Sequence record: NC_031937.1 | Direction: 5' to 3' (one strand) | Source: Escherichia phage LM33_P1 | DNA: 38,979 nt | Shown: positions 1 to 38,979 of the stretch, one piece after another | Layout: the number at the start of each line of letters is the position of its first letter | Numbering within the stretch: position 1 is the first letter of the stretch | Notes under the pieces: model-generated | Told to the model about the DNA's origin: nothing | The model's database searches: none | Seen by the model: only the letters and a program-made list of their open reading frames with translations | Made by a program: the position numbers and the translations under genes

Positions 1-202
1 TTCAAGAACCTCAAGTCTCCCCATAGGCCCTCTTTCAGTCCAGACCAAAGGCCCTACCCGTTACTGCTCCTTGCAGTCACAGCCAGTCTATCATAAGGTT
101 GGACAGATGGTCAAGACTTAAGGTCAACGATAGGCTGAGGCTATGGCTTAGGGAAGGACGATAGGTTGGGACTATTGGTCTTCTTTGAGTCTCTATCTGT
201 AT

Positions 203-325
203 AACCATAAGTCACAACCATAGGTCACAGCCTACCTCTCACAACCATAAGTCATAACCTACAGTCTCACTAACCTACAGTCTCAACCATAAGACACCAA
301 CACCTACAGTCATAGACCTACAGTT
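203..325. repeat. Left-end array of short direct repeats (ACCATAAG x3-4 and CCTACAGT x4)
   Basis: Motifs recur at 10-40 nt spacing, read directly; position analogous to the short repeat arrays next to the terminal repeat in T7. Confidence 0.6.
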
Positions 326-435
326 AATAGACACAAGGCTATAGACTTAAGGTCTAAGACATGTTAGTCAAAGACTATATCCTCTTACACCATGGGGCCG
401 ACGATAGCTTAATCAATATTATTTCAAATTACCTA

Positions 436-470
436 TTGACTATAGGTCCAGACTATGGCCTAATAGCTTC
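436..470 (+). promoter_or_regulatory. Candidate host sigma70 early promoter (TTGACT -35, weak -10 CCTAAT/TAATAG, AT-rich upstream)
   Basis: TTGACT hexamer with 17-19 nt spacer to a -10-like hexamer; resembles T7 A1 layout. Confidence 0.35.
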
Positions 471-575
471 CGTCAACACGACACGGCAACAACCGGATAG
501 TGAAGACGCCGGTCCGGTCCGGTTAAGTAGTCAGCCTGTAAGACATACGAACAACAGGCAACCGACAGAAAGTAG

Positions 576-613
576 TTGACAGGCAGTAACGACTTAAAGT
601 AATATGTACCACA
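576..613 (+). promoter_or_regulatory. Host sigma70 early promoter (TTGACA - 18 nt - TAATAT), T7 A3-like
   Basis: Near-consensus -35 and -10 hexamers; downstream GTACCACAT..GAAAC resembles T7 A3 initiation region. Confidence 0.6.
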
Positions 614-727
614 TCGAAACAACGGTGATGACCAACACTGAATGGTCTACCTGAAGTCCTCTGACTGAAGGGAATGCTCTTTAACAATCTGGATAAACTC
701 TTAATGTGCGCCGATAGCGACTAACTA

Positions 728-775
728 CAGGGCCTTTGAGTCTACATCTGAAGGCCCTGACTGATAGTCACTAAC
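728..775 (+). promoter_or_regulatory. RNase III-type processing hairpin (CAGGGCCTT/AAGGCCCTG) plus conserved box ACTGATAGTCACTAAC
   Basis: 9-bp perfect inverted repeat followed by box that recurs at 1045-1092 and 1775-1820. Confidence 0.5.
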
Positions 776-782
776 TTAAAGG

Positions 783-1037
783 ATGGACACTATGAAACAC
801 TTAAGCACAATCACTAATCGCAATGAAGTATTCGTGAACACTAAAGGTTATGCGTGGATTCAGCTTAAAGAGATGACAGGAGCGCGTCACCGTGTGGTAG
901 TGCGCAAGGTATCAAGCAAGCAGTTCAGCAACTACAGCGTCGATACTGTGCGTATAGACAACGAGACATACCTGATAGACTCGCAGATAACCGTGAGTCC
1001 TACAGTGGGCGTCTCAGCTCCTTATTTCGCTAACTGA
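783..1037 (+). CDS. Hypothetical early protein (84 aa)
   Basis: ORF in early region, ATG preceded by AAAGGA, flanked by processing-site boxes; no recognised homolog. Confidence 0.55.
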   Translation: MDTMKHLSTITNRNEVFVNTKGYAWIQLKEMTGARHRVVVRKVSSKQFSNYSVDTVRIDNETYLIDSQITVSPTVGVSAPYFAN

Positions 1038-1044
1038 GAGTGAT

Positions 1045-1092
1045 TAACTACAGGTCGTTAGACTGATAGCGGCCTGACTGATAGTCACTAAC
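1045..1092 (+). promoter_or_regulatory. RNase III-type processing hairpin (CAGGTC/GGCCTG with G-U) plus box GACTGATAGTCACTAAC
   Basis: Second copy of conserved early intergenic box. Confidence 0.5.
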
Positions 1093-1120
1093 ACATAATT
1101 AACTTTGAGAGGATATAACT

Positions 1121-1624
1121 ATGGAACGTAATGCTAACGCATACTATGAGCTGCTGGCTGCAACCGTTGAGGCATTTATCGAGCGTATTCAGTACGACCA
1201 CCTGACTCAAGATGACGACTACAGCGCTGCGCTGCATGAGGTCGTAGACGGTCAGGTTCCACACTATTACCACGAGATTTTTACGGTGATGGCTGCTGAT
1301 GGTATAGACAACGAGTTCGAAGACTCTGGGATGATACCTGAAACCAAGGACGTAACGCGTATCCTACAAGCTCGCATCTATGAGGCACTTTATAACGACG
1401 TGTCTAATAGCTTGGATGTAGTCTGGTTTGAGGATGAAGAGGCAGACGAAGAGGATGAATATTGGGTAGTTGACGCTAAAACAGGCGCAATAATTGTGCA
1501 AGCTGTAGCTCTTGAGGTCGCTACTGCATGTGCCAAGGTCAACTATGTGATAGGTCGCCACCTTCAGGTGGAAGACATCAATGATAACGTAGTGTTTGAC
1601 CCTGCTGCTGAGGACTGCGAGTGA
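1121..1624 (+). CDS. ocr: Ocr-like anti-restriction DNA-mimic protein (T7 gene 0.3 homolog) with C-terminal extension
   Basis: Clear similarity to T7 Ocr (VPHYY..IF.VMA..GID.EFEDSG..P.TKDV.RILQARIYE); strongly acidic; RBS GAGAGG; 167 aa versus 117 aa in T7. Confidence 0.88.
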   Translation: MERNANAYYELLAATVEAFIERIQYDHLTQDDDYSAALHEVVDGQVPHYYHEIFTVMAADGIDNEFEDSGMIPETKDVTRILQARIYEALYNDVSNSLDVVWFEDEEADEEDEYWVVDAKTGAIIVQAVALEVATACAKVNYVIGRHLQVEDINDNVVFDPAAEDCE

Positions 1625-1774
1625 TGGTAACTTATGGCCTCTGCCAGCACCACGTCACTAACGCCCGGCTTATGGTCAAGACCGGGCAGTTAGACCACGA
1701 TTGGGCTATGCGTCTCTTGAAAGTGGTCTACAGGAGACGCAAGCGTATACACGACAGTTTACACGCTAAGTGAC

Positions 1775-1820
1775 AGACTACAGGTCATCAATGCTGGTGG
1801 CCTGACTGATAGTCATTAAC
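1775..1820 (+). promoter_or_regulatory. RNase III-type processing hairpin plus box GGCCTGACTGATAGTCATTAAC
   Basis: Third copy of conserved early intergenic box. Confidence 0.5.
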
Positions 1821-1836
1821 AACTGAGAGGGAAGAT

Positions 1837-2064
1837 ATGAACACAATCACTGGTGCCATAACCAAAGGTTTTCGAGCAATTTTCGGTGAAACGCAAGAAG
1901 TATGCACCAATCATAAATTCGTACTTTCTTGCGTAGCAGGTGACGAGTTTGACGGGTTCGATAAACTGGTGGTTTGCGACCATTGCGGACAAGAGGCTAT
2001 CCAACACTCAAACGGTAAATTTGAATTAATAGACGATAGCCTTACAGAAGGAGACGGCGAGTAA
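1837..2064 (+). CDS. Hypothetical early protein (75 aa) with Cys/His cluster (C..H...C...CDHC)
   Basis: ORF with RBS GAGAGGGAAG; possible small zinc-binding protein. Confidence 0.55.
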   Translation: MNTITGAITKGFRAIFGETQEVCTNHKFVLSCVAGDEFDGFDKLVVCDHCGQEAIQHSNGKFELIDDSLTEGDGE

Positions 2065-2137
2065 CCTAAATAAACAGGAGAGAACCAAATCATAGCTTGA
2101 CCATAACACTGACGTGATGGTACTGAGTGATAGACGA

Positions 2138-2166
2138 GAGGTCATCGACTGATAGGTGGCCTCAAA
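2138..2166 (+). promoter_or_regulatory. RNase III-type hairpin (GAGGTCA/TGGCCTC) with GACTGATAG loop
   Basis: Inverted repeat with G-U wobble, shares loop motif with the other early boxes. Confidence 0.4.
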
Positions 2167-2196
2167 GATTACCACTTACATTGATAGGAGTTAACT

Positions 2197-2301
2197 ATGA
2201 GCACTGCAATCATCTGGACTATCTCAGGCTTCGTAGCGTGGGGAATGTTTACTCTAGTCTGCAAACTACCGGTCCTTACTCAACTGTTATGGGGCTTATG
2301 A
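2197..2301 (+). CDS. Small hydrophobic early peptide (34 aa)
   Basis: ATG preceded by GATAGGAG; hydrophobic sequence MSTAIIWTISGFVAWGMFTLVCKLPVLTQLLWGL; below the ORF-track size cutoff. Confidence 0.35.
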   Translation: MSTAIIWTISGFVAWGMFTLVCKLPVLTQLLWGL

Positions 2302-2501
2302 CTATGAGTATCGCACTATTGATAGCCATAGGCTATGGACTTATCGCCTACGTGCTGGTGAGAGACATCAACAAAGCGCGTAAAGTCTACAAATTCAAAT
2401 ATGTACGTCTGGGTAGCTGGACTGTACGTCAACCTAACGGACGATTCATGCGTAACTTAGCGAACGTCTGGGATATAGCAACACTTGGGAGCAAACTGTA
2501 A
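2289..2501 (+). CDS. Small membrane protein (about 70 aa, one predicted TM helix)
   Basis: Internal ATG of track ORF 2127..2501; the upstream part of that ORF overlaps a hairpin site so the 2127 start is unlikely. Confidence 0.4.
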   Translation: MGLMTMSIALLIAIGYGLIAYVLVRDINKARKVYKFKYVRLGSWTVRQPNGRFMRNLANVWDIATLGSKL

Positions 2502-2827
2502 TGAACAAGTCATACGGGATTAATCTGGTACACTCTATGGACGCAGACATGCAAATGTTAAGCCTACTGGCTACCGGGTATCGTCACGGAACGTCAAGTC
2601 ACTCCGCACGTCAACAGCAGGAGCGGGACCGGGTACTGCAAGCAAGACTCCGGGCTGAGGGCCATAAGTCCGAACTAATGTGTCTGGTGTATGGTGGACG
2701 ACCAATCACTGACGATGGTAAACTTTTAGTCTCAGGCTGGAAGGCGATAGACCAACGGTCAACCATCAAGCACACGACTCATGGTGACTTCAGTCATCTC
2801 CACGCTAACCCGCTGATATGCAAGTAA
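2501..2827 (+). CDS. Hypothetical early protein (108 aa) at the position T7 gives to the 0.7 kinase
   Basis: ORF with ATG overlapping upstream stop (TAATG); no kinase motifs recognised. Confidence 0.55.
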   Translation: MNKSYGINLVHSMDADMQMLSLLATGYRHGTSSHSARQQQERDRVLQARLRAEGHKSELMCLVYGGRPITDDGKLLVSGWKAIDQRSTIKHTTHGDFSHLHANPLICK

Positions 2828-2832
2828 TTCTG

Positions 2833-2855
2833 ACTTAACTATCACTATAGGACTC
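2833..2855 (+). promoter_or_regulatory. Phage RNAP promoter variant (TTAACTATCACTATAGGAC) directly upstream of gene 1
   Basis: Matches the 11-member promoter family in this genome. Confidence 0.6.
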
Positions 2856-2924
2856 AAGGTCTAAGACTCCAAGTGAAAGACCAAAGAGACTTTAAGTGAA
2901 AGACTAATAACAAGGACTTTAAGT

Positions 2925-4892
2925 ATGAGCGTCATCTCTATTGACAAGCACGACTTCTCTGATGTGTCGAACGCCATTGAGCCGTTTAACCTACTGGCTG
3001 ACCACTACGGGCAAGACATTGCAGTCAAACAGCTTCAGCTTGAGCACGAGGCATACACTGAAGGCGAGCGACGTTTCATCAAGAACCTTGAGAGACAGAC
3101 TGAGCGAGGGGAACTGGCAGACAATCAGGTCGCCAAGCCTTTGATGCAGACTCTGGTCCCTAAGATTGCGCAAGCCGTCAAGGAGTGGCATGAAGGTCCA
3201 GACGGGAAGCTGTCAACCTCTCGTCCGAGCGTAGCGTTCACCATGTTGAGCACTGAAGAGAAGGCCGTAAAGGTCCGCTCTTTGCGCATCTCCTGCGAGT
3301 CTGCTGCGGTTATCATATTGAAGGTCATACTCTCCAAGCTGGTCAAGCCTGAAGGGATACCGATTACACCGATGGCCTCAGCGATAGGTCGCACACTTGA
3401 GGACGAAATCCGCTTCGGTCGCATCCGTGACAAGGAGAAAGAGCACTTCAAGAAGGCGATAGCTGATAACCTGAATAAGCGGGCCGGGGCGTCCTACAAG
3501 AAAGCCTACATGCAAGCGGTCGAGGCATCCATGCTGGAGCAAGGCCAACTGGAAGATGCGTGGGGGACTTGGAGTCCGACCGAGGCTGTCCACGTTGGAA
3601 TCAAGATGCTGGAGATTGTCATCCAGTCCACACAACTGGTCGAGCTTAAGCGTTACGGTGCTGGCAATGCAGCGGCTGACGTTGAGATGGTCCACCTGTC
3701 AGACTTCTGGGTCAAGAAGATGGCACAACGAGGATTCAGCCTTGCGGGTATAGCTCCAGTCTACCAGCCTTGCGTCGTTCCACCTAAGCCGTGGACTGGT
3801 GTCGTAGGCGGTGGGTACTGGGCCAAAGGACGCAGACCATTACCACTGATTCGCTTAGGGTCTAAGTCTGCGGTAGCACGCTACGAAGACGTGTATATGC
3901 CTGAAGTCTATGACGCTGTGAACATCATTCAGAATACACCTTGGAAAGTGAACAAGAAGGTTCTGGAAGTGGTGAACATGGTCGAGAAGCTGAACAACAC
4001 GCCTATTGATGACATCCCTCAGATGGAACCGCTGAAGCCTGAGGACTATGCGGGTGAGACTGAAGAAGAACTCAAGGCATGGAAGAAGGCTGCTGCTGGT
4101 ATCTATCGCCGCGAGAAGGCCAGACAGTCACGAAGATTGTCACTGAGCTTTATCGTCAACCAAGCGAACAAGTTCTCTCAGTTCAAGGCCATCTGGTTCC
4201 CGTATAACATGGACTGGCGCGGTCGCGTCTACGCTGTGCCGATGTTCAACCCTCAGGGTAACGACATGCAAAAGGGTCTTCTGACTCTGGCAGTCGGTAA
4301 GCCTATTGGTGCTGATGGTTTCAAATGGCTGAAGGTCCACGGTGCAAACTGCGCGGGTGTCGATAAAGTCACCTTCGAGGAGCGTATCAAGTGGGTGGAA
4401 GATAACCACGACAACATCATGGCTGCTGCCAAGGCACCGATGGATAGCATTGAGTGGTGGGGCAAGTTAGACTCTCCGTTCTGCTTCCTAGCGTTCTGCT
4501 TCGAGTATGCTGGCGTAATGCACCACGGCTTGTCTTACTCCTGCTCGCTGCCGATAGCGTTCGATGGGTCCTGCTCTGGGATTCAGCACTTCAGCGCTAT
4601 GCTTCGCGACCACATCGGTGGACATGCAGTAAACCTGACGCCATCCGGTAAGGTCCAAGACATCTACCGCATCGTGTCTGACCGCATTGAGGAGGAGCTT
4701 AAAGTCCTACTGGTTAACGGTACGGACAACGAGATGGTAACTCACGAGGACAAGAAAACTGGTGAGATTACCGAGCGTCTCAAGCTGGGGACACGAGAGC
4801 TTGCCCGTCAGTGGCTGACCTACGGTATGTCACGAAAGGTCACTAAGCGTTCGGTCATGACTCTGGCCTACGGGTCGAAAGAGTACGGCTGA
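2925..4892 (+). CDS. 1: T7-like single-subunit DNA-directed RNA polymerase, N-terminal 655 codons, ends at in-frame TGA
   Basis: Collinear similarity to T7 RNAP; ORF terminates ...MTLAYGSKEYG* where T7 continues ...GSKEFGFRQQ. Confidence 0.9.
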   Translation: MSVISIDKHDFSDVSNAIEPFNLLADHYGQDIAVKQLQLEHEAYTEGERRFIKNLERQTERGELADNQVAKPLMQTLVPKIAQAVKEWHEGPDGKLSTSRPSVAFTMLSTEEKAVKVRSLRISCESAAVIILKVILSKLVKPEGIPITPMASAIGRTLEDEIRFGRIRDKEKEHFKKAIADNLNKRAGASYKKAYMQAVEASMLEQGQLEDAWGTWSPTEAVHVGIKMLEIVIQSTQLVELKRYGAGNAAADVEMVHLSDFWVKKMAQRGFSLAGIAPVYQPCVVPPKPWTGVVGGGYWAKGRRPLPLIRLGSKSAVARYEDVYMPEVYDAVNIIQNTPWKVNKKVLEVVNMVEKLNNTPIDDIPQMEPLKPEDYAGETEEELKAWKKAAAGIYRREKARQSRRLSLSFIVNQANKFSQFKAIWFPYNMDWRGRVYAVPMFNPQGNDMQKGLLTLAVGKPIGADGFKWLKVHGANCAGVDKVTFEERIKWVEDNHDNIMAAAKAPMDSIEWWGKLDSPFCFLAFCFEYAGVMHHGLSYSCSLPIAFDGSCSGIQHFSAMLRDHIGGHAVNLTPSGKVQDIYRIVSDRIEEELKVLLVNGTDNEMVTHEDKKTGEITERLKLGTRELARQWLTYGMSRKVTKRSVMTLAYGSKEYG

Positions 4893-4926
4893 GGACATCG
4901 TGATGCCAGGGACATCGTGATGCCAG
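4893..4926 (+). repeat. Perfect 17-nt tandem direct repeat (GGACATCGTGATGCCAG x2) inside the RNAP gene
   Basis: Read directly; lies immediately 3' of the in-frame TGA (4890-4892). Confidence 0.9.
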
Positions 4927-5606
4927 CGATTGACTCAGGGTCTGGCGCTATGTTCACTGAACCAAGCCAAGCATCTCGCTTCATGGCTAAGATGATTTGG
5001 GAAGCTGTGAGTGTGACCGTAGTTGCTGCGGTTGACGCGATGAAATGGCTTCAGGGTGCTGCCAAGCTGCTTGCTGCTGAAGTGAAGGACAAGAAGACTG
5101 GAGAAATCCTGAAGCCTTGTCTTCCGGTACACTGGGTCACACCTGATGGTTTCCCTGTCTGGCAGGAATACCGCAAGAAGGACACCACTCGTCTGAACCT
5201 GATGTTCTTAGGGTCATTCAACCTTCAGCCTACCGTCAACAAAGGCACGAAGAAAGAGCTGGACAAGCACAAGCAGGAGTCAGGCATTAGCCCGAACTTC
5301 GTCCACTCACAAGATGGTAGCCACCTCCGCAAGACTGTAGTCCACACGCACCGCAAATATGGCGTGATGTCATTCGCAGTGATTCACGATAGCTTCGGGA
5401 CCATCCCGGCTGACGCTGAGTATCTGTTCCGTGGAGTCCGTGAGACGATGGTCGAGACCTACCGCGACAACGATGTGCTGCTTGACTTCTACGAGCAGTT
5501 TGAATACCAGCTTCACGAGAGCCAGAGAGACAAGTTGCCTGAGCTTCCGAAGAAAGGTAAACTGAATATCGAAGACATCTTGTCTTCAGACTTTGCATTC
5601 GCTTAA
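4917..5606 (+). CDS. 1: T7-like RNA polymerase, C-terminal 229 codons (same frame as N-terminal part)
   Basis: Similarity to T7 RNAP C-terminus through ...HDSFGTIPADA... to terminal FAFA; same frame as 2925..4892, separated by TGA plus 8 codons. Confidence 0.88.
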   Translation: MMPAIDSGSGAMFTEPSQASRFMAKMIWEAVSVTVVAAVDAMKWLQGAAKLLAAEVKDKKTGEILKPCLPVHWVTPDGFPVWQEYRKKDTTRLNLMFLGSFNLQPTVNKGTKKELDKHKQESGISPNFVHSQDGSHLRKTVVHTHRKYGVMSFAVIHDSFGTIPADAEYLFRGVRETMVETYRDNDVLLDFYEQFEYQLHESQRDKLPELPKKGKLNIEDILSSDFAFA

Positions 5607-5621
5607 CAACAGGAGAAGTAT

Positions 5622-5852
5622 ATGTCAATGAAACTTGTAGCACACAACAGGGTATTCAACGATGGGTCGGGACGTTGCCATGTAGAGCTGACTTATAAGG
5701 ATTTAATCATTCTCCGAGACAGATTACAGTCGGGTGTGACTGGGTGGATTCAACCTAACGAGTACAACCTTATAGCTTCGATTGATGAAGTTCTTAACGC
5801 GTGGATGGAAGACGAGCGCATTCAGTATCCGTCATTCCCTCTAATTAGATAA
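5622..5852 (+). CDS. Hypothetical protein (76 aa)
   Basis: ORF with RBS AGGAG immediately after gene 1; no T7 counterpart recognised. Confidence 0.55.
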   Translation: MSMKLVAHNRVFNDGSGRCHVELTYKDLIILRDRLQSGVTGWIQPNEYNLIASIDEVLNAWMEDERIQYPSFPLIR

Positions 5853-5862
5853 GGAGAGAGTT

Positions 5863-6078
5863 ATGAAATTTGCACACAAGCATACTGGCGTTAATGGTGG
5901 GACTCAAATCGTGACCGTAACAGAACACAACGGCAAGGGTCTGGTGAAGACCACGGTCATCCCTACCGAGATGTCCAAGCAGCTTAACATCCCGTTCAAG
6001 ACTCTTGTATATCTGGTCGAGTCCAGCCACGAGAAGTACCTGAAGGACGCAGTGTCCAAGCTGGAGCAGGCCAAATGA
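5863..6078 (+). CDS. Hypothetical protein (71 aa)
   Basis: ORF with strong RBS TAAGGAGAG. Confidence 0.6.
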   Translation: MKFAHKHTGVNGGTQIVTVTEHNGKGLVKTTVIPTEMSKQLNIPFKTLVYLVESSHEKYLKDAVSKLEQAK

Positions 6079-6153
6079 CAGACATACAGTTACTGGCCTT
6101 GTGGCTGGGAGCACTCGCAGTATTCACTTTAATCCAACGCAGAAGAGGTTAAC

Positions 6154-6176
6154 CCTAAACTATCACTATAGGATTA
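6154..6176 (+). promoter_or_regulatory. Phage RNAP promoter (CTAAACTATCACTATAGGATT)
   Basis: Consensus match; position equivalent to T7 phi1.1. Confidence 0.7.
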
Positions 6177-6215
6177 GACTCAAGGTCATGACTCAAAGTC
6201 GTGGCCTTCATGATT
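6177..6215 (+). promoter_or_regulatory. RNase III-type processing hairpin (AAGGTCA/TGGCCTT, G-U containing)
   Basis: Conserved box AGACTCAAGGTCAT...GTGGCCTTCATGATTA, also at 13110 and 35902. Confidence 0.5.
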
Positions 6216-6249
6216 AACCCTAAATAAACACTACTGGAGATTTAACCGT

Positions 6250-6429
6250 ATGTATCAGAACACTATCAACTTCGAGCGCATCCGTGAACGTCAGCAGACT
6301 GAAGGTTACATCCCTAAGGGCCGCAAGCTGAACAAGACTAAACGTGGAGGAGGTATCAAAGGTGCTTTCCGTAACGCTGAAGGTAAAGACTCTATGGTTA
6401 ACCAAGAGAAATACTTCGTAGGAGCATAA
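6250..6429 (+). CDS. 1.1: Gene 1.1-like small basic protein (59 aa)
   Basis: Similarity to T7 gp1.1 (..GRKLNKTKR..); position upstream of 1.2; below the ORF-track cutoff. Confidence 0.6.
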   Translation: MYQNTINFERIRERQQTEGYIPKGRKLNKTKRGGGIKGAFRNAEGKDSMVNQEKYFVGA

Positions 6430-6433
6430 CCAA

Positions 6434-6697
6434 ATGGGCAGACTTTATAGTGGCAACCTCAACGATTTCAAAGCAGCGTGTCACAGGCTTTATCAGTTAG
6501 ACTTCGCTGTCATATCTCAGGAGTTTCAAGACTATACGTCACGCCAAGAGTGTATGAAACTCAGGGTGGAGGACCGAGCTGGTAACATCTTCGCGCTTGA
6601 GACCTTCGCACACTACGATGAAGACGTGCTGTATAATACCGCAACCGACTACCTCAACGGTCTCGCTGACCATCTCGACACATGGAGCAAAGAATAA
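6434..6697 (+). CDS. 1.2: Gene 1.2 protein (host dGTPase inhibitor homolog)
   Basis: Strong similarity to T7 gp1.2 (MGRLYSGNL..FKAA....DEDVL). Confidence 0.85.
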   Translation: MGRLYSGNLNDFKAACHRLYQLDFAVISQEFQDYTSRQECMKLRVEDRAGNIFALETFAHYDEDVLYNTATDYLNGLADHLDTWSKE

Positions 6698-7785
6698 TGA
6701 CAACTATCAAAACTAACCCTCACCGCGCTGTAGATTACTCTGAGTCTGGAATTAAGAAGGCACTGGAAGCAGCCGGGTCTCTGGAAGCTGAAGTGAAGTA
6801 CGATGGTGTGCGCCTGAACCTCCTGGTCCTGCGTGAAGGTGAGACCTACTGGCTTAGCCGCGAGTCGAAACCTCTACCAGCCTTGGAGTGGATGAACTCT
6901 GAGTTAGGTAATGCGTGGACCCAAGCTGACTGGCGATGGTTCCTGCGTCAATCCGGCTACGAAGGTGTGGGCATGATGATTGATGGCGAGGTCATGGTCA
7001 AAGGTGTAGACTTCAACACCTCCTCAGGTCTCATCCGAACGAAGTGGCTCAAGCCTAACAACGAGGAGTTCGCTGAATACTATTCGCCGGCGACTGGTGG
7101 AAAGAAGCTCCCGTTCTGGGGATCCCGGTCACGACTTCAGGTTGTGGTCTACGGTGTCATCGACATGACAACCATTGCTGACCCGAAAGCCGAAGGTCCT
7201 ATCCATAGCGTCACACGCCTGAAGGCCGAAGCTATCGTCCCTCTCCTCCAGAAATACTTCCCGGAAATCGACTGGGTTCTGTCTGAGTCACACACGGTCT
7301 ATGACCTTGAGTCTCTCAACTCCCTGTACGAAGAGAAGCGTCTGGAAGGACACGAGGGTCTGGTAGTCAAGGACCCACTTGGTAAATACAAGCGCGGCAA
7401 GAAGTCAGGCATGTGGAAAATGAAGCCGGAGGACACCATTGATGGGACCGTGTGTGGACTCGTGTGGGGGACTCCTGGTAAGGCTAACGAAGGTAAGATC
7501 ATCGGCTTTGAGGTTCTACTGGAGGATGGCATGGTGGTCAACGCCTGCGGTCTGTCTGAAGAACAGAAGGACGGGTTTACGGCTAAGGTCAAGGAGGACA
7601 CGCTTGCTGCGGTTGGCATCTTTGCGCCGTACGGCATTGGTGGTAACGAACCTTGCTTCGATAACCCATACGAAGGCTGGCAGTGTGAAGTCCTCTTCAT
7701 GGAGAGGTTCCCTGATGGCTCCCTTCGTCACCCCAGCTTCAAGTGCTGGCGTGGAACCGAAGACAACCCAACGGTGAAGTCATGA
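6697..7785 (+). CDS. 1.3: ATP-dependent DNA ligase
   Basis: Similarity to T7 ligase including KYDGVR adenylation motif and C-terminal SLRHPSF..RGTEDNP; start taken at ATG overlapping the 1.2 stop (track ORF begins 6682). Confidence 0.9.
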   Translation: MTTIKTNPHRAVDYSESGIKKALEAAGSLEAEVKYDGVRLNLLVLREGETYWLSRESKPLPALEWMNSELGNAWTQADWRWFLRQSGYEGVGMMIDGEVMVKGVDFNTSSGLIRTKWLKPNNEEFAEYYSPATGGKKLPFWGSRSRLQVVVYGVIDMTTIADPKAEGPIHSVTRLKAEAIVPLLQKYFPEIDWVLSESHTVYDLESLNSLYEEKRLEGHEGLVVKDPLGKYKRGKKSGMWKMKPEDTIDGTVCGLVWGTPGKANEGKIIGFEVLLEDGMVVNACGLSEEQKDGFTAKVKEDTLAAVGIFAPYGIGGNEPCFDNPYEGWQCEVLFMERFPDGSLRHPSFKCWRGTEDNPTVKS

Positions 7786-7961
7786 GTACACAACTTTATA
7801 TCAACATAGCAAGTAGTCAACTCTACGCTGTGGTAAATGGCGAGCTGTGGTATCGTAAACTCAAGAAGTGGGCCAAGTCCTCCTACGATGAAGAGACAAT
7901 ATCAACCATGAGTCATCGCTACCGTAAGGCTGCTAAGGTGAACAACTTTAAGATGCGTTAA
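7782..7961 (+). CDS. Hypothetical small basic protein (59 aa)
   Basis: ATG overlapping ligase stop (ATGA); track ORF 7743..7961. Confidence 0.45.
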   Translation: MSTQLYINIASSQLYAVVNGELWYRKLKKWAKSSYDEETISTMSHRYRKAAKVNNFKMR

Positions 7962-7965
7962 CGTC

Positions 7966-7999
7966 AACCCAGTGGTCTTATGACTGCTGGGTTTCTTTG
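7966..7999 (+). terminator. Rho-independent terminator-like hairpin (AACCCAG/CTGGGTT) with U-tract; candidate early terminator TE
   Basis: 7-bp stem followed by TTTCTTTG, just upstream of a phage promoter. Confidence 0.5.
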
Positions 8000-8020
8000 C
8001 GTACGGGCCACCAGCTAGAC

Positions 8021-8043
8021 CCTAAGCTATCACTATAGGACAA
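8021..8043 (+). promoter_or_regulatory. Phage RNAP promoter (CCTAAGCTATCACTATAGGACAA)
   Basis: Consensus match. Confidence 0.7.
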
Positions 8044-8069
8044 CCCTAACCGACCAAAGGAGAAACCTT

Positions 8070-8324
8070 ATGTCTAAAAACTTAATGTTCAACCGATTTA
8101 CTCGAAGCTTCCACCTGTCGCATAGCCCATTCAGCTTCCATAAATCTAATCAACCATTACCCCGCTTTGGTAAGACAGTGGCTCTGTCTCCCACAGTTCA
8201 TGCGCTAGTCACCCGCAAGTCTATGCTGAAGGCTATGGATAAAGAACAAGTCGATGTACCTGTGGTCGTTACAAAATGGCCTCGCATTAAGCTGGCCCTT
8301 CTGGTAATTAAGGAAGTGTTTTGA
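8070..8324 (+). CDS. Gene 1.6-like protein
   Basis: C-terminal similarity to T7 gp1.6 (..RIKEVF) as recalled; RBS AAAGGAGAAA. Confidence 0.55.
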   Translation: MSKNLMFNRFTRSFHLSHSPFSFHKSNQPLPRFGKTVALSPTVHALVTRKSMLKAMDKEQVDVPVVVTKWPRIKLALLVIKEVF

Positions 8325-8662
8325 TGGCATATTGTGATAGCACCACATACTGTGAAGCATGTAATGGTGATGACCGCTTCCCACACGTTGGTAAACTTGT
8401 AGGTAACAAGCTGCAAGAAATTGATGGTGTACGCAAGCCATCCCACTATCAGGTCTTTGATGGCGTGGAATCCATTGAGATTATCGCACGGTCAATGACT
8501 GTGAGTGAGTTCCGTGGGTTCTGCATGGGTAACGTCCTGAAGTATCGACTCCGGGCTGGTAAGAAGTCAGAGCTGGCAACTATGGAGAAGGACCTGAACA
8601 AAGCAGCCTTCTATCAGGAGCTGTTCGACCTGCATAAAGGTAAGTGCTATGCTTCCGAGTGA
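8324..8662 (+). CDS. Gene 1.7-like protein (nucleotide kinase family, short form)
   Basis: C-terminal similarity to T7 gp1.7 (KPSHY..F...E.IE.IARSMTV..F.G.C.GN.LKYRLRAGKKSEL) as recalled; 113 aa versus about 196 in T7. Confidence 0.6.
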   Translation: MAYCDSTTYCEACNGDDRFPHVGKLVGNKLQEIDGVRKPSHYQVFDGVESIEIIARSMTVSEFRGFCMGNVLKYRLRAGKKSELATMEKDLNKAAFYQELFDLHKGKCYASE

Positions 8663-8672
8663 GTGGTGTGAA

Positions 8673-8744
8673 ATGATGTTCGAGAAGACAGGTAACACTG
8701 ACTACCTTGAATTGTATAACCAGTGGAAGGAGCGCGGTTTATGA
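8673..8744 (+). CDS. Possible mini-ORF (23 aa) at the gene 1.8 position
   Basis: ATG-initiated ORF overlapping the gp2 start; no strong RBS. Confidence 0.2.
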
Positions 8745-8899
8745 CTGAGGTTGAGAAGAAATACATCGTGGAGCTTGAGGGTCGCGTTCAGTCCTTCGAG
8801 GTTCCGTTGTACGCAAAGTCTCTTGAAGAGGCTACCCTGAAGTCCCAAGAGTATGAGGACGCTGGGTTTGTGGTCGGACGGATTCGCCCTGAGACCTAA
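8741..8899 (+). CDS. 2: Gp2-like inhibitor of host RNA polymerase (52 aa)
   Basis: Similarity to T7 Gp2 (..SFEVP.YA..L.EA......Y...GF.V.R.RP); below the ORF-track cutoff. Confidence 0.7.
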
Positions 8900-8917
8900 A
8901 CTATCACTGTAGGACAG
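8895..8917 (+). promoter_or_regulatory. Phage RNAP promoter variant (CTAAACTATCACTGTAGGACAG)
   Basis: Consensus match with TG at -3/-2. Confidence 0.6.
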
Positions 8918-8956
8918 ACGTCCAGTTAGTAACTTTAAATTAGGAGATTTACACCA

Positions 8957-9649
8957 ATGGCTAAAGAGCAACTGAAGACTTTCACCACTCCGGTAGCTGG
9001 TATCGTTGAGCCTTACGCATGGCTGAACAAAGCAGACACCAAGTTTAATGAACGTGGTGAGCATAAGGTTAACCTGACGTTCGACCTGAGCGACCCGAAG
9101 GTCCGTAAGATGATTGATGTCTTACAGAAGATTCACGACGATGCGTATGCGAAAGCACTCGCAGACCACGAGAAGAACCCACCTCAGGTTCAGCGTGGCA
9201 AGAAGCCTATTGAACCACGTGAAGGCGACATGCCGTGGATTGAGAATGGTGACGGTACTGTTACCCTTAAGTTTAAATGCTTTGCGTCTTACCTGAAAGA
9301 CGGCAAGTCCGAGCCTATCTTATTACGGTTCTACGACACCGATGCTAAACTCATCCGTGACGTCCCGAATATTAGCGCTGGCTCCAAACTGAAGGTCAAG
9401 TTTAAAGTCCTGCCGTTCAAGTGGAACGCTGCGACCGGTGCAAGCGTTAAGCTCCAGCTTGAGTCCTGCCTTCTTGTAGAACTGAAGGAGTGGAAAGGTG
9501 CTGGTGGTGATGGTGGCTGGGGTGATGATGAAGACCTTGGTACTGGCTACAAAGCGCCAACCGATGGTGACTTCGGGTCTGATGCCTTCGGTGACGATGG
9601 TTCCGAAGGTGGTGACGACTCCAGCTCTGGTGGCGATTACGACTTCTAA
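8957..9649 (+). CDS. 2.5: Single-stranded DNA-binding protein with acidic C-terminal tail ending in F
   Basis: Similarity to T7 gp2.5 (MAK.....EPYA., GDMP...NGDGT..FKFKC.AS, SKLKVK....P.KWN.A.GASVKLQLES..LVEL); D/E/G-rich tail ...GGDYDF. Confidence 0.9.
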   Translation: MAKEQLKTFTTPVAGIVEPYAWLNKADTKFNERGEHKVNLTFDLSDPKVRKMIDVLQKIHDDAYAKALADHEKNPPQVQRGKKPIEPREGDMPWIENGDGTVTLKFKCFASYLKDGKSEPILLRFYDTDAKLIRDVPNISAGSKLKVKFKVLPFKWNAATGASVKLQLESCLLVELKEWKGAGGDGGWGDDEDLGTGYKAPTDGDFGSDAFGDDGSEGGDDSSSGGDYDF

Positions 9650-10101
9650 TGGCCCAATGGTCTGCAAAACGGGGGCACTCTGTGGGTGCCTACCGCTCTG
9701 GACTTGAAGCCAAGAACCAGCAGTGGCTGGAACAGAACGGCGTCAAAGCGGAGTACGAAAGCCATTATATCAACTATGTGATTCCGGCTTCCGACCACAA
9801 GTACACACCAGATTTTATCCTTCCTAACGGTATCATCGTGGAGACCAAAGGTATCTTCGATAGTGATGACCGTAAGAAGCACCTTCTGGTACGAGAACAG
9901 CACCCAGAGTTAGACATCCGGTTCGTGTTCTCAAGTTCACGCTCCAAGTTATACAAAGGGTCTCCAACCACGTATGGCGCATGGTGCGAAAAGAACGGCT
10001 ATAAGTATGCCGATAAATTCATCCCGGTTGAGTGGCTTCGAGAGGCGACTGTACGTCTGCCTTCAGGTATACTCATCCCCAAGAAGAAAGGAGTTAAGTG
10101 A
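9649..10101 (+). CDS. 3: Endonuclease I (Holliday junction resolvase)
   Basis: Similarity to T7 gp3 (YTPDF.LPNGI.VETKG...SDDRKKHLL.REQHPELDIR.VFSSSR.KLYKGSPT.YG). Confidence 0.9.
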   Translation: MAQWSAKRGHSVGAYRSGLEAKNQQWLEQNGVKAEYESHYINYVIPASDHKYTPDFILPNGIIVETKGIFDSDDRKKHLLVREQHPELDIRFVFSSSRSKLYKGSPTTYGAWCEKNGYKYADKFIPVEWLREATVRLPSGILIPKKKGVK

Positions 10102-10592
10102 TGAGCAAGAAGTTTAAACTGTTAGTAGATGCGCATGGCTGGCCTAGTGGGACTATAGTTACCAAGTGTGAGAATGACCCCGTACCAGATTCAAGAATGA
10201 CCCTAGTTGAGTGCCAGATTCCAGGCGCATACAAACATGGGTCTAACGGCTGCAATACTCAGCCTGAGGGTATGTGGGGAGCATGGGTCCTTAATTGGAA
10301 ACTTGAGGAAATCAAGCCGGAAGAGAAACTCACTGGTGTCCAAACCACTCAAGTCCTGCCAGCTTCGAGCGTACCGCCTGTGACTTTGAAGCGTGAAGTC
10401 CTGACCATCGACAAGATTGGTGTAGGCCAGACGTTCATCGTCCATGGAAAGCCTGAAGAAGTTTACGTGAAGATTAGCAACTCACACGTCTTCAACCATA
10501 AGCATCTCCAGATGCACACCACGGACGCACAACGCTTCACCCAGCACCTGAATCTGGTTGTCGTAGAATTGGTGGTGTACAATGGTAAGTAA
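10101..10592 (+). CDS. Hypothetical protein (163 aa) between endonuclease I and amidase
   Basis: ORF with RBS AAAGGAG, ATG overlapping the gene 3 stop (TGATG); no T7 counterpart recognised. Confidence 0.6.
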   Translation: MSKKFKLLVDAHGWPSGTIVTKCENDPVPDSRMTLVECQIPGAYKHGSNGCNTQPEGMWGAWVLNWKLEEIKPEEKLTGVQTTQVLPASSVPPVTLKREVLTIDKIGVGQTFIVHGKPEEVYVKISNSHVFNHKHLQMHTTDAQRFTQHLNLVVVELVVYNGK

Positions 10593-11040
10593 GGTACAGT
10601 TCAATCCACGGTCCCGGACCGACGCTATCTTCGTACACTGTTCGGCTACCAAGCCAGAGATGGACATCGGGGTAGAGACCATCCGTATGTGGCACAAGCA
10701 GCAAGGCTGGCTGGACGTAGGCTACCACTTTATCATCAAGCGCGATGGCACTGTGGAAGAGGGACGCCCGGTCAATGTCGTAGGGTCACACGTTAAGGAC
10801 TGGAACTCACGGTCTGTAGGCGTCTGCCTTGTAGGTGGAATTGACGCTAAGGGCAAGTTTGAAGCTAACTTCACTCCGGCCCAGATGAACTCCCTGCGCA
10901 ACAAGCTGGCTGACCTGAAGGACTTGTATCCTCAGGCAGAAATCAAAGCACATCATGACGTAGCACCAAAGGCGTGTCCAAGTTTCGACTTGCAACGCTG
11001 GCTGTCTACCAATGAACTGGTCACTTCCGACCGAGGCTAA
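10582..11040 (+). CDS. 3.5: N-acetylmuramoyl-L-alanine amidase (T7 lysozyme, RNAP-binding)
   Basis: Strong similarity to T7 gp3.5 (DAIFVHCSATKP, WLDVGYHFIIKRDGTVE, CPSFDL..W....ELVTSDRG). Confidence 0.92.
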   Translation: MVSKVQFNPRSRTDAIFVHCSATKPEMDIGVETIRMWHKQQGWLDVGYHFIIKRDGTVEEGRPVNVVGSHVKDWNSRSVGVCLVGGIDAKGKFEANFTPAQMNSLRNKLADLKDLYPQAEIKAHHDVAPKACPSFDLQRWLSTNELVTSDRG

Positions 11041-11058
11041 ACTATCACCGTAGGGATG
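11036..11058 (+). promoter_or_regulatory. Phage RNAP promoter variant (CTAAACTATCACCGTAGGGATG), followed by 5' stem-loop 11053-11077
   Basis: Consensus match except CG at -4/-3; transcript would start with 10-bp hairpin GGGATGAGAC/GTCTTGTCCC. Confidence 0.55.
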
Positions 11059-11103
11059 AGACCACGAGTCTTGTCCCTTTGTTCGCATTTGAGATTAAGA
11101 AAT

Positions 11104-11182
11104 GTCTCCATAGCTCAAACGGTAGAGCGGCGGGTCGTGATGGCCTATTGCGATTAGGGTTCGAATCCCCGTGGAGACGCCA
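11104..11182 (+). tRNA. tRNA-like element (7-bp acceptor stem, canonical D-arm, T-loop GGTTCGAATCC, encoded CCA; anticodon arm non-canonical)
   Basis: GTCTCCA...TGGAGAC acceptor pairing, D-arm GCTC-AAACGGTA-GAGC, T-arm TAGGG-TTCGAAT-CCCCG, 3' GCCA; 76 nt plus CCA; no well-paired anticodon stem found by hand (candidate loops UCGUGAU or UUGCGAU). Confidence 0.5.
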
Positions 11183-11193
11183 CTAAGGAGTGA

Positions 11194-12897
<1,704 letters not shown>

Positions 12898-12939
12898 TCG
12901 GGACATCGCTGACTATAAGAATTTTACGGAGGACCGTTA

Positions 12940-13104
12940 GTGTTAAAGAAACTTAAAGCTCGCTACCATCGGTTCATGTACAAATGGTGGAGCGACGAAG
13001 CAACCTGCCTGTCGAACATTCTGGGAGACCAGCGGTTCAACTCTGAGGCATGGAAGAAAGCTAACCGGAAGTTCATGTATCACTTCTTGCGTACAGACTT
13101 CTAG
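12940..13104 (+). CDS. Possible small protein (54 aa, GTG start) in the gene 4.3/4.5 position
   Basis: GTG preceded by GGAGGA; basic/aromatic-rich; below the ORF-track cutoff. Confidence 0.3.
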   Translation: MLKKLKARYHRFMYKWWSDEATCLSNILGDQRFNSEAWKKANRKFMYHFLRTDF

Positions 13105-13109
13105 GTCTA

Positions 13110-13145
13110 GACTCAAGGTCATTCACATAGAGTGGCCTTTATGAT
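13110..13145 (+). promoter_or_regulatory. RNase III-type processing hairpin (AAGGTCA/TGGCCTT) upstream of gene 5
   Basis: Second copy of box AGACTCAAGGTCAT...GTGGCCTTTATGATTA. Confidence 0.5.
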
Positions 13146-13167
13146 TAGACTAAACGGAGGATTAACC

Positions 13168-15339
13168 ATGTTTGACCTTAAGAGTATCTGGGGTTCTGAC
13201 ATCGAGACCAACGGTCTCCTTGATACAGTCTCCCAGTTTCACTGTGGGGTCCTGATTAACGCCGAGTCGAATGAGACCCTTAAGTATGGGGTAGCTCCGA
13301 TGGTCGGTATCGTCGGTGGCTTCAAAGAGTATGTGCAGAAGGTGGAAGAGATTGCCGCATCACCTGATGGTATGCTGGTATTCCACAACGGTATCAACTA
13401 TGACGTCCCGGCTATTGACAAGCTGAAGCGTCTGTACTTCGGGAAACGCTTTAACTTCCCGAAACACAAGATGATTGATACCTTGGTGCTGGGTCGCTTG
13501 ATGTATCCCAACATTAAGTTCTCAGACATGGGCGCAGTGAAAGCTGGTCGTCTGCCACCTAAGATGATGGGACGCCAGTCTCTTGAGGCTTGGGGCTATC
13601 GTCTCGGTGAGATGAAAGGTGAGTACAAACACGATTACGTTGCCAAGTGCAAGGCTGAAGGTATCGAATATAAGGCTGGGGACGAATGGTTGTTCCCGTC
13701 TCAGGAGATGCTAGACTATAACGTTCAAGACGTTGTGGTCACACTGGCGTTGTTCAAGAAGTTCCTGACTGACAAGTATTACTTCCAGTCTGAACAGTTC
13801 GCTTTCGACCAGATTTATGCGTTGCGTCTGGAACATGATGCTGCGTGGACCTGTGCGAAGATGGAACGTAACGGCTATCCGATGAACACCGAGATGGTCG
13901 AAGGCTTATATCGTGAACTCACCGTCAAACGTGCAGAGCTGCTGGACAAGCTGCGTTCGACTTTCGGTAGCTGGTACGCACCAAAGGGCGGAAAGGAGTT
14001 CTTCAAGCACCCACGGACAGGCAAGGACCTTCCGAAGTATCCGAGAGTCGTGTATCCTAAGGTCGGTGGCATCTTTAAGAAGCCGAAGAACAAAGCTCAA
14101 CGCTTAGGTCTTGAACCCTGTGAACGCGATACGCGAGACACGATGGAGGGAGCACCATTCACGCCAATCACTTACGTTGAGTTTAATCCGGGAAGCGGAG
14201 ACCACTTAGCGAAAGTCTTGATGGAGCGTGGCTGGGAGCCTGTGGACTTCACTGACACCGGGAAACCTGTAGTCGATGACGAGACGTTGGAACACGTTAA
14301 GTTACCAGACGCAGAGGCTCAGGCTTGCGTAGAGCTGGTCCGTGAGTATCTGGTAGTCCAGAAGCGCATCGGTCAGGCGGCTGAAGGTAAGAACGCATGG
14401 TTGAAACTTGTAGGTCAAGACGGACGTATGCACGGTTCAATCAACCCATGCGGGGCAGTAACCGGACGTGCGACCCATAGTGCACCAAACATGGCTCAGG
14501 TACCTGCTAACGGTGCTCCGTATGGTGAGACTTGCCGTGGTGCTTTCGGTGCAGCGTGGAACAAGAAGGACGGCAAGCCAGACCCTTGGGTTCAAGTAGG
14601 CGTGGATGCTTCAGGTCTTGAGCTTCGTTGTCTGGGGAACCGAGCGGCACCGTTTGATGGTGGCGACTATGCTAAGACTGTGGTAGAAGGCGACATCCAC
14701 TGGGCCAACGCAGTCAACGCTGGGTTAGCACCTAACGTCCCACGCGACAAGTCGAGCCATGACCACGATGCTTTCCGTAATAACGCCAAGACGTTCATCT
14801 ATGCGTTCCTGTATGGCGCAGGGGCCGCTAAGATTGGACTGATAGTTGGTGGTGGTAAGAAGGAAGGTGCGGCCCTGATGAAGAAATTCATTGAGGGTAC
14901 ACCAGCTATCAAGGACCTCAGGGAAGCTGTGAGTAATACGTTAATCTCAGACTCTAAGTGGGTGGACGGAGAGAACATCGTTAAGTGGAAACGCCGTTGG
15001 CTGCGTGGACTTGATGGTCGCCGTATCCACATCCGGTCTCCACACTCAGCACTGAACGCATTACTTCAAGGTGATGGTGCGGTAGTCTGTAAGACTTGGT
15101 TCACTTGGCTGGAGCGTAACCTCGAAGCTAAGGGCTATGTTCACGGGTGGGATGGGGACTTTGCGATTATGGCATTTGTCCACGATGAAGTTCAGGTTGC
15201 TGCCCGCACCATGGAGATTGCTGAGGACATCGTTAAGGTTGCTCAGTCCACGATGCGCGAGGTGGGTGAGTTCTATCAGTTTAAATGCGTATTGGACACC
15301 GAGGGCAAGATAGGCCCTACGTGGAAAGAATGCCACTAA
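13168..15339 (+). CDS. 5: DNA polymerase (family A) with thioredoxin-binding loop
   Basis: Collinear similarity to T7 gp5 including KYPR...PKVGGIFKKPKNKAQR thioredoxin-binding segment; start taken at ATG after RBS AACGGAGG (track ORF begins 13132 inside the hairpin). Confidence 0.93.
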   Translation: MFDLKSIWGSDIETNGLLDTVSQFHCGVLINAESNETLKYGVAPMVGIVGGFKEYVQKVEEIAASPDGMLVFHNGINYDVPAIDKLKRLYFGKRFNFPKHKMIDTLVLGRLMYPNIKFSDMGAVKAGRLPPKMMGRQSLEAWGYRLGEMKGEYKHDYVAKCKAEGIEYKAGDEWLFPSQEMLDYNVQDVVVTLALFKKFLTDKYYFQSEQFAFDQIYALRLEHDAAWTCAKMERNGYPMNTEMVEGLYRELTVKRAELLDKLRSTFGSWYAPKGGKEFFKHPRTGKDLPKYPRVVYPKVGGIFKKPKNKAQRLGLEPCERDTRDTMEGAPFTPITYVEFNPGSGDHLAKVLMERGWEPVDFTDTGKPVVDDETLEHVKLPDAEAQACVELVREYLVVQKRIGQAAEGKNAWLKLVGQDGRMHGSINPCGAVTGRATHSAPNMAQVPANGAPYGETCRGAFGAAWNKKDGKPDPWVQVGVDASGLELRCLGNRAAPFDGGDYAKTVVEGDIHWANAVNAGLAPNVPRDKSSHDHDAFRNNAKTFIYAFLYGAGAAKIGLIVGGGKKEGAALMKKFIEGTPAIKDLREAVSNTLISDSKWVDGENIVKWKRRWLRGLDGRRIHIRSPHSALNALLQGDGAVVCKTWFTWLERNLEAKGYVHGWDGDFAIMAFVHDEVQVAARTMEIAEDIVKVAQSTMREVGEFYQFKCVLDTEGKIGPTWKECH

Positions 15340-15349
15340 GGAGGTGCAG

Positions 15350-15658
15350 ATGGGCGGTGTAGCCACTCTCCGCTTCCACAAGATGCCTACGGGTTGTATC
15401 GTTTGTGTATCCCACCGTAGAAATCAGGATGGGTACTTTCGGTATACTGTAGGCTCTGCCCGTAAGCCGGGACGTAAAGCGTTTATGTTTCACCGCTGGG
15501 TCTGGGAGCAACAGGTCGGACCGATTCCTGAGGGATTCGAGATAGACCATTTGTGTTTAAACCGTGGGTGCTGTAACATTGAGCACTTGCAGTGTATTGA
15601 CGGGACCGAGCATACTGTCAAGACCAACCGTGAGCGGAAGCTCATCAAGAAGAAATAA
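15350..15658 (+). CDS. HNH endonuclease (putative homing endonuclease)
   Basis: Motif ..FHRWVWEQQVGPIPEGFEIDHLCLNRGCCNIEHLQ..GTEH.. with Cys pairs; RBS AAGGAGG 5 nt upstream of ATG. Confidence 0.8.
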   Translation: MGGVATLRFHKMPTGCIVCVSHRRNQDGYFRYTVGSARKPGRKAFMFHRWVWEQQVGPIPEGFEIDHLCLNRGCCNIEHLQCIDGTEHTVKTNRERKLIKKK

Positions 15659-15669
15659 GGAGAAAGCTA

Positions 15670-15969
15670 ATGGCTATGACCAAACGCGCTATCGTAAGTT
15701 TCAACCTTAAGGCTGTACTTCCTACAGACCAAGAGGAAATCATCATTGGTGGTCTGCGTGAGCTGGCTAAGAGCGTTAACTCAGGTGAAATCGAGCCTGA
15801 CGGTAAGCAGCGCCATATGTTGACCCTGTGGCTAACAGAAGGTATGGACTCGGTGATTGAGTTCGTTCTGCGCGCTAGCTTACGGTCAATGGTTAAAGAT
15901 GCTGTACAGGAATATTCAGACTCAGAGTTCTTCAGTGTCTCACCAGCCACCGTGAGGTTCAAACAATGA
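15670..15969 (+). CDS. 5.5: Gene 5.5 protein (H-NS-binding family)
   Basis: Similarity to T7 gp5.5 (MAMTK...VSF, ..PNGKQ.., ..SPATVR). Confidence 0.8.
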   Translation: MAMTKRAIVSFNLKAVLPTDQEEIIIGGLRELAKSVNSGEIEPDGKQRHMLTLWLTEGMDSVIEFVLRASLRSMVKDAVQEYSDSEFFSVSPATVRFKQ

Positions 15970-16175
15970 GTGAATACTTACGGGTCCTAGCGGCCCTCAA
16001 GTCCTGCCCGAAGACCTTCCAGTCCAACTATGTGCGCAACAACGCTGCACTTGTGGCTGAGGCTGCGAGTCGTGGACATCTAAGCTGCCTGTCTATGGAT
16101 GGGCGTAACAACGGTGCGTGGGAGATTACCGCTGCTGGCACCAAGTTCCTGAACCAACACGGAGGATGCCTGTGA
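15966..16175 (+). CDS. 5.7: Gene 5.7 protein
   Basis: Strong similarity to T7 gp5.7 (LKSCPKTFQSNYVRNNA.LVAEAASRGH.SCL...GRN.GAWEITA.GT.FL...GGC). Confidence 0.85.
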   Translation: MSEYLRVLAALKSCPKTFQSNYVRNNAALVAEAASRGHLSCLSMDGRNNGAWEITAAGTKFLNQHGGCL

Positions 16176-17038
16176 GCGAAAAGAAAATAGCTCTGGTGCT
16201 AGACGGTGACTACTTAGTGTTCTCTTCTATGGCTGCTGCCGAGGACGAGACAGACTGGGGTGATGGCATCTGGACCCTTATCTGCGACCATGAGAAGGCT
16301 CGTCGTATCCTTGAGAACACCATCGCTGAAATCGTTAAGAAGCGTAAGGCGTGGAAAGACGCTAAGATTGTGATGTGCTTTACTGACGATAACAACTGGC
16401 GTAAGGACGTGCTACCTACCTATAAGGCCAACCGTAAAGGTTCTCGCAAGCCTGTAGGTTACAAGAAGTTCGTAGCCGAAGTGATGGCTGACCCACGGTT
16501 CAACAGCTTCCTACGTCCTACACTTGAGGGTGATGACTGTATGGGTATCATCGGGACACGACCTCAGATTGTAGGCTGTGACCATGCTGTTCTGGTGTCC
16601 TGCGATAAGGACTTCAAGACCATCCCGAACTGTGAGTTCTTCTGGTTAACCACTGGTGAAATTCTAAGTCATACTACTGCTGAGGCAGACTACTGGCACA
16701 TGGAGCAGACCATCAAGGGTGACACTACAGATGGCTACGGTGGCATTCCGGGGATGGGCGAGGATACTACTCGTGCGTTCCTTGACGAGCCGTACTACTT
16801 CGTGCAGGAGAGCCGTGAGCTTAAGACTGGCAAGAACAAAGGCCAGATTAAGACTGAGTGGAAGAAGTATCCTAAGCGTGAAGACATGACGCTGTGGGAC
16901 TGCATGGTGACTCTGGCTGCTAAAGCTGGGATGACCGAGGAGGAACTTCTGGTCCAAGCTCAGGTAGCTCGTATTTGTCGAGCCTCCGACTACGACCCTA
17001 CGTCCAAGGAGGTCATCCTATGGACACCATCCATGTAA
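16166..17038 (+). CDS. 6: 5'-3' exonuclease
   Basis: Similarity to T7 gp6 (WRK....YKANRK...KPVGY, SCDKDFKTIPNC.F.W.TTG, WH..QTIKGD.TDGY.GI.G, TLWDC......KAGMTEE); true start may be GTG at 16172 after GGAGG. Confidence 0.9.
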   Translation: MPVSEKKIALVLDGDYLVFSSMAAAEDETDWGDGIWTLICDHEKARRILENTIAEIVKKRKAWKDAKIVMCFTDDNNWRKDVLPTYKANRKGSRKPVGYKKFVAEVMADPRFNSFLRPTLEGDDCMGIIGTRPQIVGCDHAVLVSCDKDFKTIPNCEFFWLTTGEILSHTTAEADYWHMEQTIKGDTTDGYGGIPGMGEDTTRAFLDEPYYFVQESRELKTGKNKGQIKTEWKKYPKREDMTLWDCMVTLAAKAGMTEEELLVQAQVARICRASDYDPTSKEVILWTPSM

Positions 17039-17112
17039 TTTACTGGGTCGGACTTCTGGCCCTTTACTGCATGTACAAGTGGTTCGGGTCGAACAACCGT
17101 CCTAAACACTGA
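17020..17112 (+). CDS. Small hydrophobic peptide (30 aa) in the gene 6.3 position
   Basis: ATG 7 nt after AAGGAGG, overlapping gene 6 stop; MDTIHVIYWVGLLALYCMYKWFGSNNRPKH; below the ORF-track cutoff. Confidence 0.4.
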   Translation: MDTIHVIYWVGLLALYCMYKWFGSNNRPKH

Positions 17113-17163
17113 GTCTAACCGATAGTCATATCCTATCAATCCAATAGTCATCCATAGGTGAAA

Positions 17164-17186
17164 CACTAAACTATCACTATAGGGAC
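17164..17186 (+). promoter_or_regulatory. Phage RNAP promoter (CTAAACTATCACTATAGGGACT)
   Basis: Consensus match; position equivalent to T7 phi6.5. Confidence 0.75.
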
Positions 17187-17248
17187 TTTAGGACCTAAGA
17201 TATGACTATAAGATAGACTTTAGTCTTAACTTAAAGAGGAGATTCAAG

Positions 17249-17521
17249 ATGGCGATTAATGCTATTGAAAACGTTGTTAAGCAGTTACAGGAAGAAAGAC
17301 TTGATGTCCCGAACATCTCCCAGTCTGCCATCCAGTTCATGCACGTACTGTTCAACGCAAGCTACGCTGAGAAGACTGGAGCTATCAGTCTCCTCAAGCA
17401 GCAAGGCTACAGCGATGCGTTCATTGCCGGATTCATCAAGGGTCTCCAGTATTGTTCTGACACTCTCGACTCTGCGATTGCTATGCGTCGTGAGCTGAAA
17501 GATACCGTTCAGTTCGATTAA
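17249..17521 (+). CDS. Gene 6.5-position protein
   Basis: ORF with RBS AAAGAGGAG directly after promoter; synteny. Confidence 0.6.
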   Translation: MAINAIENVVKQLQEERLDVPNISQSAIQFMHVLFNASYAEKTGAISLLKQQGYSDAFIAGFIKGLQYCSDTLDSAIAMRRELKDTVQFD

Positions 17522-17535
17522 CTGTAGGAGGGACT

Positions 17536-17760
17536 ATGTGTTTCAGTCCAAAGATTAGCACTCCGAAGCCTTCGGTCCAAGCGCCTGAACCAGCACCTCT
17601 GAGTGAGGAGGTTGCGTCAGTTGACATCGGGGCTGAATCGGATGTGGACACCAACGAGACCAAAGGTATCAAAGACCTTAAGGTTAAGAAGGAGTCTGCA
17701 CCTAAAGATAAATCGTCAGTGAGTCGCGCTATGCGAGCCTCTGGCGTAAACATGGGGTAA
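17536..17760 (+). CDS. 6.7: Gene 6.7-like small virion protein
   Basis: N-terminal MCFSPKI..PK and overall similarity to T7 gp6.7. Confidence 0.7.
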   Translation: MCFSPKISTPKPSVQAPEPAPLSEEVASVDIGAESDVDTNETKGIKDLKVKKESAPKDKSSVSRAMRASGVNMG

Positions 17761-17764
17761 GACA

Positions 17765-18187
17765 ATGCTACCATATCTCAACTCACGCGAAGGTCGCCAC
17801 ATGTGCGCCTGCCGCCTCTGGGAAGACGGGCAGTCTAACTTCAAGTCATTCGAGGACTTCAAGGCTCATACTTACCGTATTGCTGACGAGTTCGACGGTG
17901 AAGAGTACACAATCTACGATGTCTCAGGTCAACCAGTAGCGTATCTCTACATGCTGGCTACCACATCTTGGCACCGACCGACTCCCGGTCTTGACCTTTC
18001 AATCGTCGCTATTCGTCGTGACTCGCAGTCCTCCCGCAAGGTTCTTGAGACTGTCAGGTACATCATAGACGAAGAGTGCAAGCGTTGGGGTCTTGGCTGG
18101 TATTCTCGTGTCAAGCATGTTTCCGGGTCGGTAGACATCGTAACAACCAAGTGCGTTAGCGCGAACAAGGAGATTAACCGTGGGTAA
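17765..18187 (+). CDS. Gene 7-position protein (host-range/virion assembly)
   Basis: Synteny between 6.7 and 7.3. Confidence 0.55.
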   Translation: MLPYLNSREGRHMCACRLWEDGQSNFKSFEDFKAHTYRIADEFDGEEYTIYDVSGQPVAYLYMLATTSWHRPTPGLDLSIVAIRRDSQSSRKVLETVRYIIDEECKRWGLGWYSRVKHVSGSVDIVTTKCVSANKEINRG

Positions 18188-18428
18188 ATCAATCAGTAAG
18201 GCCTTCAGTAAAGTAGTAAAAGGTGCTTTAGGGACCGTTGGTCTTGGTTCTAACGATGCACCTAAGGTTGTTGAGGCTCAGACCCCAGCAGCACCAGTGG
18301 AAGTACCGAACGACAAAGTGGAGGATGTGGATACTGAAACAACCGCATCTGACGAGAAGAAAGTGAAGCGCTCCGGTAAGCGTAGCCTTCAGGTCTCTCG
18401 TACATCTGGTGGCGGTATTTCTATATAA
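18180..18428 (+). CDS. 7.3: Gene 7.3-like tail-associated protein
   Basis: Similarity to T7 gp7.3 (MGK..K....K, C-terminal KRSGK.SL.V.R.SGGGI.I); GTG start overlapping gene 7 stop. Confidence 0.7.
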   Translation: MGKSISKAFSKVVKGALGTVGLGSNDAPKVVEAQTPAAPVEVPNDKVEDVDTETTASDEKKVKRSGKRSLQVSRTSGGGISI

Positions 18429-18439
18429 GGAGGTGACGA

Positions 18440-20008
18440 ATGGCTGAACGTGAAGGGTTCGCTGCTGAAGGCGCTAAGTCAGTTTATGATAGATTGAAGA
18501 ACGGACGACAGCCTTACGAGACCCGCGCACAGAACTGTGCTGCTGTCACTATCCCGTCACTGTTTCCTAAGGAATCAGACAACTCGTCTACTGAATATAC
18601 CACTCCGTGGCAAGCTGTAGGTGCTCGCTGCTTGAACAACTTGGCTGCAAAGCTGATGTTGGCGTTATTCCCTCAGTCACCGTGGATGCGACTGACAGTC
18701 TCCGAATATGAGGCCAAGACCTTGAGTCAGGACTCAGAGGCTGCTGCTCGTGTTGACGAAGGGCTTGCTATGGTCGAGCGTGTGTTGATGGCCTACATGG
18801 AGACTAACAGTTTCCGTGTGCCATTGTTCGAAGCTCTGAAGCAGCTTATCGTCTCCGGTAACTGTCTGCTTTACATTCCAGAGCCTGAACAGGGTACTTA
18901 CAGTCCGATGCGGATGTACCGCTTAGTGTCTTACGTTGTTCAACGTGATGCGTTCGGTAACATCTTGCAGATTGTGACTCTCGACAAGGTAGCTTTCAGT
19001 GCTCTACCGGAAGACGTGAAGTCTCAACTCAATGCAGACGACTATGAGCCTGACACCGAGCTTGAAGTGTATACGCACATCTACCGTCAAGACGACGAGT
19101 ATCTACGCTACGAGGAAGTGGAAGGGATTGAGGTAGCAGGGACCGATGGTTCCTACCCGCTGACTGCATGTCCGTACATCCCGGTACGAATGGTTCGACT
19201 GGATGGTGAAGACTACGGTCGTTCTTACTGCGAGGAGTATCTGGGCGACCTTAACTCGCTGGAGACGATTACAGAAGCTATCACCAAAATGGCTAAGGTA
19301 GCCTCCAAGGTGGTGGGACTCGTTAACCCGAACGGTATCACGCAACCTCGACGTCTGAACAAGGCGGCTACAGGTGAGTTCGTGGCTGGTCGCGTTGAGG
19401 ACATCAACTTCCTGCAACTGACGAAAGGTCAGGACTTTACGATTGCCAAGTCGGTGGCTGACGCTATAGAGCAACGTTTAGGCTGGGCCTTCCTTCTTAA
19501 TAGTGCTGTTCAGCGTAATGCCGAGCGGGTCACTGCTGAAGAGATTCGTTATGTTGCTGGCGAACTGGAGGCGACCTTAGGTGGCGTGTACTCAGTACAA
19601 TCACAAGAGCTTCAGTTGCCTATCGTCCGTGTGCTGATGAACCAGCTTCAGTCTGCTGGCATGATTCCTGACCTTCCGAAAGAAGCGGTAGAGCCTACGG
19701 TCTCCACTGGTCTTGAAGCGTTAGGCCGTGGTCAAGACTTAGAGAAGCTGACTCAGGCAGTCAACATGATGACCGGGCTACAGCCTCTGGCTCAGGACCC
19801 AGACATTAACTTGCCGACCCTGAAGCTGCGACTGCTGAATGCCTTAGGCATTGACACCGCTGGTCTACTCCTTACGCAGGACGAGAAGATTCAGCGCATG
19901 GCTGAACAGTCGTCTCAACAGGCAGTAGTCCAAGGTGCTGGTGCTGCTGGTGCCAACATGGGCGCTGCTGTAGGTCAGGGAGCTGGTGAGGACATGGCTC
20001 AAGCCTAA
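18440..20008 (+). CDS. 8: Head-to-tail connector (portal) protein
   Basis: Collinear similarity to T7 gp8 (GAKSVY.RLKN.R.PYETRAQNCA..TIPSLFPK.SDN.ST.Y.TPWQAVGAR.LNNLA.KLMLALFP). Confidence 0.93.
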   Translation: MAEREGFAAEGAKSVYDRLKNGRQPYETRAQNCAAVTIPSLFPKESDNSSTEYTTPWQAVGARCLNNLAAKLMLALFPQSPWMRLTVSEYEAKTLSQDSEAAARVDEGLAMVERVLMAYMETNSFRVPLFEALKQLIVSGNCLLYIPEPEQGTYSPMRMYRLVSYVVQRDAFGNILQIVTLDKVAFSALPEDVKSQLNADDYEPDTELEVYTHIYRQDDEYLRYEEVEGIEVAGTDGSYPLTACPYIPVRMVRLDGEDYGRSYCEEYLGDLNSLETITEAITKMAKVASKVVGLVNPNGITQPRRLNKAATGEFVAGRVEDINFLQLTKGQDFTIAKSVADAIEQRLGWAFLLNSAVQRNAERVTAEEIRYVAGELEATLGGVYSVQSQELQLPIVRVLMNQLQSAGMIPDLPKEAVEPTVSTGLEALGRGQDLEKLTQAVNMMTGLQPLAQDPDINLPTLKLRLLNALGIDTAGLLLTQDEKIQRMAEQSSQQAVVQGAGAAGANMGAAVGQGAGEDMAQA

Positions 20009-20026
20009 ACTATCACTATAGGAACA
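20004..20026 (+). promoter_or_regulatory. Phage RNAP promoter (CTAAACTATCACTATAGGAACA)
   Basis: Consensus match; upstream of scaffold gene. Confidence 0.75.
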
Positions 20027-20102
20027 ACACCGTAAGTCCAACTCTAGGTGAGTCAACTAGACGAGGCAGGTGTTACCTATTAACTACCAAAGGAGAGACT
20101 TA

Positions 20103-20987
20103 ATGTCCCAATCAGTTTATGCCGAGTTCGGCGTTAGTCCTAATGCAATCACTGGTTCCGTTGAGGACCTGAACGAACACCAGAAGTCTATGCTTGAACA
20201 GGACGTAGCTGTTCGTGATGGCGATGACGCTATTACCTTCAAGCAACTGGAAGCCGAAAACGAAGAGGCTACCGAAGAAGACGAGAACGTCGAAGAGACT
20301 GAAGGTGAAGAAGACCACGAGTCAGATGATGAAGAGTCTGAGACCGATGGTGAGCAGCCGGAGTTCATCGAACTAGGTGATGCGCCGAAAGAGCTGACTG
20401 AAAGTGTCACCGCTCTGGATGAAAACGAAGCTGCATTCGACGACATGGTGTCTTCTGCTGTAGAAGCTGGCAAGGTCACTGCTGATGAAATTACCGCTAT
20501 CAAGGCTGAATACGCCAAGGACGGTAAGCTGTCTGACGCATCCTACGCTAAGTTGCAGGAAGCAGGTTACACAAAGCGTTTCGTAGATTCGTTTGTCCGT
20601 GGTCAGGAAGCTCTGGCTGAACAGTATGCTGCTGGTGTGGTTCGCTACGCTGGTGGTGCTGAACAGTTTAATCGCATCCTGTCACACCTTGAGTCCAACG
20701 ACCCGTCAACTCGTGAAGCATTGGAAGCTGCCATCGTTCGTAAGGACATTGCGACTACCAAAGCTCTGCTGAATCTGGCTGGCAAGACTCTGGGTAAAGC
20801 TGTAGGCGTTAAACCTCAGCGTACCATCACCAATCAGGCTAAACCTGTGGTTGCACCTAAGGCTCCTCAGACCGAAGCATTCAGCTCCAAGGCTGACATG
20901 ATTAAGGCTATGAGTGACCCGCGATACCTGCGTGACGCTAAGTACACGATGGAAGTTCGAGCTAAGGTAGCTGCCTCAAGCCTGTAG
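20103..20987 (+). CDS. 9: Capsid assembly (scaffolding) protein
   Basis: Similarity to T7 gp9 (acidic E/D-rich centre, ..SYAKL.E.GYTK.F.DS..RGQEAL.EQY, C-terminal AMSDPRY..DA.Y); start at ATG after RBS AAAGGAGAG (track ORF begins 20070). Confidence 0.88.
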   Translation: MSQSVYAEFGVSPNAITGSVEDLNEHQKSMLEQDVAVRDGDDAITFKQLEAENEEATEEDENVEETEGEEDHESDDEESETDGEQPEFIELGDAPKELTESVTALDENEAAFDDMVSSAVEAGKVTADEITAIKAEYAKDGKLSDASYAKLQEAGYTKRFVDSFVRGQEALAEQYAAGVVRYAGGAEQFNRILSHLESNDPSTREALEAAIVRKDIATTKALLNLAGKTLGKAVGVKPQRTITNQAKPVVAPKAPQTEAFSSKADMIKAMSDPRYLRDAKYTMEVRAKVAASSL

Positions 20988-20988
20988 G

Positions 20989-21011
20989 ACTAAACTATCA
21001 CTATAGGGAGA
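20989..21011 (+). promoter_or_regulatory. Phage RNAP promoter, exact class III-like (CTAAACTATCACTATAGGGAGACC) upstream of capsid gene
   Basis: Best consensus match; followed by 5' stem-loop GGGAGACC...GGTTTCCC and AT-rich leader, as for T7 phi10. Confidence 0.8.
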
Positions 21012-21114
21012 CCAAGAGACAGACTCAAGGTTTCCCCTATTACTTAAGTCCATACGGATTGGGCGTACAGTAAGTAATAAACTTTATTTTTCAATTGAAT
21101 AGGAGAATTATCAT

Positions 21115-22164
21115 ATGGCAAACGTTCCGGGTCAGAAAGTTGGTACAGACCAAGGTAAAGGCAACTCTGGTTCCGACGCTCTGGCGTTGTTCCTGAAGGT
21201 ATTTGCTGGCGAAGTCCTGACCGCATTCACTCGCCGCTCTGTAACTGCTGACAAGCATATTGTCCGTACCATTCAGAACGGTAAGTCTGCTCAGTTCCCG
21301 GTCATGGGTCGCACCTCTGGTGTGTATCTGGCTCCGGGTGAGAGACTGTCCGATAAGCGTAAAGGTATCAAACATACCGAGAAAGTGATTACCATTGATG
21401 GTCTGCTGACTGCCGATGTGATGATTTTCGACATTGAAGACGCGATGAACCACTATGACGTGGCTGGTGAGTATTCCAACCAGTTGGGTGAAGCTCTGGC
21501 TATCGCTGCCGATGGTGCGGTACTGGCTGAGATGGCTATTCTGTGTAACCTACCGGCTGCATCTGATGAAAACATCGCTGGTCTTGGCAAAGCGTCTGTG
21601 CTGGAAGTTGGTACTAAAGCAGACCTGAACACTCCGGCTAAGCTGGGTGAAGCAATCATCGGTCAACTGACCATTGCTCGTGCGAAGCTGACATCCAACT
21701 ACGTTCCTGCTGGCGACCGTTACTTCTACACCACGCCGGACAACTACTCTGCAATCCTCGCGGCTCTGATGCCGAACGCTGCTAACTATGCTGCGCTGAT
21801 TGACCCAGAGACTGGTAACATCCGTAACGTAATGGGCTTCGTGGTTGTTGAAGTTCCACACTTGACTCAGGGTGGTGCTGGGGAAACTCGTGGTGCCGAT
21901 GGTATCACTATTGCGACTGGTCAGAAGCACGCCTTCCCAGCTACTGCTACTGGTGATGTTAAAGTTGCTCTGGACAACGTTGTGGGCCTGTTCTCTCACC
22001 GTTCTGCTGTAGGTACTGTTAAGCTGCGTGACTTGGCGCTGGAACGTGACCGTGACGTCGATGCTCAGGGCGACCTGATTGTTGGTAAGTACGCTATGGG
22101 TCACGGTGGTCTGCGTCCAGAAGCAGCAGGCGCACTGGTTTTCACAGCGGCGTCAGCGGGTTAA
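21115..22164 (+). CDS. 10: Major capsid protein 10A
   Basis: Similarity to T7 gp10A; strong RBS; 349 aa. Confidence 0.93.
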   Translation: MANVPGQKVGTDQGKGNSGSDALALFLKVFAGEVLTAFTRRSVTADKHIVRTIQNGKSAQFPVMGRTSGVYLAPGERLSDKRKGIKHTEKVITIDGLLTADVMIFDIEDAMNHYDVAGEYSNQLGEALAIAADGAVLAEMAILCNLPAASDENIAGLGKASVLEVGTKADLNTPAKLGEAIIGQLTIARAKLTSNYVPAGDRYFYTTPDNYSAILAALMPNAANYAALIDPETGNIRNVMGFVVVEVPHLTQGGAGETRGADGITIATGQKHAFPATATGDVKVALDNVVGLFSHRSAVGTVKLRDLALERDRDVDAQGDLIVGKYAMGHGGLRPEAAGALVFTAASAG

Positions 22165-22427
22165 CGACCTTTAAGGCCCTCTCTACAGAGGGTCCTACCT
22201 TAGAGACGTATAGTTCTACGGTGGGAACCAGCCTGAAGGTTGACTTCCCTGAGCTTTCAGATGTGACCGATTGGTCGCTGCTTGAGGTGACTACGCCTGA
22301 TGGTGTTAGCTACTCCCGTAGAACCAACAGTCTCTACTTCAAGGCCACCTCTGGCGTGGAAGGTCTGGTGATTGTTGGGTATGACGGGACGCCTGTGCGT
22401 TCCTTCAACGTATCTTTCACAAACTAA
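22137..22427 (+). CDS. 10: Capsid 10B C-terminal extension reached by -1 frameshift at GGTTTTC
   Basis: -1 frame is open from the slippery run GGTTTTC (22137-22143) to TAA at 22427; same arrangement as T7 10A/10B. Confidence 0.55.
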   Translation, partial: GFHSGVSGLTTFKALSTEGPTLETYSSTVGTSLKVDFPELSDVTDWSLLEVTTPDGVSYSRRTNSLYFKATSGVEGLVIVGYDGTPVRSFNVSFTN

Positions 22428-22430
22428 TTG

Positions 22431-22470
22431 AAACCCCTTGGGTGCCTTCGGGTGCTTGAGGGGTTTTTTT
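22431..22470 (+). terminator. T-phi-like terminator for phage RNAP (G-U-rich hairpin plus T7 tract)
   Basis: AACCCCTTGGGTGCCTTCGGGTGCTTGAGGGGTTTTTTTG closely resembles T7 T-phi. Confidence 0.85.
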
Positions 22471-22485
22471 GCTTAAGGAGGGACT

Positions 22486-22575
22486 ATGGTCCTTATTTAC
22501 ACAGGGTTAGCACTATTCGTCTTATTCTGGGCGTACCTGCTGTCCAGCTCACCGTCTAGCGCCTATGACCGTTAA
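22486..22575 (+). CDS. Small hydrophobic peptide (29 aa) between T-phi and gene 11
   Basis: Strong RBS TAAGGAGGG 5-7 nt upstream of ATG; MVLIYTGLALFVLFWAYLLSSSPSSAYDR; below the ORF-track cutoff. Confidence 0.4.
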   Translation: MVLIYTGLALFVLFWAYLLSSSPSSAYDR

Positions 22576-22586
22576 GGAGTAAACCT

Positions 22587-23153
22587 ATGGCTCAATACAT
22601 TCCACTGAATGCTAACGATGACTTAGATGCCATCAACGATATGTTAGCAGCTATCGGTGAACCAGCAGTCCTACAGCTTGACGAAGGTAACGCTGACGTC
22701 TCGAACGCTCAACGTATCCTGCATCGTGTCAATCGTCAGGTCCAAGCTAAAGGCTGGAACTTTAACATCAACGAAGCTGCTGTCCTGACGCCTGATGTCC
22801 AAGACAACAGGATTAGATTCCTGCCGTCTTACCTTCGGGTCATGACTGCTGGTGCTACCAGTTACTACAGCAACATGGGGGGCTATCTCTATGACCTGTC
22901 CACTCAGTCCACGACCTTCACTGGACCAATTACAGTCGAACTGGTGGAGATGAAACCGTTCGCTGAGATGCCTGTAGTATTCCGTGACTACATCGTTACC
23001 AAGGCTAGCCGTGAGTTCAACGCTAAGTTCTTCGGTAGCCCAGAGTCTGAACTGTACCTTCGTGAGCAGGAAGCAGAACTCTATCAGCAGGTTATGGAAT
23101 ACGAGATGGACACTGGTCGCTACAACATGATGTCTGACATTGGGAGGGACTAA
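22587..23153 (+). CDS. 11: Tail tubular protein A
   Basis: Similarity to T7 gp11 (..ND.L..IGEP.V..L..G); RBS TAAGGAG. Confidence 0.85.
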   Translation: MAQYIPLNANDDLDAINDMLAAIGEPAVLQLDEGNADVSNAQRILHRVNRQVQAKGWNFNINEAAVLTPDVQDNRIRFLPSYLRVMTAGATSYYSNMGGYLYDLSTQSTTFTGPITVELVEMKPFAEMPVVFRDYIVTKASREFNAKFFGSPESELYLREQEAELYQQVMEYEMDTGRYNMMSDIGRD

Positions 23154-23380
23154 TGGCTAGTCACAACCTGAAGATTCACCGCCAGCACTTTGGTCCGGTA
23201 CAGCTAGGTCTAAAGACAGCAGAGCTGAGACTTAACGACCGGGACTTTAAGGTTGGCGACTGGCTTATCCTGAATGAGTGGGACAACGGGTATACTGGAC
23301 AACAGGTAGCACGTAAGGTTGTCCACATTGCTGACGTTGGTGACATCGCTGAGGGATACGTCCTAATGAGTATGATTTAA
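23153..23380 (+). CDS. Small ASCH/PUA-like (DUF3850-type) protein (75 aa)
   Basis: Pattern LKIH...F.....G.KT.E.R.NDRDF.VGD.L.L.EWD...YTG......V..I recalled as typical of ASCH-like domains; ATG overlaps gp11 stop (TAATG). Confidence 0.6.
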   Translation: MASHNLKIHRQHFGPVQLGLKTAELRLNDRDFKVGDWLILNEWDNGYTGQQVARKVVHIADVGDIAEGYVLMSMI

Positions 23381-23389
23381 GGAGGGCAT

Positions 23390-25747
23390 ATGCCGCTTAT
23401 TACGCAAAGCATAAAAAATCTTAAGGGTGGCATTAGCCAACAGCCTGACATCCTGAGGTTCTCAGACCAAGGCGAGGCTCAAGTTAACTGCTGGTCATCC
23501 GAGAGTGATGGCCTCCAGAAGCGTCCACCTACAGTCTTCAAGCGACGTCTTAACATCGACGTTGGGAGCAACCCTAAGTTCCACCTGATTAACCGTGATG
23601 AGCAGGAGCAGTATTACATCGTGTTCAACGGGTCCAACATTCAGGTAGTCGACTTGAGCGGTAATCAATACTCAGTTTCAGGTGCGGTAGACTACGTTAA
23701 GTCGTCCAACCCGCGAGATGACATCCGTGTCGTTACAGTTGCAGACTATACGTTCATCGTGAACCGTAAGGTTGTCGTTAACGGTGGAAGCGAGAAGTCA
23801 CACTCTGGTTATAATCGTAAAGCTCGTGCTTTAATTAACCTGCGTGGTGGACAGTATGGTCGCACCCTTAAGGTAGGAATCAACGGAGGCGTTAAGGTTT
23901 CGCATAAGTTGCCAGCAGGTAATGATGCCGAGAATGACCCTCCTAAGGTTGATGCTCAGGCTATCGGTGCAGCTCTGAGAGACCTTCTTGTTGCTGCTTA
24001 CCCTACCTTCACGTTCGACCTTGGGTCTGGATTCCTGTTAATCACTGCCCCTTCAGGGACTGACATTAACTCAGTGGAGACGGAGGATGGCTACGCTAAC
24101 CAGCTAATCAGCCCAGTACTCGACACGGTGCAAACAATCTCTAAGCTGCCTCTTGCAGCTCCAAATGGGTACATCATTAAGATTCAAGGTGAGACCAACA
24201 GTAGCGCCGATGAGTATTACGTGATGTATGACTCCAACACTAAGACGTGGAAGGAGACAGTAGAGCCGGGAGTGGTCACTGGGTTCGATAACACCACAAT
24301 GCCACATGCTCTGGTTAGACAATCTGACGGCTCCTTTGAGTTCAAGACTCTGGACTGGTCTAAGCGGGGTGCTGGTAATGATGACACAAACCCTATGCCT
24401 AGCTTCGTGGATGCTACGATTAACGATGTGTTCTTCTACAGGAACAGGCTAGGGTTCTTGTCAGGAGAGAACGTAATCATGAGCCGTTCAGCCAGCTACT
24501 TTGCGTTCTTCCCTAAGAGTGTGGCGACATTGAGTGATGATGACCCTATTGACGTAGCTGTAAGTCACCCTAGAATCTCAATACTTAAGTATGCCGTTCC
24601 GTTTAGCGAGCAGCTACTACTTTGGTCAGATGAGGTGCAGTTCGTGATGACAAGCTCGGGGGTCCTTACCTCGAAGTCTATCCAGCTTGATGTAGGCTCA
24701 GAGTTTGCCTTAGGAGATAACGCCAGACCGTTCGCTGTAGGACGCTCAGTCTTCTTCTCAGCGCCTCGTGGATCATTCACCAGTATTAAGCGATACTTCG
24801 CTGTAGCAGATGTGTCTGACGTGAAGGATGCCGATGATACCACTGGTCACGTACTGTCCTATATCCCTAACGGGGTGTTTGACATTCAAGGTACAGGGAC
24901 TGAGAACTACATCTGCGTCAACTCCACAGGTGCATACAACCGAATCTACATCTACAAGTTCTTGTTTAAGGACGGCGTACAACTTCAAGCCTCTTGGTCG
25001 CACTGGGAGTTCCCTAAAGCTGATAAGATTCTGGCGTCTGCGTCGATTGGCTCTACCATGTTCATTGTTCGTCAGCACCAATGGGGTGTGGACATTGAGC
25101 ACCTTAAGTTCATCAAGGAGGCAACCGACTTTCCATTAGAGCCGTATAGACTCCACGTTGACTCTAAGGTGTCTATGGTAATCCCAATTGGCTCATATAA
25201 CGCTGACACCTATGAGACTACGGTCGACATTGGTTCTGCTTATGGTGGAAACGCTCCGTCTCCCGGTCGGTACTATCTGATTGACAGTCAGGGTGCCTAT
25301 GTGGACCTTGGTGAACTGACCAACATCTCAACTGTGGCTATACTCAATGGCGATTGGTCGGGACGTACAGTGTTCATCGGACGGTCTTATCTGATGTCCT
25401 ACAAGTTCTCACGGTTCCTGATTAAGATTGAAGACGATAGTGGCACTCAGTCTGAAGACACTGGACGTCTACAGCTTCGTAGGGCTTGGGTCAACTACAA
25501 GGACACTGGCGCTCTTAGACTCATTGTCAGAAACGGTGAGCGGGAGTTCGTGAACACCTTTAATGGGTACACCCTTGGTCAGCAACCCATCGGGACTACC
25601 AACATTGGGGACGGTCAGTATCGCTTCGCTATGAATGGTAACGCATTAACCACGAGTCTAACCTTAGAGTCAGACTATCCTACCCCAGTGTCCATCGTTG
25701 GGTGTGGCTGGGAGGCGTCATACGCTAAGAAAGCTCGTTCCGTCTAA
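23390..25747 (+). CDS. 12: Tail tubular protein B
   Basis: Size (785 aa), synteny and similarity to T7 gp12; RBS TAAGGAGGG. Confidence 0.9.
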   Translation: MPLITQSIKNLKGGISQQPDILRFSDQGEAQVNCWSSESDGLQKRPPTVFKRRLNIDVGSNPKFHLINRDEQEQYYIVFNGSNIQVVDLSGNQYSVSGAVDYVKSSNPRDDIRVVTVADYTFIVNRKVVVNGGSEKSHSGYNRKARALINLRGGQYGRTLKVGINGGVKVSHKLPAGNDAENDPPKVDAQAIGAALRDLLVAAYPTFTFDLGSGFLLITAPSGTDINSVETEDGYANQLISPVLDTVQTISKLPLAAPNGYIIKIQGETNSSADEYYVMYDSNTKTWKETVEPGVVTGFDNTTMPHALVRQSDGSFEFKTLDWSKRGAGNDDTNPMPSFVDATINDVFFYRNRLGFLSGENVIMSRSASYFAFFPKSVATLSDDDPIDVAVSHPRISILKYAVPFSEQLLLWSDEVQFVMTSSGVLTSKSIQLDVGSEFALGDNARPFAVGRSVFFSAPRGSFTSIKRYFAVADVSDVKDADDTTGHVLSYIPNGVFDIQGTGTENYICVNSTGAYNRIYIYKFLFKDGVQLQASWSHWEFPKADKILASASIGSTMFIVRQHQWGVDIEHLKFIKEATDFPLEPYRLHVDSKVSMVIPIGSYNADTYETTVDIGSAYGGNAPSPGRYYLIDSQGAYVDLGELTNISTVAILNGDWSGRTVFIGRSYLMSYKFSRFLIKIEDDSGTQSEDTGRLQLRRAWVNYKDTGALRLIVRNGEREFVNTFNGYTLGQQPIGTTNIGDGQYRFAMNGNALTTSLTLESDYPTPVSIVGCGWEASYAKKARSV

Positions 25748-25771
25748 CTTATTGAAGGGCCTATAGATTTA

Positions 25772-25794
25772 CCTTAACTATCACTATAGGGACT
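25772..25794 (+). promoter_or_regulatory. Phage RNAP promoter (CCTTAACTATCACTATAGGGACT)
   Basis: Consensus match; position equivalent to T7 phi13. Confidence 0.75.
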
Positions 25795-25823
25795 ATAGGC
25801 CCTTAAGGTTATAAGGAGACTTT

Positions 25824-26294
25824 ATGTATATTCGCAAGGCTACGGAACAGGATGTCCACTACTTTCTGTGGCATCTTTCAGCAGATGATGTTAATGAGTG
25901 CAAAGCAAACTACGGGTCAACCGTGGGTCTCTCAGAGAGACTGCTTAAGCATCTATCTCCGTCATCTGTGGTTTTAACGAACGGTGTAGGTGAAGTGTTT
26001 GCCTATGGTGGAAACCAAGGGGATAACGTATGGTTCTTGACTTCGGGTCTGGTCCACAAGCTGAGACCTAAAGAGAAGCGAGAGTTCATAAAGCGTATCT
26101 CTGAGTACAGGGACTTAATGTTAGACCAATACGGGACCATCTGGAACTACGTGTGGTCAGGCAATAAGTCTCACATTAAATTCTTGAAGTTGCTTGGGGC
26201 TAAGTTCCATGATGATTGGACTATCAGCCCGGTAACTGGTGAGCATTTTCAATTATTCACTATCTCTAAGGAGGACGTATGTGTGAACCCGTAA
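25824..26294 (+). CDS. Gene 13-position protein (internal virion/assembly protein)
   Basis: Synteny; RBS TAAGGAGA after promoter. Confidence 0.6.
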   Translation: MYIRKATEQDVHYFLWHLSADDVNECKANYGSTVGLSERLLKHLSPSSVVLTNGVGEVFAYGGNQGDNVWFLTSGLVHKLRPKEKREFIKRISEYRDLMLDQYGTIWNYVWSGNKSHIKFLKLLGAKFHDDWTISPVTGEHFQLFTISKEDVCVNP

Positions 26295-26866
26295 GTATCG
26301 GCATGGGTATCATGGCTGTAGCCGGGGCCACTATGTCCGCATCCCAGCAGGCAAAGGCCGAAGGTGCAGCAATTGACGCTCAGAACCGACAGGCTCAGGA
26401 AATGGTTAAGCAGATGAACTACTCTGACGCCAACCTGAGAATGCAGGAGCGAGACCTGAAGGAGCAGCAGATGGCTGAATTGACAGAGACCACGCTCAAC
26501 GGTATACGCAATCAGGGCATGGTCAGAGCTGCAGTGGCTGAGTCAGGTCTGGAAGGTAACTCTATGGACAGGATTGAACGTCAGGTCAAAGGAGATACAG
26601 TCAAGGAGCGAGCAGGGATTACCGAAAGTTACAACCGAGACTATGCGGCTATCTTCGGGAACCGTATCGCCAACATTGAGAACACAAAGTCTGCTATCCG
26701 TGGTCAAGGTAAAATCATCAAGACCAGCCCACTGGCCCATGCACTTAATGTTGCTAGCGCCGGGATGCAAGGTTACGCCGCTGGTAAGTCAATCTCTGGA
26801 GCGTCCAGCTCTGGCGGTGCTGCACCTATTAGTGCTGCTAAAGGCACACCTACAGGTCATAGCTAA
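26279..26866 (+). CDS. 14: Internal virion protein B
   Basis: Similarity to T7 gp14 (MC........G, GSSMDRI.R, TE.Y.RDY.AIF, AK.PI.AAKGT.TG). Confidence 0.85.
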   Translation: MCEPVSIGMGIMAVAGATMSASQQAKAEGAAIDAQNRQAQEMVKQMNYSDANLRMQERDLKEQQMAELTETTLNGIRNQGMVRAAVAESGLEGNSMDRIERQVKGDTVKERAGITESYNRDYAAIFGNRIANIENTKSAIRGQGKIIKTSPLAHALNVASAGMQGYAAGKSISGASSSGGAAPISAAKGTPTGHS

Positions 26867-26877
26867 GAGGAGGAATA

Positions 26878-29160
26878 ATGGCTAGTAATATTGAATCAGC
26901 TCTGGCTAATCGGACTATGGGTCGTGGCAGGGCTCCGGGTAAAACTATCGCCGTCAACTATCAAGCAGCCAGCGTTCAGGCTCCTACTGGTGACTCCGGT
27001 CTGGCTCGTGCGTTAACCAACTTCGTTGAGTCTGGGACAGGATTGTACAAGCAGTTCAAGGACGAGGAGAAGACACGGGCCGACGAGCGGTCTAACGAGA
27101 TTATCCGTAAACTGACACCTCAGCAAAGACGTGAGGCTATCCAGAACGGTACATTGCTGTATCAGGATGACCCTTACGCTATGGAAGCACTTCGAGTCAA
27201 GACGGGCCGTAACGCTGCCTTTGCGGTTGATGACGAGATTAACGTTAAGATTCAGAACGGTGAGTTCCGTACACGTCAGGACATGGAAGAGTATCGCCAC
27301 CAGAGACTTCAGGACGCCGCTAAGTCCTATGCTGAAGAGGCTGGTATTAACCCTACCGACGAGTTCTTCCAGCGCGGGTTCAACGATAACATCACAGACC
27401 GAAACATCGCTATCTATGGGTCTTTCAATAAGTATTTCAGCAAGCAGTCTGAAGAGACAGCAATGTTGAACACTCGTATTGAGATGAACTCGTTCCTTAA
27501 CGATGGGGACCTGATGCGTTCGCCTGAGTCTGGAAAGACCTTCATGGCCTACCTTCGGGATGGACTGACGACTGCTGCTATCCCTTCGGACCAGCGAGCA
27601 CGAGAGGTAATCACCCAGACTGTCCGTGACGCAATCCAGAAGTCAGGAGGCTCAAACTTCCTACAGCAAGTCCGTGGCGAGCGTATCACCCTTAACGGTG
27701 TGGACGCTACAGTCGAAGAGATTGTAGGCCCTGACGTCTTCAATGCTGCTGTGGTTGAGGCTCAAGGTACCGAGTACAAGTTGGTGGCTAAGTATCAGGA
27801 AGACTTATCGTTAGGCGTTCAGTCTGCGATTCTTCAGGACGACCCAACCATCGGTCTGGACCAGATTCAGAAACTCAAGGAGCAGAACAACCTGCTTCAG
27901 CCGGGTGAAGAACTCACGCCTCAGCGTCAGATGCTTATTAATGCCGAAGCCAGCTTACTGGAAGCGGTCAAGCGTAAGTCCGCTGAACAGGCGAAGGAGA
28001 ACACTAAGTTAATCCAGACCCAGAACAAGCAACTAGTCATAGACCAAGTGTATCAGCGACGTCTGGCTGGGGACAACGTGTCCACCAACTATGAGGACCT
28101 TCCGGTCTCAGATGCTACAGGAGAGTTCAAACGTTCAGACATGAACAACTATGCGTCTGCCAAGCTACAGCAGATTGACCAGATGGACATCCCTGAGGCT
28201 GCTAAGGACGCCCAGAAGGTGGCATTGTTAAGGGCTGACACTAACAACGGTCCGTTCCGTAATGCCTTCCAGACGCTTACTCAGGACGCTGCTGGTGAGT
28301 GGCAAGCTGCGGTCATCCGTGGACAGTACGACCCAGACAAGATGAAACGCTTCGAGTCTCTTCGTCGTGCCTACACTCAGGACCCTTCAAGTTTCGCTGC
28401 TCTGTATCCTGACCAAGCTCAGTTGTTCTCTACGTTCGACCAGATGGACAAGATGGGTCTGGACCCTCAGACGATGATTGAAGCTGATAAGCAAGCTGCA
28501 AGTCAAAGCCGTGAGATGCGCATGGAGTCAGACAAGGCGTGGCAGGAGTTGAAGAACGACTCTCGGAATAAGGACCTTTCGCGTCTTCCTACGTCTCTGG
28601 ACGCAAGTGCTCGTAAGGTCTGGGACTCATGGTACTATCGTACAGGTAACGCTGACGCTGCAACTCAGCAGACTCAACGCTGGCTGAATGAGAACACCGT
28701 AACGTTCCAGTCTGATGGTTCTGATGGTAAGTCCATCGGCATGGTGTCCAAGCACCAGCTTATGGTCGGGGATAACCCAGAGTCGTGGCAGGTGGGTCGA
28801 GACATTATCGACACCGCTCGTAAGCAGCTCATTAAGGACAACCCTTGGGTAGTGAACTCTCAGTTGTCCGTTGTTGAACAGAACGGCTCTATCTTCCTCC
28901 AAGACGCTACGGGGACTATTCGTATTCGATACGATAAAGAACTTGTAGGTAAACTCTACCGCGAACAACAGCAGAAGGTACAAGATGCCGCATATGCTCA
29001 GGCAGAACGTGACGCTAACAAGCGAGCGCGTATCGTCGGGACTAAAGCTGCTGGTGACAAACGTCGAGCTGACCGAGAGGCCAACATCGAGAAGAGCGGT
29101 GGGATGTACAATGACGTCTCACTGGAGGGTATCGCAAACGTACTAATTGGTAAGGAGTAA
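26878..29160 (+). CDS. 15: Internal virion protein C
   Basis: Size (760 aa) and synteny with T7 gp15. Confidence 0.85.
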   Translation: MASNIESALANRTMGRGRAPGKTIAVNYQAASVQAPTGDSGLARALTNFVESGTGLYKQFKDEEKTRADERSNEIIRKLTPQQRREAIQNGTLLYQDDPYAMEALRVKTGRNAAFAVDDEINVKIQNGEFRTRQDMEEYRHQRLQDAAKSYAEEAGINPTDEFFQRGFNDNITDRNIAIYGSFNKYFSKQSEETAMLNTRIEMNSFLNDGDLMRSPESGKTFMAYLRDGLTTAAIPSDQRAREVITQTVRDAIQKSGGSNFLQQVRGERITLNGVDATVEEIVGPDVFNAAVVEAQGTEYKLVAKYQEDLSLGVQSAILQDDPTIGLDQIQKLKEQNNLLQPGEELTPQRQMLINAEASLLEAVKRKSAEQAKENTKLIQTQNKQLVIDQVYQRRLAGDNVSTNYEDLPVSDATGEFKRSDMNNYASAKLQQIDQMDIPEAAKDAQKVALLRADTNNGPFRNAFQTLTQDAAGEWQAAVIRGQYDPDKMKRFESLRRAYTQDPSSFAALYPDQAQLFSTFDQMDKMGLDPQTMIEADKQAASQSREMRMESDKAWQELKNDSRNKDLSRLPTSLDASARKVWDSWYYRTGNADAATQQTQRWLNENTVTFQSDGSDGKSIGMVSKHQLMVGDNPESWQVGRDIIDTARKQLIKDNPWVVNSQLSVVEQNGSIFLQDATGTIRIRYDKELVGKLYREQQQKVQDAAYAQAERDANKRARIVGTKAAGDKRRADREANIEKSGGMYNDVSLEGIANVLIGKE

Positions 29161-29164
29161 CATA

Positions 29165-32100
29165 ATGGCGACTCGTGGTATTCGCAATAACAATCCGGGT
29201 AACATCCGGGTAAGTAAGGACCAATGGGAAGGGATGACTGGAGATGATGGCGCATTCGTCACCTTCGATAGTCCAGAGTCTGGCGTCCGAGCTTTAGGTA
29301 AAAACCTGCTGTCCTACGGTCGCCAAGGTTATGACTCCATCGAGAAGATTATCAACCGATGGGCACCTCCTAACGAGAACGACACTAAGGCTTATATTGA
29401 CTCAGTGGTGGCTGCAACTGGTATTCCAGCTACCCAGAGTCTAGACCTATCTGACCCTGACACCCTGTCTTCTCTGGCACAAGCTATCAGCTTCCATGAG
29501 ACAGGATCACGGTACGACCCTGAAGTCTATCAGAAGGGAGTCGCACGGGCACTCAATGGCATTAGCCCAAAGACTCCACCAGTAAGCGCTAACGTATTTG
29601 ACGCACTCACGGAAGGACTCAAGGCTAAACCTAAAGTAGATCTGGGCGAGAACCTTCCGACCGCTGCTGGTCTAAACATTGAGGGTCAAGCACCTGAAGC
29701 TCCCAACGAATCGTTCGGTGAGATGTTCTATAAGTCTACTGGCGAGACCATGCAGGAACGAGAGGATCGCTCTACGTGGTTCGGTTTCGGCTCGGCTACA
29801 GAAGCTGAAGTGAAGAACTCTATGGTCGGCGTGGCTATCCGCGCTGGTCAGACCGAGGACTCACTTGATGTCATTGGCGATGTGTTTAACCCGACCCGCT
29901 GGAACAACCATAAGTGGTCTCGTGAGGAGCTGGACCAGATTCGTAACGCTGGAGTTCTTCCTCAGTATTACGGGGTCATTACTGGTGGCTCCCCTCAGAA
30001 CCTGACCGAGCTTATTAACTTGGCGCTTGAGAATCAGAAGTTGGACCAAGAGAAGGCCAAGGCTGGGATTGGTGCTCAGTTAGCTGCTGGTGTGATTGGG
30101 GCTGGCGTGGACCCTCTGACCTACGTTCCTATTGCTGGGCAGGTAGGCAAAGGTGGGAAGCTAGTCAACAAGATGTTCACTGTGGCAGCTCAGTCTGGTG
30201 CTCTGGCTGGTGTGTCTGAGATGGCCCGTACCTCAGTGGCTGGTGGTGATGCTCATGTGGCTGAAGCTATCCTTGGCGGTGCTCTCTTCGGTGGTGGCAT
30301 GACTGCTATCGCTGATGGGTTAGGCAGAGCCTTAGGCCGCAACACTAATGAGTTTGCTGGCCCAGCTACACGTCTGGAAGCTCGTGAGACCGCTCGTAAC
30401 GTTGATGGTCAGGACCTGTCTCGTCTTCCTATTCAGGAAGGTGAGCAGACCTTTAGTCATCAAGGTGTTAAGTTCGCAGACGTTCCGAACGAGCCGGGTA
30501 GTGTACGACTGGAAGATGGTTCAATCCTGATTGGTGAGAATCCTCTGAACCCTCAGACACGTAAAGTCTTTGACGAAGTGATTGAGCCTGAACGTGCCGC
30601 TGCTGGTGTGAACCTTGGTGGGCTGACTGAGATTGGCCTGAAGCTGCTTCGGTCCGAGAACCCTGAGATTCGTGGAGTAGCTGCTGACTTAGTACGTTCA
30701 CCGACTGGTATGCAGTCTGGGGCCTCAGGTAAAATAGGGACAACTGCGTCAGACGTATTCGAGAGACTTCGTGCTGTGGACCATCGGTTCTACAATGACA
30801 TCGACGATGCGGTTACTGAGGCACTAAAGGACCCGTACTTCCAGACAGCATTCTGGCGAGACTCTGGCGCATTCCGTCAAGACATCTATCAGCGCGTGTC
30901 TATGGCTATCGAAGATGGTAGCGGAAACCTGAAGGCTGAATTGACTCCGGGAGAACTGAAAGTCTATGACCTGCTGAAGAACCAGTTTGACGCCAAGCGT
31001 GAGATGATGGAGAACCCCGCTATGTTTGGTCGCCCAGACGCTCAGTCTATCTTTCCGGGTAGCCGCTTCAAGGGAACATACGTCCCGCATGTGTATAGCA
31101 ACCAGATGAAGGAGCTGTACATCAAGGAGCTTGGGAGTCCAGAGGCACTACAGGAGGCCATCAAGAAGTCATGGTTGACCAGCTATGCGTCTCGACCTGA
31201 AGTCAAGAAACGTGTGGACGAGGCACTCTTAGAGGCTGACCCTACGTTGACTCCAGAAGGACTTGCGGCTGCGGTCGATAAGTACGCCAACGATAAGGCT
31301 TATGGTATCTCTCACACCGAGCAGTTCGAGCGTTCATCCGTAATGGAAGAGAACATCAATGGTCTGGTGGGTCTGGAGAACAACAGCTTCCTTGAGGCTC
31401 GTAACCTGTTCGATAGCGATATGTCAATCGTCCTACCTAACGGTCAGACCTTCAGTGTCAACAACCTGCGTGAGTGGGACATGGACAAGATTGTCCCGGC
31501 CTACAACCGTCGAGTTAATGGCGATATTGCTATCATGGCTGGTACAGGCAAGACCACGAAGGACATGAAGGACTTGGTTGAGACCCTGATGAACAAGGCT
31601 GGGGATGACGGTAAGTTGAAAGGTGAAGTATCTACCTTACGTGACACTTTGAAGATTCTAACTGGTCGTGCTCGACGTGATGGTGCTGATGATGCGGCCT
31701 TCGCTACCGTGATGCGCACAATGACAGACCTATCGTTCTTCGCTAAGAATGCCTACATGGGTGTTCAGAACTTAACGGAGATTGGTGGTATGCTGGCTCG
31801 TGGTAACGTTCGTGCAATGCTTCATGGAGTCCCAATTTTCCGTGACCTAGCCTTCCGTAACAAGAAGGTTGGGGCCTCAGAGATTAAGGACCTGCACAAT
31901 GTTATCTTCGGTAAGGAACTGGATGACTCAATCCGTCCGTCTAAACAGGATGTCATTGACCGTCTGCGATCTTACAGTGACCTCGGTCGTGGTACAGCTA
32001 CAGCTCTGGGGACTGCCAAGTATTACACTGGCGAACTTGCAGTACGCTCTCCGTTCACTAAAGTCCTCAACGGTACGACCAACTACCTGTTAGATGCTGG

Positions 32101-33052
32101 ACGTCAGGGCTTCCTGTCTGACATCGTGGAGCATAGCCTGACTGGTAGTAAGCGTAAGTTCGATGACCGCTGGCTGAAGACCGCTGGTATCTCTGACGAG
32201 CAGTGGAAGGGCATTAAGTCCCTAATCCGTGAGTCAGTGACTCGTGGTCCAGACGGGAAGTACACCATCAAGGATAAGAAGGCGTTCAGTCAGGACCCAA
32301 GGGCTATGGACCTCTGGCGTATGGGTGACACCATCGCTGACGAGACGTTACTCCGGCCTCATAAGCTGTCAAACATGGACGCCAAGGCTTATGGTCCTCT
32401 CGCTAAGACTGTCCTTCAGTTTAAGAACTTCGTCATCAAGTCTATCAATGGGAGAACCATGCGAACCTTCTATAACGCCACGAAGAACAACAGAGCGATT
32501 GACGCTGCACTGTCGACCGTGATGTCTATGGGTCTGGCTGGTATCTACTACATGGCTCAGGCGCATGTCAAGGCTTATGCTATGCAGGATGGTCGAGACC
32601 GTGACTACCTTAAGCAAGCTCTGGACCCAACGATGATTGGCTATGCGGCCCTGTCCCGTAGTTCACATCTTGGTGGCCCACTTGGGGTAGCTAACATTCT
32701 GGGTGGAATCGCTGGGTATGAGGACACTAAGATGCTCCGCTCGTCAATCCTTCCGCGCTCACCTACCGAGAAGACGGAGAAGCCAATCGCCTTTGGTGCT
32801 GCTTCCAGTGGTCCGGTAATGAATGTGGTCGGCAACTTCCTTGAGCAGGTCCCGGCTTTCGGCTATGCTGCTAACGTTGGTGCTACGGCTTACAACTTGG
32901 CGGGATACCTCAAGGCTGATACCCGTGTCAACGAGCGAGACTACATGACCGGGATGTATAACACGTTCCGTGAACTTGTACCGAATGACCCGATTACCCA
33001 GAAGTTGCTGCTTGGAACGTTTGAGGAGCAGGGCATCCACATCAAGGACTAA
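29165..33052 (+). CDS. 16: Internal virion protein D (ejection/core protein) with divergent N-terminal domain
   Basis: Collinear similarity to T7 gp16 over most of its length (DLVRSPTGMQSGASGK, ENPA.FG, YGISH.DQF..SS..EENI.GLVG.ENNSFLEARNLFDSD, RPHK.S, ALSRSS.LG.PL); start at ATG after AAGGAG (track ORF begins 29147). Confidence 0.9.
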   Translation: MATRGIRNNNPGNIRVSKDQWEGMTGDDGAFVTFDSPESGVRALGKNLLSYGRQGYDSIEKIINRWAPPNENDTKAYIDSVVAATGIPATQSLDLSDPDTLSSLAQAISFHETGSRYDPEVYQKGVARALNGISPKTPPVSANVFDALTEGLKAKPKVDLGENLPTAAGLNIEGQAPEAPNESFGEMFYKSTGETMQEREDRSTWFGFGSATEAEVKNSMVGVAIRAGQTEDSLDVIGDVFNPTRWNNHKWSREELDQIRNAGVLPQYYGVITGGSPQNLTELINLALENQKLDQEKAKAGIGAQLAAGVIGAGVDPLTYVPIAGQVGKGGKLVNKMFTVAAQSGALAGVSEMARTSVAGGDAHVAEAILGGALFGGGMTAIADGLGRALGRNTNEFAGPATRLEARETARNVDGQDLSRLPIQEGEQTFSHQGVKFADVPNEPGSVRLEDGSILIGENPLNPQTRKVFDEVIEPERAAAGVNLGGLTEIGLKLLRSENPEIRGVAADLVRSPTGMQSGASGKIGTTASDVFERLRAVDHRFYNDIDDAVTEALKDPYFQTAFWRDSGAFRQDIYQRVSMAIEDGSGNLKAELTPGELKVYDLLKNQFDAKREMMENPAMFGRPDAQSIFPGSRFKGTYVPHVYSNQMKELYIKELGSPEALQEAIKKSWLTSYASRPEVKKRVDEALLEADPTLTPEGLAAAVDKYANDKAYGISHTEQFERSSVMEENINGLVGLENNSFLEARNLFDSDMSIVLPNGQTFSVNNLREWDMDKIVPAYNRRVNGDIAIMAGTGKTTKDMKDLVETLMNKAGDDGKLKGEVSTLRDTLKILTGRARRDGADDAAFATVMRTMTDLSFFAKNAYMGVQNLTEIGGMLARGNVRAMLHGVPIFRDLAFRNKKVGASEIKDLHNVIFGKELDDSIRPSKQDVIDRLRSYSDLGRGTATALGTAKYYTGELAVRSPFTKVLNGTTNYLLDAGRQGFLSDIVEHSLTGSKRKFDDRWLKTAGISDEQWKGIKSLIRESVTRGPDGKYTIKDKKAFSQDPRAMDLWRMGDTIADETLLRPHKLSNMDAKAYGPLAKTVLQFKNFVIKSINGRTMRTFYNATKNNRAIDAALSTVMSMGLAGIYYMAQAHVKAYAMQDGRDRDYLKQALDPTMIGYAALSRSSHLGGPLGVANILGGIAGYEDTKMLRSSILPRSPTEKTEKPIAFGAASSGPVMNVVGNFLEQVPAFGYAANVGATAYNLAGYLKADTRVNERDYMTGMYNTFRELVPNDPITQKLLLGTFEEQGIHIKD

Positions 33053-33070
33053 ACTATCACTATAGGAAAC
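33048..33070 (+). promoter_or_regulatory. Phage RNAP promoter (CTAAACTATCACTATAGGAAAC)
   Basis: Consensus match; position equivalent to T7 phi17. Confidence 0.75.
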
Positions 33071-33116
33071 TGGAGGCGCTACCATAGGTCTCCGTTTAAA
33101 TCACAAAGGAGGCATA

Positions 33117-35297
33117 ATGTCCACGATTACACAATTCCCTTCAGGAAACACTCAGTACAGGATAGAGTTCGACTACCTAGCCAGAACGTTTGTTGTTGTT
33201 ACGCTGGTGAATAGCTCTAACCCTACCCTGAACCGTGTACTGGAAGTTGGTCGAGATTACCGATTCCTTAATCCAACGATGATTGAGATGTTGGCTGACC
33301 AATCAGGTTTCGACATCGTTCGTATTCACCGTCAGACTGGAACTGACTTAGTGGTAGACTTCAGGAATGGCTCAGTGTTGACAGCTAGTGACCTGACCAA
33401 TTCAGAGCTTCAGGCTATCCATATTGCAGAAGAAGGTCGAGACCAAACGGTTGACTTAGCGAAGGAATATGCCGATGCTGCTGGTAGCTCTGCTGGCAAC
33501 GCTAAGGATAGCGAGGACGAATCACGCCGAATCGCTGCGAGTATCAAGGCAGCTGGTAAAATTGGCTATATTACCCGTCGCTCCTTCGAGAAAGGCTTCA
33601 ACGTTACAACATGGAACGAGGTCCTGCTATGGGAAGAGGATGGTGATTATTACCGCTGGGATGGTACGCTTCCAAAGAACGTTCCCGCTGGTTCAACTCC
33701 TGAATCATCTGGTGGTATTGGGCTGAGTGCGTGGGTTAGTGTTGGTGATGCGTCACTTAGAGCAAACCTGGCTGATAGTGATGGCGCTAAATACATAGGC
33801 AGTGGAGAAAGGACATTACTTGAGCACAACAATGATGTTTTGCACTCAAAAGACTTTCCAACACTGCAGGCAGCTATAGATGCATCTTTGCAAAAAAATG
33901 ATCTACTGGTGTCTCCTGGCAATTATACTGAAAAAGTTACTATTGGAAACGCGCAGTTAAAAGGTGTTGGCGGGGCCACGGTACTAAAAACTCCGGCAGA
34001 CTTTACAAACACTGTTCAGGTTAATTTAGCTACACCTCATTGGCAATTCCGCCATAGTGGTGGTTTTGCTATAGATGGTTCCGGGACAACCGGGGCCGTA
34101 GGTATTAGTTTTGACCCGTCAGACCAATATTCCGGACGTCATAATTTTAGTGATGTATACATCCACAACATCAACAAGGCCATTCAGAAGCCTTCCGGGA
34201 ACATCGGCAATACTTGGAGAAATATTGGGATATCTACGTGTGATTGGGGGTATTACGCGATTAGTGGCTCAGAGATGCATTGCGGGGCCGATACCCTCTA
34301 CAATATCCACTTCGATGGCATCTCCACCTATGCAGTCTATCTAGACGGCACTGTCGATAATGGCGGGGGGGGCGCATGGTGGCTTAAAGACTCCATTATT
34401 GAGGCTTCCGGAGGTGGCGGGATATACTTAAAAAGTAAATCGGGCGACTGTCCTACATCTCCATGCGGGGTATCCAATATATGGATGGAAGCGATCGCAA
34501 CATCACCGGCTGTTCAGGTAGACGGCGTGGCGCAAAAACCGCGAGTTCTCAAGTTGGTAGACACAGCGATATTCTTTGCTGAGTATTCTTATCTCAACAA
34601 CATCGAGCTATCCAACTCCAACTTAGTAACTTATGGTTGCCGTTTTGACAACGCTGATGGCAATCAGGATATTGTCGTGGATGCACAAAGTACCATTGTA
34701 GCCCATGACGTGTATTTAAACGGCAGTTCTGGAAAGGACGTTATTGTGGAGTCCGTAGCATCGCAATCTGCAACGATAGCTGCCACAAACTTATCTCTGA
34801 GGGGCAACTTAACAAGAGGGAGAGTATTTAATACGCCGACAGGGAATAAATTAATGGCTATCACATTTGACTCAGGTAGCCATAATTTTTCTGGCAGCGG
34901 CACCGTTAACGGTTCGACTGTATCTGACGGACTTCACGCCGCTACATGTACCGAATTTTCATTCCCCGGAGCCGGTTTATATGAAATGGTAGCGACAAGA
35001 ACAACCATTACATCCGGTAGATGGTACGTGTGGGGAGTTAACTCACGCCTACAATCTGGCTCGGCGGATATTAGTATAACGTCAGGTATTACCATGGGTA
35101 GTGTTTACACAAAGCCGGGGGAGTGGATTAGCACTTTCGGTGTAGGAAAGGCATCTACCACTGGCACTGTAGCGCTATACGTTTCCACAGGAGGAGGTTC
35201 GGGAGCTACGGTCAGATTCAGTGACTTTTTCATCGCTGAGTTTACGACGCAAGCTCAGGCTTTAGCTTTCGCCAATTCAAGGATGTCGTTATCATAA
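33117..35297 (+). CDS. 17: Tail fibre/tailspike: T7 gp17-like N-terminal domain fused to beta-helix-type C-terminal receptor-binding/depolymerase-like module
   Basis: N-terminal roughly 150-220 aa resemble T7 gp17 (F.YLAR.FVVVTL......L....DYRF, H.AEE.RD); C-terminal portion is Gly/Ser/Thr-rich with repetitive beta-strand pattern and distinct AT-richer codon usage. Confidence 0.88.
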   Translation: MSTITQFPSGNTQYRIEFDYLARTFVVVTLVNSSNPTLNRVLEVGRDYRFLNPTMIEMLADQSGFDIVRIHRQTGTDLVVDFRNGSVLTASDLTNSELQAIHIAEEGRDQTVDLAKEYADAAGSSAGNAKDSEDESRRIAASIKAAGKIGYITRRSFEKGFNVTTWNEVLLWEEDGDYYRWDGTLPKNVPAGSTPESSGGIGLSAWVSVGDASLRANLADSDGAKYIGSGERTLLEHNNDVLHSKDFPTLQAAIDASLQKNDLLVSPGNYTEKVTIGNAQLKGVGGATVLKTPADFTNTVQVNLATPHWQFRHSGGFAIDGSGTTGAVGISFDPSDQYSGRHNFSDVYIHNINKAIQKPSGNIGNTWRNIGISTCDWGYYAISGSEMHCGADTLYNIHFDGISTYAVYLDGTVDNGGGGAWWLKDSIIEASGGGGIYLKSKSGDCPTSPCGVSNIWMEAIATSPAVQVDGVAQKPRVLKLVDTAIFFAEYSYLNNIELSNSNLVTYGCRFDNADGNQDIVVDAQSTIVAHDVYLNGSSGKDVIVESVASQSATIAATNLSLRGNLTRGRVFNTPTGNKLMAITFDSGSHNFSGSGTVNGSTVSDGLHAATCTEFSFPGAGLYEMVATRTTITSGRWYVWGVNSRLQSGSADISITSGITMGSVYTKPGEWISTFGVGKASTTGTVALYVSTGGGSGATVRFSDFFIAEFTTQAQALAFANSRMSLS

Positions 35298-35441
35298 AAA
35301 CAACCTCAGCCGAATCGGGTTATTTATCATCAGAACGGTATTGAATCATCGAAGGTTGTGGAGGTAGAGGCTAACTACACGTTGACCAACGTATGATAAC
35401 AACTTTGGGTCACGGACGACCCGCTTTAAACTGGAGGTTTT

Positions 35442-35636
35442 ATGATTGAGTTAGACTTCAAGAATGAGGTCCTCAAAGCCTCGCCTATCGTCGGGACCGC
35501 TGCGGCTGATGGTGCCAGTCGGTTCTTCTTTGGGCTAACGCTCAACGAATGGTTCTACGTCGCTGCTATCGCGTACACCGTGGTGCAGATTGGCGTCCTA
35601 ATTTACAAGACGATTAAGAGCGGAGGTAAGACATGA
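35442..35636 (+). CDS. 17.5: Holin (class II, T7 gp17.5-like)
   Basis: Similarity to T7 holin (..LDF.NE..KA.PIVGT..AD...R.FFGL.LNEWFYVAAIAYTVVQIG). Confidence 0.8.
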   Translation: MIELDFKNEVLKASPIVGTAAADGASRFFFGLTLNEWFYVAAIAYTVVQIGVLIYKTIKSGGKT

Positions 35637-35896
35637 CGCAGATGGACTTAGAGAAGTTCCTGTTAATGCTGGACACAGAACGTGCTAGACTAATGCTGCA
35701 AGACCTGCGGGATGACACTAAGCGTTCACCTCAGCTCTACAACGCCATTGAGAAACTGCTTGCTCGACACAACTTTGTGTTAAGCAAGGTGTCTGTGGAC
35801 GAGAAGACGCTGGCGGATATGGAGGCCTTGAACGAAGAGTACGATAAGGTGCTTTCAGCTACTGAGGATAATGACACCGGGTATGGTGTTCAATAA
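35633..35896 (+). CDS. 18: Terminase small subunit
   Basis: Similarity to T7 gp18 (..FL.MLDT..A..ML.DL.D...RSPQLYNAI.KLL.RH.F). Confidence 0.8.
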   Translation: MTQMDLEKFLLMLDTERARLMLQDLRDDTKRSPQLYNAIEKLLARHNFVLSKVSVDEKTLADMEALNEEYDKVLSATEDNDTGYGVQ

Positions 35897-35901
35897 GTGT
35901 T

Positions 35902-35935
35902 AGACTCAAGGTCATCGTCAGGTGGCCTTTATGGT
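35902..35935 (+). promoter_or_regulatory. RNase III-type processing hairpin (AAGGTCA/TGGCCTT) upstream of gene 18.5
   Basis: Third copy of box TAGACTCAAGGTCAT...GGTGGCCTTTATGGTTA; position matches T7 R18.5. Confidence 0.5.
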
Positions 35936-35992
35936 TAACACTGACTAGTGGAGGCGACTCTACGTTAAATCTGATAAACCGGGAGGGCAACT

Positions 35993-36442
35993 ATGCTCGA
36001 ATTTTTAAAGAGAGCGGCTCCGTGGTTACTTGCAGCAGTGATGTTTGCTGGTGGCTACCACACCGCTAACAATAAGTGGGAGGCTAAGGTCAATGCAGAA
36101 TACACCTCGAATCTTAAGGCATCGGAAGATACAAGGCTTGCTGTCCAAGCTGAAGTCAACAAAGTGTCCAAACGGTTTCAGGACGAAATGTCCTCGCTGG
36201 AAGGCAGCACTGATAGGATTATTGCTGACCTTCAGTCTGACAATAAGCGGTTGCGCATCCGAGTCAAACCAACGAGTGGAACCACGCAAAGTGACGGTCG
36301 ATGCTTCATTGATGGTTACGCCGAACTTGACGAACGAGATGCTAAACGTCTTATCGCCATCGGAGTGAAAGGAGACAAGTGGATTAAGGCCCTTCAAGAC
36401 ACTGTGAGAGCCTTACAGCAAGAGAAGGAGGTGACGCATTGA
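35993..36442 (+). CDS. 18.5: Rz-like i-spanin
   Basis: Similarity to T7 gp18.5 (MLEFL....PW.LA...[30 protein letters not shown]...GD.WI.ALQDT.R.LQ). Confidence 0.8.
36093..36368 (+). CDS. 18.7: Rz1-like o-spanin lipoprotein embedded in +1 frame within Rz
   Basis: Embedded ORF encodes signal-like [15 protein letters not shown] with lipobox-like ISGC and C-terminal ..MV.PNLT.EMLNV; start codon uncertain. Confidence 0.55.
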   Translation: MQNTPRILRHRKIQGLLSKLKSTKCPNGFRTKCPRWKAALIGLLLTFSLTISGCASESNQRVEPRKVTVDASLMVTPNLTNEMLNVLSPSE

Positions 36443-38202
36443 GTAAAGACTTAGTGGCGCGTCAGGCGCTAATGACTGCACGTATGAAGTCAGACTTCGT
36501 GTTCTTCCTGTTCGTCCTGTGGAAAGCTCTGTCGCTCCCAGTCCCGACTCGCTGTCAGATTGACATGGCGAAGAAACTATCGGCTGGGGACAACAGGCGC
36601 TTCATCCTACAGGCGTTCCGTGGTATAGGGAAGTCCTTCATTACGTGTGCCTTCGTTGTCTGGAAGCTATGGAACAACCCAGACTTGAAGTTCATGATTG
36701 TGTCGGCCTCAAAGGAGCGAGCCGATGCTAACTCCATCTTCATCAAGCGAATCATCGACCTCATGCCTCAGCTTCAGGAACTCAAACCTAAGCAGGGACA
36801 GCGAGATGCGGTTATTAGCTTCGACGTGGGACCTGCCAAGCCAGACCACTCACCTTCGGTTAAGTCCGTTGGTATCACTGGTCAGTTGACTGGTAGTCGT
36901 GCTGACATCCTGATTGCCGATGACGTGGAGGTTCCGAACAACTCAGCGACTCAGGCTGCACGAGACCGTCTATCAGAGCTTGTGAAAGAGTTCGACGCTA
37001 TCCTGAAGCCGGGAGGTACGATCATCTATCTGGGTACTCCTCAGAACGAGATGACCCTGTACCGTGAGCTGGAAGGTCGTGGGTACACCACTACTATCTG
37101 GCCCGCTCGTTATCCACGCGACAGGAAGGACTGGCAGTCTTACGGCGACCGTCTGGCTCCTATGCTTCAGGAAGAGCTGGAAGAGGACCCTGAGTCCTTC
37201 TACTGGCGTCCGACTGATGAAGTACGCTTCGATGATACGGACCTGAAGGAACGTGAGCTGTCCTACGGTAAAGCTGGCTTCGCTCTACAGTTCATGCTTA
37301 ACCCGAACCTGAGTGATGCCGAGAAGTACCCTCTTAAGCTCCGTGACCTTATCGTAGCCGACTTGGACCCAGCGTCCAGCCCAATGGTCTACCAATGGTT
37401 GCCGAACCCTCAGAACAAGCGTGAGGACGTTCCTAACGTTGGACTCATGGGTGACTCGTACCACACGTATCAGACTGTAGGTTCTGCCTTCAGCTCATAC
37501 ACCCAGAAGATTCTGGTCATTGACCCTAGTGGTCGTGGTAAGGATGAAACTGGATATGCGGTACTGTACCAGCTCAACGGCTACATCTTCGCTATGGAAG
37601 TTGGTGGCATGCGTGGTGGTTATGAAGACTCTACGCTGGAAGCCTTGGCTAAGATTGGTCGTAAGTGGAGGGTCAACGAATACGTCATTGAGGGTAACTT
37701 CGGTGATGGTATGTACCTTGAGTTATTCAAGCCTGTAGCTGCCCGTATCCATCCTGCTGCTGTAACTGAAGTGAAGAGTAAGGGTCAGAAAGAACTCCGC
37801 ATCTGTGACGTTCTGGAGCCTATCATGGGGTCTCACAGACTTATCGTTAACGCTGCCGCTATCGTCCAAGACTACCAGTCAGCCTCTGATAAGGATGGTG
37901 TTCGTAACCCTATCTACTCTCTCTTCTACCAGATGACTCGTATCTCTCGTGAACGTGGAGCATTGGCACATGATGACCGACTTGATGCGCTGGCTATCGG
38001 TGTACAGTTCTTCGTTGAGTCGATGGCTAAGGATGCCAACAAAGGCGAACGTGAAGTCACTGAGGAGTGGCTGGAGGAACAGATGGAGAACCCACGGAAA
38101 GGCTTCGAGTCCATCCACACTGAGTTCTGGGACAATGGGGTCCGGGTAACTCACGATACGGACGACGAGCTTGGACTAGGGTCATACGTTACGTTCCACT
38201 AG
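36439..38202 (+). CDS. 19: Terminase large subunit
   Basis: Extensive similarity to T7 gp19 ([83 protein letters not shown]); apparent TTG start 5 nt after AAGGAGGTGA. Confidence 0.93.
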
Positions 38203-38212
38203 CTGAATGAAT

Positions 38213-38260
38213 AACTATAGGTGAAAGCTGCATTAATAAGCAGCTAGTAACCTATAGTTA
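38213..38260. repeat. Nested palindrome (outer 10-bp AACTATAGGT/ACCTATAGTT, inner 6-bp AGCTGC/GCAGCT) after terminase gene
   Basis: Perfect inverted repeats read directly; arms contain promoter-core-like ACTATAGG. Confidence 0.7.
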
Positions 38261-38296
38261 CTACCAGTCTAACATACTGTTTTACAAGGAGTTTGG

Positions 38297-38319
38297 ACTT
38301 AACTATCACTATAGGGAAG
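38297..38319 (+). promoter_or_regulatory. Phage RNAP promoter (GACTTAACTATCACTATAGGGAAG), right-end promoter analogous to T7 phiOR
   Basis: Consensus match. Confidence 0.7.
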
Positions 38320-38499
38320 ACCCCCGGTTACTTATAGTATTACTATAGTGAATATACATATGCAGACTTTATGCAAGACCTTAGGAGGCAGACTCCGAGT
38401 TCTTACCTAAGGCTTGCACCGATGGAAGGAGGGTGATATTAATCATAATCCCTCCAATACAGATAGTCACCGACCATAGATACAGGAGGTATGTAGCAT

Positions 38500-38658
38500 A
38501 TGGCAAAGACCAAAGCTGTACTTAAAGCTCTGGCGACCAATCGAGCTACATACAGGTTTCTTACTGCTGTTCTACTTGCTGCTGGCGTTACTGCTGGAAG
38601 TCAGTGGGTCGGGTGGGTCGAGACTCTCGTATGTTCTCTGGTCTCTCAGTGTAATTAA
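38500..38658 (+). CDS. Small hydrophobic protein (52 aa) in the gene 19.5 position
   Basis: ATG 9 nt after AGGAGGT; below the ORF-track cutoff. Confidence 0.4.
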   Translation: MAKTKAVLKALATNRATYRFLTAVLLAAGVTAGSQWVGWVETLVCSLVSQCN

Positions 38659-38694
38659 CGCAATCATGATAACAATCAACGAAAGGAGGTAGGG

Positions 38695-38763
38695 ATGGAC
38701 GAGGAGTCTTATGGGTCGTTCTCTGACGAAGATTATCAGACGGAGTGGGAATACGCGCATTGA
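38695..38763 (+). CDS. Possible acidic mini-protein (22 aa)
   Basis: ATG 5 nt after AAAGGAGGT; MDEESYGSFSDEDYQTEWEYAH. Confidence 0.25.
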   Translation: MDEESYGSFSDEDYQTEWEYAH

Positions 38764-38767
38764 AGAC

Positions 38768-38935
38768 CTAAGGTCAGTTCATAGCTGACGCTACTCTACT
38801 GACCTTAGCTACTGTAGTCAAGGACTTTAGGTAACACCTTAAGAGAAGCTCACTTAGGGTCATCCTACTTATTGGTCTATCCTAGTGTCGCCTGACCTAC
38901 GGTCCTTGACCTACAGTGGCTGTGGCCTACAGTAG
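38768..38935. repeat. Right-end region with 10-bp inverted repeat (CTAAGGTCAG/CTGACCTTAG) and CCTACAGT/CCTACGGT direct repeats
   Basis: Same CCTACAGT motif as the left-end array; window ends ...CATCTCACAC resembling the T7 terminal-repeat start TCTCACAG. Confidence 0.5.
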
Positions 38936-38979
38936 TGACGATGAGTTTTGGACAAAAAGTTTGAGACCACATCTCACAC

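Follow-up and report, generated by a model that had tools for sequence, protein, structure and literature searches.

The end architecture of Escherichia phage LM33_P1, in which repeat arrays lie on both sides of a terminal repeat, is already known from the T7 group, where it is textbook biology. The flanking arrays of T7 are said to have been named SRL and SRR by Dunn and Studier in 1983. No experimental role for T7-type flanking arrays was found in the searchable literature. The direct terminal repeat (DTR) of T7, T3 and K11 has the 3' boundary ...GTGTCCCT|ATCTGTT, and the K11 record labels positions 180-188 'concatemeric junction'. The class II concatemer-junction signal (CJ) has been described as a 7-base core of the non-template strand, ATCTGTT, with A, C or T before it (bioRxiv 10.64898/2026.02.12.705533). 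PMC13236587 states, with reference to Chung and Hinkle 1990, that a T7 phagemid must have a pac site, an origin and the terminal repeat to be packaged. The ends of phages SH3, SH4 and SH5 were read by run-off sequencing of virion DNA, and the DTR of K1F was stated to be 179 bp long (PMC4925675). Short-read assemblers commonly delete DTRs, and the collapse of such repeats into circular contigs has been documented for T7-like phages (PMC10438801).

The window, that is, the whole stretch of DNA analysed here, comprised the 38,979 nt of record NC_031937.1. LM33_P1 has previously been employed in therapy studies. By its sequence it is a K1F-like coliphage of the genus Kayfunavirus, and phage HC12, which has the same DTR insert (see below), was 97% identical to it. 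The window was found to be an exact rotation of OZ035813.1 (Kayfunavirus LM33P1) with an offset of 3376 nt, apart from 12 mismatches, all inside 4891-4909. This 19-nt overwrite introduces a stop codon into the RNA polymerase gene, relatives having the homologous stretch annotated as RNA polymerase; it is unrelated to the genome ends. The T7-like character proposed in the preliminary description was borne out by the terminase domain and by 11 matches to the 17-nt phage promoter consensus in the window, where 0.13 were expected. A T7-type Ocr was also detected. Two features of this kind lie near the right end:

36439-38202, + strand: gene 19, large terminase (PF22530, Terminase-T7 RNaseH-like nuclease domain, E 1.3e-37, plus Terminase_6N)
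38301-38317, + strand: last phage-RNA-polymerase promoter, a perfect 17-nt consensus match and the positional counterpart of T7 phiOR

The phiOR promoter is annotated in T7 and K11 at the same position, after gene 19.

The records of K1F (DQ111067), Vec13 (MH400309), SH3, SH4 and HC12, all with defined ends, start with TCTCACAGTTCAAGAACC, and base 1 of the window corresponds to base 9 there. The alignment located the following elements at the two edges of the window:

38972-38979, + strand: DTR bases 1-8, TCTCACAC, where the records of the relatives begin
1-194, + strand: DTR bases 9-202, the remainder of the single copy, from alignment with relatives carrying the DTR at both ends
195-201, + strand: ATCTGTA, putative equivalent of the class II pause/termination signal of T7 (ATCTGTT), adjoining the right edge of the DTR

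The last 8 bases of the window matched TCTCACAG, the first 8 bases of T7, K1F, Vec13, SH3, SH4 and HC12, at 7 of 8 positions, in line with the resemblance to the T7 repeat start that had been pointed out before. The eighth repeat base is C in LM33_P1 and G in all relatives examined. By homology, the DTR of LM33_P1 would consist of 38972-38979 plus 1-194, giving 202 bp. We infer that the virion DNA has its left physical end at 38972 and that the concatemer is cut between 38971 and 38972.

Homologous DTRs of 178-191 bp were aligned at both ends of K1F, Vec13, SH3 and SH4, while no 20-mer of the inferred repeat was found twice in the window. A linear genome recorded with one repeat copy and opened slightly off its physical end had been suggested in the preliminary description, and both points agree with the alignment, which set the offset at exactly 8 nt. 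The proposal that the window starts a few tens of nucleotides inside the repeat had to be corrected, since the start is precisely repeat base 9. It is highly probable that the record represents a closed circle cut 8 bases within the terminal repeat. The virion DNA would then, very probably, be linear with a 202-bp repeat at each end, and its true length would be about 39,181 bp because the deposited sequence lacks one 202-bp copy. For annotation this means that the LM33_P1 record would be short of one DTR copy and would begin 8 nt away from the true end, so that its coordinates need re-basing.

The repeat contains a 24-nt insert at approximately 59-82 relative to K1F, Vec13 and SH3. The insert is variable among lineages, is shared with HC12 and holds a small palindrome, ACTGCtccttGCAGT. 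The 3' boundary of the DTR reads ...GAGTCTCT|ATCTGTA in LM33_P1, as in Vec13 and SH4. HC12 was deposited with its start exactly at TCTCACAG and its end at ...GAGACCACA.

In nine Kayfunavirus relatives the junction reads ...GAGACCACA|TCTCACAGTTCAAG, and the window is identical apart from the final C. The junction sequence was near-invariant across 10 Kayfunavirus genomes. To the left of the cut site lies the following element:

38934-38971, + strand: conserved spacer separating the right array from the cut site, AGTGACGATGAGTTTTGGACAAAAAGTTTGAGACCACA; 10 Kayfunavirus genomes carry it almost unchanged

The 28 nt adjoining the cut site were identical in the nine relatives, and LM33_P1 differed solely at 38954, with A for C. 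Immediately to the left of the repeat, no significant hairpin or cruciform was found: folded as DNA, 38860-38979 scored no better than shuffled sequences (z -0.26). The sole strong inverted repeat was located approximately 165-205 nt upstream. A T7-style hairpin for duplication of the repeat was rejected at this locus on account of the fold score and of an inverted repeat too far upstream; the hairpin-primed duplication proposed for T7 could therefore not be mapped on LM33_P1.

At the right edge of the repeat, T-ATCTGTA (194-201) was found in the expected position and orientation and with 6 of the 7 bases of the T7 core; the ATCTGTA variant also occurs in gh-1. Of the 10 Kayfunavirus junctions aligned, 9 have kept the sequence CTATCTGTAT. 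Relative to the DTR end, the motif is placed identically in T7, T3 and K11, and it spans or adjoins the boundary in gh-1 and SP6. By this analogy, ATCTGTA may be regarded as a candidate pause site for the K1F-type polymerase, and not as the strict T7 core ATCTGTT.

The preliminary description had also drawn attention to matching octamer arrays at both ends. The octamer CCTACAGT was found 12 times in the whole window on both strands (1.9 expected), 8 of these copies being on the + strand. The enrichment beside the DTR was clear, as 6 of the 8 + strand copies fell within the 400 nt flanking the inferred repeat, where 0.02 were expected (Poisson P ~1e-13). These copies start at 258, 274, 303 and 317 on the left and at 38910 and 38926 on the right, all on the + strand. 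They form part of two arrays:

203-332, + strand: left array, corresponding to SRL of T7, with nine units at 13-16 nt spacing
38896-38933, + strand: right array, counterpart of T7 SRR, three units with 14 and 16 nt spacing

By direct reading, the left units were placed at 205, 218, 231, 245, 258, 274, 287, 303 and 317 (span 205-324). Four are CCTACAGT, four are CCATA(A/G)G(T/A) and one is a degenerate CCTACCTC. The stretch 203-332 was reported by Tandem Repeats Finder, the periods being 13-16 and 27-29. The right array consists of CCTACGGT at 38896 and CCTACAGT at 38910 and 38926, and lies 39-76 nt ahead of the DTR start. To score the sharing between both sides, the counts of each 7-mer in two 200-nt blocks 202 nt apart were multiplied and the highest product was taken. 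A score of 8 was obtained at the LM33_P1 ends, compared with a maximum of 3 in 748 control pairs along the same genome. From this layout, the CCTACAGT/CCATAAGT arrays correspond, with very little doubt, to the SRL and SRR arrays of T7.

Matching left and right heptamers were found in six lineages, namely CCTAAAG in T7 and T3, ACCTGAG in K11, CCTACAG in Kayfunavirus, CCATAGG in gh-1 and CTTAGTG in SP6. In all six the arrays are in the right location and their left and right motifs co-vary. The phasing is 12-16 nt in LM33_P1, T7, T3 and SP6, and less regular in K11 and gh-1. Our best guess is that the arrays could be phased multivalent sites for a lineage-specific maturation protein, with the small terminase as prime candidate. 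In a more definite form, which is put forward only tentatively, the arrays would be read by a co-evolving lineage-specific DNA-binding protein, such as an oligomeric small terminase around which the DNA is wrapped, occupying sites every 12-16 nt and marking both cut sites of the junction. If true, the switches of heptamer between lineages would be a specificity code for the packaging of own DNA, and a function would be gained for T7 elements for which the searchable literature gave none.

It is also possible, with a similarly modest probability, that the arrays are functionless products of slippage or unequal crossover of a short AT-rich non-coding motif, their likeness being kept by recombination between junction flanks in concatemers. 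The copy number and unit order of the left array vary among Kayfunavirus, even between close relatives (the genomes counted have 4-7 copies of CCTACAG), and it is a mixture of two unit types; a strict requirement for the left array is argued against by this free variation. The lack of an experimental function in the searchable literature points the same way, and recombination or slippage could keep the left and right sides alike with no binding protein involved. On the other hand, a two-sided layout on the same strand with 12-16 nt phasing recurs in six lineages with differing motifs, one of them (SP6) in another subfamily, which is hard to obtain without selection. The right array was nearly invariant across 10 Kayfunavirus genomes, which also speaks against lack of function but may merely reflect the at least 95% identity of the whole region.

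It is highly improbable that the arrays represent inverted phage-promoter cores in degenerate form and serve the polymerase as decoy or binding sites. The octamer CCTACAGT agrees in 7 of 8 bases with CCTATAGT, which is the promoter core ACTATAGG in reverse complement, and one minus-strand match of the octamer, at 8906, is the promoter variant CACTGTAGGA. The units, however, are without the upstream specificity region of the promoter. Moreover, when array sequences from the records were compared with the known promoter sequences, the T3 arrays resembled the forward T3 promoter core and not its reverse, and the ACCTGAG units of K11 resembled neither orientation. The link to reversed promoter cores was rejected for this inconsistency in T3 and K11. 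The primase of T7 recognizes the pentamers GGGTC, TGGTC and GTGTC; the array units read CAGTC, AAGTC and AGGTC and were rejected as primase sites.

The role of processing signals at the concatemer junction, which the preliminary description had proposed for the arrays as candidates, is no more than plausible, in T7 as well. The invariant context of the cut site and the ATCTGT(T/A) pause motif, the latter absent from that description, are better-supported candidates for junction signals.

Taken jointly, both ends of the window would in all likelihood make up one T7-type concatemer junction, whose two repeat copies were collapsed by the assembly and which was linearised 8 nt inside the repeat. 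By homology with T7 and T3, replication would lead to concatemers joined head to tail, with a single repeat at each junction. Late transcription from the promoter at 38301-38317 would proceed through the right array and the repeat and pause at ATCTGTA (195-201). The paused polymerase may help to recruit the terminase (gp18/gp19) with the prohead. The terminase, whose large subunit is the gene 19 product, would make one cut at ...ACCACA|TCTCACA.. and another where the repeat ends on the right, and DNA synthesis would duplicate the repeat, giving two copies in every packaged genome. A circularly permuted genome packaged by a headful mechanism, whose T7-like window ends would be the chance point at which the assembler opened a circle, is very hard to credit: the record has no duplicated end and OZ035813.1 was deposited in another rotation, as assemblers treat circular contigs, but the terminase is of the T7 type, the junction agrees base for base with that of relatives for which fixed ends were read from virion DNA, assemblers have been documented to collapse the DTRs of T7-like phages and so produce circular contigs, and nothing observed in this analysis favours headful packaging.

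The concatemer junction read across the window ends is closest to that of the Kayfunavirus phages with defined ends. K1F, Vec13, the Citrobacter phages SH3 and SH4, and HC12 have the LM33_P1 junction almost to the base, sharing the DTR start, the DTR end (...CT|ATCTGTA) and the right array, together with a similar kind of left array. LM33_P1 differs from K1F, Vec13 and SH3 in its 202-bp DTR, owing to the 24-nt insert that HC12 also has. It departs from its Kayfunavirus relatives in having C and not G as eighth base, A and not C at 38954, and one DTR copy in a record that starts 8 nt late.

The likeness to T7 extends to the TCTCACAG start, to the C-run plus ATAGG at repeat positions 27-35 (CCCCATAGG, at identical positions in T7) and to the repeat ending directly before ATCTGT. 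In both phages heptamer arrays on the same strand, with a phasing of about 13 nt, lie on both sides, and the last phage promoter is upstream of the right array. The array motif is CCTACAG/CCATAAG in LM33_P1 and CCTAAAG in T7, the pause core ATCTGTA and ATCTGTT, and the repeat 202 bp and 160 bp long, respectively. In T7 CCTAAAG also occurs inside the repeat, whereas no copy of CCTACAG was found inside the DTR of LM33_P1. A left-end phiOL promoter is present in T7, T3 and K11, and none was detected in LM33_P1 past the left array within 3 mismatches.

In T3, K11 and gh-1 (Studiervirinae) and in SP6 (Molineuxvirinae), DTRs of 174-231 bp adjoin or overlap ATCTGT(T/A) on the right and are flanked on both sides by copies of a lineage-specific heptamer, which differs from that of LM33_P1 (CCTAAAG/CCTGTAG, ACCTGAG, CCATAGG and CTTAGTG, respectively); the terminal start bases of gh-1 and SP6 are unlike those of LM33_P1. 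The current picture of T7-type DNA maturation is left unchanged by the LM33_P1 ends, which add a further case to a family-wide pattern of a repeat bounded by TCTCACAG and ATCTGT and flanked by lineage-specific arrays.

The direct terminal repeats (DTRs) of the relatives K1F, Vec13, SH3 and SH4 (exact lengths in the records 178, 179, 184 and 191 bp; K1F is quoted as 179 bp in PMC4925675) all begin with TCTCACAGTTCAAGAACC. The ends of SH3, SH4 and SH5 were determined on virion DNA via run-off sequencing (PMC4925675). The window starts (TTCAAGAACC...) at base 9 of these four repeats, and its final 8 bases, TCTCACAC, agree with DTR bases 1-8 except for one mismatch, so that the T7-like terminal-repeat start proposed for the window end in the preliminary description was borne out. 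When the window was aligned with nine Kayfunavirus relatives, the junction ...GGACCAAAAGTTTGAGACCACA running into TCTCACAGTTCAAGAACC was identical in all nine, and the window departed from it at 38954 and 38979 only. The record of HC12, which is 97% identical to the window and has the same 24-nt DTR insert, begins exactly with TCTCACAG and finishes with ...GAGACCACA. No DTR 20-mer was found twice in the window. Given the DTR starts of the relatives, the window start at base 9 and the lack of a repeated 20-mer, the record therefore holds a single DTR copy, opened 8 nt inside; one copy and an opening slightly off the physical end had both been suggested, and the alignment sets the offset at exactly 8 nt. 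Short-read assemblers have been documented to collapse the terminal repeats of T7-like phages (PMC10438801). By homology, the LM33_P1 DTR is predicted to comprise 38972-38979 plus 1-194 (202 bp), which would bring the virion DNA to about 39,181 bp. The public record is thus one DTR copy short and begins 8 nt late.

Position 38979, the eighth DTR base in TCTCACAC, is C in the window and G in T7 and in ten relatives (the nine of the junction alignment and HC12), while 38954 is A in the window and C in the same ten. Both bases are also present in OZ035813.1, and they may reflect either genuine variation beside the terminase cut site or errors close to the end of a contig.

The latter record (Kayfunavirus LM33P1, also 38,979 bp) showed 100% identity to both window ends by BLAST against a phage collection. 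Base-by-base comparison revealed that the window is OZ035813.1 rotated by 3376 nt, with 12 mismatches, all within 4891-4909. The next relatives were K1F-like coliphages (90-97% identity). A large terminase of the T7 type (PF22530, E 1e-37) and Ocr are encoded, and the phage promoter AACTATCACTATAGGRA occurs 11 times (0.13 expected). The two records differ solely in that 19 nt at 4891-4909 are overwritten with no change in length; the overwrite duplicates the adjoining 19-mer, yielding a perfect 17-bp x2 tandem repeat (4893-4926), and creates an in-frame TGA (4890-4892) within the RNA polymerase gene. The gene is split into ORFs 2925-4892 and 4917-5606 (655 and 229 aa), the translation being ...KEYGFADQVYEDIVMPAID... 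in OZ035813.1 and ...KEYG*GHRDARDIVMPAID... in the window. This is probably a record artefact or an edit and not biology, since slippage would not preserve the length and the gene is essential.

The following features were located around the DTR.

Features flanking the DTR (coordinates, strand where given, description)
195-201: ATCTGTA, counterpart of the T7 pause motif, adjoining the DTR right edge
203-332: left array; four CCTACAGT, four CCATA(A/G)G(T/A) and one degenerate unit
258, 274, 303, 317, + strand: CCTACAGT, left copies
38896-38933: right array; CCTACGGT, CCTACAGT, CCTACAGT, spacing 14 and 16 nt
38910, 38926, + strand: CCTACAGT, right copies

The octamer CCTACAGT was found 12 times in the window on both strands (1.9 expected). 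Of the eight + strand copies, six lie inside 400 nt around the inferred DTR, where 0.02 would be expected from the remainder of the genome (P ~1e-13). The left array was detected by Tandem Repeats Finder as tandem-like, with periods of 13-16 and 27-29, and nine units spaced 13-16 nt apart were read directly. The left/right sharing score was 8 at the window ends and did not exceed 3 in any of 748 control pairs (200-nt blocks drawn from this genome). The earlier observation of matching octamer arrays at both ends therefore holds.

At the right edge, the DTR ends directly before ATCTGT(T/A) in T7 (160 bp), T3 (231 bp), K11 (181 bp), Vec13 and SH4; the exact DTR of K1F ends 1 nt short of this boundary and that of SH3 5 nt beyond it. 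In gh-1 one motif copy lies within the DTR and another just outside, and in SP6 ATCTGTT straddles the boundary. The K11 record labels the same spot 'concatemeric junction', and CTATCTGTAT is kept in every intact Kayfunavirus junction examined. The motif is the T7 class II pause/termination signal at the concatemer junction (CJ), which has a conserved core of seven bases (bioRxiv 10.64898/2026.02.12.705533); the putative signal in the window differs from the T7 core at the seventh base. PMC3276506 states, with reference to Zhang and Studier 2004, that the polymerase-lysozyme complex of T7 pauses at CJ, contacts the small and large terminase (gp18/gp19) and starts maturation and packaging. ATCTGTA, an element missed by the preliminary description, is the best-supported candidate processing signal of the region.

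A second, inverted CTATCTGTAT is located at 38457-38466 (minus strand), in the interval from the last phage promoter to gene 19.5; by our own estimate, chance would yield about 0.07 such decamers. It was present in all nine Kayfunavirus relatives with a fetched stretch over these positions, and was not found at the right ends of T7, T3 and K11.

The flanks of the DTR (200 nt either side) were compared in eight genomes. In all eight, the top (or tied-top) left-side heptamer was also repeated on the right side, with a lineage-specific motif and all copies on one strand.

Flank heptamers by lineage (shared heptamer; number in the flank after the left DTR copy; number in the flank before the right DTR copy)
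T7: CCTAAAG; 8; 2
T3: CCTAAAG and CCTGTAG; 2 and 2; 4 and 2
K11: ACCTGAG; 3; 2
Kayfunavirus: CCTACAG; 4-7; 1-2
gh-1: CCATAGG; 4; 2
SP6: CTTAGTG; 4; 2

In the window, as in T7, T3 and SP6, the units are phased at 12-16 nt; those of K11 and gh-1 are spaced less regularly. The T7 arrays are presumably SRL and SRR of Dunn and Studier 1983. The right array hardly varies among Kayfunavirus genomes, and the left one differs in copy number and unit order. Such free variation of the left array would suit the main alternative, namely that slippage produced the arrays, that they are neutral to selection and that recombination has homogenised them; the two-sided arrangement, found again and again in six lineages with six motifs between them, speaks against it. 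The arrays could instead be phased sites bound by a protein specific to each lineage, the small terminase being one candidate.

In T7 and T3, concatemers hold one DTR per junction; terminase cuts there and the DTR becomes duplicated. Packaging plasmids require the terminal repeat together with an origin and a pac site, as stated in PMC13236587, citing Chung and Hinkle 1990. For LM33_P1, the observations comprise the sequence anatomy and the homology to relatives with defined ends. Its concatemers would be processed likewise, by a pause at the junction, terminase cutting and DTR duplication, with ATCTGTA as the putative pause for the phage's own polymerase.

Within the DTR, 59-82 is an insertion site varying by lineage. 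LM33_P1 and HC12 have there a 24-nt insert with a small palindrome, ACTGCtccttGCAGT; the counterpart is TAGACCTTCGGTCTA in SH4 and phi1_146013 and a close variant, TAGACCTTTGGTCTA, in Bas105. T7 has CAACCTTCGGTTG at a similar DTR position, and no insert was found at the counterpart site in K1F, Vec13, SH3 and AN24P4. A sigma-70-like leftward promoter sequence (114-85, minus strand; TTGACC, 18 nt, TAGACT, upstream TG) is possibly equivalent to A0, the leftward promoter in the annotations of T3 and T7. The record of Salmonella phage vB Seyj3-1 (MW416012.1) stops matching every other Kayfunavirus junction within the DTR, ~120 nt past its TCTCACAG, and continues into a gene annotated as primase/helicase, which suggests a misassembly or rearrangement in that record.

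Directly past the last small ORF, 38768-38808 contains a perfect 11-bp inverted repeat, CTAAGGTCAGT/ACTGACCTTAG (as RNA, -22.4 kcal/mol, z -2.6). Among the ten Kayfunavirus genomes aligned, nine have identical arms and FFK3 differs by one substitution; the loop is variable. In gh-1, a putative RNase III site is annotated at a comparable position.

In contrast to T7, no phiOL-type promoter was found in the window after the left array, nor a significant hairpin just left of the DTR (38860-38979 fold). T7 also has CCTAAAG inside its DTR, whereas no copy of CCTACAG was found inside that of LM33_P1. The end architecture of LM33_P1 is the known genome end of the T7 group.

Follow-up and report, generated by a model that had tools for sequence, protein, structure and literature searches.

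A repeated 22-nt box in the early region of Escherichia phage LM33_P1 as the probable 3' half of a T7-type RNase III processing signal

The window, i.e., the whole stretch of DNA analysed here, comprises 38,979 nucleotides of Escherichia phage LM33_P1 (sequence record NC_031937.1). Judged by its sequence, LM33_P1 is a K1F-like member of the T7 group (Studiervirinae). Its first 6 kb are 99.8% identical to Kayfunavirus LM33P1 (OZ035813.1) and 92-98% identical to many K1F-like coliphages. Apart from positions 4891-4909, the first 6000 bases equal OZ035813.1, which is the public LM33_P1 record; since the early region is identical there, the boxes described below are natural sequence. The early ORFs include a clear homologue of ocr (gene 0.3) at 1121-1624, and the RNA polymerase gene extends from 2925. 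The ORFs at 783, 1121 and 1837, which the initial annotation had placed behind the repeated boxes, are indeed present. The start of the first one is less certain, as its homologue in phage ASO2B begins at the second ATG, which corresponds to 792. These three are the first early ORFs after a promoter-like sequence at 576-605, the best match of its kind upstream of sites 1 to 4. If this candidate is the early promoter, sites 1 to 4 would lie within one polycistronic early transcript.

A search of the whole window for GGCCTGACTGATAGTCACTAAC, with up to 3 mismatches allowed, returned exactly 3 copies, all on the plus strand: 754-775 (1 mismatch), 1071-1092 (exact) and 1799-1820 (1 mismatch). None of 100 dinucleotide shuffles yielded any match, so none is expected by chance, and a repeat finder recovered this 3' box family (D1) independently. 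The three near-identical copies that had been noticed before are thus real; only the start of the first had to be corrected, from 752 to 754. A partner box, ACTACAGG, precedes each 22-nt box, at positions 724, 1047 and 1777. The wider 5' box, AGYGAYWRAC-NNNAGG, corresponds to a second repeat family (D2) with four copies, at 716, 1039, 1769 and 2126. This 5' partner had been missed in the initial annotation. The features that have to be considered are the following.

576..605, plus strand: candidate sigma-70-like promoter, TTGACA-18-TAATAT, matching 10 of 12 consensus positions (pattern match only)
711..779, plus strand: site 1, upstream of gene 0.2 (ORF 783/792-1037); lower stem 716-723/765-772, pair C725-G763, upper stem 728-737/750-759, loop 738-749, 3' box 754-775
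1034..1096, plus strand: site 2, upstream of the ocr (0.3) gene at 1121-1624; lower stem 1039-1046/1082-1089, pair C1048-G1080, upper stem 1051-1060/1067-1076, loop 1061-1066, box 1071-1092
1764..1824, plus strand: site 3, upstream of ORF 1837-2064; lower stem 1769-1776/1810-1817, upper stem 1781-1790/1795-1804, 3' box 1799-1820
2121..2183, plus strand: site 4, diverged, upstream of ORF 2197-2301; lower stem 2126-2133/2169-2176, upper stem 2138-2147/2154-2163
6165..6228, plus strand: fifth site, of T7 type, ACUCAAGG...GGCCUUCAU^GAUUAAC, before the gene 1.1 homologue at 6250
13098..13158, plus strand: sixth site, of T7 type, between the end of the long-ORF region (11197-12897) and the start of the DNA polymerase gene at 13169
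35891..35949, plus strand: seventh site, of T7 type, upstream of the gene 18.5 homologue (start 35994)

Each of the seven is found on the plus strand, after a stop codon and ahead of the next ribosome-binding site or start codon. The stop codon of gene 0.2 (1035-1037) adjoins the 5' arm of site 2, that of the ORF upstream of site 3 (1771-1773) lies within the 5' arm, and at the sixth site the 5' arm likewise contains a stop codon, TAG at 13101-13103.

One of the checks proposed for these boxes had been RNA structure prediction. Single-sequence folds give an irregular two-helix hairpin of about two helical turns. Its upper stem has 10 bp and its lower stem 8 bp, with a 4/5-nt asymmetric internal loop between them; the lower stem is made by pairing of AGYGAYWR with UAGUCACU. 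The boxes had been described as the 3' arm and tail of hairpins containing G-U pairs, and the folds bear this out, with z-scores of -5.1, -4.8 and -2.4 for sites 1 to 3. Each 22-nt box provides the 3' arms of both the upper and the lower stem, the lower one having been overlooked in the initial annotation. In site 2 the order is lower stem, A-A mismatch, C1048-G1080, UA/ACU internal loop, upper stem and a terminal loop of 6 bases. The 22 bases of the box thereby fall into 6 of the upper stem, 3 of the loop (ACU), 1 in the isolated C-G pair, 1 mismatched A, 8 of the lower stem and 3 in the tail (AAC). The two deviating copies keep their pairing. In copy 3, T instead of C at 1816 leaves a G-U in place of a G-C pair; in copy 1, C instead of G at 755 pairs with G732. 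The internal loop of sites 1-3 reads ACUA / ACUGA, with the 4/5 layout of T7 R1.1.

The terminal loop varies among the sites. The GACTGATAG within the loop of site 2 was considered as a third functional element and dropped, as it is not conserved: K1F has GACTGCTAG and Vec13 GAATCATAG instead. Its copy at 14837 (z +0.46, no significant structure, no model match) and that at 17382 (minus strand, no model match) were treated as chance.

Site 1 folds with -25.6 kcal/mol, reaches 51.5 bits with the covariance model described below and has its predicted cut at 762^763 (U/G); its orthologue is identical in K1F and in eight other Kayfunavirus genomes. Site 2, which contains the exact box, scores 64.5 bits (predicted cut 1079^1080, U/G), site 3 60.5 bits (predicted cut 1807^1808, U/G). 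The fourth, more diverged hairpin with ACUGAU in its loop had also been reported before and is present at 2138-2163. The complete site 4 is close to T7 R0.5, with which it shares CTGAGTGATAGAC and GGCCT...GATTAYCACTT; it scores 59.1 bits, its predicted cut is 2166^2167 (A/G), and orthologues are found in every Kayfunavirus genome examined. The fifth site directly follows a phage-promoter-like CTATCACTATAGGA and is the positional equivalent of T7 R1.1 (46.8 bits, E 4e-9; fold z -4.2; predicted cut 6211^6212). The sixth scores 45.6 bits (z -3.5; predicted cut 13142^13143). The seventh, the positional equivalent of T7 R18.5, scores 52.9 bits (z -3.4; predicted cut 35932^35933). At the place of T7 R1, the region 2836-2925 upstream of gene 1, there is a weak fold (z -1.5) and no model match.

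The fold is backed by covariation. A pattern scan of viral contigs returned mostly chance matches, which were filtered by means of the 5' box; 29 further T7-like sites were left. In an alignment of 31 sequences, 96.6% of the cells are paired and 8 pairs show compensatory changes, whereas only 24-46% of the cells pair if the partners are slid by 1-3 columns in the same 31 sequences. RNAalifold predicts the identical two helices independently. With 80 distinct sites, 95.3% of the cells are paired and 15 of the 19 pairs have undergone compensatory changes, a result that was reached in 0 of 500 shuffles. Pair 18-64, for instance, occurs as C-G, U-A, A-U and U-G. The differences between K1F-type and T7-type boxes are compensated as well: ACAGG/CCUG versus CAAGG/CCUU amounts to C-G versus A-U beside the loop. 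The G-U pairs and the weak scores of the minus strand indicate that the element works at the level of RNA rather than DNA.

A covariance model, run over the whole window without any filter, yields seven matches of 45.6-64.5 bits; the next best reaches 11.6 bits. The four early sites of the window were in the seed alignment, the three later ones (6165, 13098, 35891) outside it. The model recovers T7 R0.3 and R0.5 as well as R0.3 (68.6 bits), R0.5 (60.4) and R1.1 (39.8) of T3. Built from R0.3/R0.5-like sites, it also finds T7 R1.1 (L001:5844-5904, 49.9 bits) and R1.3 (29.5 bits). A scan of the whole window with Rfam assigned no family to the sites at gathering score; its sole match was a tRNA at 11104-11179.

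RNase III processing of such transcripts is biology known since the 1970s and 1980s. At what we take to be the mapped positions of T7 R0.3 and R0.5, the sequence reads ...GATAACTCAAGGGTATCGCAAGGTGCCCTTTATGATATTCACTAAT... and ...GAGTGATAGACTCAAGGTCGCTCCTAGCGAGTGGCCTTTATGATTATCACTTTAC..., and this layout matches the LM33_P1 boxes column for column. The T7 sites R0.3, R0.5 and R1.1 have the same 5' box, A-C-U-N-A-N-G-G, and the same 3' box, G-G-C-C-U-N-N-N-U/A^G-A-U-N-N-N-C-A-C-U, as LM33_P1. They also share the 10-bp upper stem, the 4/5-nt internal loop, the 8-bp lower stem, the invariant G-C and A-U at positions 1 and 2 of the proximal box and the intergenic arrangement of upstream stop codon, site and next ribosome-binding site; one covariance model detects both. 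The differences are in detail. Sites 1-3 of LM33_P1 have ACUA/ACUGA with C-G, the T7 sites ACUC/UAUGA with A-U. The early 3' halves of LM33_P1 are nearly identical, whereas the lower stems of T7 differ from site to site, and cleavage in LM33_P1 is only predicted. In the T7 GenBank records examined, the R sites are not among the annotated features. In T3 (AJ318471), in contrast, five stem-loops with equivalent boxes, R0.3, R0.5, R1, R1.1 and R1.3, are annotated as "RNase III recognition site", while in the Kayfunavirus records examined such sites are unannotated or labelled as terminators. T3 R1 even carries the ACAGG...CCUGA variant of the early LM33_P1 sites; lower-stem sequences and downstream genes differ between the two phages.

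What was observed directly comprises the repeats, their fold and the covariation that backs it, homology to the T7 and T3 sites, and the placement between genes on the sense strand. On these grounds we consider it very probable that the 22-nt box forms the 3' half of an RNase III processing signal of the T7 type. That the sites are RNase III sites of a T7-type early transcript had been proposed in the initial annotation, and the base-for-base alignment with the T7 and T3 sites, together with the covariation-backed fold, strongly supports it. The element thus belongs to a well-known kind; it is real but ordinary.

The background is favourable to this reading. R1.1 is a standard test substrate of RNase III, 60 nt long, with a 4/5-nt asymmetric internal loop, and its primary cut is made both in vivo and in vitro (PMC6121014). 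Internal loops restrict RNase III to one cut, which leaves a protective 3' hairpin (PMC1540722). The early precursor of T7 carries five RNase III signals (PMC3867540), the T7 genome ten (PMC6938266). A literature search retrieved no report of cleavage for LM33_P1 or its genus. Cleavage, the exact position of the cut and the effects on message stability and translation are what we infer, in the following way.

In the early polycistronic RNA, each site would fold into an irregular hairpin of about two helical turns. The RNase III of the host would bind the helix and make one cut on the 3' side of the internal loop, 5 nt past the upper-stem GGCC (CCUGACU^GAUAG). The upper hairpin would stay on the 3' end of the upstream message and might shield it from 3' exonucleases. 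The downstream message would begin with pGAUAGUCACUAAC and have a 5' leader of 26-61 nt ahead of its ribosome-binding site. The cut positions given for the window were obtained by alignment to the T7 cut coordinates 890, 1468, 5887 and 6448, reportedly those of Dunn and Studier 1983. The four coordinates share one position in the alignment: they lie after the fifth base past GGCC/GCCC, in U^GAU (U^CAU at R1.3).

How well would the enzyme like these sites? The pairs preferred by RNase III, i.e., G-C, A-U/U-A, A-U and A-U/U-A in the proximal box and U-A and U-G in the distal box, were compared with the alignment. Positions 1 and 2 of the proximal box are canonical, G-C and A-U, and invariant in 80 of 80 sites. 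Position 3 is C-G in sites 1-3 and G-C in site 4 rather than A-U. At position 4 there is a non-Watson-Crick A-A, which can be compared with the U-C of R1.1. In the distal box, U-A/U-G is realised in site 2 only; the other sites have it partially. Because of the C-G or G-C pair at position 3, the reactivity of the early sites could be below that of the T7 sites.

The deviation at position 3 leads to a first alternative, namely that the early sites of the K1F type bind RNase III but are cut poorly, C-G acting as an antideterminant that would make them binding or regulatory sites. In the work on the minimal R1.1 substrate, A-U is indeed described as optimal at position 3, and substitutions at positions 1-3 as weakening binding, which suits this idea in view of the C-G of sites 1-3 and the G-C of site 4. 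The same ACAGG/CCUGA arrangement, however, is found in the annotated R1 site of T3. C-G is also present in 18 of the 80 sites, many of them early sites of other genera, which suggests a tolerated functional variant, and the positions of the strongest antideterminants are canonical, with A-U at position 2 and the non-Watson-Crick A-A at position 4. Poor cutting is therefore very improbable in our opinion. Still less can be said for the hairpins being rho-independent terminators or attenuators between the early genes. The idea is not invented: the ASO2B record MZ726794 labels 1060-1095, 1860-1892, 2298-2333 and 6255-6291 as "rho-independent terminator" (WebGeSTer), and these features coincide with the matches of our covariance model in ASO2B. 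Yet no T run follows any of the seven hairpins, the stems being succeeded by CTGACTGATAG, CTCAAAGAT or CTTTATGAT, and none of the five sites between 1 and 7500 turned up in a terminator scan of that range. The homologous sites of T7 and T3 are processing sites, and expression would be blocked if a terminator preceded each early gene, ocr and the genes of the polymerase region included. We give this interpretation practically no chance. A nut-like boxA/boxB arrangement was also considered and rejected: the window contains a single boxA, GCTCTTTAACAA (676-687); it precedes site 1, and sites 2-4 are without one.

A further possibility was raised by the conservation beyond the stem, which the initial annotation had taken as a hint to an additional sequence-specific role. 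A second factor, be it an RNA-binding protein, a small RNA or the ribosome at the new end pGAUAGUCACUAAC, would then read the single-stranded part of the box. In the 80 sites, the loop bases U, G, A and U next to the predicted cut hardly vary, and several genera have CACUAAC at their first early site. Dunn and Studier reportedly observed that cleavage at R0.3 improves the translation of T7 gene 0.3. The demand for such a factor shrinks, however, once the complete hairpin is considered, for the lower stem, the loop at the cut site and the pairs preferred by RNase III explain most of the conservation. Only the tail AAC is left over, and family-wide it is poorly conserved (0.4-0.6 bits). The late sites of LM33_P1 have a different loop (UUUAU^GAU) and different lower stems, so no single sequence is required. 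The title of Chelladurai et al. 1991, as it stands in the reference list of PMC6121014, declares a conserved sequence element dispensable for accurate cleavage in vitro, and no other function is documented for the element. No observation calls for a second factor, and on balance it is very improbable.

Per-column information of the 80 sites tells where the constraint resides. The ACU and the A on the 3' side of the internal loop, where the scissile bond is predicted, are conserved across the whole family, and there is hardly any variation among the loop bases that surround the cut (A, U ... U, G, A, U). Both arms of the lower stem carry much the same information; family-wide, the 3' arm is not more conserved than the 5' arm. 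Only the three paralogous early sites show an asymmetry between the arms. Conservation across the family is thus just what recognition by RNase III and its cut site would demand. What remains to be accounted for is the near-identity of the three early boxes. At 9 positions that are variable in the family, all three have the same base, although their upper stems and 5' arms have diverged; the changes in the upper stems are compensated. Paralogy and recombination between sites account for this near-identity better than a second factor does.

The RNase III reading has its practical side. Its value is a better annotation: the terminator label would mislead models of early expression in phages that are used therapeutically, such as LM33_P1 and K1F. 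The covariance model detects the complete complement of sites in a T7-like genome and could be used to annotate processing sites throughout the subfamily.

Recombination between sites may have a wider meaning, which adds to the explanation as processing sites and does not replace it. The unit of site, ribosome-binding site and gene might be regarded as a cassette; half-site recombination could then move cassettes and keep the boxes alike. We put this forward tentatively and would not be surprised if it proved wrong. Early genes sharing boxes of 18-22 nt could conceivably be added, deleted and exchanged as such cassettes, the set including the anti-restriction gene ocr. Perhaps the half-sites double as recombination linkers within one T7-like phage or between co-infecting ones, and it is the exchange that keeps the boxes identical, but here too the odds are rather against us.

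The material for this idea comes from nine Kayfunavirus early regions that were scanned with the covariance model. IME177 is without gene 0.2 and has a single hybrid site, in which flank and upper stem of site 1 are joined to the downstream sequence of site 2; being a hybrid of the two, it places the crossover inside their common 21-nt box. Site 3 and the gene behind it are missing from K1F, phage R1 and IME177, with the junction inside the common 5' arm AGTGAYAGAC. In Vec13, an additional cassette is inserted at site 1. Altogether there are about nine distinct rearrangements upstream of gene 1 (600-2900), and four of them have both ends in the sites, which cover about 11% of this region. More than 25 unrelated gene families are found directly downstream of sites, and some cross genera behind different site subtypes. 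The agreement of the three boxes at the 9 variable positions, next to upper stems that differ by several compensated changes, points in the same direction. The sample, however, is small and the genomes are related. Moreover, viable indels must end between genes, and the sites fill most of the intergenic space, so an enrichment of junctions is partly to be expected anyway. A literature search brought up nothing for or against the sites as recombination points.

A similar idea exists for another phage group: Arbiol et al. 2010 reportedly proposed that the promoter-early stem-loops (PeSLs) of T4-type phages are the borders of mobile regulatory cassettes. Like PeSLs, the LM33_P1 sites are repeated regulatory stem-loops that border small, variable early genes, and the junctions of indels fall inside the repeats. 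Unlike PeSLs, they belong to the T7 group and combine no promoter with the stem-loop but represent an RNA processing signal; also, the recombination role in LM33_P1 is deduced from a handful of junctions. Should the linker role be true, the T7 group would have its own equivalent of the mobile regulatory cassettes suggested for T4-type phages. The cassette junctions, if upheld, would show by what simple mechanism the early genes of T7-like phages can turn over so fast.

At four of the processing sites, the T7-type RNase III hairpins of this genome, the stop codon of the upstream gene falls within the lower stem's 5' arm or abuts it. The stop codons are the following (all + strand):

1035-1037, stop codon at the site before ocr
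1771-1773, stop codon at the site 1764..1824
13101-13103, stop codon at the site before the DNA polymerase gene
35893-35895, stop codon at the site before the gene 18.5 homologue

Gene 0.4 of T7 likewise ends at the 5' arm of a lower stem, its stop being contained in GAGTGATAG. With the stop codon in or against this arm, a terminating ribosome would occupy the lower stem, and translation could thereby be coupled to processing.

Hairpins of this kind have been labelled otherwise in a related record. In phage ASO2B (MZ726794) four 'rho-independent terminators' are annotated:

1060-1095, annotated terminator
1860-1892, annotated terminator
2298-2333, annotated terminator
6255-6291, annotated terminator

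They are hairpins orthologous to the sites in LM33_P1 and lie at the same places as the matches of the covariance model of the processing sites. Since they coincide with these matches and none of the four is accompanied by a U-run, the terminator label in this record is probably a mis-annotation.

Immediately 5' of gene 1, the RNA polymerase gene, the region 2836-2925 presents a phage-promoter-like TAACTATCACTATAGGA, followed by ACTCAAGGTC and then by a long irregular hairpin (fold z -1.5). The site model, when run against this hairpin, gave no match. The structure may be a degenerate version of R1, the T7 site upstream of gene 1, or an R1 site of another kind.

About 30 nt 5' of the first site (711..779), GCTCTTTAACAA occurs at 676-687, its single occurrence in the window. 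It resembles the boxA of ribosomal RNA operons. A longer stretch around it, GCTCTTTAACAATCTGG, is shared with T7, where it is found at about 814-830.

Within gene 1, a 19-nt block (4891-4909) does not match the public LM33_P1 record OZ035813.1, nor K1F or ST1749. Its sequence, GAGGACATCGTGATGCCAG, copies that of 4908-4926, which starts 17 nt downstream, and thus makes a short tandem repeat; the block brings in an in-frame TGA that splits the gene into ORFs 2925-4892 and 4917-5606. Over the first 6 kb, the differences from OZ035813.1 are confined to this block, and they look less like natural variation than like the result of editing or of an assembly error.

A further element, atypical among T7-like phages, is located in the 156-nt gap between the ORFs 10582-11040 and 11197-12897:

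11104-11182, + strand, tRNA-like gene (Rfam tRNA match, ARAGORN call)

The Rfam tRNA model scores it at 36.7 bits (gathering score 29), and ARAGORN reads it as tRNA-Thr (CGT) whose CCA end is encoded in the gene. A phage-promoter-like CTAAACTATCACCGTAGGGA stands immediately 5' of it. Of the 176 related phage records with a match to this stretch, only 33 carry the complete element, and the carriers that were listed have no annotation for it.

Close to the left end (230-340), 5' of the early promoters, there are arrays of short repeats, e.g., CCTACAGTC and AACCATAAG(T/A)C. An exact 14-nt direct repeat, GTATAGACAACGAG, occurs inside gene 0.2 (952-965) and inside ocr (1302-1315), probably by chance.

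Follow-up and report, generated by a model that had tools for sequence, protein, structure and literature searches.

Early region of Escherichia phage LM33_P1: probably a K1F-like class I operon without a gene 0.7 kinase homolog

Introduction

The protein kinase of phage T7 acts as a broad anti-defence factor (PMC13645617). Another early T7 protein, gp0.4, contacts the cell division protein FtsZ through W28 and L35, of which Trp28 is needed for FtsZ binding, and contacts CapRel(Ebc) through A12, T14, L16, S19, and R23 (PMC13423816). Infection with phage K1F leads to filamentous cells with multiple Z-rings; K1F is said to block FtsZ, yet a gp0.4 gene was not found there, and the inhibitor was left unidentified (PMC9372555). 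The phage-therapy literature cites Escherichia phage LM33_P1 for therapeutic use against E. coli ST131, and because of this use its early genes without assigned function bear on both safety and host range.

In this study, we analyzed positions 783–2827 of LM33_P1 (NC_031937.1), the window being the whole stretch of 38,979 nucleotides. The small genes of this region are designated here as A to F in genome order, with ocr lying between A and B. A first-pass annotation had described the region as lacking a gene 0.7 kinase homolog and as filled with small early ORFs without recognizable similarity, and had regarded these ORFs as the best candidates for new inhibitors. We conclude that the region is, with high probability, the usual class I (early) operon of a Kayfunavirus/K1F-like coliphage.

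Results

Positions 600–2950 are 100% identical to OZ035813.1 (Kayfunavirus LM33P1). The absence of a gene 0.7 kinase homolog was borne out by six-frame searches, which were empty: tblastn of T7 gp0.7 against the window gave a best E of 1.2 and no homolog, tblastn of five kinases (from T7, T3, KP32, Pisces, and ST29) gave no match at E≤1, and a profile HMM of the five kinases run on the six-frame translation of the window gave a best E of 1.9. Searches of the small ORFs against the kinase PHROGs (phrog_2828/phrog_15752) and Pfam likewise gave zero kinase matches. The kinase is also absent from K1F, which is the type phage, and from EcoDS1, JSS1, and Vec13. The missing gene 0.7 is therefore common within the genus, as seen in most of the relatives examined, and is not peculiar to LM33_P1; the kinase is simply outside the early gene set of this phage, as in K1F. 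Two members of Kayfunavirus, Pisces and ST29, carry a 244-aa kinase-only gp0.7 homolog in a variable slot, together with genes E and F. The "protein kinase" labels in Vec13 and ZH4 are misannotations: the former sits on the ocr gene, as judged from its RefSeq twin, and the latter is at the ocr position, directly 5' of the gp0.35 homolog. JSS1_004 has been described in a paper as an anti-Dnd kinase, and both E and F occur in a phage named "JSS1"; we dropped this lead because the record of that phage, KX689784, contains no kinase. A gp2 homolog was found at 8753–8890 of LM33_P1, and host RNA polymerase shut-off would presumably be its job.

The ORFs of 84, 75, 34, about 70, and 108 aa itemized in the first-pass annotation are all present on the + strand in the ORF list, and a 49-aa ORF at 1624–1773 comes in addition to them as a seventh ORF. 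All seven small genes are real, and the earlier view that they are genuine early genes was confirmed by Shine–Dalgarno sites or start/stop coupling, by the hairpins described below, and by dN/dS values that range overall from 0.03 to 0.57 (NG86 method, against orthologs). These values are 0.08–0.32 for gene A, 0.12–0.38 for gene B, 0.12–0.16 for gene C, 0.12–0.57 for gene E, and 0.03–0.40 for gene F; purifying selection acts on all small ORFs. Every small ORF except D has a PHROG membership, and the public phage genomes in which each of these ORFs is annotated number from tens to hundreds (55 records for C and about 220 for F).

The statement that these ORFs have no recognizable similarity did not hold, given that B is a homolog of T7 gp0.4, that E falls into the PHROG of T3 gene 0.6, and that A and F correspond to two K1F proteins to which record AM084414 gives the names gp0.2 and gp0.38. 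Profile searches placed B and E in T7/T3 early families, which amounts to two of the seven ORFs rather than all; the others belong to named families with no function assigned. What does stand is that A, C, D, E, and F have no assignable function: searches of Pfam (local copy), NCBIfam, PADLOC, and PDB sequences were all empty for these five, and no informative fold match was obtained. They showed no similarity to catalogued anti-defence or defence protein families, and the small proteins are missing from the accessory-gene screen supplements searched. A full-text literature search retrieved no phage paper for the peptide strings or for gp0.2, gp0.35, gp0.37, and gp0.38.

All early features given here lie on the + strand. 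A candidate sigma-70-type early promoter, TTGACA-18-TAATAT (576–605), has 10 of 12 consensus matches in a scan in which the number of sites in 1–3000 was not above chance, and it is placed like the host-RNAP promoters annotated in EcoDS1. Four RNase III-type hairpins are positioned 5' of gene A (718–776; −25.6 kcal/mol, z −6.25), ocr (1040–1092; z −5.25), gene C (1772–1822; z −2.74), and D-E-F (2122–2180; z −3.61). The first of these folds into two stems, a lower and an upper one, with an asymmetric internal loop between them. The last is the portion of 2066–2300 that is common to most Kayfunavirus records. All four can be aligned with R0.3, R0.5, and R1, annotated sites of T3 that have the same fold, and an AGGxC...GxCCT core is common to the LM33_P1 hairpins and the T3 R sites. 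Judged in this way, the T3-type hairpins have the hallmarks of T7-group RNase III sites and would delimit the cistrons, with cleavage predicted at each; Rfam returned zero RNA families over 1–3000. A phage-RNAP promoter core, ACTATCACTATAGG, is located upstream of gene 1 (2838–2851) and has 11 + strand matches, whereas 0.21 are expected; EcoDS1 has an equivalent "phi" promoter annotated ahead of its gene 1. Gene 1 (2925–5606), coding for a T7-type RNA polymerase, bounds the block of early small genes on the right. It consists here of the ORFs 2925–4892 and 4917–5606 in one frame, and in the public record it is intact and codes for 893 aa with PF14700 and PF00940. We showed that ocr, B, E, and F make up the backbone of the block, that one variable slot precedes ocr and another lies between B and the D/E hairpin, and that mobile cassettes fill these slots here, with A in the first and C and D in the second.

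The ocr gene (gp0.3; 1121–1624) encodes a DNA-mimic anti-restriction protein of 167 aa with a C-terminal extension. It matches PF08684 (5.2e-28, residues 8–94) and phrog_2568 (2e-51) and shows 47% identity to T7 Ocr. Its stop codon (1622–1624) overlaps the ATG (1624–1626) of gene B (1624–1773; 49 aa), which is K1F gp0.35 and is assigned to PF26807 (Phage_T7_GP04) in precomputed Pfam. The overlap is like that in T7, in which position 1278 is both the end of gene 0.3 and the start of gene 0.4. The hhalign comparison of B with T7 gp0.4 gave 97.0% (E 9.7e-11, 48 columns), the PHROG matches between 5058 and 7202 (B/gp0.4) were reciprocal, and the two proteins are 36.6% identical over 41 aa. Plain BLAST from the T7 protein misses B. 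By these profile comparisons, homology is shown and B is a diverged T7 gp0.4 homolog; both proteins have about 50 aa, adjoin ocr on its 3' side, match over the full length of the profile, and contain the pattern YGL...G...AM..LK..Y. Leu35 of T7 gp0.4 is kept, aligning with the conserved L32 of the B family. At the position of Trp28, the gp0.35 family has an invariant His (H25), which counts against FtsZ inhibition by B. The five CapRel(Ebc)-contact residues all differ in B, although the change of R23 to Lys is conservative, and these changes suggest that B may escape CapRel(Ebc) sensing. Judging from homology, the most likely function of B is that of T7 gp0.4, binding to FtsZ and preventing Z-ring assembly, and B/gp0.35 probably explains the FtsZ-blocking activity reported for K1F. 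Because the profile evidence makes gp0.35 a diverged gp0.4, the question of the K1F FtsZ inhibitor is now testable.

Gene A gives 84 aa when read from 783 and 81 aa when read from a better-placed ATG at 792 (792–1037). It belongs to the K1F gp0.2 family (phrog_10124, 1e-39) and is 96% identical to K1F gp0.2, with homologs in four phage groups, namely, Kayfunavirus, Przondovirus, the N4-like Gamaleyavirus, and the rV5-like Phapecoctavirus. Its AF2 model is beta-rich with six strands (pLDDT 68.6), and a fold search with this model gave no informative match. Gene C (1837–2064; phrog_32657, 1.7e-53) encodes an acidic protein of 75 aa with four Cys, three His, and a net charge of −9. The residues C23, H26, C32, C47, and C50 are invariant in eight C sequences, four of them forming two putative metal-binding knuckles, C23-x2-H26 and C47-x2-C50. 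C probably binds zinc; a Pfam search gave no zinc-finger match. Relatives of C in 44-kb siphophages show 90–93% amino acid identity, and positions 1817–2081 are 90.6% identical to phage Golestan at the nucleotide level; LM33_P1 and Kagunavirus siphophages share this cassette. These distributions support the view that A and C travel from one phage group to another, unrelated one, which is typical of accessory or anti-defence genes. We propose that A and C are accessory genes, of a type that commonly acts against host defences.

Gene D (2197–2301) encodes a hydrophobic peptide of 34 aa, with TAGGAG located 7 nt upstream of its ATG. With a Kyte–Doolittle 19-residue maximum of 1.82, the peptide is predicted to insert into the inner membrane; it is unmatched in PHROG. 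Gene E (2298–2501; 65–67 aa), which is K1F gp0.37, has 67 aa from 2298 and 70 aa from 2289, and its start overlaps the D stop (ATGA). It was assigned to phrog_2385 (1.7e-32), to which T3 gp0.6 also belongs (9e-30). E is 38–41% identical to T3 gp0.6 and KP32 gp02, the blastp match to the former covering 63 aa at 38% (E 2.5e-9). On this evidence, E is a member of the T3 gene 0.6 membrane-protein family. Its hydropathy maximum of 2.35 at residues 3–21 points to an N-terminal transmembrane segment, and its net charge is +9. Neither D nor E had a blastp match to T7 gp0.5 or gp0.6A at E≤10, and the PHROGs differ.

Gene F (2501–2827; 108 aa) represents the K1F gp0.38 family (phrog_7066, 7e-46), and its start overlaps the E stop (TAATG). 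E is present in 213 phage records and F in 220; the two lie directly upstream of the RNAP gene in about 215 records, and distant relatives have the same arrangement. F is always directly upstream of gene 1 and is part of the genus core, and its distant homologs also adjoin the RNAP gene on the 5' side. When the F profile was compared with 1.84 billion proteins, it found only 13 representative clusters, all of 57–122 aa, and no link to a larger or annotated family among these representatives. The AF2 model of F, made from a 35-sequence alignment, has a pLDDT of 55 and was excluded from the fold search.

Discussion

The layout described above suggests the following course of early expression. 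The block would enter the cell first, and host RNA polymerase would read it from promoters at about 430–605. RNase III would then cut the transcript at the four hairpins into [A], [ocr-B], [C], and [D-E-F, followed by gene 1]. We tentatively place E in the inner membrane with the N terminus out and the basic tail in the cytoplasm. Being translationally coupled to the soluble F, it might act together with F, at the membrane or close to it, on a target of the host, although our confidence in this step is low; the evidence for an E-F complex consists of translational coupling and co-occurrence. A further-reaching proposal, that the genus-specific E-F pair, in which F is essentially confined to Kayfunavirus-like phages, is an undescribed early takeover or anti-defence module at the inner membrane and that A and C are new single-gene defence inhibitors, is one that we regard as rather doubtful.

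The reading favored by the first-pass annotation, in which A and/or C, and possibly F, inhibit specific defence systems and so compensate for the missing broad-spectrum kinase, deserves somewhat more credit, while still falling short of an even chance. A comes first among the genes at the DNA end that enters the cell and is spread over Kayfunavirus, Przondovirus, N4-like, and rV5-like phages, C is a small and acidic product of a gene-sized cassette exchanged with siphophages, and kinase-less relatives plausibly need alternatives in view of the anti-defence role of the T7 kinase (PMC13645617). However, A, C, and F resemble no known anti-defence protein or defence component, the proteins do not appear in the screen supplements mentioned above, and mobility by itself does not show an anti-defence role. 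In addition, A is not a kinase substitute, because Przondovirus has it alongside a full kinase; nor are E and F a replacement for the kinase, because both persist in members that have one.

It has to be weighed, too, whether some of the small ORFs, above all D, are chance frames rather than genes. D is very short and has no PHROG, some gene callers skip it and call an extended E of 87 aa instead, and in Enterobacter phage 02_vB_Eclo_IJM the D frame changes beyond about codon 22. Nevertheless, D has a good Shine–Dalgarno site and the ATGA overlap with E, and its ZH4 ortholog retains both the 34-codon ORF and this overlap. Between the two phages, 13 of 18 nucleotide differences fall at codon position 3, giving nine synonymous and five non-synonymous codon changes, whereas in the overlapping frame of the 87-aa alternative, one change is synonymous and 15 are non-synonymous, and ZH4 has a stop. 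With dN/dS well below 1 for all ORFs besides D, we consider chance frames unlikely. Still far less probable is that E and/or F represent a detached and diverged host shut-off domain of gp0.7. Their position just upstream of gene 1 does match that of gp0.7, both have Arg/Lys-rich segments, and weak local BLAST matches (E 0.11–0.55) lie in the basic part of T7 gp0.7. The hhalign comparisons largely refute this idea, with a probability of 0.04% for the F family against the gp0.7 family and 1.1% over 10 columns for the E family. Moreover, the true relatives of E, T3 gp0.6 and KP32 gp02, adjoin a complete gp0.7, E and F coexist with the kinase in Pisces and ST29, and the F profile finds no longer protein that contains F as a domain. 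We retain, as the most probable, the reading of the region as the usual early operon of a K1F-like coliphage.

With the K1F and EcoDS1 records, the early architecture was already present in GenBank, and mechanistically nothing is new yet. Among the members examined, the genus is mostly kinase-less yet always carries E and F, which makes it a natural place to seek kinase alternatives. The most useful by-product of this analysis is the identification of B/gp0.35 as the probable source of the FtsZ-blocking activity of K1F.

Compared with T7, the likeness to the gp0.7 protein kinase/host shut-off gene is one of genomic neighbourhood only, between the gp0.3–0.6 genes and gene 1, and the difference is that its homolog is missing from LM33_P1. 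All that D has in common with T7 gp0.5 is that each is a short, hydrophobic peptide encoded just 3' of an RNase III site. T3 gp0.6 and KP32 gp02 share with E a length of 65–67 aa, an N-terminal transmembrane helix, and a basic tail with the conserved motif TVRxxNGRF, and their genes are likewise early and downstream of an RNase III site; in T3 and KP32, gene 0.65 and/or the gp0.7 kinase gene then follows, whereas in LM33_P1 it is F. The closest counterpart is the K1F early region, which has the same order and families (genes 0.2, 0.3, 0.35, 0.37, 0.38, and 1) and lacks gene 0.7; synteny also extends to EcoDS1, JSS1, and Vec13. The identities to K1F are 96% for A/gp0.2, 82% for B/gp0.35, 92% for E/gp0.37, and 76% over the core for F/gp0.38. 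LM33_P1 differs from K1F in the N-terminal 20–25 residues of F and in the slot that holds a 55-aa membrane protein, gp0.36, in K1F and is occupied by C and D in LM33_P1.

Gene content of the early region

Nucleotide comparison revealed complete (100%) identity of 600–2950 with Kayfunavirus LM33P1 (OZ035813.1). What is described here is therefore the early region of a T7 relative of the K1F type that has already been published. Approximately 13 further Escherichia and Salmonella podophages match this stretch at 97–99% identity, and part of it is present in 237 phage records. The plus strand carries the small ORFs A (792–1037, 81 aa; an ATG at 783 gives 84 aa), B (1624–1773, 49 aa), C (1837–2064, 75 aa), D (2197–2301, 34 aa), E (2298–2501, 67 aa), and F (2501–2827, 108 aa), with the anti-restriction gene ocr (1121–1624, 167 aa) between A and B and gene 1, the T7-type RNA polymerase gene, starting at 2925 after F. 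The first-pass annotation left out B, while all the ORFs it listed were found. It regarded the small ORFs as unrecognizable, which holds for A, C, D, E, and F as far as a functional match is concerned; however, profile and PHROG searches assigned B and E, out of the small ORFs, to T7/T3 early families. The first-pass interpretation is partly right, and the operon is an ordinary one for Kayfunavirus: its genes are all catalogued, and little in it is new.

A–F and ocr are real genes. A Shine-Dalgarno sequence lies 6–8 nt upstream of the start in A, ocr, C, and D, and the starts of B (GTGATG), E (ATGA), and F (TAATG) lie in or beside the preceding stop codon. Pairwise Nei-Gojobori dN/dS against orthologs was well under 1 for A (0.08–0.32), B (0.12–0.38), C (0.12–0.16), E (0.12–0.57), and F (0.03–0.40). 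The 34-codon frame of D is kept in its ortholog from phage ZH4, with 13 of 18 differences at third positions (nine synonymous and five non-synonymous codon changes). An 87-aa "long E" called by some pipelines was rejected: in ZH4, this frame is broken by a stop, and its changes are synonymous in one case and non-synonymous in 15. A 72-aa ORF at 361–579 (K1F "gp0.1", phrog_30192) overlaps the early-promoter region, and from residue 59 onward its C-terminus is wholly different in K1F and LM33_P1; the ORF is probably non-coding sequence that gene callers annotate.

Gene B and FtsZ

In the PHROG search, B gave a strong match to phrog_5058 and a weak one to phrog_7202, to which T7 gp0.4 belongs; reciprocally, T7 gp0.4 matches phrog_5058. 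B is 36.6% identical to T7 gp0.4 over 41 residues, and hhalign of alignments of eight gp0.35-type and six gp0.4-type proteins gave a probability of 97.0% (E 9.7e-11, 48 columns). PF26807 (Phage_T7_GP04) appears in the precomputed Pfam annotation of contigs with exactly this B protein; the Pfam copy that we searched is judged to be without this model because T7 gp0.4 itself was unmatched there. On the PHROG, identity, hhalign, and PF26807 evidence, B is a homolog of gp0.4 and occupies its position, the one new link of use here. With plain tblastn, T7 gp0.4 does not reach Kayfunavirus.

T7 gp0.4 attaches to FtsZ on the synergy-loop face, and binding is lost with either W28L or L35P (PMC13423816). 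Leu35 is kept in B, whereas an invariant His of the gp0.35 family aligns with Trp28 of gp0.4. Cells infected with K1F become filamentous, with approximately four Z-rings; the authors of that study stated that the phage "lacks the 0.4 genes" and did not identify the FtsZ inhibitor, because BLAST gave no match (PMC9372555). By homology to T7 gp0.4, B would inhibit FtsZ, a reading that the K1F phenotype supports independently. We consider it fairly likely that B is the inhibitor behind the multi-Z-ring phenotype of K1F, and the link to gp0.4 probably accounts for the FtsZ phenotype. All five gp0.4 residues in contact with CapRel(Ebc) are replaced in B, which may thus fail to trigger this system.

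The Ocr homolog encoded upstream (1121–1624, 167 aa) carries the Pfam ocr domain on residues 8–94 only. Its C-terminal extension of approximately 55 residues is shared with K1F Ocr (169 aa), and the 110-aa Ocr proteins of JSS1, Vec13, and EcoDS1 lack it.

Absence of the gp0.7 kinase

The absence of a homolog of gp0.7, the T7 protein kinase/host shut-off protein, was confirmed. A T7 gp0.7 query against the window gave a best E of 1.2, tblastn with five kinases (T7, T3, KP32, Pisces, and ST29) gave zero matches at E<=1, and a profile built from these five gave a best E of 1.9 on the six-frame translation. That E or F is a diverged piece of gp0.7 was rejected by hhalign (probability 1.1% and 0.04%, respectively). 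Gene 0.7 is also absent from K1F, EcoDS1, JSS1 (KX689784), and Vec13; thus, its absence is common in the genus and has been visible since the K1F record. Inhibition of host RNA polymerase by gp2 is established T7 biology, and a gp2 homolog (8753–8890, 47% identity) presumably takes care of it in LM33_P1.

"Protein kinase" labels in two relatives are misannotations. In Vec13 (MH400309, 1610–1942), the label falls on the ocr gene, named "ocr-like anti-restriction" in the RefSeq twin; in ZH4 (OM355495, 854–1360), it falls on a 168-aa gene in the ocr position, directly upstream of the gp0.35 homolog. Such labels could mislead surveys of kinases. Pisces (1844–2578) and ST29 (1865–2596) encode a 244-aa kinase-only gp0.7 homolog (phrog_15752) without the shut-off domain, accompanied by a SAMase replacing Ocr. 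Both also lack a gp0.4 homolog, and the combination suggests that alternative early-gene kits exist within one genus.

Conserved and variable genes

E and F are early, coupled, and inherited together: found in 213 and 220 phage records, respectively, they always form a neighboring pair immediately upstream of gene 1. This order is kept in Kayfunavirus with SAMase and the 244-aa kinase (Pisces and ST29), and likewise in distant metagenomic relatives. E belongs to phrog_2385, which also holds the T3 gene 0.6 protein (T3 gp0.6 and KP32 gp02 are 38–41% identical to E), and has a predicted N-terminal transmembrane helix and basic tail (+9). F corresponds to K1F gp0.38 (76% identity over the conserved 86 residues). 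Its profile retrieved only 13 clusters, all of 57–122 aa, from 1.84 billion representatives, which marks F as a family that is narrow and stands on its own; its AF2 model was poor (pLDDT 55).

A corresponds to K1F gp0.2 (96% identity) and occurs in 117 records from Kayfunavirus, Klebsiella Przondovirus, N4-like Gamaleyavirus, and one Phapecoctavirus myophage. In Przondovirus, A comes first among the annotated early genes and coexists with a full kinase, and in Gamaleyavirus it lies in early regions. C (phrog_32657, 55 records) has invariant C23, H26, C32, C47, and C50 and a net charge of -9; its nearest relatives outside the genus are in Kagunavirus siphophages (90–93% amino acid identity). 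A gene-sized horizontal exchange between podophage and siphophage is seen at 1817–2081, which is 90.6% identical in nucleotides to Kagunavirus phage Golestan (2980–3245), limited to C and its immediate flanks; in Golestan, the C homolog leads an operon that runs in the opposite direction from a cro-like repressor. D occurs in approximately 20 records, and no PHROG match was found for it. Like E and F, the genes A, C, and D are early. D and E are predicted to be membrane-inserted, and A and C are horizontally mobile. Where LM33P1 has C and D, K1F has the 55-aa membrane protein gp0.36. This distribution gives a backbone of ocr (or SAMase), B in linkage with ocr, E, and F, with variable slots occupied by A, C, and D.

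Pfam, NCBIfam, PADLOC, and PDB sequence searches gave no match for A, C, D, E, or F, and the early-region proteins were absent from the accessory-gene screen supplements and full-text literature searched. Anti-defense or host-takeover roles for these five are plausible.

Mismatch within gene 1

Inside gene 1 (site 4890–4928), 12 of 19 bases at 4891–4909 differ from OZ035813.1: TCGCAGACCAAGTTTACGA is replaced by GAGGACATCGTGATGCCAG, which duplicates the sequence just downstream. A 17-nt tandem repeat results, together with an in-frame TGA that breaks the RNA polymerase into two ORFs of 655 aa and 229 aa. OZ035813.1 encodes an intact 893-aa polymerase, and K1F is likewise intact at this site; the mismatch looks like an artefact or introduced change, not biology.

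Predicted transcript units compared with T3 and T7

Many short repeats with CCTACAG/CCATAAG-type motifs lie at the left end (200–340) and recall the repeat arrays near the genome ends of the T7 group. RNase III-type hairpins on the plus strand stand just upstream of A (718–776, z -6.3), ocr (1040–1092, z -5.3), C (1772–1822, z -2.7), and D (2122–2180, z -3.6), an arrangement that predicts four mRNAs: A, ocr-B, C, and D-E-F. Each hairpin has a lower and an upper stem separated by an asymmetric internal loop, the fold also taken by the annotated T3 RNase III sites R0.3, R0.5, and R1; the four align with these T3 sites and share an invariant AGGxC...GxCCT core with them.

No such hairpin was found before gene 1 (z -0.95). 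In its place, the phage promoter core ACTATCACTATAGG lies at 2838; 11 copies of this core occur genome-wide, where 0.21 would be expected. A phage-RNAP promoter (2838–2860) thus lies directly upstream of the polymerase's own gene, replacing R1, and would permit positive autoregulation of the polymerase. T3 has R1 before gene 1, and the literature lists R1 for T7 too, whereas EcoDS1 is annotated with a phage promoter there, as in LM33_P1.

Follow-up and report, generated by a model that had tools for sequence, protein, structure and literature searches.

A predicted accessory domain on the long-form Ocr DNA mimic of Escherichia phage LM33_P1 and its Kayfunavirus relatives

Ocr is a textbook DNA mimic at the centre of present-day work on phage defence, which has dealt with type I restriction-modification (R-M), BREX, RNA polymerase inhibition and the triggering of PARIS. 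To our knowledge, all mechanistic work has been carried out on the 117-aa T7 protein. Gene 0.3 of Escherichia phage LM33_P1 encodes an Ocr-like protein of 167 aa, which raises the question of what the residues beyond the length of T7 Ocr are and what they might do. The original prediction, made from the sequence alone, had pointed to about 50 extra residues absent from T7 Ocr, and this count was confirmed, the T7 protein stopping at residue 117. A literature search retrieved no description of a long-form Ocr or of an activity for K1F-type gp0.3; in the genome paper of a Hafnia phage, a 169-aa protein is simply named 'DNA mimic ocr' (PMC8861465).

The window analysed here is the whole 38,979-nucleotide sequence of LM33_P1 (NC_031937.1). 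Its first 5 kb were 99.8% identical to an unannotated record of Kayfunavirus LM33P1 (OZ035813.1), in which window positions 1-5000 correspond to positions 3377-8376 since the start points differ; gene 0.3 was 100% identical between the two. Many K1F-like coliphages were 91-99% identical to the same 5 kb. Gene 0.3 occupies an early position (1121-1624), the RNA polymerase ORF starting at 2925, and this order agrees with the annotation of K1F. The gene 0.3 product was shown to consist of two modules, an Ocr core and a C-terminal domain (C-domain), held together by a flexible poly-Asp/Glu linker (Table 1).

Table 1 Gene 0.3 of LM33_P1, the parts of its product and the adjoining features, in window coordinates
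Feature	Position	Strand	Description or basis
Conserved intergenic hairpin 5' of gene 0.3	1030..1100	+	Repeat families D2, D3; RNA fold
Shine-Dalgarno GAGAGGA	1107..1113	+	7 nt 5' of gene 0.3 ATG; read from sequence
Gene 0.3, long-form Ocr-like protein	1121..1624	+	ATG start, TGA stop; 167 aa
Ocr DNA-mimic core, residues 1-103	1121..1429	+	Pfam ocr, PDB 1s7z/2y7c profile match
Poly-acidic flexible linker, residues 104-113, EDEEADEEDE, net -9	1430..1459	+	Low pLDDT, variable length
Putative accessory C-domain, residues 114-161, YWVVD...VVFDP	1460..1603	+	AlphaFold2 fold, dN/dS, invariant residues
Acidic tail AAEDCE (residues 162-167) and TGA stop	1604..1624	+	EDCE end common to short alleles
Downstream gene gp0.35, 49 aa from ATG	1624..1773	+	PHROG 5058, T7 gp0.4 family

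Profile searches indicated that the N-terminal part of the protein is related to Ocr. Residues 8-94 matched the Pfam family 'ocr' (PF08684) with an E-value of 5.2e-28 (97.9 bits, for a cut-off of 25), and a profile built from 120 homologues matched the T7 Ocr chains 1s7z and 2y7c over positions 5-111 (E 1.6e-33). The expected alignment with T7 Ocr was recovered at 47% identity, the first 100 columns being free of gaps. F54, a dimer-interface residue of T7 Ocr tied to PARIS escape (PMC9122126), was kept in this alignment and was invariant among the 120 homologues. The core carries a net charge of -16 over 103 aa (-0.17 per residue), its dN/dS was 0.17 (pooled Nei-Gojobori estimate, 17 Kayfunavirus genes) and the Ocr helices were recovered in an AlphaFold2 model of full-length gp0.3. 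The features of the Ocr family were therefore found together in one protein: the PF08684 match, an acidic core and linker, F54 and an early-gene position. As judged by homology, residues 1-103 are a standard Ocr DNA mimic, and anti-restriction activity is predicted for them.

The added segment had been proposed to form a domain, and structure prediction agreed with this proposal. AlphaFold2 modelling of the C-domain alone, using 43 diverse sequences, gave a compact beta-beta-alpha-beta-beta fold (pLDDT 92.2, pTM 0.75), and the same unit was present at residues 114-159 of the full-length model with a pLDDT of 84-88. The models showed residues 114-161 as a 48-residue domain predicted to fold independently. 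Two blocks of this domain, YWVVD..TG and H..VEDINDNVVFDP, were near-invariant; most of the variation fell within residues 132-146, which make up the helix and its neighbouring loops, and V116, A134, G145, V150, E151 and P161 were invariant across divergent types of the domain. Substitution patterns indicated that the C-domain is under purifying selection, weaker than that acting on the core (dN/dS 0.33 at a dS of about 0.44; same 17 genes and same method).

In the full-length model, the linker had a pLDDT below 50 at residues 107-109, and its length ranged from 3 to 21 aa among the 120 homologues. Both observations fit a pair of modules that fold independently and are joined by a flexible tether. 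The dN/dS of the linker was 0.33 in the 17 Kayfunavirus genes. Charge density was -0.10 per residue in the C-domain, against -0.17 in the core and -0.74 in the linker. The description of the added segment as non-acidic was thus correct in that it is less acidic than the rest of the protein, but the segment is mildly negative, with a net charge of -3 in LM33_P1 and a median of -4 (range -9 to 0) in the 120 homologues. These values bear on the idea that the C-domain lengthens the mimic or connects the ends of successive Ocr dimers, so that a longer pseudo-DNA would result and would trap translocating or multi-site DNA enzymes. The location of the domain where the long C-terminal helix ends, its conserved acidic hairpin V-E-D-I-N-D and a net charge that is usually negative are all in line with such an extension. 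We nevertheless consider it very improbable, because the charge of the domain amounts to only -0.10 per residue, some members being neutral, and because no fixed phosphate-like geometry is compatible with a flexible linker of 3-21 aa.

The long form is widespread. A tblastn search with the last 54 residues identified 69 phage records with 68-100% identity and an intact long frame, and the annotated matches among those listed all fell under gp0.3/'Ocr' genes or mislabelled equivalents. In several records (ZH4, CY1 and IME177), the long-form Ocr carries the label 'protein kinase'. A search of 5.8 billion proteins retrieved 489 Ocr relatives, of which the best 120 clusters were all long forms of 162-179 aa; with clusters defined at 90% identity, the long form was present in at least 120 of them. 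The intact frame in the 69 records and in at least 120 clusters excluded a sequencing error concealing a true stop near residue 117. The extension was found in only about 79 of the 571 Ocr-bearing phage records, most of which match residues 1 to approximately 97 only; these core-only records include T7, K1E, K1-5, KP32 and other Klebsiella phages. This restricted occurrence and the dN/dS of 0.33 argue against an extension that is common and functionless in all relatives. In the collection that includes LM33P1, long alleles were carried by LM33P1, T147P5, CLBP1, PDP351P3, MT1B1P3 and LI10P1, and short alleles by BDX03P1 and AN24P4.

Several types of C-domain were recognised. In Stenotrophomonas phage IME15, in several Aeromonas phages and in Escherichia phage Ebrios, the last of which is classified in Teseptimavirus, the genus of T7, the Ocr core is 80% conserved and is followed by a divergent type of C-domain (QWYVINDEESGPHVVAYYDSLEAAIEAANERYNTLGKLCHVEDD...VLYNP). 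A third type was found in Kosakonia phage Kc166A, and two of the protein clusters (P0115 and P0119) represent further variants. The types have their secondary-structure pattern in common at approximately 30% identity, and hhalign between types gave an E-value of 9e-4 with a probability of 23%, which by itself supports homology only weakly. A common origin is likely, since the position on Ocr is identical and the pattern is the same. Two further loci carry unusual arrangements. In Ebrios (L087 802-2025), a 151-aa gene annotated 'SAM-dependent methyltransferase' lies 5' of the long-form Ocr and occupies the place of the SAM hydrolase of T3-like phages; this phage may combine two anti-restriction strategies. 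The T7-like genome IMGVR_UViG_638277131 (37,555 bp; L057 906-1328) encodes a 140-aa Ocr homologue whose C-terminus is unrelated and non-acidic; another kind of fusion or deletion seems to have taken place here at the same permissive C-terminal site.

Short alleles exist within the same genus, and their comparison with the long form revealed how the two differ. The short Ocr of vB_EcoP_F (AQT25404, 114 aa) has a core 85% identical to that of LM33_P1, the same EDCE end and the same downstream gene; further short alleles of 110-114 aa were found on several IMG/VR contigs. Short proteins end in ...DEEDCE and long ones in ...DEEDE[YWVV...DPAA]EDCE. DNA alignment showed that the vB_EcoP_F allele is the long allele minus 159 nt (53 codons) with the frame kept. 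The block is flanked by GAGGA repeats, one in the linker (1451-1455) and one in the tail (1610-1614), and vB_EcoP_F lacks exactly the 53 codons between them. The right repeat is also at the position expected for the ribosome-binding site of the next gene. The extra C-terminal part described initially is therefore present, but relative to the short alleles it lies within the protein, as a block of 53 in-frame codons, and the EDCE end is common to both forms.

A further form was found in Salmonella phage PRF-SP7, whose Ocr (L004 1501-1884) has a T7-like core and tail region followed by a C-domain remnant, ...DSVVFDHAAAEDCE, in which only the final strand of the K1F-type C-domain and its tail are left. 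The clear nucleotide similarity of this remnant to the 3' end of K1F indicates that the C-domain was truncated there by deletion or recombination. Comparisons between alleles show that the C-domain has been lost repeatedly; because of this repeated loss, it is not essential, and it is dispensable in some settings. No gene compensating for the loss was found when the early regions of short-allele phages were compared. One family limited to short-allele loci was discarded, as its coordinates, the only data considered, make it look like an out-of-frame ORF over the deletion junction.

Disrupted long forms were also observed. Three sequencing runs that are related to one another (L005 2667-3180, L006 and L007) contain a +1 frameshift (GGG to GGGG) by which a 117-aa Ocr is separated from a 59-aa C-domain ORF, another locus (L076) has a frameshift within the C-domain, and in one protein (P0099) a deletion joins the C-domain to the end of gp0.35. 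These disruptions are either natural or assembly variants. The many losses, the PRF-SP7 remnant and the frameshifted or fused variants found in assemblies could be taken as signs that the C-domain has no function, whether it is carried along neutrally, is a remnant in decay or is an artefact of sequencing or annotation. We give this reading almost no credence and regard it as largely refuted: the frame is intact in more than 100 independent sequences, the dN/dS is 0.33 (dS about 0.44), the confidence of the predicted fold is high and the pattern is kept across types with approximately 30% identity.

The surroundings of gene 0.3 were also analysed. Its stop codon overlaps the ATG of gp0.35 (ATGA), which suggests translational coupling of the two genes. 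The gp0.35 protein matched PHROG 5058 with an E-value of 4e-25, and its homologues are assigned, in precomputed annotation, to the Pfam family PF26807 (Phage_T7_GP04), which our local Pfam scan did not report. T7 gp0.4 is an FtsZ inhibitor. The hairpin upstream of gene 0.3 (-23.8 kcal/mol, z -4.9) is one of three similar copies. The repeated elements (AGTGATTAACTACAGGTC ... GGCCTGACTGATAGTCACTAAC) are located at 708-782, 1030-1100, 1762-1828 and possibly around 2126-2143; they precede the genes starting at 783, 1121 and 1837 and fold as stable hairpins with bulges (-20 to -26 kcal/mol, z -2.4 to -4.9). By analogy with T7 early mRNA, they are candidate RNase III-type processing sites, and if they act as such, gene 0.3 and gp0.35 would be released as one processed unit. 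A unit of approximately 17 nt (AACCATAAGTCACAACC) occurs in five tandem-like copies, spaced by 13-29 nt, at 203-301, upstream of the early region, an array reminiscent of those found beside the terminal repeats of T7-group phages. The interval from gene 0.3 to the RNA polymerase gene (1621-2925) contained only small ORFs and no gene 0.7-type protein kinase; a kinase is present in some long-form relatives such as Klebsiella phage SAKp10309 (L080).

Searches for relatives of the C-domain were carried out at the sequence and structure levels. The C-domain alone had no match in Pfam, PHROGs or NCBIfam. In a Pfam scan of 43 members, PepSY (PF03413) and Kelch were rejected as sub-threshold noise; PepSY matched 4 of the 43 members (best E 0.0018), the LM33_P1 C-domain giving no match, and we suspect that these matches are due to a short motif in common such as DAKTG. 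A phmmer search against 1.84 billion representatives yielded two matches, both discarded as false positives, as they were long repeat proteins with summed weak matches. The profile search of the 5.8 billion proteins produced only two standalone candidates: P0123 is the product of a GGG to GGGG +1 frameshift that splits the gene, and P0124 consists of 41 aa and is a fragment of this C-domain, probably from a split gene as well. A large-protein search with the IME15-type C-domain returned nothing even though the sequence exists, indicating that the tool is insensitive to short queries. GTDB genomes contained no C-domain, the single match among plasmids was at noise level, and tblastn of the C-domain against the LM33_P1 sequence identified no paralogue; metagenome contigs added three more Ocr fusions. 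With the exception of frameshift-split genes, no standalone or otherwise-fused C-domain was found across the protein, phage, plasmid, GTDB and metagenome collections, the large-database searches having a limited sensitivity for a 55-aa query and a clustering at 50% that may hide copies. By these searches, the C-domain was found only fused to Ocr cores.

Structural comparisons led to a similar picture. Foldseek searches with the C-domain gave nothing at an E-value of 0.001 or below; E-values exceeded 1 against PDB and were no lower than 0.05 against BFVD, where the best matches were small uncharacterised phage proteins. Such scores are typical of a generic small alpha/beta unit, and therefore no homology was drawn from them. 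Identity to the C-domain was 6-23% for two small phage inhibitors of similar fold, T4 Dmd and AcrIF9, and for the ClpS / ribosomal L7-L12 C-terminal fold. The last of these candidates was rejected because the match was partial and comprised neither the complete fold of approximately 80 residues nor the family signature. The C-domain could be an autonomous second inhibitor, a small anti-defence or host-takeover protein of the kind seen in T4 Dmd or anti-CRISPRs, directed at a target unrelated to those of Ocr, with the fusion providing nothing other than very early and abundant expression. This appears unlikely, as the C-domain was never seen as a separate gene or fused to a non-Ocr protein and as the structural scores stay at noise level, with an identity to Dmd of 6%.

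Because the C-domain occurs only with Ocr, we favour, with roughly even confidence, the hypothesis that it is a cis-acting accessory changing what the mimic binds or how Ocr is recognised. In 1S7Z, the long last helix presumably runs outward from the dimer centre, placing the C-termini at the two distal tips. Since Ocr dimerises through its centre, each dimer would have two tethered C-domains hanging at its ends. T7 Ocr lacking 7 or 17 C-terminal residues retains intact EcoKI inhibition (PMC3439906), and the C-terminus can therefore be viewed as a permissive attachment point. By analogy with these T7 deletions, the C-domain is unlikely to be needed for basic mimicry; it may tune the target range or recognition. 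The block on type I R-M and BREX would still come from the acidic core, and the C-domain would serve as a protein-interaction accessory, either contacting a host or defence protein in a way unlike DNA or altering the recognition of Ocr. It would be conditionally useful and not essential, short alleles persisting in the same genus. Altered oligomerisation or targeting of a second defence system, both suggested in the original prediction, would be speculative.

A tip-mounted 'stopper' or decoy, directed against abortive-infection systems that sense Ocr such as PARIS (AriA), would be another way to account for this position, with side-on clamping by type I methylases and BrxX still working. T7 Ocr triggers PARIS and has been proposed to bind at the positively charged pores of the AriA hexamer (PMC11464382), and PARIS systems are present in P4-like satellites of E. 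coli (PMC9122126). The C-domain is far less acidic than the core, and the coexistence of long and short alleles is as expected of a conditionally beneficial trait. Despite this, we hold a stopper to be distinctly unlikely. AriA is still pulled down by T7 Ocr carrying a Strep-tag at its C-terminus (PMC11464382), so that C-terminal additions are not automatically blocking. The change of F54 to valine is the T7 escape from PARIS (PMC9122126), and F54 is unchanged in LM33_P1; the flexible linker may also leave the core accessible.

Collectively, the data point to a sizeable natural group of Ocr proteins with a domain that appears to be selected and exclusive to Ocr, apparently without prior examination. 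This group includes the therapeutic candidates LM33_P1, K1F and CLB_P1. The long and short alleles of near-isogenic phages constitute a natural experiment and make the question directly testable. If the C-domain shifts which defences are blocked or triggered, this would matter both for the understanding of Ocr and for host-range predictions on therapeutic Kayfunavirus phages; if it has no measurable effect, the finding would amount to a minor annotation note. Were the C-domain a stopper, it would represent a further layer of the arms race of restriction, anti-restriction and anti-anti-restriction, in the form of a cassette that is gained and lost between short repeats.

Among known systems, T7 Ocr (gp0.3, PDB 1S7Z, PF08684) is homologous to the first 103 residues or so of LM33_P1 gp0.3, with the same helical core in the AlphaFold2 model. 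Both proteins are encoded by the first early gene, upstream of the RNA polymerase gene. T7 Ocr ends at 117 aa with a disordered acidic tail (net charge -28), whereas LM33_P1 gp0.3 has a 48-aa folded domain between its acidic stretch and its last residues. The long form is the standard gp0.3 of K1F and of many Kayfunavirus genomes and has been in databases since 2005; LM33_P1 gp0.3 is a member of this already-sequenced, uncharacterised group. K1F gp0.3 (YP_338090, 169 aa) has the same order of core, acidic linker, C-domain and EDCE tail, and is 81% identical to the LM33_P1 protein overall and approximately 70% identical in the C-domain, where the helix variant ('ALEVATACAKVNY' in LM33_P1, 'SLYEAIACAKELY' in K1F) is an allelic difference only.

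Follow-up and report, generated by a model that had tools for sequence, protein, structure and literature searches.

Does the RNA polymerase of Escherichia phage LM33_P1 transcribe its own gene, and what part is played by the repeats that lie between the putative promoter and the start codon? LM33_P1 is a K1F-like phage of the genus Kayfunavirus (Studiervirinae), and the window analysed here is its whole 38,979-bp genome, which corresponds to record OZ035813.1 rotated by 3,376 bases, with a 19-nt block at 4891-4909 as the sole mismatch. The product of gene 1 is 893 aa long in relatives with an intact gene. In the window, gene 1 contains a premature TGA at 4890-4892, which looks like a sequence artefact. 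A homology search with the polymerase protein returned matches that were all at least 99% identical, adding no diversity to the comparison.

A predicted phage promoter directly upstream of gene 1

Three features define the locus:

2833..2855, + strand: predicted phage-RNAP promoter, 23 bp (-17 to +6), called from consensus match, weight matrix, conservation, co-variation and annotation in relatives
2850..2924, + strand: 5' leader of the predicted phage-RNAP transcript of gene 1, 75 nt
2925..5606, + strand: gene 1, T7-type single-subunit RNA polymerase, ATG at 2925

The initial annotation placed a promoter variant, TTAACTATCACTATAGGAC, ahead of gene 1, and its coordinates for this string (2835-2853), for the repeats and for the start codon are all exact. 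The predicted +1 is the G at 2850, 75 nt from the ATG at 2925. Searched with at most 3 mismatches, the promoter pattern has 10 matches in the genome where 0.01 would be expected, and every one of them is on the + strand. The gene 1 promoter scores 28.7 with a leave-one-out weight matrix, within the range of 26.5-36.3 covered by the other nine promoters. Specifically, it equals the consensus from -13 to +2, so that the specificity region (-12 to -5), the TATA element (-4 to -1) and the GG start are all matched, and its sole difference from the majority is a T for A at -14, which is common to the promoters at 25789 and 38314. The site thus stands as a promoter of the set, but the label "variant" does not fit it. 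Its transcript would start with GGAC; the A at +3 is also found in the next three promoters (6171, 8038 and 8912) and in the two that start with GGAA (20021 and 33065), and the remaining four (17182, 21006, 25789 and 38314) start with GGG.

No promoter of this family lies further left, which makes the gene 1 promoter the leftmost of the genome's ten. It is intergenic, points in the sense of the gene and begins 5 nt past the stop codon of the upstream ORF 2501-2827. No terminator-like site was found on the + strand in 1-7000, and a simple scan of 7000-9000 for the early terminator TE gave no match. A site at 6236, after R1.1, was considered as a decayed second promoter (weight-matrix score 12.9) and discarded, as this region varies freely among relatives.

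Upstream of the locus, a sigma-70-like site (TTGACA-18-TAATAT) lies at 576-605, and the left end of the related phage EcoDS1 carries three annotated host promoters. From this we infer host-driven read-through into gene 1. In the model that we favour, host RNA polymerase would make the first gene 1 mRNA from the early promoters at the left end, and the phage polymerase, once present, would also initiate at G2850. Gene 1 would in this way enter the phage-polymerase regulon, with self-amplifying expression that could outlast the shut-off of host transcription. By analogy with T7 class II promoters, the GGAC start is expected to give a relatively weak, easily damped promoter. We put the probability that the phage's own T7-type RNA polymerase uses 2833-2855 as a genuine promoter, with its predicted start at G2850, at roughly 0.75, a value that applies to the favoured model as a whole.

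Conservation, distribution and co-variation with the polymerase

Conservation was expressed as column identity over 27 distinct aligned relatives. The promoter reaches 0.958 and the gene 1 ribosome-binding site 1.0. Synonymous sites give 0.81, and in the flanking genes codon positions 1 and 2 give 0.92-0.965; the promoter is conserved to the same degree as codon positions 1 and 2. The promoter is found at -75, -76 or -81 of gene 1 in 21 of 21 Kayfunavirus loci in IMG/VR, and the leader is matched in 217 phage records. Caroctavirus CR8 also carries a promoter before gene 1.

The wider survey covered 80 IMG/VR loci, which are phylogenetically related, so that the n values exceed the number of independent events. 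Within it, 53 loci of T7, BA14/Berlin, T3 or K11 type have an identifiable promoter family, and in none of these (0/53) do the 400 nt before gene 1 contain a promoter of the family; the closest ones upstream are terminal, phiOL/phiOR-like sites at a distance of 2-3.5 kb. Curated records agree. T7 and T3 have E. coli promoter C before gene 1, T3 additionally the RNase III site R1, and in K11 and BA14, which share their annotators with EcoDS1, the first phage promoter is phi1.05, downstream of gene 1. The absence in the 53 loci and in the curated records marks the upstream promoter as a trait of Kayfunavirus and Caroctavirus, within the sampled part of the subfamily. Self-transcription of gene 1 as such may not be unique to the K1F-like group, since T7-type phages have a phiOL-like left-end promoter placed before the whole early region.

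Promoters and polymerases were then compared across three types:

K1F type (LM33_P1, IME278): promoter core ACTATCACTATAGG; polymerase specificity loop TRLNLMFLGSFNLQPT, with N/N at the positions of T7 residues 748/756
GW1 type (GW1, L045): promoter core ACCCTCACTATAGG; T3-like loop TRLDLMFLGTFRLQPT, with D and R at T7 748 and 756
CR8 (Caroctavirus): promoter core GGTACACTATAGG; specificity loop TRIKLMFMGVQYRPT, with K/Y at T7 748/756

The three types differ in promoter bases -12 to -8, and each time the gene 1 site tracks the genome-wide consensus. Wherever the specificity loop changed, the gene 1 promoter was rewritten together with all the other promoters. That the wiring was kept through at least three changes of promoter specificity argues for selection on the wiring itself.

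Three public records annotate a promoter at this position. EcoDS1 (EU734172) has a "promoter phi" at 2244-2266 before gene 1 and is 100% identical to the window over 2828-2924, so that the two do not differ here at all. The Citrobacter phages CR44b (NC_023576) and CR8 (NC_023548) have predicted promoters before gene 1 at 1814-1836 and 3356-3378, respectively; CR8 differs from LM33_P1 in its genus (Caroctavirus), in its promoter consensus and in its 87-nt leader. None of the three records comments on the function of the promoter or on the repeats. Because it is already annotated in public records of identical sequence, the element is not new. What is added here, from comparison of sequences, is the three-way co-variation of promoter and polymerase and the apparent restriction of the arrangement to two genera within the sample.

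The initial annotation had proposed that the phage RNAP could transcribe its own gene, and sequence comparison supports this through the membership of the site in the promoter set, the stretch free of terminators, conservation, co-variation and annotation. Because promoter match, conservation, distribution, co-variation and annotation all point the same way, transcription of gene 1 by its own polymerase is a well-supported prediction, and we infer positive feedback as its consequence.

An engineered arrangement of this kind is the synthetic T7 "autogene", in which a T7 promoter drives T7 gene 1 and which reportedly goes back to Dubendorff and Studier in 1991. Like LM33_P1, the autogene has the polymerase gene on its own promoter, with self-amplifying expression, which for LM33_P1 would be the expected outcome. 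Unlike the autogene, the LM33_P1 case is natural and belongs to a lytic programme with its own timing, in which the host is shut off and lysozyme presumably exerts control. The term "autogene" is used in PMC6395690 and PMC1500874. A natural parallel is Pseudomonas phage LUZ100, in which phi1 has been mapped experimentally directly upstream of the polymerase gene and positive feedback after a host-driven start has been proposed (PMC10134795). LUZ100 resembles LM33_P1 in having the cognate promoter immediately before its own polymerase gene; on the other hand, it is only distantly related and has temperate features, a MarR-like repressor has been proposed to gate its loop, and the LM33_P1 start is predicted from sequence. 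SP6 was considered as a further precedent and set aside, as its only candidate is a site with 5 mismatches, 1.3 kb upstream of the polymerase gene, which is too weak.

The leader and its repeats

The leader is rich in A (32 of 75 nt) and 65% A+T, in a genome of 50% A+T. Its features are:

2871-2881 and 2894-2904, + strand: two copies of AAGTGAAAGAC
2888-2897 and 2915-2924, + strand: two copies of GACTTTAAGT
2864-2884 and 2887-2907, + strand: 21-nt imperfect direct repeat AGACTyyAAGTGAAAGACyAA, 18/21 identical, 23 nt apart
2849..2868, + strand: degenerate first copy GGACTCAAGGTCTAAGACT, beginning at the predicted transcription start
2913-2929, + strand: partial last copy at the ribosome-binding site
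2912..2927, + strand: gene 1 ribosome-binding site AAGGACTTTAAGTATG, consisting of the Shine-Dalgarno sequence AAGGA, an 8-nt spacer (the last repeat copy) and ATG

The initial annotation described the AAGTGAAAGAC and GACTTTAAGT pairs as interleaved direct repeats. They are real and beyond chance, as an exact 11-mer direct repeat arises in a 75-nt leader in 0.3% of 20,000 dinucleotide shuffles (P ~0.003), but four degenerate copies of RGACTyyAAGK describe them better. The 21-nt repeat pair spans both AAGTGAAAGAC copies and the first GACTTTAAGT copy, and ACTCAAGGTC from the degenerate first copy recurs in the R1.1 RNase III sites of T7 and LM33_P1, on their 5' arm. Tandem Repeats Finder reported nothing for the leader repeats. 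Column identities among the relatives separate the copies:

Last GACTTTAAGT (Shine-Dalgarno-to-ATG spacer): 1.0
First GACTTTAAGT: 0.93
Second AAGTGAAAGAC: 0.84 (synonymous sites 0.81)
First AAGTGAAAGAC: 0.82 (synonymous sites 0.81)

Of the two pairs, then, just the GACTTTAAGT copies are conserved, the second of them as part of the ribosome-binding site, and the AAGTGAAAGAC pair is conserved at a roughly neutral level. The GW1, L024 and Eclo_IJM types have lost the first AAGTGAAAGAC copy, and the IME278 type has a different arrangement altogether. A reiterated GACTnnAAGT-like unit is retained in every lineage. The direct repeats first noticed are copies of a family-wide motif, not a gene-specific device.

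The near-neutral identity of the AAGTGAAAGAC copies, together with their loss or rearrangement in other lineages, would suit a reading in which a purine-rich leader once underwent a duplication and, outside the ribosome-binding site, the repeats are what is left of it, without function. However, reiteration of the motif survives rearrangement in all lineages and recurs in CR8 and T7 with other flanking sequence, and across genera the motif is tied to one promoter class. We regard functionless remnants as an unlikely account of the repeats.

The gene 1 ribosome-binding site is invariant in 27 of 27 distinct relatives, and over its last 14 nt it matches the T7 gene 1.1 site GGACTTTAAGTATG exactly. 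Upstream mini-ORFs (GTG 2873-2899 and GTG 2896-2907) were rejected as candidates, as they are unconserved and the first GTG is missing in the GW1 type. In the IME278 type, a GTG is in frame with gene 1.

As the last motif copy forms the invariant Shine-Dalgarno-to-ATG spacer, and T7 gene 1.1 uses the same GGACTTTAAGTATG site, the repeated ACUUUAAG motif might act on translation, either as an epsilon-like enhancer or ribosome standby site, for which the T7 gene 10 leader is the proposed model, or by pairing with the ribosome-binding site and thereby damping the self-made transcript. The epsilon translational enhancer of the T7 gene 10 leader is the 9-nt UUAACUUUA. Leaders of BA14 and T7 have TTAACTTTAAG-type motifs before Shine-Dalgarno sequences, RNAalifold pairs +3 to +12 with GGACUUUAAGU at the ribosome-binding site, and when the +1 transcript is folded to minimum energy, 2889-2897 is paired with 2916-2924. 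On the other hand, the epsilon match is partial: the full 9-nt UUAACUUUA was not found upstream of the Shine-Dalgarno sequence. The copies read GAGACUUUAAG and AGGACUUUAAG, sharing 6-7 nt with it, and the second epsilon-like copy lies downstream of the Shine-Dalgarno sequence. A consensus structure with covariation was sought and rejected, since the pairs that RNAalifold returned are all invariant and thus carry no covariation signal. Masking of the ribosome-binding site in the self-made transcript alone was likewise rejected as unsupported: in four lineages, the predicted accessibility of the site is the same whether the transcript starts at the promoter or reads through (0.41-0.62 unpaired), and no direction is consistent among them. 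In addition, the same motif clusters are found after terminal promoters, with no gene downstream. A role in translation therefore seems to us quite improbable.

A predicted structure in longer transcripts offers another possible role for the repeats:

2839..2902, + strand: predicted irregular RNA hairpin, 19 bp, with promoter bases -11 to +2 paired with 2890-2902

Since its 5' arm is the promoter itself, the hairpin could form only in transcripts started upstream, that is, in host read-through RNA. Its energy is -17.4 kcal/mol (z = -2.41), and comparable hairpins are predicted in the GW1, L024 and IME278 types (z = -1.9 to -2.1). In the IME278-type lineage, a T>A change at -2 in the promoter and two changes in the 3' arm yield a perfect 11-bp helix, with a duplex energy of -14.4 kcal/mol, compared with -7.3 for the window and -9.0 or -11.1 when the partners are swapped. 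Additionally, R1 is annotated at the same position before gene 1 in T3, and typical hairpins lie there in BA14 and K11. These observations would accord with the repeats acting as RNA, with the read-through hairpin as the group's equivalent of the RNase III processing and stabilising site R1 of T7 and T3, whose position it shares.

The hairpin nevertheless departs from R1 in two respects, in that its 5' arm is the promoter and in that it does not have the conserved RNase III core. Of this core (AAGGUCA...UGGCCUU in R1, R1.1 and R1.3 of T7 and T3 and in R1.1 of LM33_P1), just ACUCAAGGUC is present, with no UGGCCUU partner. The helix is moreover broken four times, into five short helices; RNAalifold does not recover the hairpin 2839-2902 and gives a covariation term of 0; the helix between promoter and 3' arm is absent from CR8; and the leader has no match in Rfam. 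On these folding predictions, an R1-like role is rather unlikely. A structured leader in the promoter-initiated RNA was a further candidate and was dropped, as the leader of the +1 transcript folds no better than its shuffles (z = +0.49) and has no counterpart in Rfam.

Relation to the primary-origin region of T7

A further relationship of the leader is found in the following segment:

2884..2927, + strand: segment homologous to the T7 phi1.1B to gene 1.1 leader (T7 primary-origin region), by local alignment

Up to the ATG, 36 of 45 aligned columns are identical between the LM33_P1 leader and the T7 phi1.1B leader. In three of four T7-like loci (16-21 kb, both strands searched), the best local match of the leader is the phi1.1B-gene 1.1 leader, with alignment scores of 38-45, where the background is 14 +/- 3 and the next-best hit reaches 29. 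By alignment score, the similarity is homology and goes beyond shared words. Together with the demotion of the AAGTGAAAGAC repeat to near-neutral, this homology to a T7 origin-region leader is the other addition made here.

T7 at phi1.1B/gene 1.1 and T3 at phi1.05 likewise place reiterated CTT(T)AAG motifs in the leader after a phage promoter, their leaders being richer in A/T (74-77%, against 65% in LM33_P1), and for T7 phi1.1B the likeness extends to direct homology over ~45 nt and an identical ribosome-binding site, GGACTTTAAGTATG. The module is placed differently: in T7 and T3 it lies downstream of gene 1, before small genes (1.1 and 1.05, respectively), and in LM33_P1 it lies before the polymerase gene. 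The leader of CR8 has four CTT(T)AAG motifs, and three or four ACTT(T/A)AAG motifs each follow phi1.05 in T3, BA14 and K11 and phi1.1B in T7. CTT[AT]?AAG was counted in the 110 nt after every promoter, giving the following means per leader:

Promoter upstream of gene 1: no such promoter in other genera; 1.70 in Kayfunavirus and CR8
First promoter (group) after gene 1: 2.82 in other genera; 0.10 in Kayfunavirus and CR8
Terminal promoters: 1.71 in other genera; 0.07 in Kayfunavirus and CR8
All other promoters: 0.12 in other genera; 0.10 in Kayfunavirus and CR8
Background per 110 nt: 0.13 in other genera; 0.10 in Kayfunavirus and CR8

T7 replication starts at phi1.1A/phi1.1B, the primary origins, with phiOR as a secondary origin, and every T7 origin requires a T7 promoter (PMC8373140). 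In the T3 record, a rep_origin is placed directly 3' of phi1.05, within a CTTTAAG-rich stretch. Taken together, the homology, the distribution of CTT[AT]?AAG and the positions of the T7 and T3 origins make the K1F-like gene 1 module look like an origin-type counterpart. In our model, the module would be the Kayfunavirus/Caroctavirus equivalent of the origin-type promoter and leader that lie just downstream of gene 1 in T7, T3, BA14 and K11 (phi1.1B or phi1.05), with a leader that shares the reiterated ACTTTAAG-type motif and whose last copy would serve as the gene 1 ribosome-binding site.

This raises the possibility that K1F-like phages use the promoter and its A/T-rich repeat leader chiefly, or in addition, as their primary replication origin. 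DNA synthesis would then be primed within the leader by transcripts from the promoter, in the manner of T7 phi1.1A/B, and gene 1 would be self-transcribed as a side effect of the location of the origin, which is compatible with our main explanation. The homology of 2884-2927 and the promoter dependence of the T7 origins favour such a role, as does the pattern of the motif: in four other genus-level groups, the promoters followed by CTT[AT]?AAG clusters are exactly those of origin type and the terminal ones, in Kayfunavirus and CR8 only the gene 1 promoter is so followed, and the LM33_P1 promoter after gene 1 is followed by the R1.1 hairpin only, without such a leader. However, at 65% A+T the gene 1 leader is below those of T7 (74%) and T3 (77%) and no higher than some other LM33_P1 leaders (63-67% in two of them). 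The K1F type has only two strict motif copies, the IME278 and GW1 types have fewer still, and any part played by the motif in origin function is putative. On this balance, we consider an origin at this site possible but doubtful. The corresponding proposal, that in Kayfunavirus and Caroctavirus an origin-type module (promoter plus ACTTTAAG-repeat leader) was placed upstream of gene 1 and that one 92-bp element may act as both primary origin and polymerase self-control switch, is offered just as tentatively.

Returning to self-transcription, the reading that we prefer, LM33_P1 would provide a clean natural case of a polymerase gene under its own promoter. The trait sets the K1F-like phages apart from T7, T3, K11 and BA14, which is relevant to the timing of fast lytic cycles, and it bears on the use of K1F polymerase/promoter pairs as orthogonal expression parts. 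If the origin proposal is true, the start of replication would be coupled to the self-amplification of the polymerase via a single 92-bp element, and the kinship of the repeat leader with the T7 origin region offers a concrete guess at where replication may start in these therapeutic phages.

Interruption of the polymerase gene and short reading frames in its leader

Across the whole genome, the window differs from OZ035813.1, the record that matches it after rotation by 3,376 bases, only in a 19-nt block within 4890-4909, where GAGGACATCGTGATGCCAG replaces TCGCAGACCAAGTTTACGA. This block, which duplicates the 18 nt that follow it, creates an in-frame TGA at 4890-4892 and splits the polymerase gene into ORFs of 655 and 229 aa. 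An uninterrupted polymerase of 893 aa is encoded on a 38,979-bp contig (P0001), and the block appears to be an artefact of assembly or editing and not a biological feature.

Upstream, the leader of gene 1 holds two tiny GTG-initiated ORFs:

2873-2899, MKDQRDFK*
2896-2907, MKD*

In the IME278-type lineage (L049, about 2947-2997), the equivalent GTG shares the reading frame of gene 1 and no stop codon intervenes, which would permit the gene 1 product to be extended by 15 codons at its N-terminus. Neither the two leader ORFs nor the in-frame GTG of the IME278 type is conserved.

The R1.1-like hairpin and weak promoter-like sites

Further elements lie downstream of gene 1:

within 6171-6225, hairpin AAGGUCAUGACUCAAAGUCGUGGCCUU, directly after the promoter that follows gene 1 (z = -3.40, strong)
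11053, weak promoter-like sequence CTAAACTATCACCGTAGGG with a score of 21.6 in the weight matrix
within 17182-17233, CCTAAGATATGACTATAAGATAG, a degenerate promoter-like sequence (score 19.6) that is the second such site here, 29 nt beyond the promoter at 17182

The hairpin is homologous to R1.1, the RNase III site of T7 and T3. Its stem is altered in the GW1 and CR8 types (GGTCGCTGACTT..AGTGGCC), and these differences suggest a compensatory change. Additionally, about 50 nt separate the site at 11053 from a tRNA-like element further downstream (11104-11182), identified by ARAGORN as tRNA-Thr (cgt), and the IME278 record carries an annotated pseudo-tRNA at the equivalent position.

Promoters at the genome ends

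Genomes of T7, BA14, T3 and K11 type, compared here through loci L077-L136 of the survey, carry a phiOL-like phage promoter close to their left end and ahead of the early region; the window (positions 1-2832) has no phage promoter before 2850. At the right end (38314-38350), CTATAGTGA lies about 30 nt past the promoter whose +1 is 38314 and repeats its core, TCACTATAG, in inverted orientation. Together, promoter and inverted copy could form a hairpin in read-through RNA, like that proposed at gene 1.

The ACTTAAAG/ACTTTAAG motif outside the gene 1 leader

The motif also has a further occurrence in the window:

7945-7960, additional ACTTTAAG followed immediately by ATGCGTTAA, intergenic, after the ligase gene

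A simple scan of 7000-9000 in the window detected no early terminator. Several copies of ACTTAAAG/ACTTTAAG also occur after the terminal phage promoters of other genera (terminal regions of loci L078, L086, L100 and L116). The motif is thus not restricted to ribosome-binding sites, since these stretches lead directly into the host-promoter region instead.

Follow-up and report, generated by a model that had tools for sequence, protein, structure and literature searches.

An interruption of the RNA polymerase gene in the deposited genome of Escherichia phage LM33_P1 is very probably an error of the record

The RNA polymerase (RNAP) of bacteriophage T7 (PDB 1ARO, 1CEZ and 1QLN) is the product of gene 1 of the Autographiviridae, and a gene of the same type occupies the same place in the genome of Escherichia phage LM33_P1, a T7-like Kayfunavirus with T7-type promoters. 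In the deposited LM33_P1 sequence, however, the gene breaks off at the residue matching T7 F646, and an overwrite affects seven codons (T7 646-652). From established T7 biology, a truncated RNAP should be lethal. Finishing and assembly artefacts in phage deposits likewise present one record with a broken essential gene, while resequencing and relatives are intact; typical artefacts (homopolymer frameshifts, point errors, unmerged overlaps) alter length, however, and a length-neutral overwrite of 19 nucleotides is unusual among them. One recognised kind of template-switch mutation is a local copy-overwrite that preserves length, and short template-switch or slippage mutations likewise produce a substitution cluster from one local copy, while length changes little or not at all. 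Natural template-switch events normally jump between stretches of microhomology or use the opposite strand as template, whereas the lesion in LM33_P1 is a direct copy without microhomology. Engineered split T7 RNAPs (Segall-Shapiro et al. 2014, PMC4299498) also consist of two co-linear fragments, the second of which carries the specificity loop and the C-terminus; the LM33_P1 break, in contrast, lies at T7 645 / 655-656, loses ca. 10 conserved residues, and is absent on resequencing.

The window (the whole stretch of DNA that was analysed, 38,979 nucleotides) comes from record LT594300, the original LM33_P1 deposit. The T7-type single-subunit RNAP gene (gene 1) spans positions 2925-5606 on the plus strand. 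As written, it is divided between an N-terminal ORF at 2925-4892 (plus strand; 655 amino acids followed by TGA; SBT28095.1 / YP_009324481.1) and a C-terminal ORF at 4917-5606 (plus strand), which may start from GTG at 4917 or ATG at 4920 and whose 228-amino-acid version is SBT28096.1 / YP_009324482.1. The in-frame TGA (4890-4892, plus strand) interrupts the RNAP frame right after ...MTLAYGSKEYG and stands where a TTC codon is expected (F656, corresponding to T7 F646). It is followed by GGACATCGTGATGCCAG, present twice with 100% identity and no spacer, at 4893-4909 and 4910-4926 (plus strand). A preliminary description had reported the stop codon and the spacer-less repeat at these positions, as well as resumption of the same frame to a conserved FAFA end; all of this was found, the downstream ORF ending in ...SSDFAFA.

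Neither the RNAP frame nor its length is altered across the TGA and the repeat. Eleven codons separate the conserved G from PAIDSG in the window, a spacing shared with T7 (FRQQVLEDTIQ) and relatives (FADQVYEDIVM). The earlier proposal that this length had been preserved while the content was overwritten by a downstream copy could be made exact: positions 4891-4909 of the window are identical to positions 4908-4926 of the intact gene, i.e., 19 nucleotides at an offset of 17, and every other offset fails to explain the block. Thus, at 4891-4909 (plus strand) the 19-nucleotide block GAGGACATCGTGATGCCAG, a copy of intact 4908-4926, is written over TCGCAGACCAAGTTTACGA, and this overwrite covers all 12 mismatches with the intact sequence with no insertion or deletion. 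Translation of the first repeat copy from position 4891 gives EDIVMP, reproducing the earlier observation of an off-frame match. The first copy of the 17-mer is spurious and is missing from all relatives, while the second is native sequence that encodes (E)DIVMP(A). A single 19-nucleotide overwrite therefore accounts for the TGA and the perfect 17-nucleotide tandem repeat and leaves length and frame as they were.

The junctions of the lesion read GGCT/GAGGACATC and GCCAG/GGACATCG (slash, point of joining). The k-mers TACGGCTGAGGACATC and GATGCCAGGGACATCG are diagnostic of the lesion; their wild-type counterparts are TACGGCTTCGCAGACC and GTTTACGAGGACATCG. At both junctions and in both directions, microhomology amounted to 0 nucleotides. 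Other perfect tandem duplications in the window whose unit is 8 nucleotides or longer all have 9-nucleotide units, and the longest tandem unit obtained in 200 shuffles was 12 nucleotides, versus 17 observed, which places the repeat far beyond chance.

Pfam matches above the gathering score were obtained for both ORFs: PF14700 (RPOL_N, 60.7 bits) and PF00940 (RNA_pol, 190.7 bits) for the first, and PF00940 (151.1 bits) for the second. The PF00940 profile is shared out between them, with positions 1-174 in the first ORF and 194-376 in the second. The intact LM33_P1 RNAP aligns with the T7 enzyme end to end (residues 1-893 to T7 residues 1-883; E-value 0, 1278 bits), and near the lesion the alignment is gapless, with a numbering offset of 10. 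In the window, D547 and D822, which correspond to the catalytic D537 and D812 of T7 RNAP, fall in the first and second ORF, respectively, with the TGA between them, and no single ORF holds both. An 893-amino-acid RNAP was called in a second LM33_P1 record, OZ035813.1, and in nine further records or contigs of relatives, and in these the two aspartates lie in one ORF. Sixteen relatives show no variation at F656, A657, Q659, V660, Y661, E662, D663, and I664, and neither fragment contains these residues.

Record OZ035813.1 ('Kayfunavirus LM33P1') is also 38,979 bases long and is rotated by 3,376 bases relative to the window. The two sequences are identical at 38,967 of 38,979 positions, and the 12 mismatches are all inside 4891-4909. 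At the site of the lesion OZ035813.1 reads TTC GCA GAC CAA GTT TAC GAG (FADQVYE), and its RNAP is a single protein of 893 amino acids; the fetched relatives other than metagenome contig L007 share this reading. The Guelin collection lists LM33_P1 with the length of this record, and the names and lengths of two sibling OZ records also agree with it. Its phages were sequenced by Nextera/MiniSeq, with de novo SPAdes assembly (10.1101/2023.11.22.567924). Judging from the methods of that preprint (given for the collection, not for LM33_P1 by name), the different rotation and the sequencing run (ERR12949712), OZ035813.1 appears to be an independent resequencing. A Logan contig from the same run, ERR12949712_3 (38,877 nucleotides), shares an identical stretch of 13,409 nucleotides with the window. 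The intact 893-amino-acid protein occurs both in NCBI and in Logan read-based assemblies. The 655- and 228-amino-acid products were found in NCBI and UniRef under LM33_P1, and their sole source is the NCBI/ENA/UniRef deposit of this phage; a look-up of contigs encoding the 655-amino-acid product gave no gene. A window altered relative to the public deposit was rejected as an explanation, since exactly these two products are public and a published paper cites the split in LT594300.

The intact arrangement is also the one found in relatives. OZ035813.1, K1F, and HC13 read GFADQVYEDIVMPA at the site of the lesion and 22664UKE3-2 reads GFAGQVYEDIVMPA; 13 distinct genomes among the fetched loci carry the wild-type 45-mer, while the duplicated 17-mer occurs in none of 22 fetched loci. 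At the position of the stop codon, every fetched relative spanning the region has TTC, with the sole exception of one metagenome contig, L007 (GTC). None of 390 related phage records exceeded 98.5% identity to the window over positions 4500-5300, and the lesion junction was not found in any of them. In records aligned at the lesion the shortfall in identity falls in the overwritten block, and in three of them it comprises all 12 mismatches. The 34-nucleotide junction had no exact match in viral_contigs and none in metagenome_contigs. Relatives with an identical junction, which the preliminary description had considered as a sign of a natural arrangement, were thus encountered neither among phage records, nor in viral or metagenome collections, nor among fetched loci.

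We conclude that the interruption of the RNAP gene is very probably an error in LT594300 and its RefSeq copy and not a property of the phage. An otherwise identical second assembly is without the lesion, and so are relatives and public collections. The preliminary description had named a sense codon and a single 17-mer as the outcome that would point to an artefact, and the second assembly of the same phage has TTC and contains the 17-mer only once. In the course of assembly, gap filling or manual editing, GAGGACATCGTGATGCCAG, whose true site is 4908-4926, would have been written again 17 bases upstream, the misplaced 19 bases replacing TCGCAGACCAAGTTTACGA at 4891-4909; the real phage would then carry the seven codons of OZ035813.1 and make an ordinary 893-amino-acid T7-type RNAP. 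The faulty step was presumably computational or editorial. Eleven phage-type promoters were observed on the plus strand versus 0.04 expected, and LM33_P1 has a latent period of 9 minutes and a burst size of 317 (PMC5434335). A broken RNAP would seem to clash with this phenotype of the isolate, i.e., its 11 promoters and fast growth. A counterpoint to a record error is that de Bruijn assembly should not create the two novel junction k-mers unless reads contain them; these k-mers point either to a step after assembly or to chimeric or variant molecules that really existed.

The latter source would be available if the DNA sequenced in 2016 contained a real, non-functional complex mutation, in a defective genome that was complemented in a high-titre lysate and assembled. 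Such a mutation would arise if replication skipped 17 nucleotides ahead, copied 19 nucleotides, and returned to register. The lesion is a clean single operation, as this route would produce, and the junction k-mers, which need a source and which de Bruijn assemblers normally do not invent, would have one. We nevertheless consider such a mutation unlikely. Microhomology is 0 nucleotides at either jump, unlike in polymerase slippage, and slippage between microhomologies is ruled out, none being present. In the lysate of a phage whose latent period is 9 minutes and whose burst size is 317, an RNAP-null genome cannot be the predominant one, and it is unlikely to have won the consensus. The later assembly from the same stock lineage is ancestral at the lesion and otherwise identical, from which it follows that the lesion was not fixed in the propagating lineage, and the truncated products are in no read-based assembly. 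The template-switch origin put forward in the preliminary description is therefore disfavoured, both by the lack of junction microhomology and by the later-sequenced lineage without the lesion.

A naturally tolerated split, with a working two-piece RNAP made of residues 1-655 and a fragment starting from GTG 4917 or ATG 4920, is hardly credible. Both ORFs are long and lie in the same frame, and engineered split T7 RNAPs are active; saturating bisection of the T7 enzyme, however, left it functional only when the split fell at residues 67-74, 160-206, 301-302, 564-607, and 763-770 (PMC4299498), and the LM33_P1 break, at T7 645 / 655-656, is outside all five tolerated seams. The equivalent of T7 645 is in the fingers subdomain, just past the Y639 helix, a place that saturating bisection screens did not show to be tolerated. 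The break deletes or replaces residues that do not vary among the 16 relatives and parts the catalytic aspartates onto different ORFs, and the idea of a functional split polymerase, raised in the preliminary description, is not supported, given the position of the break and the loss of these residues. The gene is intact in the second LM33_P1 record, and the junction is in no relative. A Shine-Dalgarno-like AGGGA, which the same description had placed 8 nucleotides before ATG 4920, is indeed present at 4908-4912, but at a distance of 7 nucleotides. GAGGA precedes the ATG at the same place in the intact gene, so the site is no sign of an adaptation and weighs neither for nor against a split. That the 2016 stock truly carried the lesion and was viable through a two-piece or readthrough RNAP broken at the T7 645 equivalent is scarcely believable; the later stock would then have to be a different, wild-type lineage.

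The RNAP of metagenome contig L007 is also interrupted, by a stop two codons upstream of that in LM33_P1 (653 + 228 amino acids), and its downstream ORF has the same length of 228 amino acids. The contig was rejected as a second natural case: its lesion is a different one, without a duplication and made up of two point substitutions (TAC to TAG and TTC to GTC), in a contig of 5x coverage. The downstream ORFs are of the same length because gene callers pick the same downstream ATG.

TGA is the leakiest stop codon of E. coli, and the reading frame upstream of it continues unchanged downstream; both would favour a full-length RNAP made by readthrough or frameshift bypass. This explanation is nonetheless to be dismissed as extremely improbable, since readthrough, which the preliminary description had raised, would yield only a small fraction of product, with X-GHRDAR (seven unrelated residues after the stop position) replacing FADQVYE at invariant positions, a single +1 or +2 frameshift is ruled out as a rescue by stops within 9 codons (EDIVMPGTS in the +1 frame from 4891) and 3 codons (in the other frame), and the stop is conserved neither in relatives nor in the second LM33_P1 record.

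The value of recognising the error lies in curation, i.e., correction of LT594300 and of the RefSeq copy. For the ICTV species Kayfunavirus LM33P1 these are the representative entries (proteins YP_009324481.1 and YP_009324482.1), and the phage is under study for therapy. The split has already been taken as biology in the literature: a 2026 comparative paper, citing the split in LT594300, describes the RNAP of LM33_P1 as 'two separate enzymes' (PMC13298934). Flagging the 19-nucleotide error, with OZ035813.1 as the correct sequence, would halt its spread to protein databases and comparative analyses. Were the interruption real, it would add to the places where this heavily engineered enzyme is known to tolerate a split; the evidence is to the contrary.

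Truncated RNAP calls were seen in other Kayfunavirus contigs as well, namely a 744-amino-acid product in phage pO91 and fragments of 218 and 310 amino acids on long contigs.

The RNA polymerase (RNAP) gene of LM33_P1 is divided as deposited. A first plus-strand ORF (2925-4892) ends ...MTLAYGSKEYG and is closed by an in-frame TGA (4890-4892). Two identical plus-strand copies of the 17-mer GGACATCGTGATGCCAG follow with no spacer (4893-4909 and 4910-4926), and a second plus-strand ORF, in the frame of the first, reaches ...SSDFAFA (4917-5606). The stop, the perfect tandem and the same-frame downstream ORF are all present as the preliminary description reported them. Pfam matches are RPOL_N and RNA_pol profile positions 1-174 in the first ORF, and RNA_pol positions 194-376 in the second. 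The window's other perfect tandem duplications with units of at least 8 nt have 9-nt units only, and 200 shuffles gave perfect units of up to 12 nt; chance therefore does not account for the 17-nt tandem. Because the exact 655-aa (SBT28095.1/YP_009324481.1) and 228-aa (SBT28096.1/YP_009324482.1) products are public under LM33_P1, the window is the original record of this T7-like Kayfunavirus. The split was already in the deposit and is no later introduction.

A megablast search with window 4500-5300 matched 390 related phage records, the best at 98.5% identity and gap-free. Among these records is OZ035813.1 ('Kayfunavirus LM33P1'), a second record of the phage. It too is 38,979 bases long; after rotation by 3,376 bases, 38,967 of its positions agree with the window and all 12 mismatches fall inside 4891-4909. 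Here OZ035813.1 and the related phages K1F, HC13 and 22664UKE3-2 read GGC TTC GCA GAC CAA GTT TAC GAG GAC ATC GTG ATG CCA GCG, or G FADQVY EDIVMP A, 22664UKE3-2 deviating in one codon (GGC, G, in place of GAC). Window 4891-4909 equals 4908-4926 of the intact gene exactly: the 19-mer GAGGACATCGTGATGCCAG has been placed 17 nt upstream of its true site, replacing TCGCAGACCAAGTTTACGA, and no other offset fits. The earlier view that a downstream copy overwrote the upstream codons was thus correct, and a single 19-nt overwrite accounts for the TGA, the 17-nt tandem, the +1-frame EDIVMP and the unchanged length. A search for microhomology at both junctions, in either direction, found none.

We conclude that the interruption is very probably an error in the deposited record. 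The overwrite would have entered at assembler consensus, gap filling or manual editing; a computational or editorial origin is favoured over polymerase slippage because microhomology is lacking and length is exactly preserved. In OZ035813.1 the block is ancestral, as in K1F and HC13, and nothing differs from the window elsewhere, so the lesion cannot have been fixed in the LM33_P1 lineage that continued propagating; the 12 substitutions cannot credibly have reverted exactly. The table of the Guelin phage collection agrees with OZ035813.1 on size (LM33_P1, 38,979), and two sibling OZ records fit it by name and length (T147_P5, 40,209; PDP351_P4, 39,163). For this collection, genomes were assembled de novo with SPAdes from Nextera/MiniSeq sequencing (10.1101/2023.11.22.567924). 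The intact 893-aa RNAP was found in NCBI and in Logan read-based assemblies (two contigs, 20-50 kb), and Logan contig ERR12949712_3 (38,877 nt) shares 13,409 nt with the window at 100% identity. No read-assembly source was found for the truncated products. Among fetched loci, the wild-type 45-mer occurs in 13 distinct genomes and the duplicated 17-mer in none; the 34-nt junction had no match in viral and metagenome collections. That the 2016 DNA preparation held a real defective variant is unlikely. Correcting the record would be valuable: it represents an ICTV species, and has already been interpreted as carrying two polymerase genes.

The preliminary description had also considered a split polymerase and TGA readthrough, naming a sense codon and a single 17-mer as signs of an artefact instead; OZ035813.1 has TTC and one 17-mer. 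Alignment with T7 RNAP is gap-free around the lesion (numbering offset 10). In T7 numbering, the TGA takes the place of F646 and the overwritten block spans 646-652; G645 closes the first fragment, I655 or Q656 would open the second, and the catalytic aspartates D537 and D812 are separated onto different ORFs. Sixteen relatives show no variation at the lost F656, A657, Q659, V660, Y661 and E662 (LM33_P1 numbering). When T7 RNAP was bisected in a saturating screen, functional splits came only from 67-74, 160-206, 301-302, 564-607 and 763-770 (PMC4299498). The LM33_P1 break lies outside all five regions. The SD-like AGGGA before ATG 4920 is not an adaptation, since the intact gene already reads GAGGA there. 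A functional split polymerase is highly improbable. A recoded polymerase is just as improbable: readthrough would give GHRDAR where the intact protein has ADQVYE, and the +1 and other frames meet stops after nine and three codons. LM33_P1 has 11 phage-type promoters (AACTATCACTATAGG; all plus strand, 0.04 expected) and, with a burst of 317, a latent period of 9 minutes (PMC5434335); it therefore relies on a fully active polymerase, which it evidently possesses.

In L007, a Kayfunavirus metagenome contig (ENA ERZ24773317, NODE_1517; 39,724 nt, 5x coverage), RNAP is called as 653 and 228 aa. Two substitutions to G make up its lesion (contig 3960-3975): codon 654 has changed from TAC to TAG and, five bases further on, codon 656 from TTC to GTC, with GGC between them; a duplication was looked for there and is absent. 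The stop is two codons upstream of the window's, both lesions lying in one 20-codon stretch. The 228-aa calls are equal because gene callers fall back on the same ATG whenever a stop lies between the Met of MTLAYG and that of EDIVMP. With a different lesion, no duplication and 5x coverage, L007 was rejected as support for a natural split; we read it as a low-coverage error or a defective genome. Shortened calls were seen on other long Kayfunavirus-like records and contigs (clusters P0004, P0022, P0024, P0027): phage pO91 has one of 744 aa, and contigs of 17-40 kb have calls of 218, 310 and 362 aa. In this group, assemblies with broken gene-1 calls seem to turn up repeatedly.

T7-like genomes possess direct terminal repeats; a search of the window for identical ends of 11-400 nt found none, and ERR12949712_3 runs without interruption from window 25633 through the end-to-start junction to 62. 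This makes the record a unit-length sequence with its opening point close to the conventional left end (ends concerned, 1-62 and 38,900-38,979), which suggests some manual finishing.

T7 gene 1 is transcribed by host polymerase. The RNAP start codon is at 2925, and a perfect phage-type promoter motif (TTAACTATCACTATAGG) precedes it by about 75 nt (2834-2851), the motif's position being unchanged in K1F and every fetched relative; if it is a phage promoter, the polymerase could boost its own gene. A full phage-promoter motif (CTAAACTATCACTATAGGG) also occurs in 17158-17213, with a degenerate second copy (CTAAGATATGACTATAAGA) 29 nt after it. The early region holds three copies of CCTGACTGATAGTCA(C/T)TAAC (747-796, 1064-1093, 1792-1841), and at least two of these have an ATG 15-20 nt downstream; their core, GACTGATAGTC, is a near-palindrome, and a role as early regulatory or RNA-processing sites is possible. 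RefSeq labels the T7-type RNAP of LM33_P1, K1F, Vec13, CR44b and SH3 'N4-like RNA polymerase', which, judged from sequence, is misleading because the protein aligns with T7 RNAP end to end.

Follow-up and report, generated by a model that had tools for sequence, protein, structure and literature searches.

Three distant sites in the genome of Escherichia phage LM33_P1 carry nearly the same hairpin, which raises the question of whether these are places where the host RNase III processes phage transcripts, or whether the repeat serves some other purpose. The window analysed is the whole genome (38,979 nt, NC_031937.1) of this phage, Kayfunavirus LM33P1, which is related to T7 and is of the K1F-like kind; the phage has been investigated for use in therapy. 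The record is without any annotation and RNase III sites are also unannotated in the RefSeq record of K1F. Across the whole window the pattern AGACTCAAGGTCAT-N(4-20)-GTGGCCTTYATGRTTA has exactly three exact matches, all on the + strand, at 6176-6216, 13109-13147, and 35902-35937, with 0 matches in 100 dinucleotide-preserving shuffles. The three copies named in the original prediction do therefore exist, although its coordinates were 1-2 nt off. It had also described fixed G-U wobbles in a 7 bp stem. That stem, AAGGUCA/UGGCCUU, has only one U.G pair; the description is true of an 8 bp stem, since the next pair (the U/G of ...CAU / GUG...) is a second U.G.

At each site the repeat itself forms only the upper stem of an element of some 50 nt with two helices, in which a lower stem of 8-9 bp is followed by an asymmetric internal loop (ACUC / YAUGR) and then by the upper stem. 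The full elements are located at 6169-6222, 13102-13153, and 35895-35943. All copies, like the T7 sites, adopt this two-helix fold (z-scores -2.9 to -4.2). It is very probable that the host RNase III processes the phage's polycistronic transcripts at these three hairpins and that they are orthologues of R1.1, R4.7, and R18.5 of T7 and T3. The basis for this is sequence, fold, homology, synteny, and covariation, from which we infer the binding, the position of cleavage, and the stabilising effect. With Rfam 15 at gathering thresholds there was no match in the whole window except tRNA, and at E<=10 nothing meaningful was found around the three sites; Rfam seems to have no curated family for RNase III sites of the T7 type.

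The R1.1-type site (6169..6222, + strand; MFE -20.2 kcal/mol, z -4.2, 66.6 bits) has a lower stem of 6169-6177/6214-6222, an internal loop of ACUC (6178-6181) and CAUGA (6209-6213), an upper stem of 6182-6192/6198-6208, and an apical loop, UCAAA, at 6193-6197. [quoted passage not shown] Downstream, ORF 6250-6429 is the gp1.1 homologue (BLASTP against T7 gp1.1, E 7e-6) and is followed by gp1.2. T7 R1.1 likewise follows closely on a phi1.1-type promoter and precedes genes 1.1/1.2, and it is built in the same way, its lower and upper stems being separated by an ACUC / YAUGAUU internal loop. The base of its upper stem, AAGGUCAU/GUGGCCUU, recurs unchanged in all three LM33P1 copies. The apical loops are different, being UCAAA, ACAUA, and GUCA in LM33P1 and GCAA in T7 R1.1, and the lower stems are unlike in sequence, yet they retain their pairing. 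Where T7 has a second promoter downstream, phi1.1B, LM33P1 has only a degenerate copy at 6214-6238.

The R4.7-type site (13102..13153, + strand; z -4.15, 69.4 bits) is directly before gene 5. Its lower stem is 13102-13110/13145-13153, its internal loop is ACUC (13111-13114) and UAUGA (13140-13144), its upper stem is 13115-13124/13130-13139, and its apical loop is ACAUA, with cleavage predicted at U13142^G13143. The upper stem is identical to that of T7 R1.1, such that the whole 10 bp, AAGGUCAUUC/GAGUGGCCUU, and the 3' loop UAUGAUU are common to the two. T3 and T7 have a hairpin of this family too, placed after the gene 4.x cluster and before gene 5. T3 R4.7 is directly before gene 5, as in LM33P1 (stem_loop 12970-13018, gene 5 at 13043), whereas in T7, 285P, and kpssk3 gene 4.7 is between the site and gene 5. 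The top of the upper stem is GUCGCC/GGUGGC in T7 R4.7, compared to GUCAUUC/GAGUGGC in LM33P1.

The position of this hairpin has consequences for the start of gene 5, the DNA polymerase gene. The start of the longest ORF, GTG 13132, falls within the 3' arm, and the ATG that comes next (13141-13143) supplies the AUG in the conserved YAU^G loop, in which cleavage is predicted. ATG 13168 is preceded, at a distance of 6 nt, by the Shine-Dalgarno sequence GGAGGA, and its equivalent is the annotated gene 5 start in K1F and PRF-SP5. The 12 extra residues of the longest ORF have no counterpart in any relative compared. The suggestion that gene 5 begins at ATG 13168 (13168..15339, + strand) is therefore borne out by the hairpin overlap, the Shine-Dalgarno sequence, and the annotation of the relatives.

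The R18.5-type site (35895..35943, + strand; 68.1 bits) is between gene 18, encoding the small terminase (35633-35896, stop 35894-35896), and gene 18.5, encoding an Rz-like spanin that is 51% identical to T7 gp18.5 (35993-36442, ATG 35993). It has a lower stem of 35896-35903/35935-35942, an internal loop of ACUC (35904-35907) and UAUGG (35930-35934), an upper stem of 35908-35916/35921-35929, a GUCA tetraloop, and a predicted cleavage at U35932^G35933. As in T7 and T3, the site separates gene 18 from the Rz-like gene 18.5, its lower stem begins at the gene 18 stop, and its 3' loop is the UAUGG variant. This variant is found in the R18.5 sites of LM33P1, K1F, T7, T3, MmP1, and kpssk3 and is absent from those of PRF-SP5 and fPS-21. 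T7 R18.5 has AAGGCCA/UGGUCUU where LM33P1 has AAGGUCA/UGGCCUU, the wobble having shifted by one pair. The LM33P1 upper stem is short, with 9 bp and the tetraloop, while other kayfunaviruses have a longer UUACUAUAUGUAG top. Eight bp of it, AGGUCAUC/GGUGGCCU, match the upper stem of T7 R1 exactly. The R18.5 hairpin upstream of gene 18.5 is kept in 11 out of 11 kayfunavirus loci from IMG/VR.

The family extends beyond these sites. While the three copies stand, the restriction of the family to three sites in the original prediction does not, as it missed the hairpin at 2125-2177 and three divergent copies in the early region. The fourth close member, likewise in the early region (2125..2177, + strand, 59.7 bits), has an upper stem of GAGGUCAUC/GGUGGCCUC, in which a G-C pair takes the place of the closing A-U pair, and an internal loop of ACGA / AAAGA; this hairpin is conserved in K1F (1764-1824) and PRF-SP5 (1209-1270). 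The early-type relative at 1765..1823 (+ strand, 38.2 bits) has an upper stem of CAGGUCAUC/GGUGGCCUG, with a different lower stem and bulge and a 3' arm of GGCCUGACUGAUAGUCAUUAAC. Another is at the R0.3 position, before the ocr-like gene of 1121-1624 (1035..1095, + strand, 34.8 bits), and a weak, marginal one is before ORF 783-1037 (712..778, + strand, 15.3 bits, E 0.12). The early T7 and T3 sites R0.3, R0.5, and R1 have the upper-stem core AGGUCAU...GUGGCCU in common with the LM33P1 family. T7 R1 is AGGTCATCTGCGGGTGGCCT, and the LM33P1 hairpins at 1765-1823 and 1035-1095 are of the same kind. Sites of this early type differ from the three main copies in the lower stem, the bulge geometry, and the 3' arm (GGCCUGACUGAUAGUCA...).

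A covariance model of 59 positions, called R1, was built from four LM33P1 and three T7 hairpins; it scores the three main copies at 66-69 bits. In T3, which was outside the training set, the model recovers 8 out of 10 annotated RNase III stem-loops, and there is no match at E<0.1 in the T3 genome beyond these 8. Stem-loops for R1.1, R4.7, and R18.5 are annotated as 'RNase III recognition site' at the corresponding positions in the T3 RefSeq record and are found by the model. In T7 it finds five further hairpins, at what we take to be the positions of R0.5, R6.5, R0.3, R1, and R1.3. The assignment of the three LM33P1 copies to the T7 R1.1, R4.7, and R18.5 positions, as originally proposed, is upheld by a column-for-column alignment of the hairpins, which are nearly identical to those sites, and by matching gene neighbourhoods. 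Whole annotated genomes from other genera were gathered by a portal-protein search, a search with gp18.5 having given close relatives only. The three syntenic positions, the first following gene 1/phi1.1, the second preceding gene 4.7 or 5, and the third separating gene 18 from gene 18.5, are also kept in K1F, PRF-SP5, T7, T3, 285P, kpssk3, MmP1, fPS-21, and Mysterion. Pseudomonas phage phiIBB-PF7A has no model match at E<0.1, so the hairpin family is not universal in the Studiervirinae.

The model has 36 matches at E<=1e-8, every one of them on the transcribed strand; they come from 10 genomes that represent 8 genera of the Studiervirinae. Covariation across relatives had been put forward as a check on the original prediction, and here pairing is indeed conserved: 95.3% of pair cells are paired in the 36 sequences (95.5% in the initial alignment), with compensatory changes on both sides in 13 of the 19 pairs. 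None of 500 shuffles reach these pairing and compensatory values, and slid registers are only 28-49% paired. When the orthologues of each site were aligned independently with MAFFT, RNAalifold predicted the same structure, with 6-8 compensatory pairs per site.

These results bear on whether the repeats function as DNA, as repeats for recombination or module exchange, components of a replication origin, or sites for DNA-binding proteins. The T7 primary origin is at phi1.1A/B, and the R1.1 copy, flanked by a promoter on one side and a degenerate promoter copy on the other, is in a region that contains the primary origin in both T7 and T3; the apical sequence UUACUAUAUGUAG also recurs at different sites in different genera. 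The covariation, however, preserves pairing rather than sequence. The conserved U.G/G.U wobbles become A.C mismatches on the other strand, where scores are at most 17 bits, compared to 47-70 bits on the transcribed strand, so what has been conserved is neither a symmetric DNA cruciform nor a palindromic protein site. A primary role at the level of DNA is accordingly very improbable. Another long shot is that the RNase III sites, near-identical copies of about 40 nt that recur with little change between positions and across genera, might double as short homology 'linkers', which would explain the identical apical sequences (e.g. UUACUAUAUGUAG) at different sites across genera. If true, they would serve for gene conversion within a genome and for module exchange between co-infecting T7-like phages. 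Identity is 0.748 between paralogues within a genome and 0.737 between orthologues across genera, over a background of 0.701. The paralogues being no more alike than the cross-genus orthologues, gene conversion is not strongly indicated, and concerted evolution gives no clear signal. Separately, an exact antisense copy of the 14 nt 5' arm in the ligase gene (7301-7314, - strand) was considered as a partner for long-range or trans pairing. It is matched at 13/14 nt in PRF-SP5 and 11/14 in K1F and is absent from others, and was rejected as chance because it is not conserved.

Being G+C-containing hairpins in intergenic positions, the three copies could also be transcription terminators or pause sites, for either the host or the phage RNA polymerase. 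There is, however, no U tract after any copy, the tails being CAUGAUUAACCC, UAUGAUUAGACU, and UAUGGUUAACAC, and an intrinsic (rho-independent) terminator is rejected for all three on this ground. The hairpins at 6169-6222 and 13102-13153 are not among the terminator-like sites in a scan of 1-14000, a range that ends before the third copy. The essential genes 5 and 19 are directly downstream, without a promoter between hairpin and gene. Termination or pausing is the least probable of the functions considered here.

The features expected of RNase III substrates are present in the upper stem. The proximal and distal boxes have a functional role for E. coli RNase III, and distal-box substitutions in a minimal substrate cut reactivity more than 5-fold (PMC1540722). 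In all three copies the proximal box is A-U, A-U, G-C, G-C next to the loop, and distal-box position 2 is U.G, both as in T7 R1.1. Only the gene 5 copy has the canonical U-A as its first distal-box pair; the R1.1 copy has G-C there and the R18.5 copy has C-G. Natural T7 sites likewise depart from the canonical pair. Dunn and Studier reportedly gave, in 1983, T7 cleavage coordinates of 5887, 13892, and 36856, which fit the YAU^G motif. R4.7 and R18.5 are described as sites of strong cleavage in T7 (bioRxiv 10.1101/106799). A literature search found no cleavage experiments on LM33P1 or on any other kayfunavirus, the K1F and phiYeO3-12 genome papers being outside its coverage.

Variants of R1.1 that bind RNase III and yet resist cleavage do exist (PMC1540722). 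The hairpins could be elements of RNA stability or translation that need no cleavage, acting as barriers to 3' exonucleases, as sites that RNase III binds and leaves uncut, or as structures that sequester ribosome-binding sites. Two of these stable hairpins come right after stop codons (TAG 13102-13104 and TAA 35894-35896), and in the MFE fold of 13093-13163 the sequence CUUCU (13098-13102) pairs with GGAGG (13156-13160) of the gene 5 Shine-Dalgarno. This pairing is weak, however, with 2 G-C, 1 A-U, and 2 G.U pairs. The catalytic antideterminant, a G-C beside the scissile bond, is absent, the pairs nearest the loop being A-U in all three copies, and the internal loop and both boxes match T7 sites that are cleaved. 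Cleavage-free function is considered improbable; roles in stability or translation can also coexist with cleavage and do not compete with it as explanations.

Processing by RNase III would proceed from the + sense RNA, in which the lower stem, the 5' ACUC / 3' YAUGR loop, and an upper stem of 9-11 bp carrying the T7 R1.1 proximal-box and distal-box determinants are predicted to form. E. coli RNase III would bind this helix of roughly two turns and, because of the internal loop, would cut one strand only, after the U of YAU^G. The upstream mRNA would be left with a stable 3' hairpin blocking 3'-5' exonucleases, and the downstream mRNA (genes 1.1/1.2, gene 5, or genes 18.5-19) would begin about 25-60 nt before the start codon. 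T7 is able to grow without RNase III (PMC6938266), therefore the contribution of the sites to fitness may be small.

The presence of these sites in LM33P1 is real but ordinary, and changes nothing in what is known of RNA processing in T7-like phages. Its main value is for annotation, the gene 5 start being fixed at ATG 13168. The hairpins flag 'longest ORF' starts that fall inside them, here and apparently in relatives, and the sites predict the 5' and 3' ends of mature mRNAs. The model, which picked up 8 of 10 annotated T3 sites and made no false match in T3, could be used to annotate such sites across the Studiervirinae.

The pattern AGACTCAAGGTCAT-N(4-20)-GTGGCCTTYATGRTTA has exactly three matches in the window, at 6176-6216, 13109-13147 and 35902-35937, all on the + strand, and none in 100 dinucleotide-preserving shuffles. 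The three hairpins of the original prediction therefore exist, at coordinates within 1–2 nt of those first proposed. Their AAGGUCA/UGGCCUU stem is of 7 bp, as had been described, with one U.G wobble inside it and a second U.G in the adjoining pair. When the flanks are included in the fold, each copy forms the upper stem of a larger two-helix element on the + strand: R1.1-type at 6169-6222 (MFE z -4.2 against shuffles), R4.7-type, before gene 5, at 13102-13153 (z -4.15) and R18.5-type at 35895-35943 (z -2.9). The lower stem, of 8–9 bp, varies in sequence by copy with its pairing always kept. The internal loop is asymmetric in all three (5' ACUC; 3' CAUGA, UAUGA or UAUGG), the upper stem is 9–11 bp and the apical loop 4–5 nt. 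The apical part of the R1.1 hairpin (6189-6202, UGACUCAAAGUCGU) resembles the family's own 5' arm, and the long apical insert of the Mysterion gene 5 site (14303-14389) contains AAACUCAAGG, which suggests nested partial duplications.

LM33P1 is a K1F-like Kayfunavirus within the Studiervirinae, a relative of T7, with all large ORFs on the + strand. The phage-promoter consensus CTAAACTATCACTATAGG, present in 11 copies (repeat family D1), marks its class II/III transcription units. Immediately 5' of the R1.1-type copy is a promoter (6149-6173) with its +1 G (6171) inside the lower stem; downstream are a gp1.1 homologue (6250-6429; KGRKLNKTKR motif, BLASTP E 7e-6 against T7 gp1.1) and gp1.2, the dGTPase inhibitor (6434-6697). 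The other two elements start at the stop codon of the preceding gene, one before the DNA polymerase gene (gene 5, 13168-15339) and one between the small terminase gene (gene 18, 35633-35896) and the gene for the Rz-like spanin gp18.5 (35993-36442; 51% identity to T7 gp18.5). A reading of the hairpins as terminators is the least probable of the alternatives: a U tract follows none of them, the two copies within the scanned range 1-14000 were not reported as terminator-like (the third is outside this range), and the essential genes downstream have no promoter of their own.

The T7 sequences before gene 1.1 (...AACTCAAGGTCATTCGCAAGAGTGGCCTTTATGATTG...), gene 4.7 (...CCTCAAGGTCGCCAAAGTGGTGGCCTTCATGAAT...) and gene 18.5 (...ACTCAAGGCCACTACAGATAGTGGTCTTTATGGAT...) line up column for column with their LM33P1 counterparts at 6169-6222, 13102-13153 and 35895-35943. 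The upper stem and 3' loop strand of T7 R1.1 are exactly those of the LM33P1 gene 5 copy. In LM33P1 R18.5 the upper stem, though short, matches that of T7 R1. Ten stem-loops carry the label 'RNase III recognition site' in the T3 RefSeq record, among them R1.1, R4.7 and R18.5 (35038-35088). T3 R4.7 (12970-13018) is directly before gene 5 (13043), as in LM33P1, which also mirrors the T3 arrangement of phi1.1 (5984-6006) and R1.1 (6003-6053). The T7 alignment, T3 annotation and matching flanking genes bear out the proposed equation with T7 R1.1, R4.7 and R18.5. The T7 cleavage coordinates reported by Dunn & Studier (1983), 5887, 13892 and 36856, all coincide with the U of YAU^G in these T7 sequences, which is internally consistent. 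A degenerate promoter copy (80%) at 6214-6238 (+) overlaps the 3' arm of the R1.1 lower stem, and TTAACCCTAAA is present at both 6149 and 6214. This copy appears to be a decayed equivalent of T7 phi1.1B, the T7 order phi1.1A - R1.1 - phi1.1B being mirrored by promoter, hairpin and degenerate promoter.

A covariance model of the two-helix structure, R1 (not the T7 site of that name), was built from four LM33P1 and three T7 hairpins. Further T7 hairpins found with it, at 1425-1484, 18499-18577, 850-906, 3098-3154 and 6421-6445, are presumably R0.5, R6.5, R0.3, R1 and R1.3, respectively. T3 contributed no sequence to the model, and its 8 matches at E<0.1 are 8 of the 10 annotated RNase III stem-loops; at this threshold R3.8 and R13 are missed and nothing is matched elsewhere in T3. 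The model thus detects the RNase III-site hairpin class specifically.

Ten genomes from eight genera were searched: Kayfunavirus LM33P1, K1F and PRF-SP5, Teseptimavirus T7, Teetrevirus T3, Berlinvirus 285P, Przondovirus kpssk3, Aarhusvirus Mysterion, Minipunavirus MmP1 and Helsettvirus fPS-21. All 36 matches at E<=1e-8 are on the transcribed strand. The gene 5-proximal site is found in 10/10 genomes, R18.5 in 9/10 and R1.1 in 7/10; Pseudomonas phage phiIBB-PF7A has no match at E<0.1. In IMG/VR, the hairpin is kept ~45-105 nt upstream of gp18.5 in all 11 kayfunavirus-like loci with this gene. In the alignment fitted to the model, 95.3% of pair cells hold a standard pair and both sides have changed in 13 of 19 pairs, values reached by 0/500 shuffles; slid registers give only 28-49% pairing. 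Since this alignment leans towards the model, RNAalifold was also run on plain MAFFT orthologue alignments per site, and again gave both helices; the compensatory pairs numbered 6, 8 and 7. The conservation and covariation anticipated for relatives are thus present. Most sequences keep the two U.G wobbles (31/36 and 27/36), and replacement of the first by C-G is accompanied by a neighbouring G-C to G.U change in R18.5 of T7, MmP1 and 285P and R1 of fPS-21. Because of the wobbles the fold is strand-specific, and the minus strand scores no more than 17 bits, which argues for an RNA element and not a DNA palindrome. That these are DNA-level repeats or origin components is extremely unlikely in light of the strand-specific wobbles, the covariation, and the finding that paralogues show no extra similarity (0.748 within a genome versus 0.737 for cross-genus orthologues; background 0.701).

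In T7, both R4.7 and R18.5 count as strong cleavage sites (bioRxiv 10.1101/106799). Internal loops limit RNase III cleavage to a single phosphodiester, leaving a 3' hairpin that guards against 3'-5' exonucleases; the R1.1 upper stem by itself is a minimal substrate, with proximal and distal boxes as positive determinants, U.G stringently needed at distal-box position 2, and the tetraloop sequence immaterial (PMC1540722). The proximal-box pairs and distal-box U.G of this substrate are also present in all three LM33P1 copies, from which single-strand cleavage after the U of YAU^G is predicted, at 6211/6212, 13142/13143 and 35932/35933. The first distal-box pair is canonical in the gene 5 copy only. 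Upstream mRNAs would end in a hairpin and downstream mRNAs would begin with short leaders. By homology, we infer RNase III binding, cuts at these positions and a stabilising effect in LM33P1. T7 growth is possible without RNase III (PMC6938266).

The longest gene 5 ORF starts at GTG 13132, within the upper stem's 3' arm. The ATG that follows, at 13141-13143, supplies the AUG in the cleavage loop, and the predicted cut would fall within it. The downstream ATG at 13168, favoured originally, is upheld as the start: GGAGGA is 6 nt upstream, K1F and PRF-SP5 are annotated from it, and the 12 extra residues of the longest ORF align with nothing in eight relatives. CUUCU at 13098-13102 pairs weakly with the gene 5 Shine-Dalgarno sequence in the MFE fold. 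Such pairing and processing are not mutually exclusive, and non-cleaving stability or translation elements are very unlikely. In Klebsiella phage kpssk3 the annotated gp07 start (CDS 6025-6234) is inside the R1.1-type hairpin (5982-6038), the same 'longest ORF' problem.

The count of three was too low, as looser searches and the covariance model find more copies. A fourth close copy is at 2125-2177 (59.7 bits), with G-C instead of A-U closing the upper stem and an ACGA / AAAGA loop. Divergent early-type hairpins at 1765-1823 (38.2 bits), 1035-1095 (34.8 bits) and 712-778 (15.3 bits) have in common the 3' arm GGCCUGACUGAUAGUCAYUAAC (repeat family D8), and are probably the 'first family' described previously. 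Within the DNA ligase gene (7301-7314, minus strand) is a stretch exactly antisense to the 14-nt 5' arm AGACTCAAGGTCAT of the three original copies. It is not conserved (K1F 11/14, PRF-SP5 13/14, absent in other genera) and is probably due to chance. The promoter before gene 13 lies between the two arms of a perfect 12-bp inverted repeat, AAGGGCCTATAG ... CTATAGGCCCTT (25756-25803, +). The repeat has no model match on the + strand and resembles the T3 arrangement, in which R13 overlaps promoter phi13; it may be an RNase III site of different appearance. In T7 (18499-18579) and T3 (17132-17211) the whole phi6.5 promoter sits in the apical loop of the R6.5 hairpin; around the LM33P1 phi6.5-type promoter (17160-17184) there is no model match.

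In the gap that separates gene 3.5 (amidase) from gene 4 (primase/helicase) is a tRNA-like gene (11104-11182, +), scoring 36.7 bits against Rfam tRNA (gathering score 29) and called tRNA-Thr (CGU) by ARAGORN. A tRNA is unusual in a T7-like phage. Of 176 matching phage records, only 33 contain the full 156-nt gap, and one record, PQ411323.1, annotates it as tRNA-Thr. In Dickeya phage Mysterion (11680-12231, annotated as tRNA CCA-adding enzyme) and phiIBB-PF7A (11209-11772), this lysozyme-primase slot holds a nucleotidyltransferase. The RNA polymerase gene is interrupted by an in-frame TGA (4890-4892), giving ORFs 2925-4892 and 4917-5606 in the same frame. Compared with K1F and PRF-SP5, 19 nt (TCGCAGACCAAGTTTACGA) within 4885-4925 (+) are replaced by a copy of adjacent downstream sequence (GAGGACATCGTGATGCCAG), with length preserved. 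An assembly or consensus artefact seems more likely here than a viable genotype.

The LM33P1 hairpins are covered by no Rfam family and are without annotation in the K1F RefSeq and LM33P1 records. In the literature searched, nothing was found on kayfunavirus RNase III sites. The corresponding T7 sites have been known since the early 1980s. The LM33P1 hairpins are plain orthologues of these sites, which are annotated in T3, and matter little beyond annotation.

Follow-up and report, generated by a model that had tools for sequence, protein, structure and literature searches.

A predicted free-standing HNH homing endonuclease of the T3 gene 5.3 type downstream of the DNA polymerase gene of Escherichia phage LM33_P1

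The analyzed window is the complete stretch of 38,979 nt in sequence record NC_031937.1 of Escherichia phage LM33_P1, a K1F-like Kayfunavirus of the T7 group (Autographiviridae, Studiervirinae). It matches the Kayfunavirus LM33P1 genome OZ035813.1 with 100% identity, with a rotation of 3,376 nt between the two. Between gene 5, encoding the DNA polymerase, and gene 5.5, a small ORF with the signature of an HNH endonuclease was identified (Table 1). The ORF extends from an ATG at position 15350 to a TAA at 15656-15658, whereas in the mechanical ORF list its start had been pushed to a GTG at 15344 (104 aa). The initial annotation had described a tight coupling of this ORF to the gene 5 stop codon through the sequence AAGGAGG. 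This was confirmed, as the Shine-Dalgarno sequence overlaps the stop codon and is located 5 nt before the ATG.

The polymerase residue numbers given below (684 and 685) are based on the gene 5 ORF counted from the GTG at 13132. The annotated polymerases of related phages are 723 aa in length and the similarity to K1F starts at residue 8 of the mechanical gene 5 ORF. The true start of gene 5 is therefore probably an ATG about 12 codons past this GTG (window positions 13132-13170).

Table 1. Features of the gene 5 to gene 5.5 region of LM33_P1 and forms of the corresponding slot in Kayfunaviruses. Positions refer to the window unless a locus is named; a hyphen within a polymerase sequence marks the intron insertion position.
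Feature	Position	Strand	Remarks
Phage RNA polymerase promoter-like site, nearest upstream of the HNH gene	11038..11054	+	EcoDS1 phi6.5 consensus match
Gene 5, DNA polymerase (DNA polymerase I homologue)	13132..15339	+	Host gene of the predicted target; 735-codon ORF from first GTG
Co-inherited 3' tail of gene 5, divergent tract	15075..15339	+	Left edge about 15065-15080; ~265 nt
Predicted target, LM33_P1 version (polymerase motif C, FAIMAFVH-DEVQVAA)	15163..15204	+	Centred on the intron insertion position between 15183 and 15184
Shine-Dalgarno sequence AAGGAGG	15338..15344	+	Overlaps gene 5 stop TAA 15337-15339; 5 nt to HNH ATG; read off the sequence
331-bp insertion relative to empty-site relatives	15340..15670	+	Junction comparison with EcoDS1, PE3-1, IMG/VR L012, L015, L017 and others; sliding identity profile
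Predicted HNH homing endonuclease gene, T3 gene 5.3 orthologue	15350..15658	+	102 aa plus stop
Gene 5.5 (H-NS inhibitor family)	15670..15969	+	PF11247, E 7e-23; right boundary of cassette
Next phage RNA polymerase promoter-like site	17167-17183		EcoDS1 phi6.5 consensus match
Gene 5/5.5 slot form: empty			~33 Kayfunavirus loci compared
Gene 5/5.5 slot form: LM33_P1-type HNH			
Gene 5/5.5 slot form: second HNH lineage, 74-77% identical	L019, L023		
Gene 5/5.5 slot form: T7-5.3-like PD-(D/E)XK nuclease	L018:3306-3728, L027:3306-3734, L029:3306-3728		PF11645, E 3e-10
Gene 5/5.5 slot form: 58-60-aa ORF			phrog_20928
Gene 5/5.5 slot form: 81-aa ORF			phrog_18049

For the identification of phage RNA polymerase promoters, the consensus was taken from the annotated EcoDS1 phi6.5 promoter. 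Between the promoter-like sites at 11038 and 17167 no further site matching this consensus was found, and a search of 14900-16200 revealed neither a sigma-70-like promoter nor an intrinsic terminator. The HNH gene therefore appears to have no promoter of its own. The promoter and terminator pattern places it in a gene 4-5-5.5-6 transcription unit, in which it probably relies on its own strong ribosome binding site.

About 50 nt past the promoter-like site at 11038-11054 and just before the primase/helicase gene (11197), a tRNA-like element was detected on the plus strand (11104-11182). ARAGORN assigned it to tRNA-Thr (anticodon CGT) and the Rfam tRNA model scored 36.7 bits (gathering score 29). 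The tRNA-like 107 nt are found with 95-100% identity in 31 of 33 Kayfunavirus-like GenBank records, where the element is labelled tRNA-Thr, tRNA-OTHER, pseudo-tRNA or not labelled. It may act as a tRNA or serve as a signal for RNA processing.

The HNH signature assigned to the 102-aa ORF from the letters alone was borne out by the profile search that had been proposed as a check. A strong match to the Pfam family HNH_3 (PF13392) was obtained for aa 46-88 (E 4.9e-17) with 61.7 bits, which is above the curated cut-off of 24.8 bits. The ORF also matched PHROG endonuclease families (E 6e-28 and 2e-23) and, weakly, the zinc-binding His-Me endonuclease loop family (zf-His_Me_endon). The motifs DH.C.NR.CCN..HL (aa 66-80) and EH (aa 78-79 and 87-88) as well as the cysteines (CIVC at aa 16-19, others at positions 69, 74, 75 and 82) are present as described, whereas the motif given as H..W....G was one residue off and reads H...W....G (HRWVWEQQVG, aa 48-57). 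No second HNH paralogue was found in the LM33_P1 genome. The GC content of the insert (51.1%) is close to that of the genome (50.2%), and a compositionally foreign island was rejected on this basis.

In the alignment of 17 homologues, C16, G28, Y29, H48, R49, W52, H79 and L80 are invariant and H67, C69, N71, R72, C74 and N76 are near-invariant. Asp66-His67, Asn76, His79 and His88 are conserved in this set, which covers the Asp-His pair acting as general base, the structural Asn and the distal His/Asn that binds the metal, so that the catalytic His and Asn residues, whose loss on alignment had been named as an argument against an HNH enzyme, are retained in the family. The AlphaFold2 model derived from these homologues has a mean pLDDT of 84.3 and shows the beta-beta-alpha-metal fold as predicted structure.

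The match to I-HmuI (PDB 1u3e) in single-sequence and profile searches of the PDB was marginal (E 0.054), and the folds had to be compared. According to the profile alignment, the spacing of Asp74-His75, Asn87 and Asn96 in I-HmuI corresponds to Asp66-His67, His79 and His88 in the LM33_P1 protein. Functional roles have reportedly been assigned to these I-HmuI residues. With 102 aa compared to 174 aa in I-HmuI, the LM33_P1 protein comprises the N-terminal sheet and the catalytic core, but not the additional helical and helix-turn-helix DNA-binding domains at the C-terminus. The family of the LM33_P1 protein in turn has a conserved Cys cluster (C16, C69, C74/75), which I-HmuI lacks. The characterised relatives I-HmuI, I-HmuII, I-BasI and I-PfoP3I are nickases. 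For a 102-aa HNH protein without C-terminal DNA-binding domains of the I-HmuI type, specificity for a long site is a point that counts against a homing model.

A comparison of the gene 5 to gene 5.5 interval across related phages, likewise proposed beforehand, showed that the gene is present or absent as an exact unit of 331 bp and that close relatives without it have precise empty sites. In EcoDS1, PE3-1 and many IMG/VR loci, the empty site reads CAC TAA TG GCT ATG ACC, and the gene 5 stop codon overlaps the gene 5.5 start codon. Since the insert ends with a second TAA, its placement is ambiguous by 3 nt.

The suggestion that this interval is an insertion hotspot held as well, because it takes several forms among about 33 Kayfunavirus loci (Table 1). 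The second HNH lineage and the carriers of the PD-(D/E)XK nuclease have an identical third type of polymerase tail (FALMAWIH-DELQIACRT), which suggests a turnover of nucleases on a common linked allele.

Two loci, L012 and L032, contain a distantly related HNH gene (38-43% identity over part of the query) before gene 5, about 2350 nt upstream of the VH-DE position, while their gene 5/5.5 slot is empty. This upstream gene marks a further place in the replication module at which an endonuclease gene has inserted. Gene 5.5 itself occurs as two alleles with about 45-50% DNA identity (window 15670-15969 and loci L001 and L005-L009). The change in identity at the gene borders is abrupt, and which allele is present does not depend on the presence of the HNH gene. 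Two GenBank records with unrelated host names, OR786095.1 ('Staphylococcus phage MBBL139') and MT350292.1 ('Enterococcus phage EFA-1'), are about 93% identical to LM33_P1 across the replication module; probably the hosts have been misassigned, or contaminating phages were sequenced.

Next to the insertion, the 3' end of gene 5 was found to be divergent. The identity between LM33_P1 and empty-site phages is 93-98% up to about position 15060, 57-78% over the remainder of gene 5 and again 88-98% from the first codon of gene 5.5. For all eight HNH-bearing phages analyzed, the identity to HNH-less relatives goes down from 93-100% (96-100% for the best match to any phage without this HNH gene) to 50-85%, in each case 105-120 nt before the intron insertion site described below. 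The most diverged block has about 50% identity and is located at -105 to -75. Within the tract, HNH-bearing phages share 82.6-98% identity among themselves, and their identity to HNH-less phages does not exceed 73.6%. Upstream of it, the nearest neighbours of HNH-bearing phages are often HNH-less, and various, and downstream of the HNH gene the carriers have either of the two very different gp5.5 alleles.

A search for the tail tract at an identity of at least 83% resulted in 22 GenBank records besides LM33_P1, with the next best match at 78%. This search was performed in distant mode, as megablast, which retrieved 17 records with a 280-nt query from the gene 5 tail, was not sensitive enough. 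Exactly those records that encode an HNH protein with at least 86% identity account for 21 of the 22, and the remaining one, CHRF_10023.2, stops 95 nt past the tract. In these comparisons the tail is always inherited together with the HNH gene, and its phylogeny disagrees with that of the backbone upstream, an indirect, comparative sign of co-conversion. Based on the linkage, the tract identities and the record sets, the HNH gene acts with the final ~265 nt of gene 5 as one cassette of ~600 bp on different backbones.

The identical left boundary in the eight HNH-bearing phages fits equally well to a cassette that was acquired once, long ago, and has been kept together by ordinary linkage since. 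Since all eight left boundaries coincide, the boundary comparison gives the same result for a single origin and for repeated homing, and the latter needs the extra assumption that recombination resolves only upstream of the most diverged block.

Homologues of the HNH protein with an identity of at least 60% were found in about 110 GenBank phage records. The closest are those of Salmonella Kayfunaviruses (ST21, CHRF_300xx) with 98% identity, followed by about 14 E. coli Kayfunaviruses with 86-89% (both tblastn). Gene 5.3 of phiYeO3-12, which is also located between genes 5 and 5.5, encodes a product with 77.5% identity.

The likeness to gene 5.3 of phage T3 is extensive. The two proteins have a similar length (101 aa in T3 and 102 aa in LM33_P1), are 78% identical over 101 aa and have in common the HNH_3 signature together with the weak zf-His_Me_endon signature. 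Both genes occupy the slot between gene 5 and gene 5.5 with a ribosome binding site directly after the gene 5 stop codon. The host phages differ, as T3 is a Teetrevirus and LM33_P1 a Kayfunavirus, and the linked polymerase site reads FAYMAWIH-DEIQVAC in T3 compared to FAIMAFVH-DEVQVAA in LM33_P1. While the HNH proteins of LM33_P1 and T3 are 78% identical, the values for gp5, gp6 and gp5.5 are 55%, 52% and 37%, respectively. The higher identity of the HNH protein compared to gp5 and gp6 suggests a lateral spread between the genera. By its sequence, the LM33_P1 ORF is a predicted HNH homing endonuclease of the already characterised free-standing family of the T3 gene 5.3 type.

T3 gene 5.3 is reportedly a homing endonuclease gene that spreads efficiently into the empty sites of related phages, and its product is said to cut intronless polymerase genes where the PhiI intron-encoded I-TslI cuts. 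The name F-TslI is reportedly used for this product, although a literature search on that name returned no paper.

The initial annotation had placed the ORF in the position of T7 gene 5.3. This is correct for the position, since T7 gene 5.3 and related PD-(D/E)XK proteins (PF11645) are found in the same gene 5/5.5 slot. It does not apply to the kinship: T7 gp5.3 belongs to an unrelated nuclease superfamily (PF11645, E 1e-10) and has no sequence similarity to the LM33_P1 protein, the true orthologue of which is T3 gene 5.3. The free-standing homing endonucleases of the T4 type (MobE and the Seg proteins) have the same lifestyle, termed 'intronless homing', but belong to another phage group. Most Seg proteins are GIY-YIG enzymes, and the LM33_P1 protein is far smaller. 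In two sources, this lifestyle is described as a location beside an essential gene, a cut away from the insertion point and a co-conversion of the flanks (PMC3984707; PMC10448857).

A candidate for the target site was derived from intron-encoded relatives in T7-like phages (I-TslI of PhiI/W31 and gene 5.3 of K1F), which have a homologous HNH_3 domain and are tied to the same polymerase position, VH-DE of motif C. Their genes lie inside a group I intron of gene 5, and the encoded proteins, 131 aa in length, are extended by ~30 aa at the C-terminus. In K1F, the type Kayfunavirus, the HNH protein is 50% identical to that of LM33_P1, and its gene is located in an intervening sequence within gene 5. 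A local permissive Rfam search assigned this sequence to the group I introns (RF00028; E 3e-7, 35.7 bits); at the gathering threshold (score 50) Rfam missed it. Using LM33_P1 gp5 in tblastn, this intron was placed between residues 684 and 685 of the gene 5 ORF (His and Asp of VHDE), corresponding to a position between 15183 and 15184 of the window. The position is 166 nt upstream of the HNH start codon and ~155 nt before the end of gene 5. The K1F exon ends with T and the intron with G, as expected for group I introns.

Three IMG/VR loci (L022, L041 and L042) also have an intron with an HNH gene at the VH-DE position. A further locus carries an ORF-less intron there (L043:3160-3542; 48.5 bits, E 4e-11), and no HNH homologue was detectable in this locus. 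In contrast to the intron-encoded proteins, the LM33_P1 protein is free-standing and gene 5 of LM33_P1 is intronless: the Rfam intron search of the window gave no match and gene 5 is colinear with that of intronless relatives. A membership in the intron-encoded I-TslI type was rejected, as the ORF follows the gene 5 stop codon and no intron is present.

PMC10448857 describes for free-standing endonucleases of T3 and T7-like phages that the polymerase gene is cut at the group I intron insertion site. In general terms, the counterpart of an intron insertion site is given as the target of a free-standing endonuclease in PMC3984707. By analogy to these systems, VH-DE in motif C is the probable cleavage target in rival phages.

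The sequence at this position differs between carriers and non-carriers. All eight HNH-bearing phages examined have FAIMAFVH-DEVQ(V/I)AART, whereas empty-site and intron-bearing Kayfunaviruses have FAYMAWVH-DELQIACRT and T7 has FAYMAWVH-DEIQVGCRT. None of the ~17 FAYMAWVH phages has a free-standing HNH gene after gene 5. Two differences are fixed between the groups: in the carriers, a Trp located three codons ahead of the site is replaced by Phe, and a Leu three codons past it by Val. On the nucleotide level, the site in LM33_P1 is GCGATTATGGCATTTGTCCAC followed by GATGAAGTTCAGGTTGCT, compared to GCGTACATGGCATGGGTGCAT followed by GACGAATTGCAGATTGCG in empty-site phages, and the whole tract has diverged, not the site alone. 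No second sequence resembling the target was found in the LM33_P1 genome when up to 8 mismatches over 42 nt were allowed. An altered site in the carrier itself is a prediction of the homing model, in which the carrier protects itself, and LM33_P1 would accordingly be immune to its own enzyme. Since the tract of HNH-bearing phages differs from that of HNH-less phages throughout, the site differences by themselves are no proof of such an immunity.

Taken together, the most probable reading, to which we assign a probability of roughly 0.78, is that the gene is the Kayfunavirus equivalent of T3 gene 5.3 and codes for a small, free-standing homing endonuclease of the HNH (His-Me finger) type that cuts gene 5 of rival phages near VH-DE. 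The HNH gene would share its transcript with the class II replication genes, and its translation would start from the strong site overlapping the gene 5 stop codon. In a co-infection with an HNH-less relative, the enzyme would nick or cut the polymerase gene of the rival at or near VH-DE, the position at which related phages hold a group I intron with a homologous HNH gene. The break would be repaired by recombination with LM33_P1 DNA as template, and this repair would copy the HNH gene along with ~265 nt of neighbouring gene 5 sequence as a cassette of ~600 bp (15075-15670). The site variant of LM33_P1 (IMAF..V..A instead of YMAW..L..C) presumably escapes cleavage. In this scheme, we infer the catalytic activity, the exact cut site, the type of cut (nick or double-strand break) and the immunity of the own allele. 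The initial annotation had proposed a mobile free-standing HNH homing endonuclease beside the polymerase gene, which agrees with the domain, the fold, the orthology, the exact polymorphism and the linked flank. On the same evidence, the enzyme may also be able to bias marker inheritance in mixed infections, as had been predicted.

An alternative target is the empty gene 5/5.5 junction itself (CACTAATGGCTATGACC) instead of the intron site in motif C. The insertion is exact at this junction, the junction sequence is conserved among empty-site phages, and a cut at the empty insertion site itself is the simplest arrangement for homing. However, such a target does not predict the divergent tract of 265 nt that lies upstream and brackets the intron site, and homologous HNH genes are found in introns at VH-DE in K1F and in L022, L041 and L042. 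T3-type cleavage is placed at the intron insertion sequence in PMC10448857. In addition, empty-site phages with different gp5.5 alleles have different junctions, which limits a target of this kind. A homing endonuclease with the junction as its target is thus considered unlikely.

The HNH gene could also encode a nuclease domesticated for the benefit of the phage, acting in the exclusion of competitors or on replication and recombination intermediates. Homing would then be incidental or lost, and the linkage of the tail would reflect one ancient acquisition. For this speaks the strength of purifying selection: in comparisons of the LM33_P1 HNH gene with seven Kayfunavirus homologues, dN/dS was 0.02-0.05 at a dS of 0.7-2.3 (Nei-Gojobori), which is in the same range as for the adjacent polymerase tail. 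The left boundary shared by all carriers and the co-transcription with replication genes are in line with it as well. On the other hand, the gene is missing from ~90% of the 263 Kayfunavirus-level GenBank matches, and its absence from most close relatives indicates that it is dispensable. The occurrence of the cassette on different backbones and beside both gp5.5 alleles implies repeated transfer. We regard a domesticated nuclease as improbable on these grounds. Since cutting the polymerase gene of competitors is the same molecular mechanism in both cases, domestication and homing differ mainly in the beneficiary, and domesticated competitor exclusion and selfish homing are inseparable with these data.

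It is very unlikely that the gene is an inactive and decaying remnant of a homing endonuclease. The protein is small with its 102 aa compared to the 174 aa of I-HmuI, and homing endonuclease genes often decay once they are fixed. However, T3 gp5.3 has a similar length of 101 aa, all carriers have an intact ORF, and the catalytic residues have been retained. The dN/dS of 0.02-0.05, determined at a dS of 0.7-2.3, indicates that the gene is maintained and not decaying, and the pseudogene reading was rejected on this value together with the intact catalytic residues.

The assistance in packaging that had also been considered, in which the HNH protein would serve the terminase as a cofactor like that of HK97-like cos phages, has a general precedent only and can practically be dismissed: the terminase genes (35633-35896 and 36439-38202) are ~20 kb away, the portal gene is located at 18440-20008, and the HNH gene is part of the replication module and missing from most close relatives. 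A terminase-associated HNH protein of the HK97 gp74 type, which is needed for cos cleavage, was likewise rejected, as the gene adjoins neither terminase nor portal genes.

For the preferred reading as a free-standing homing endonuclease, a wider interpretation may be considered. The ~600-bp cassette of HNH gene and tail might, as one mobile unit, rewrite the neighbourhood of the catalytic motif C in an essential polymerase (IMAF for YMAW, V for L, A for C). Together with the turnover between unrelated nucleases in the slot and the third tail allele (FALMAWIH) shared by two kinds of carriers, this would suggest an ongoing contest of several nucleases over one polymerase site in Kayfunaviruses. 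We put this forward tentatively and hold it to be somewhat doubtful. If true, it could have consequences for the function of the polymerase and for recombination barriers between therapeutic phages. A limited literature search found no Kayfunavirus paper on such a cassette or nuclease contest.

The comparative pattern around the HNH gene is clear but expected. As the family and the mechanism were described for T3 in 2009, the current understanding is unchanged. For phage therapy directed at E. coli ST131-O25b, LM33_P1 is a candidate. If the endonuclease is functional, the polymerase gene of related Kayfunaviruses could be cut in cocktails or natural co-infections, and the ~600-bp cassette could be driven into these relatives, skewing the progeny and making recombinants. 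Within one genus, a natural series is present that consists of the empty site, the free-standing HNH gene, the intron with an HNH gene, the ORF-less intron and the PD-(D/E)XK nuclease, and this series illustrates the proposed route from a free-standing endonuclease to a mobile intron.
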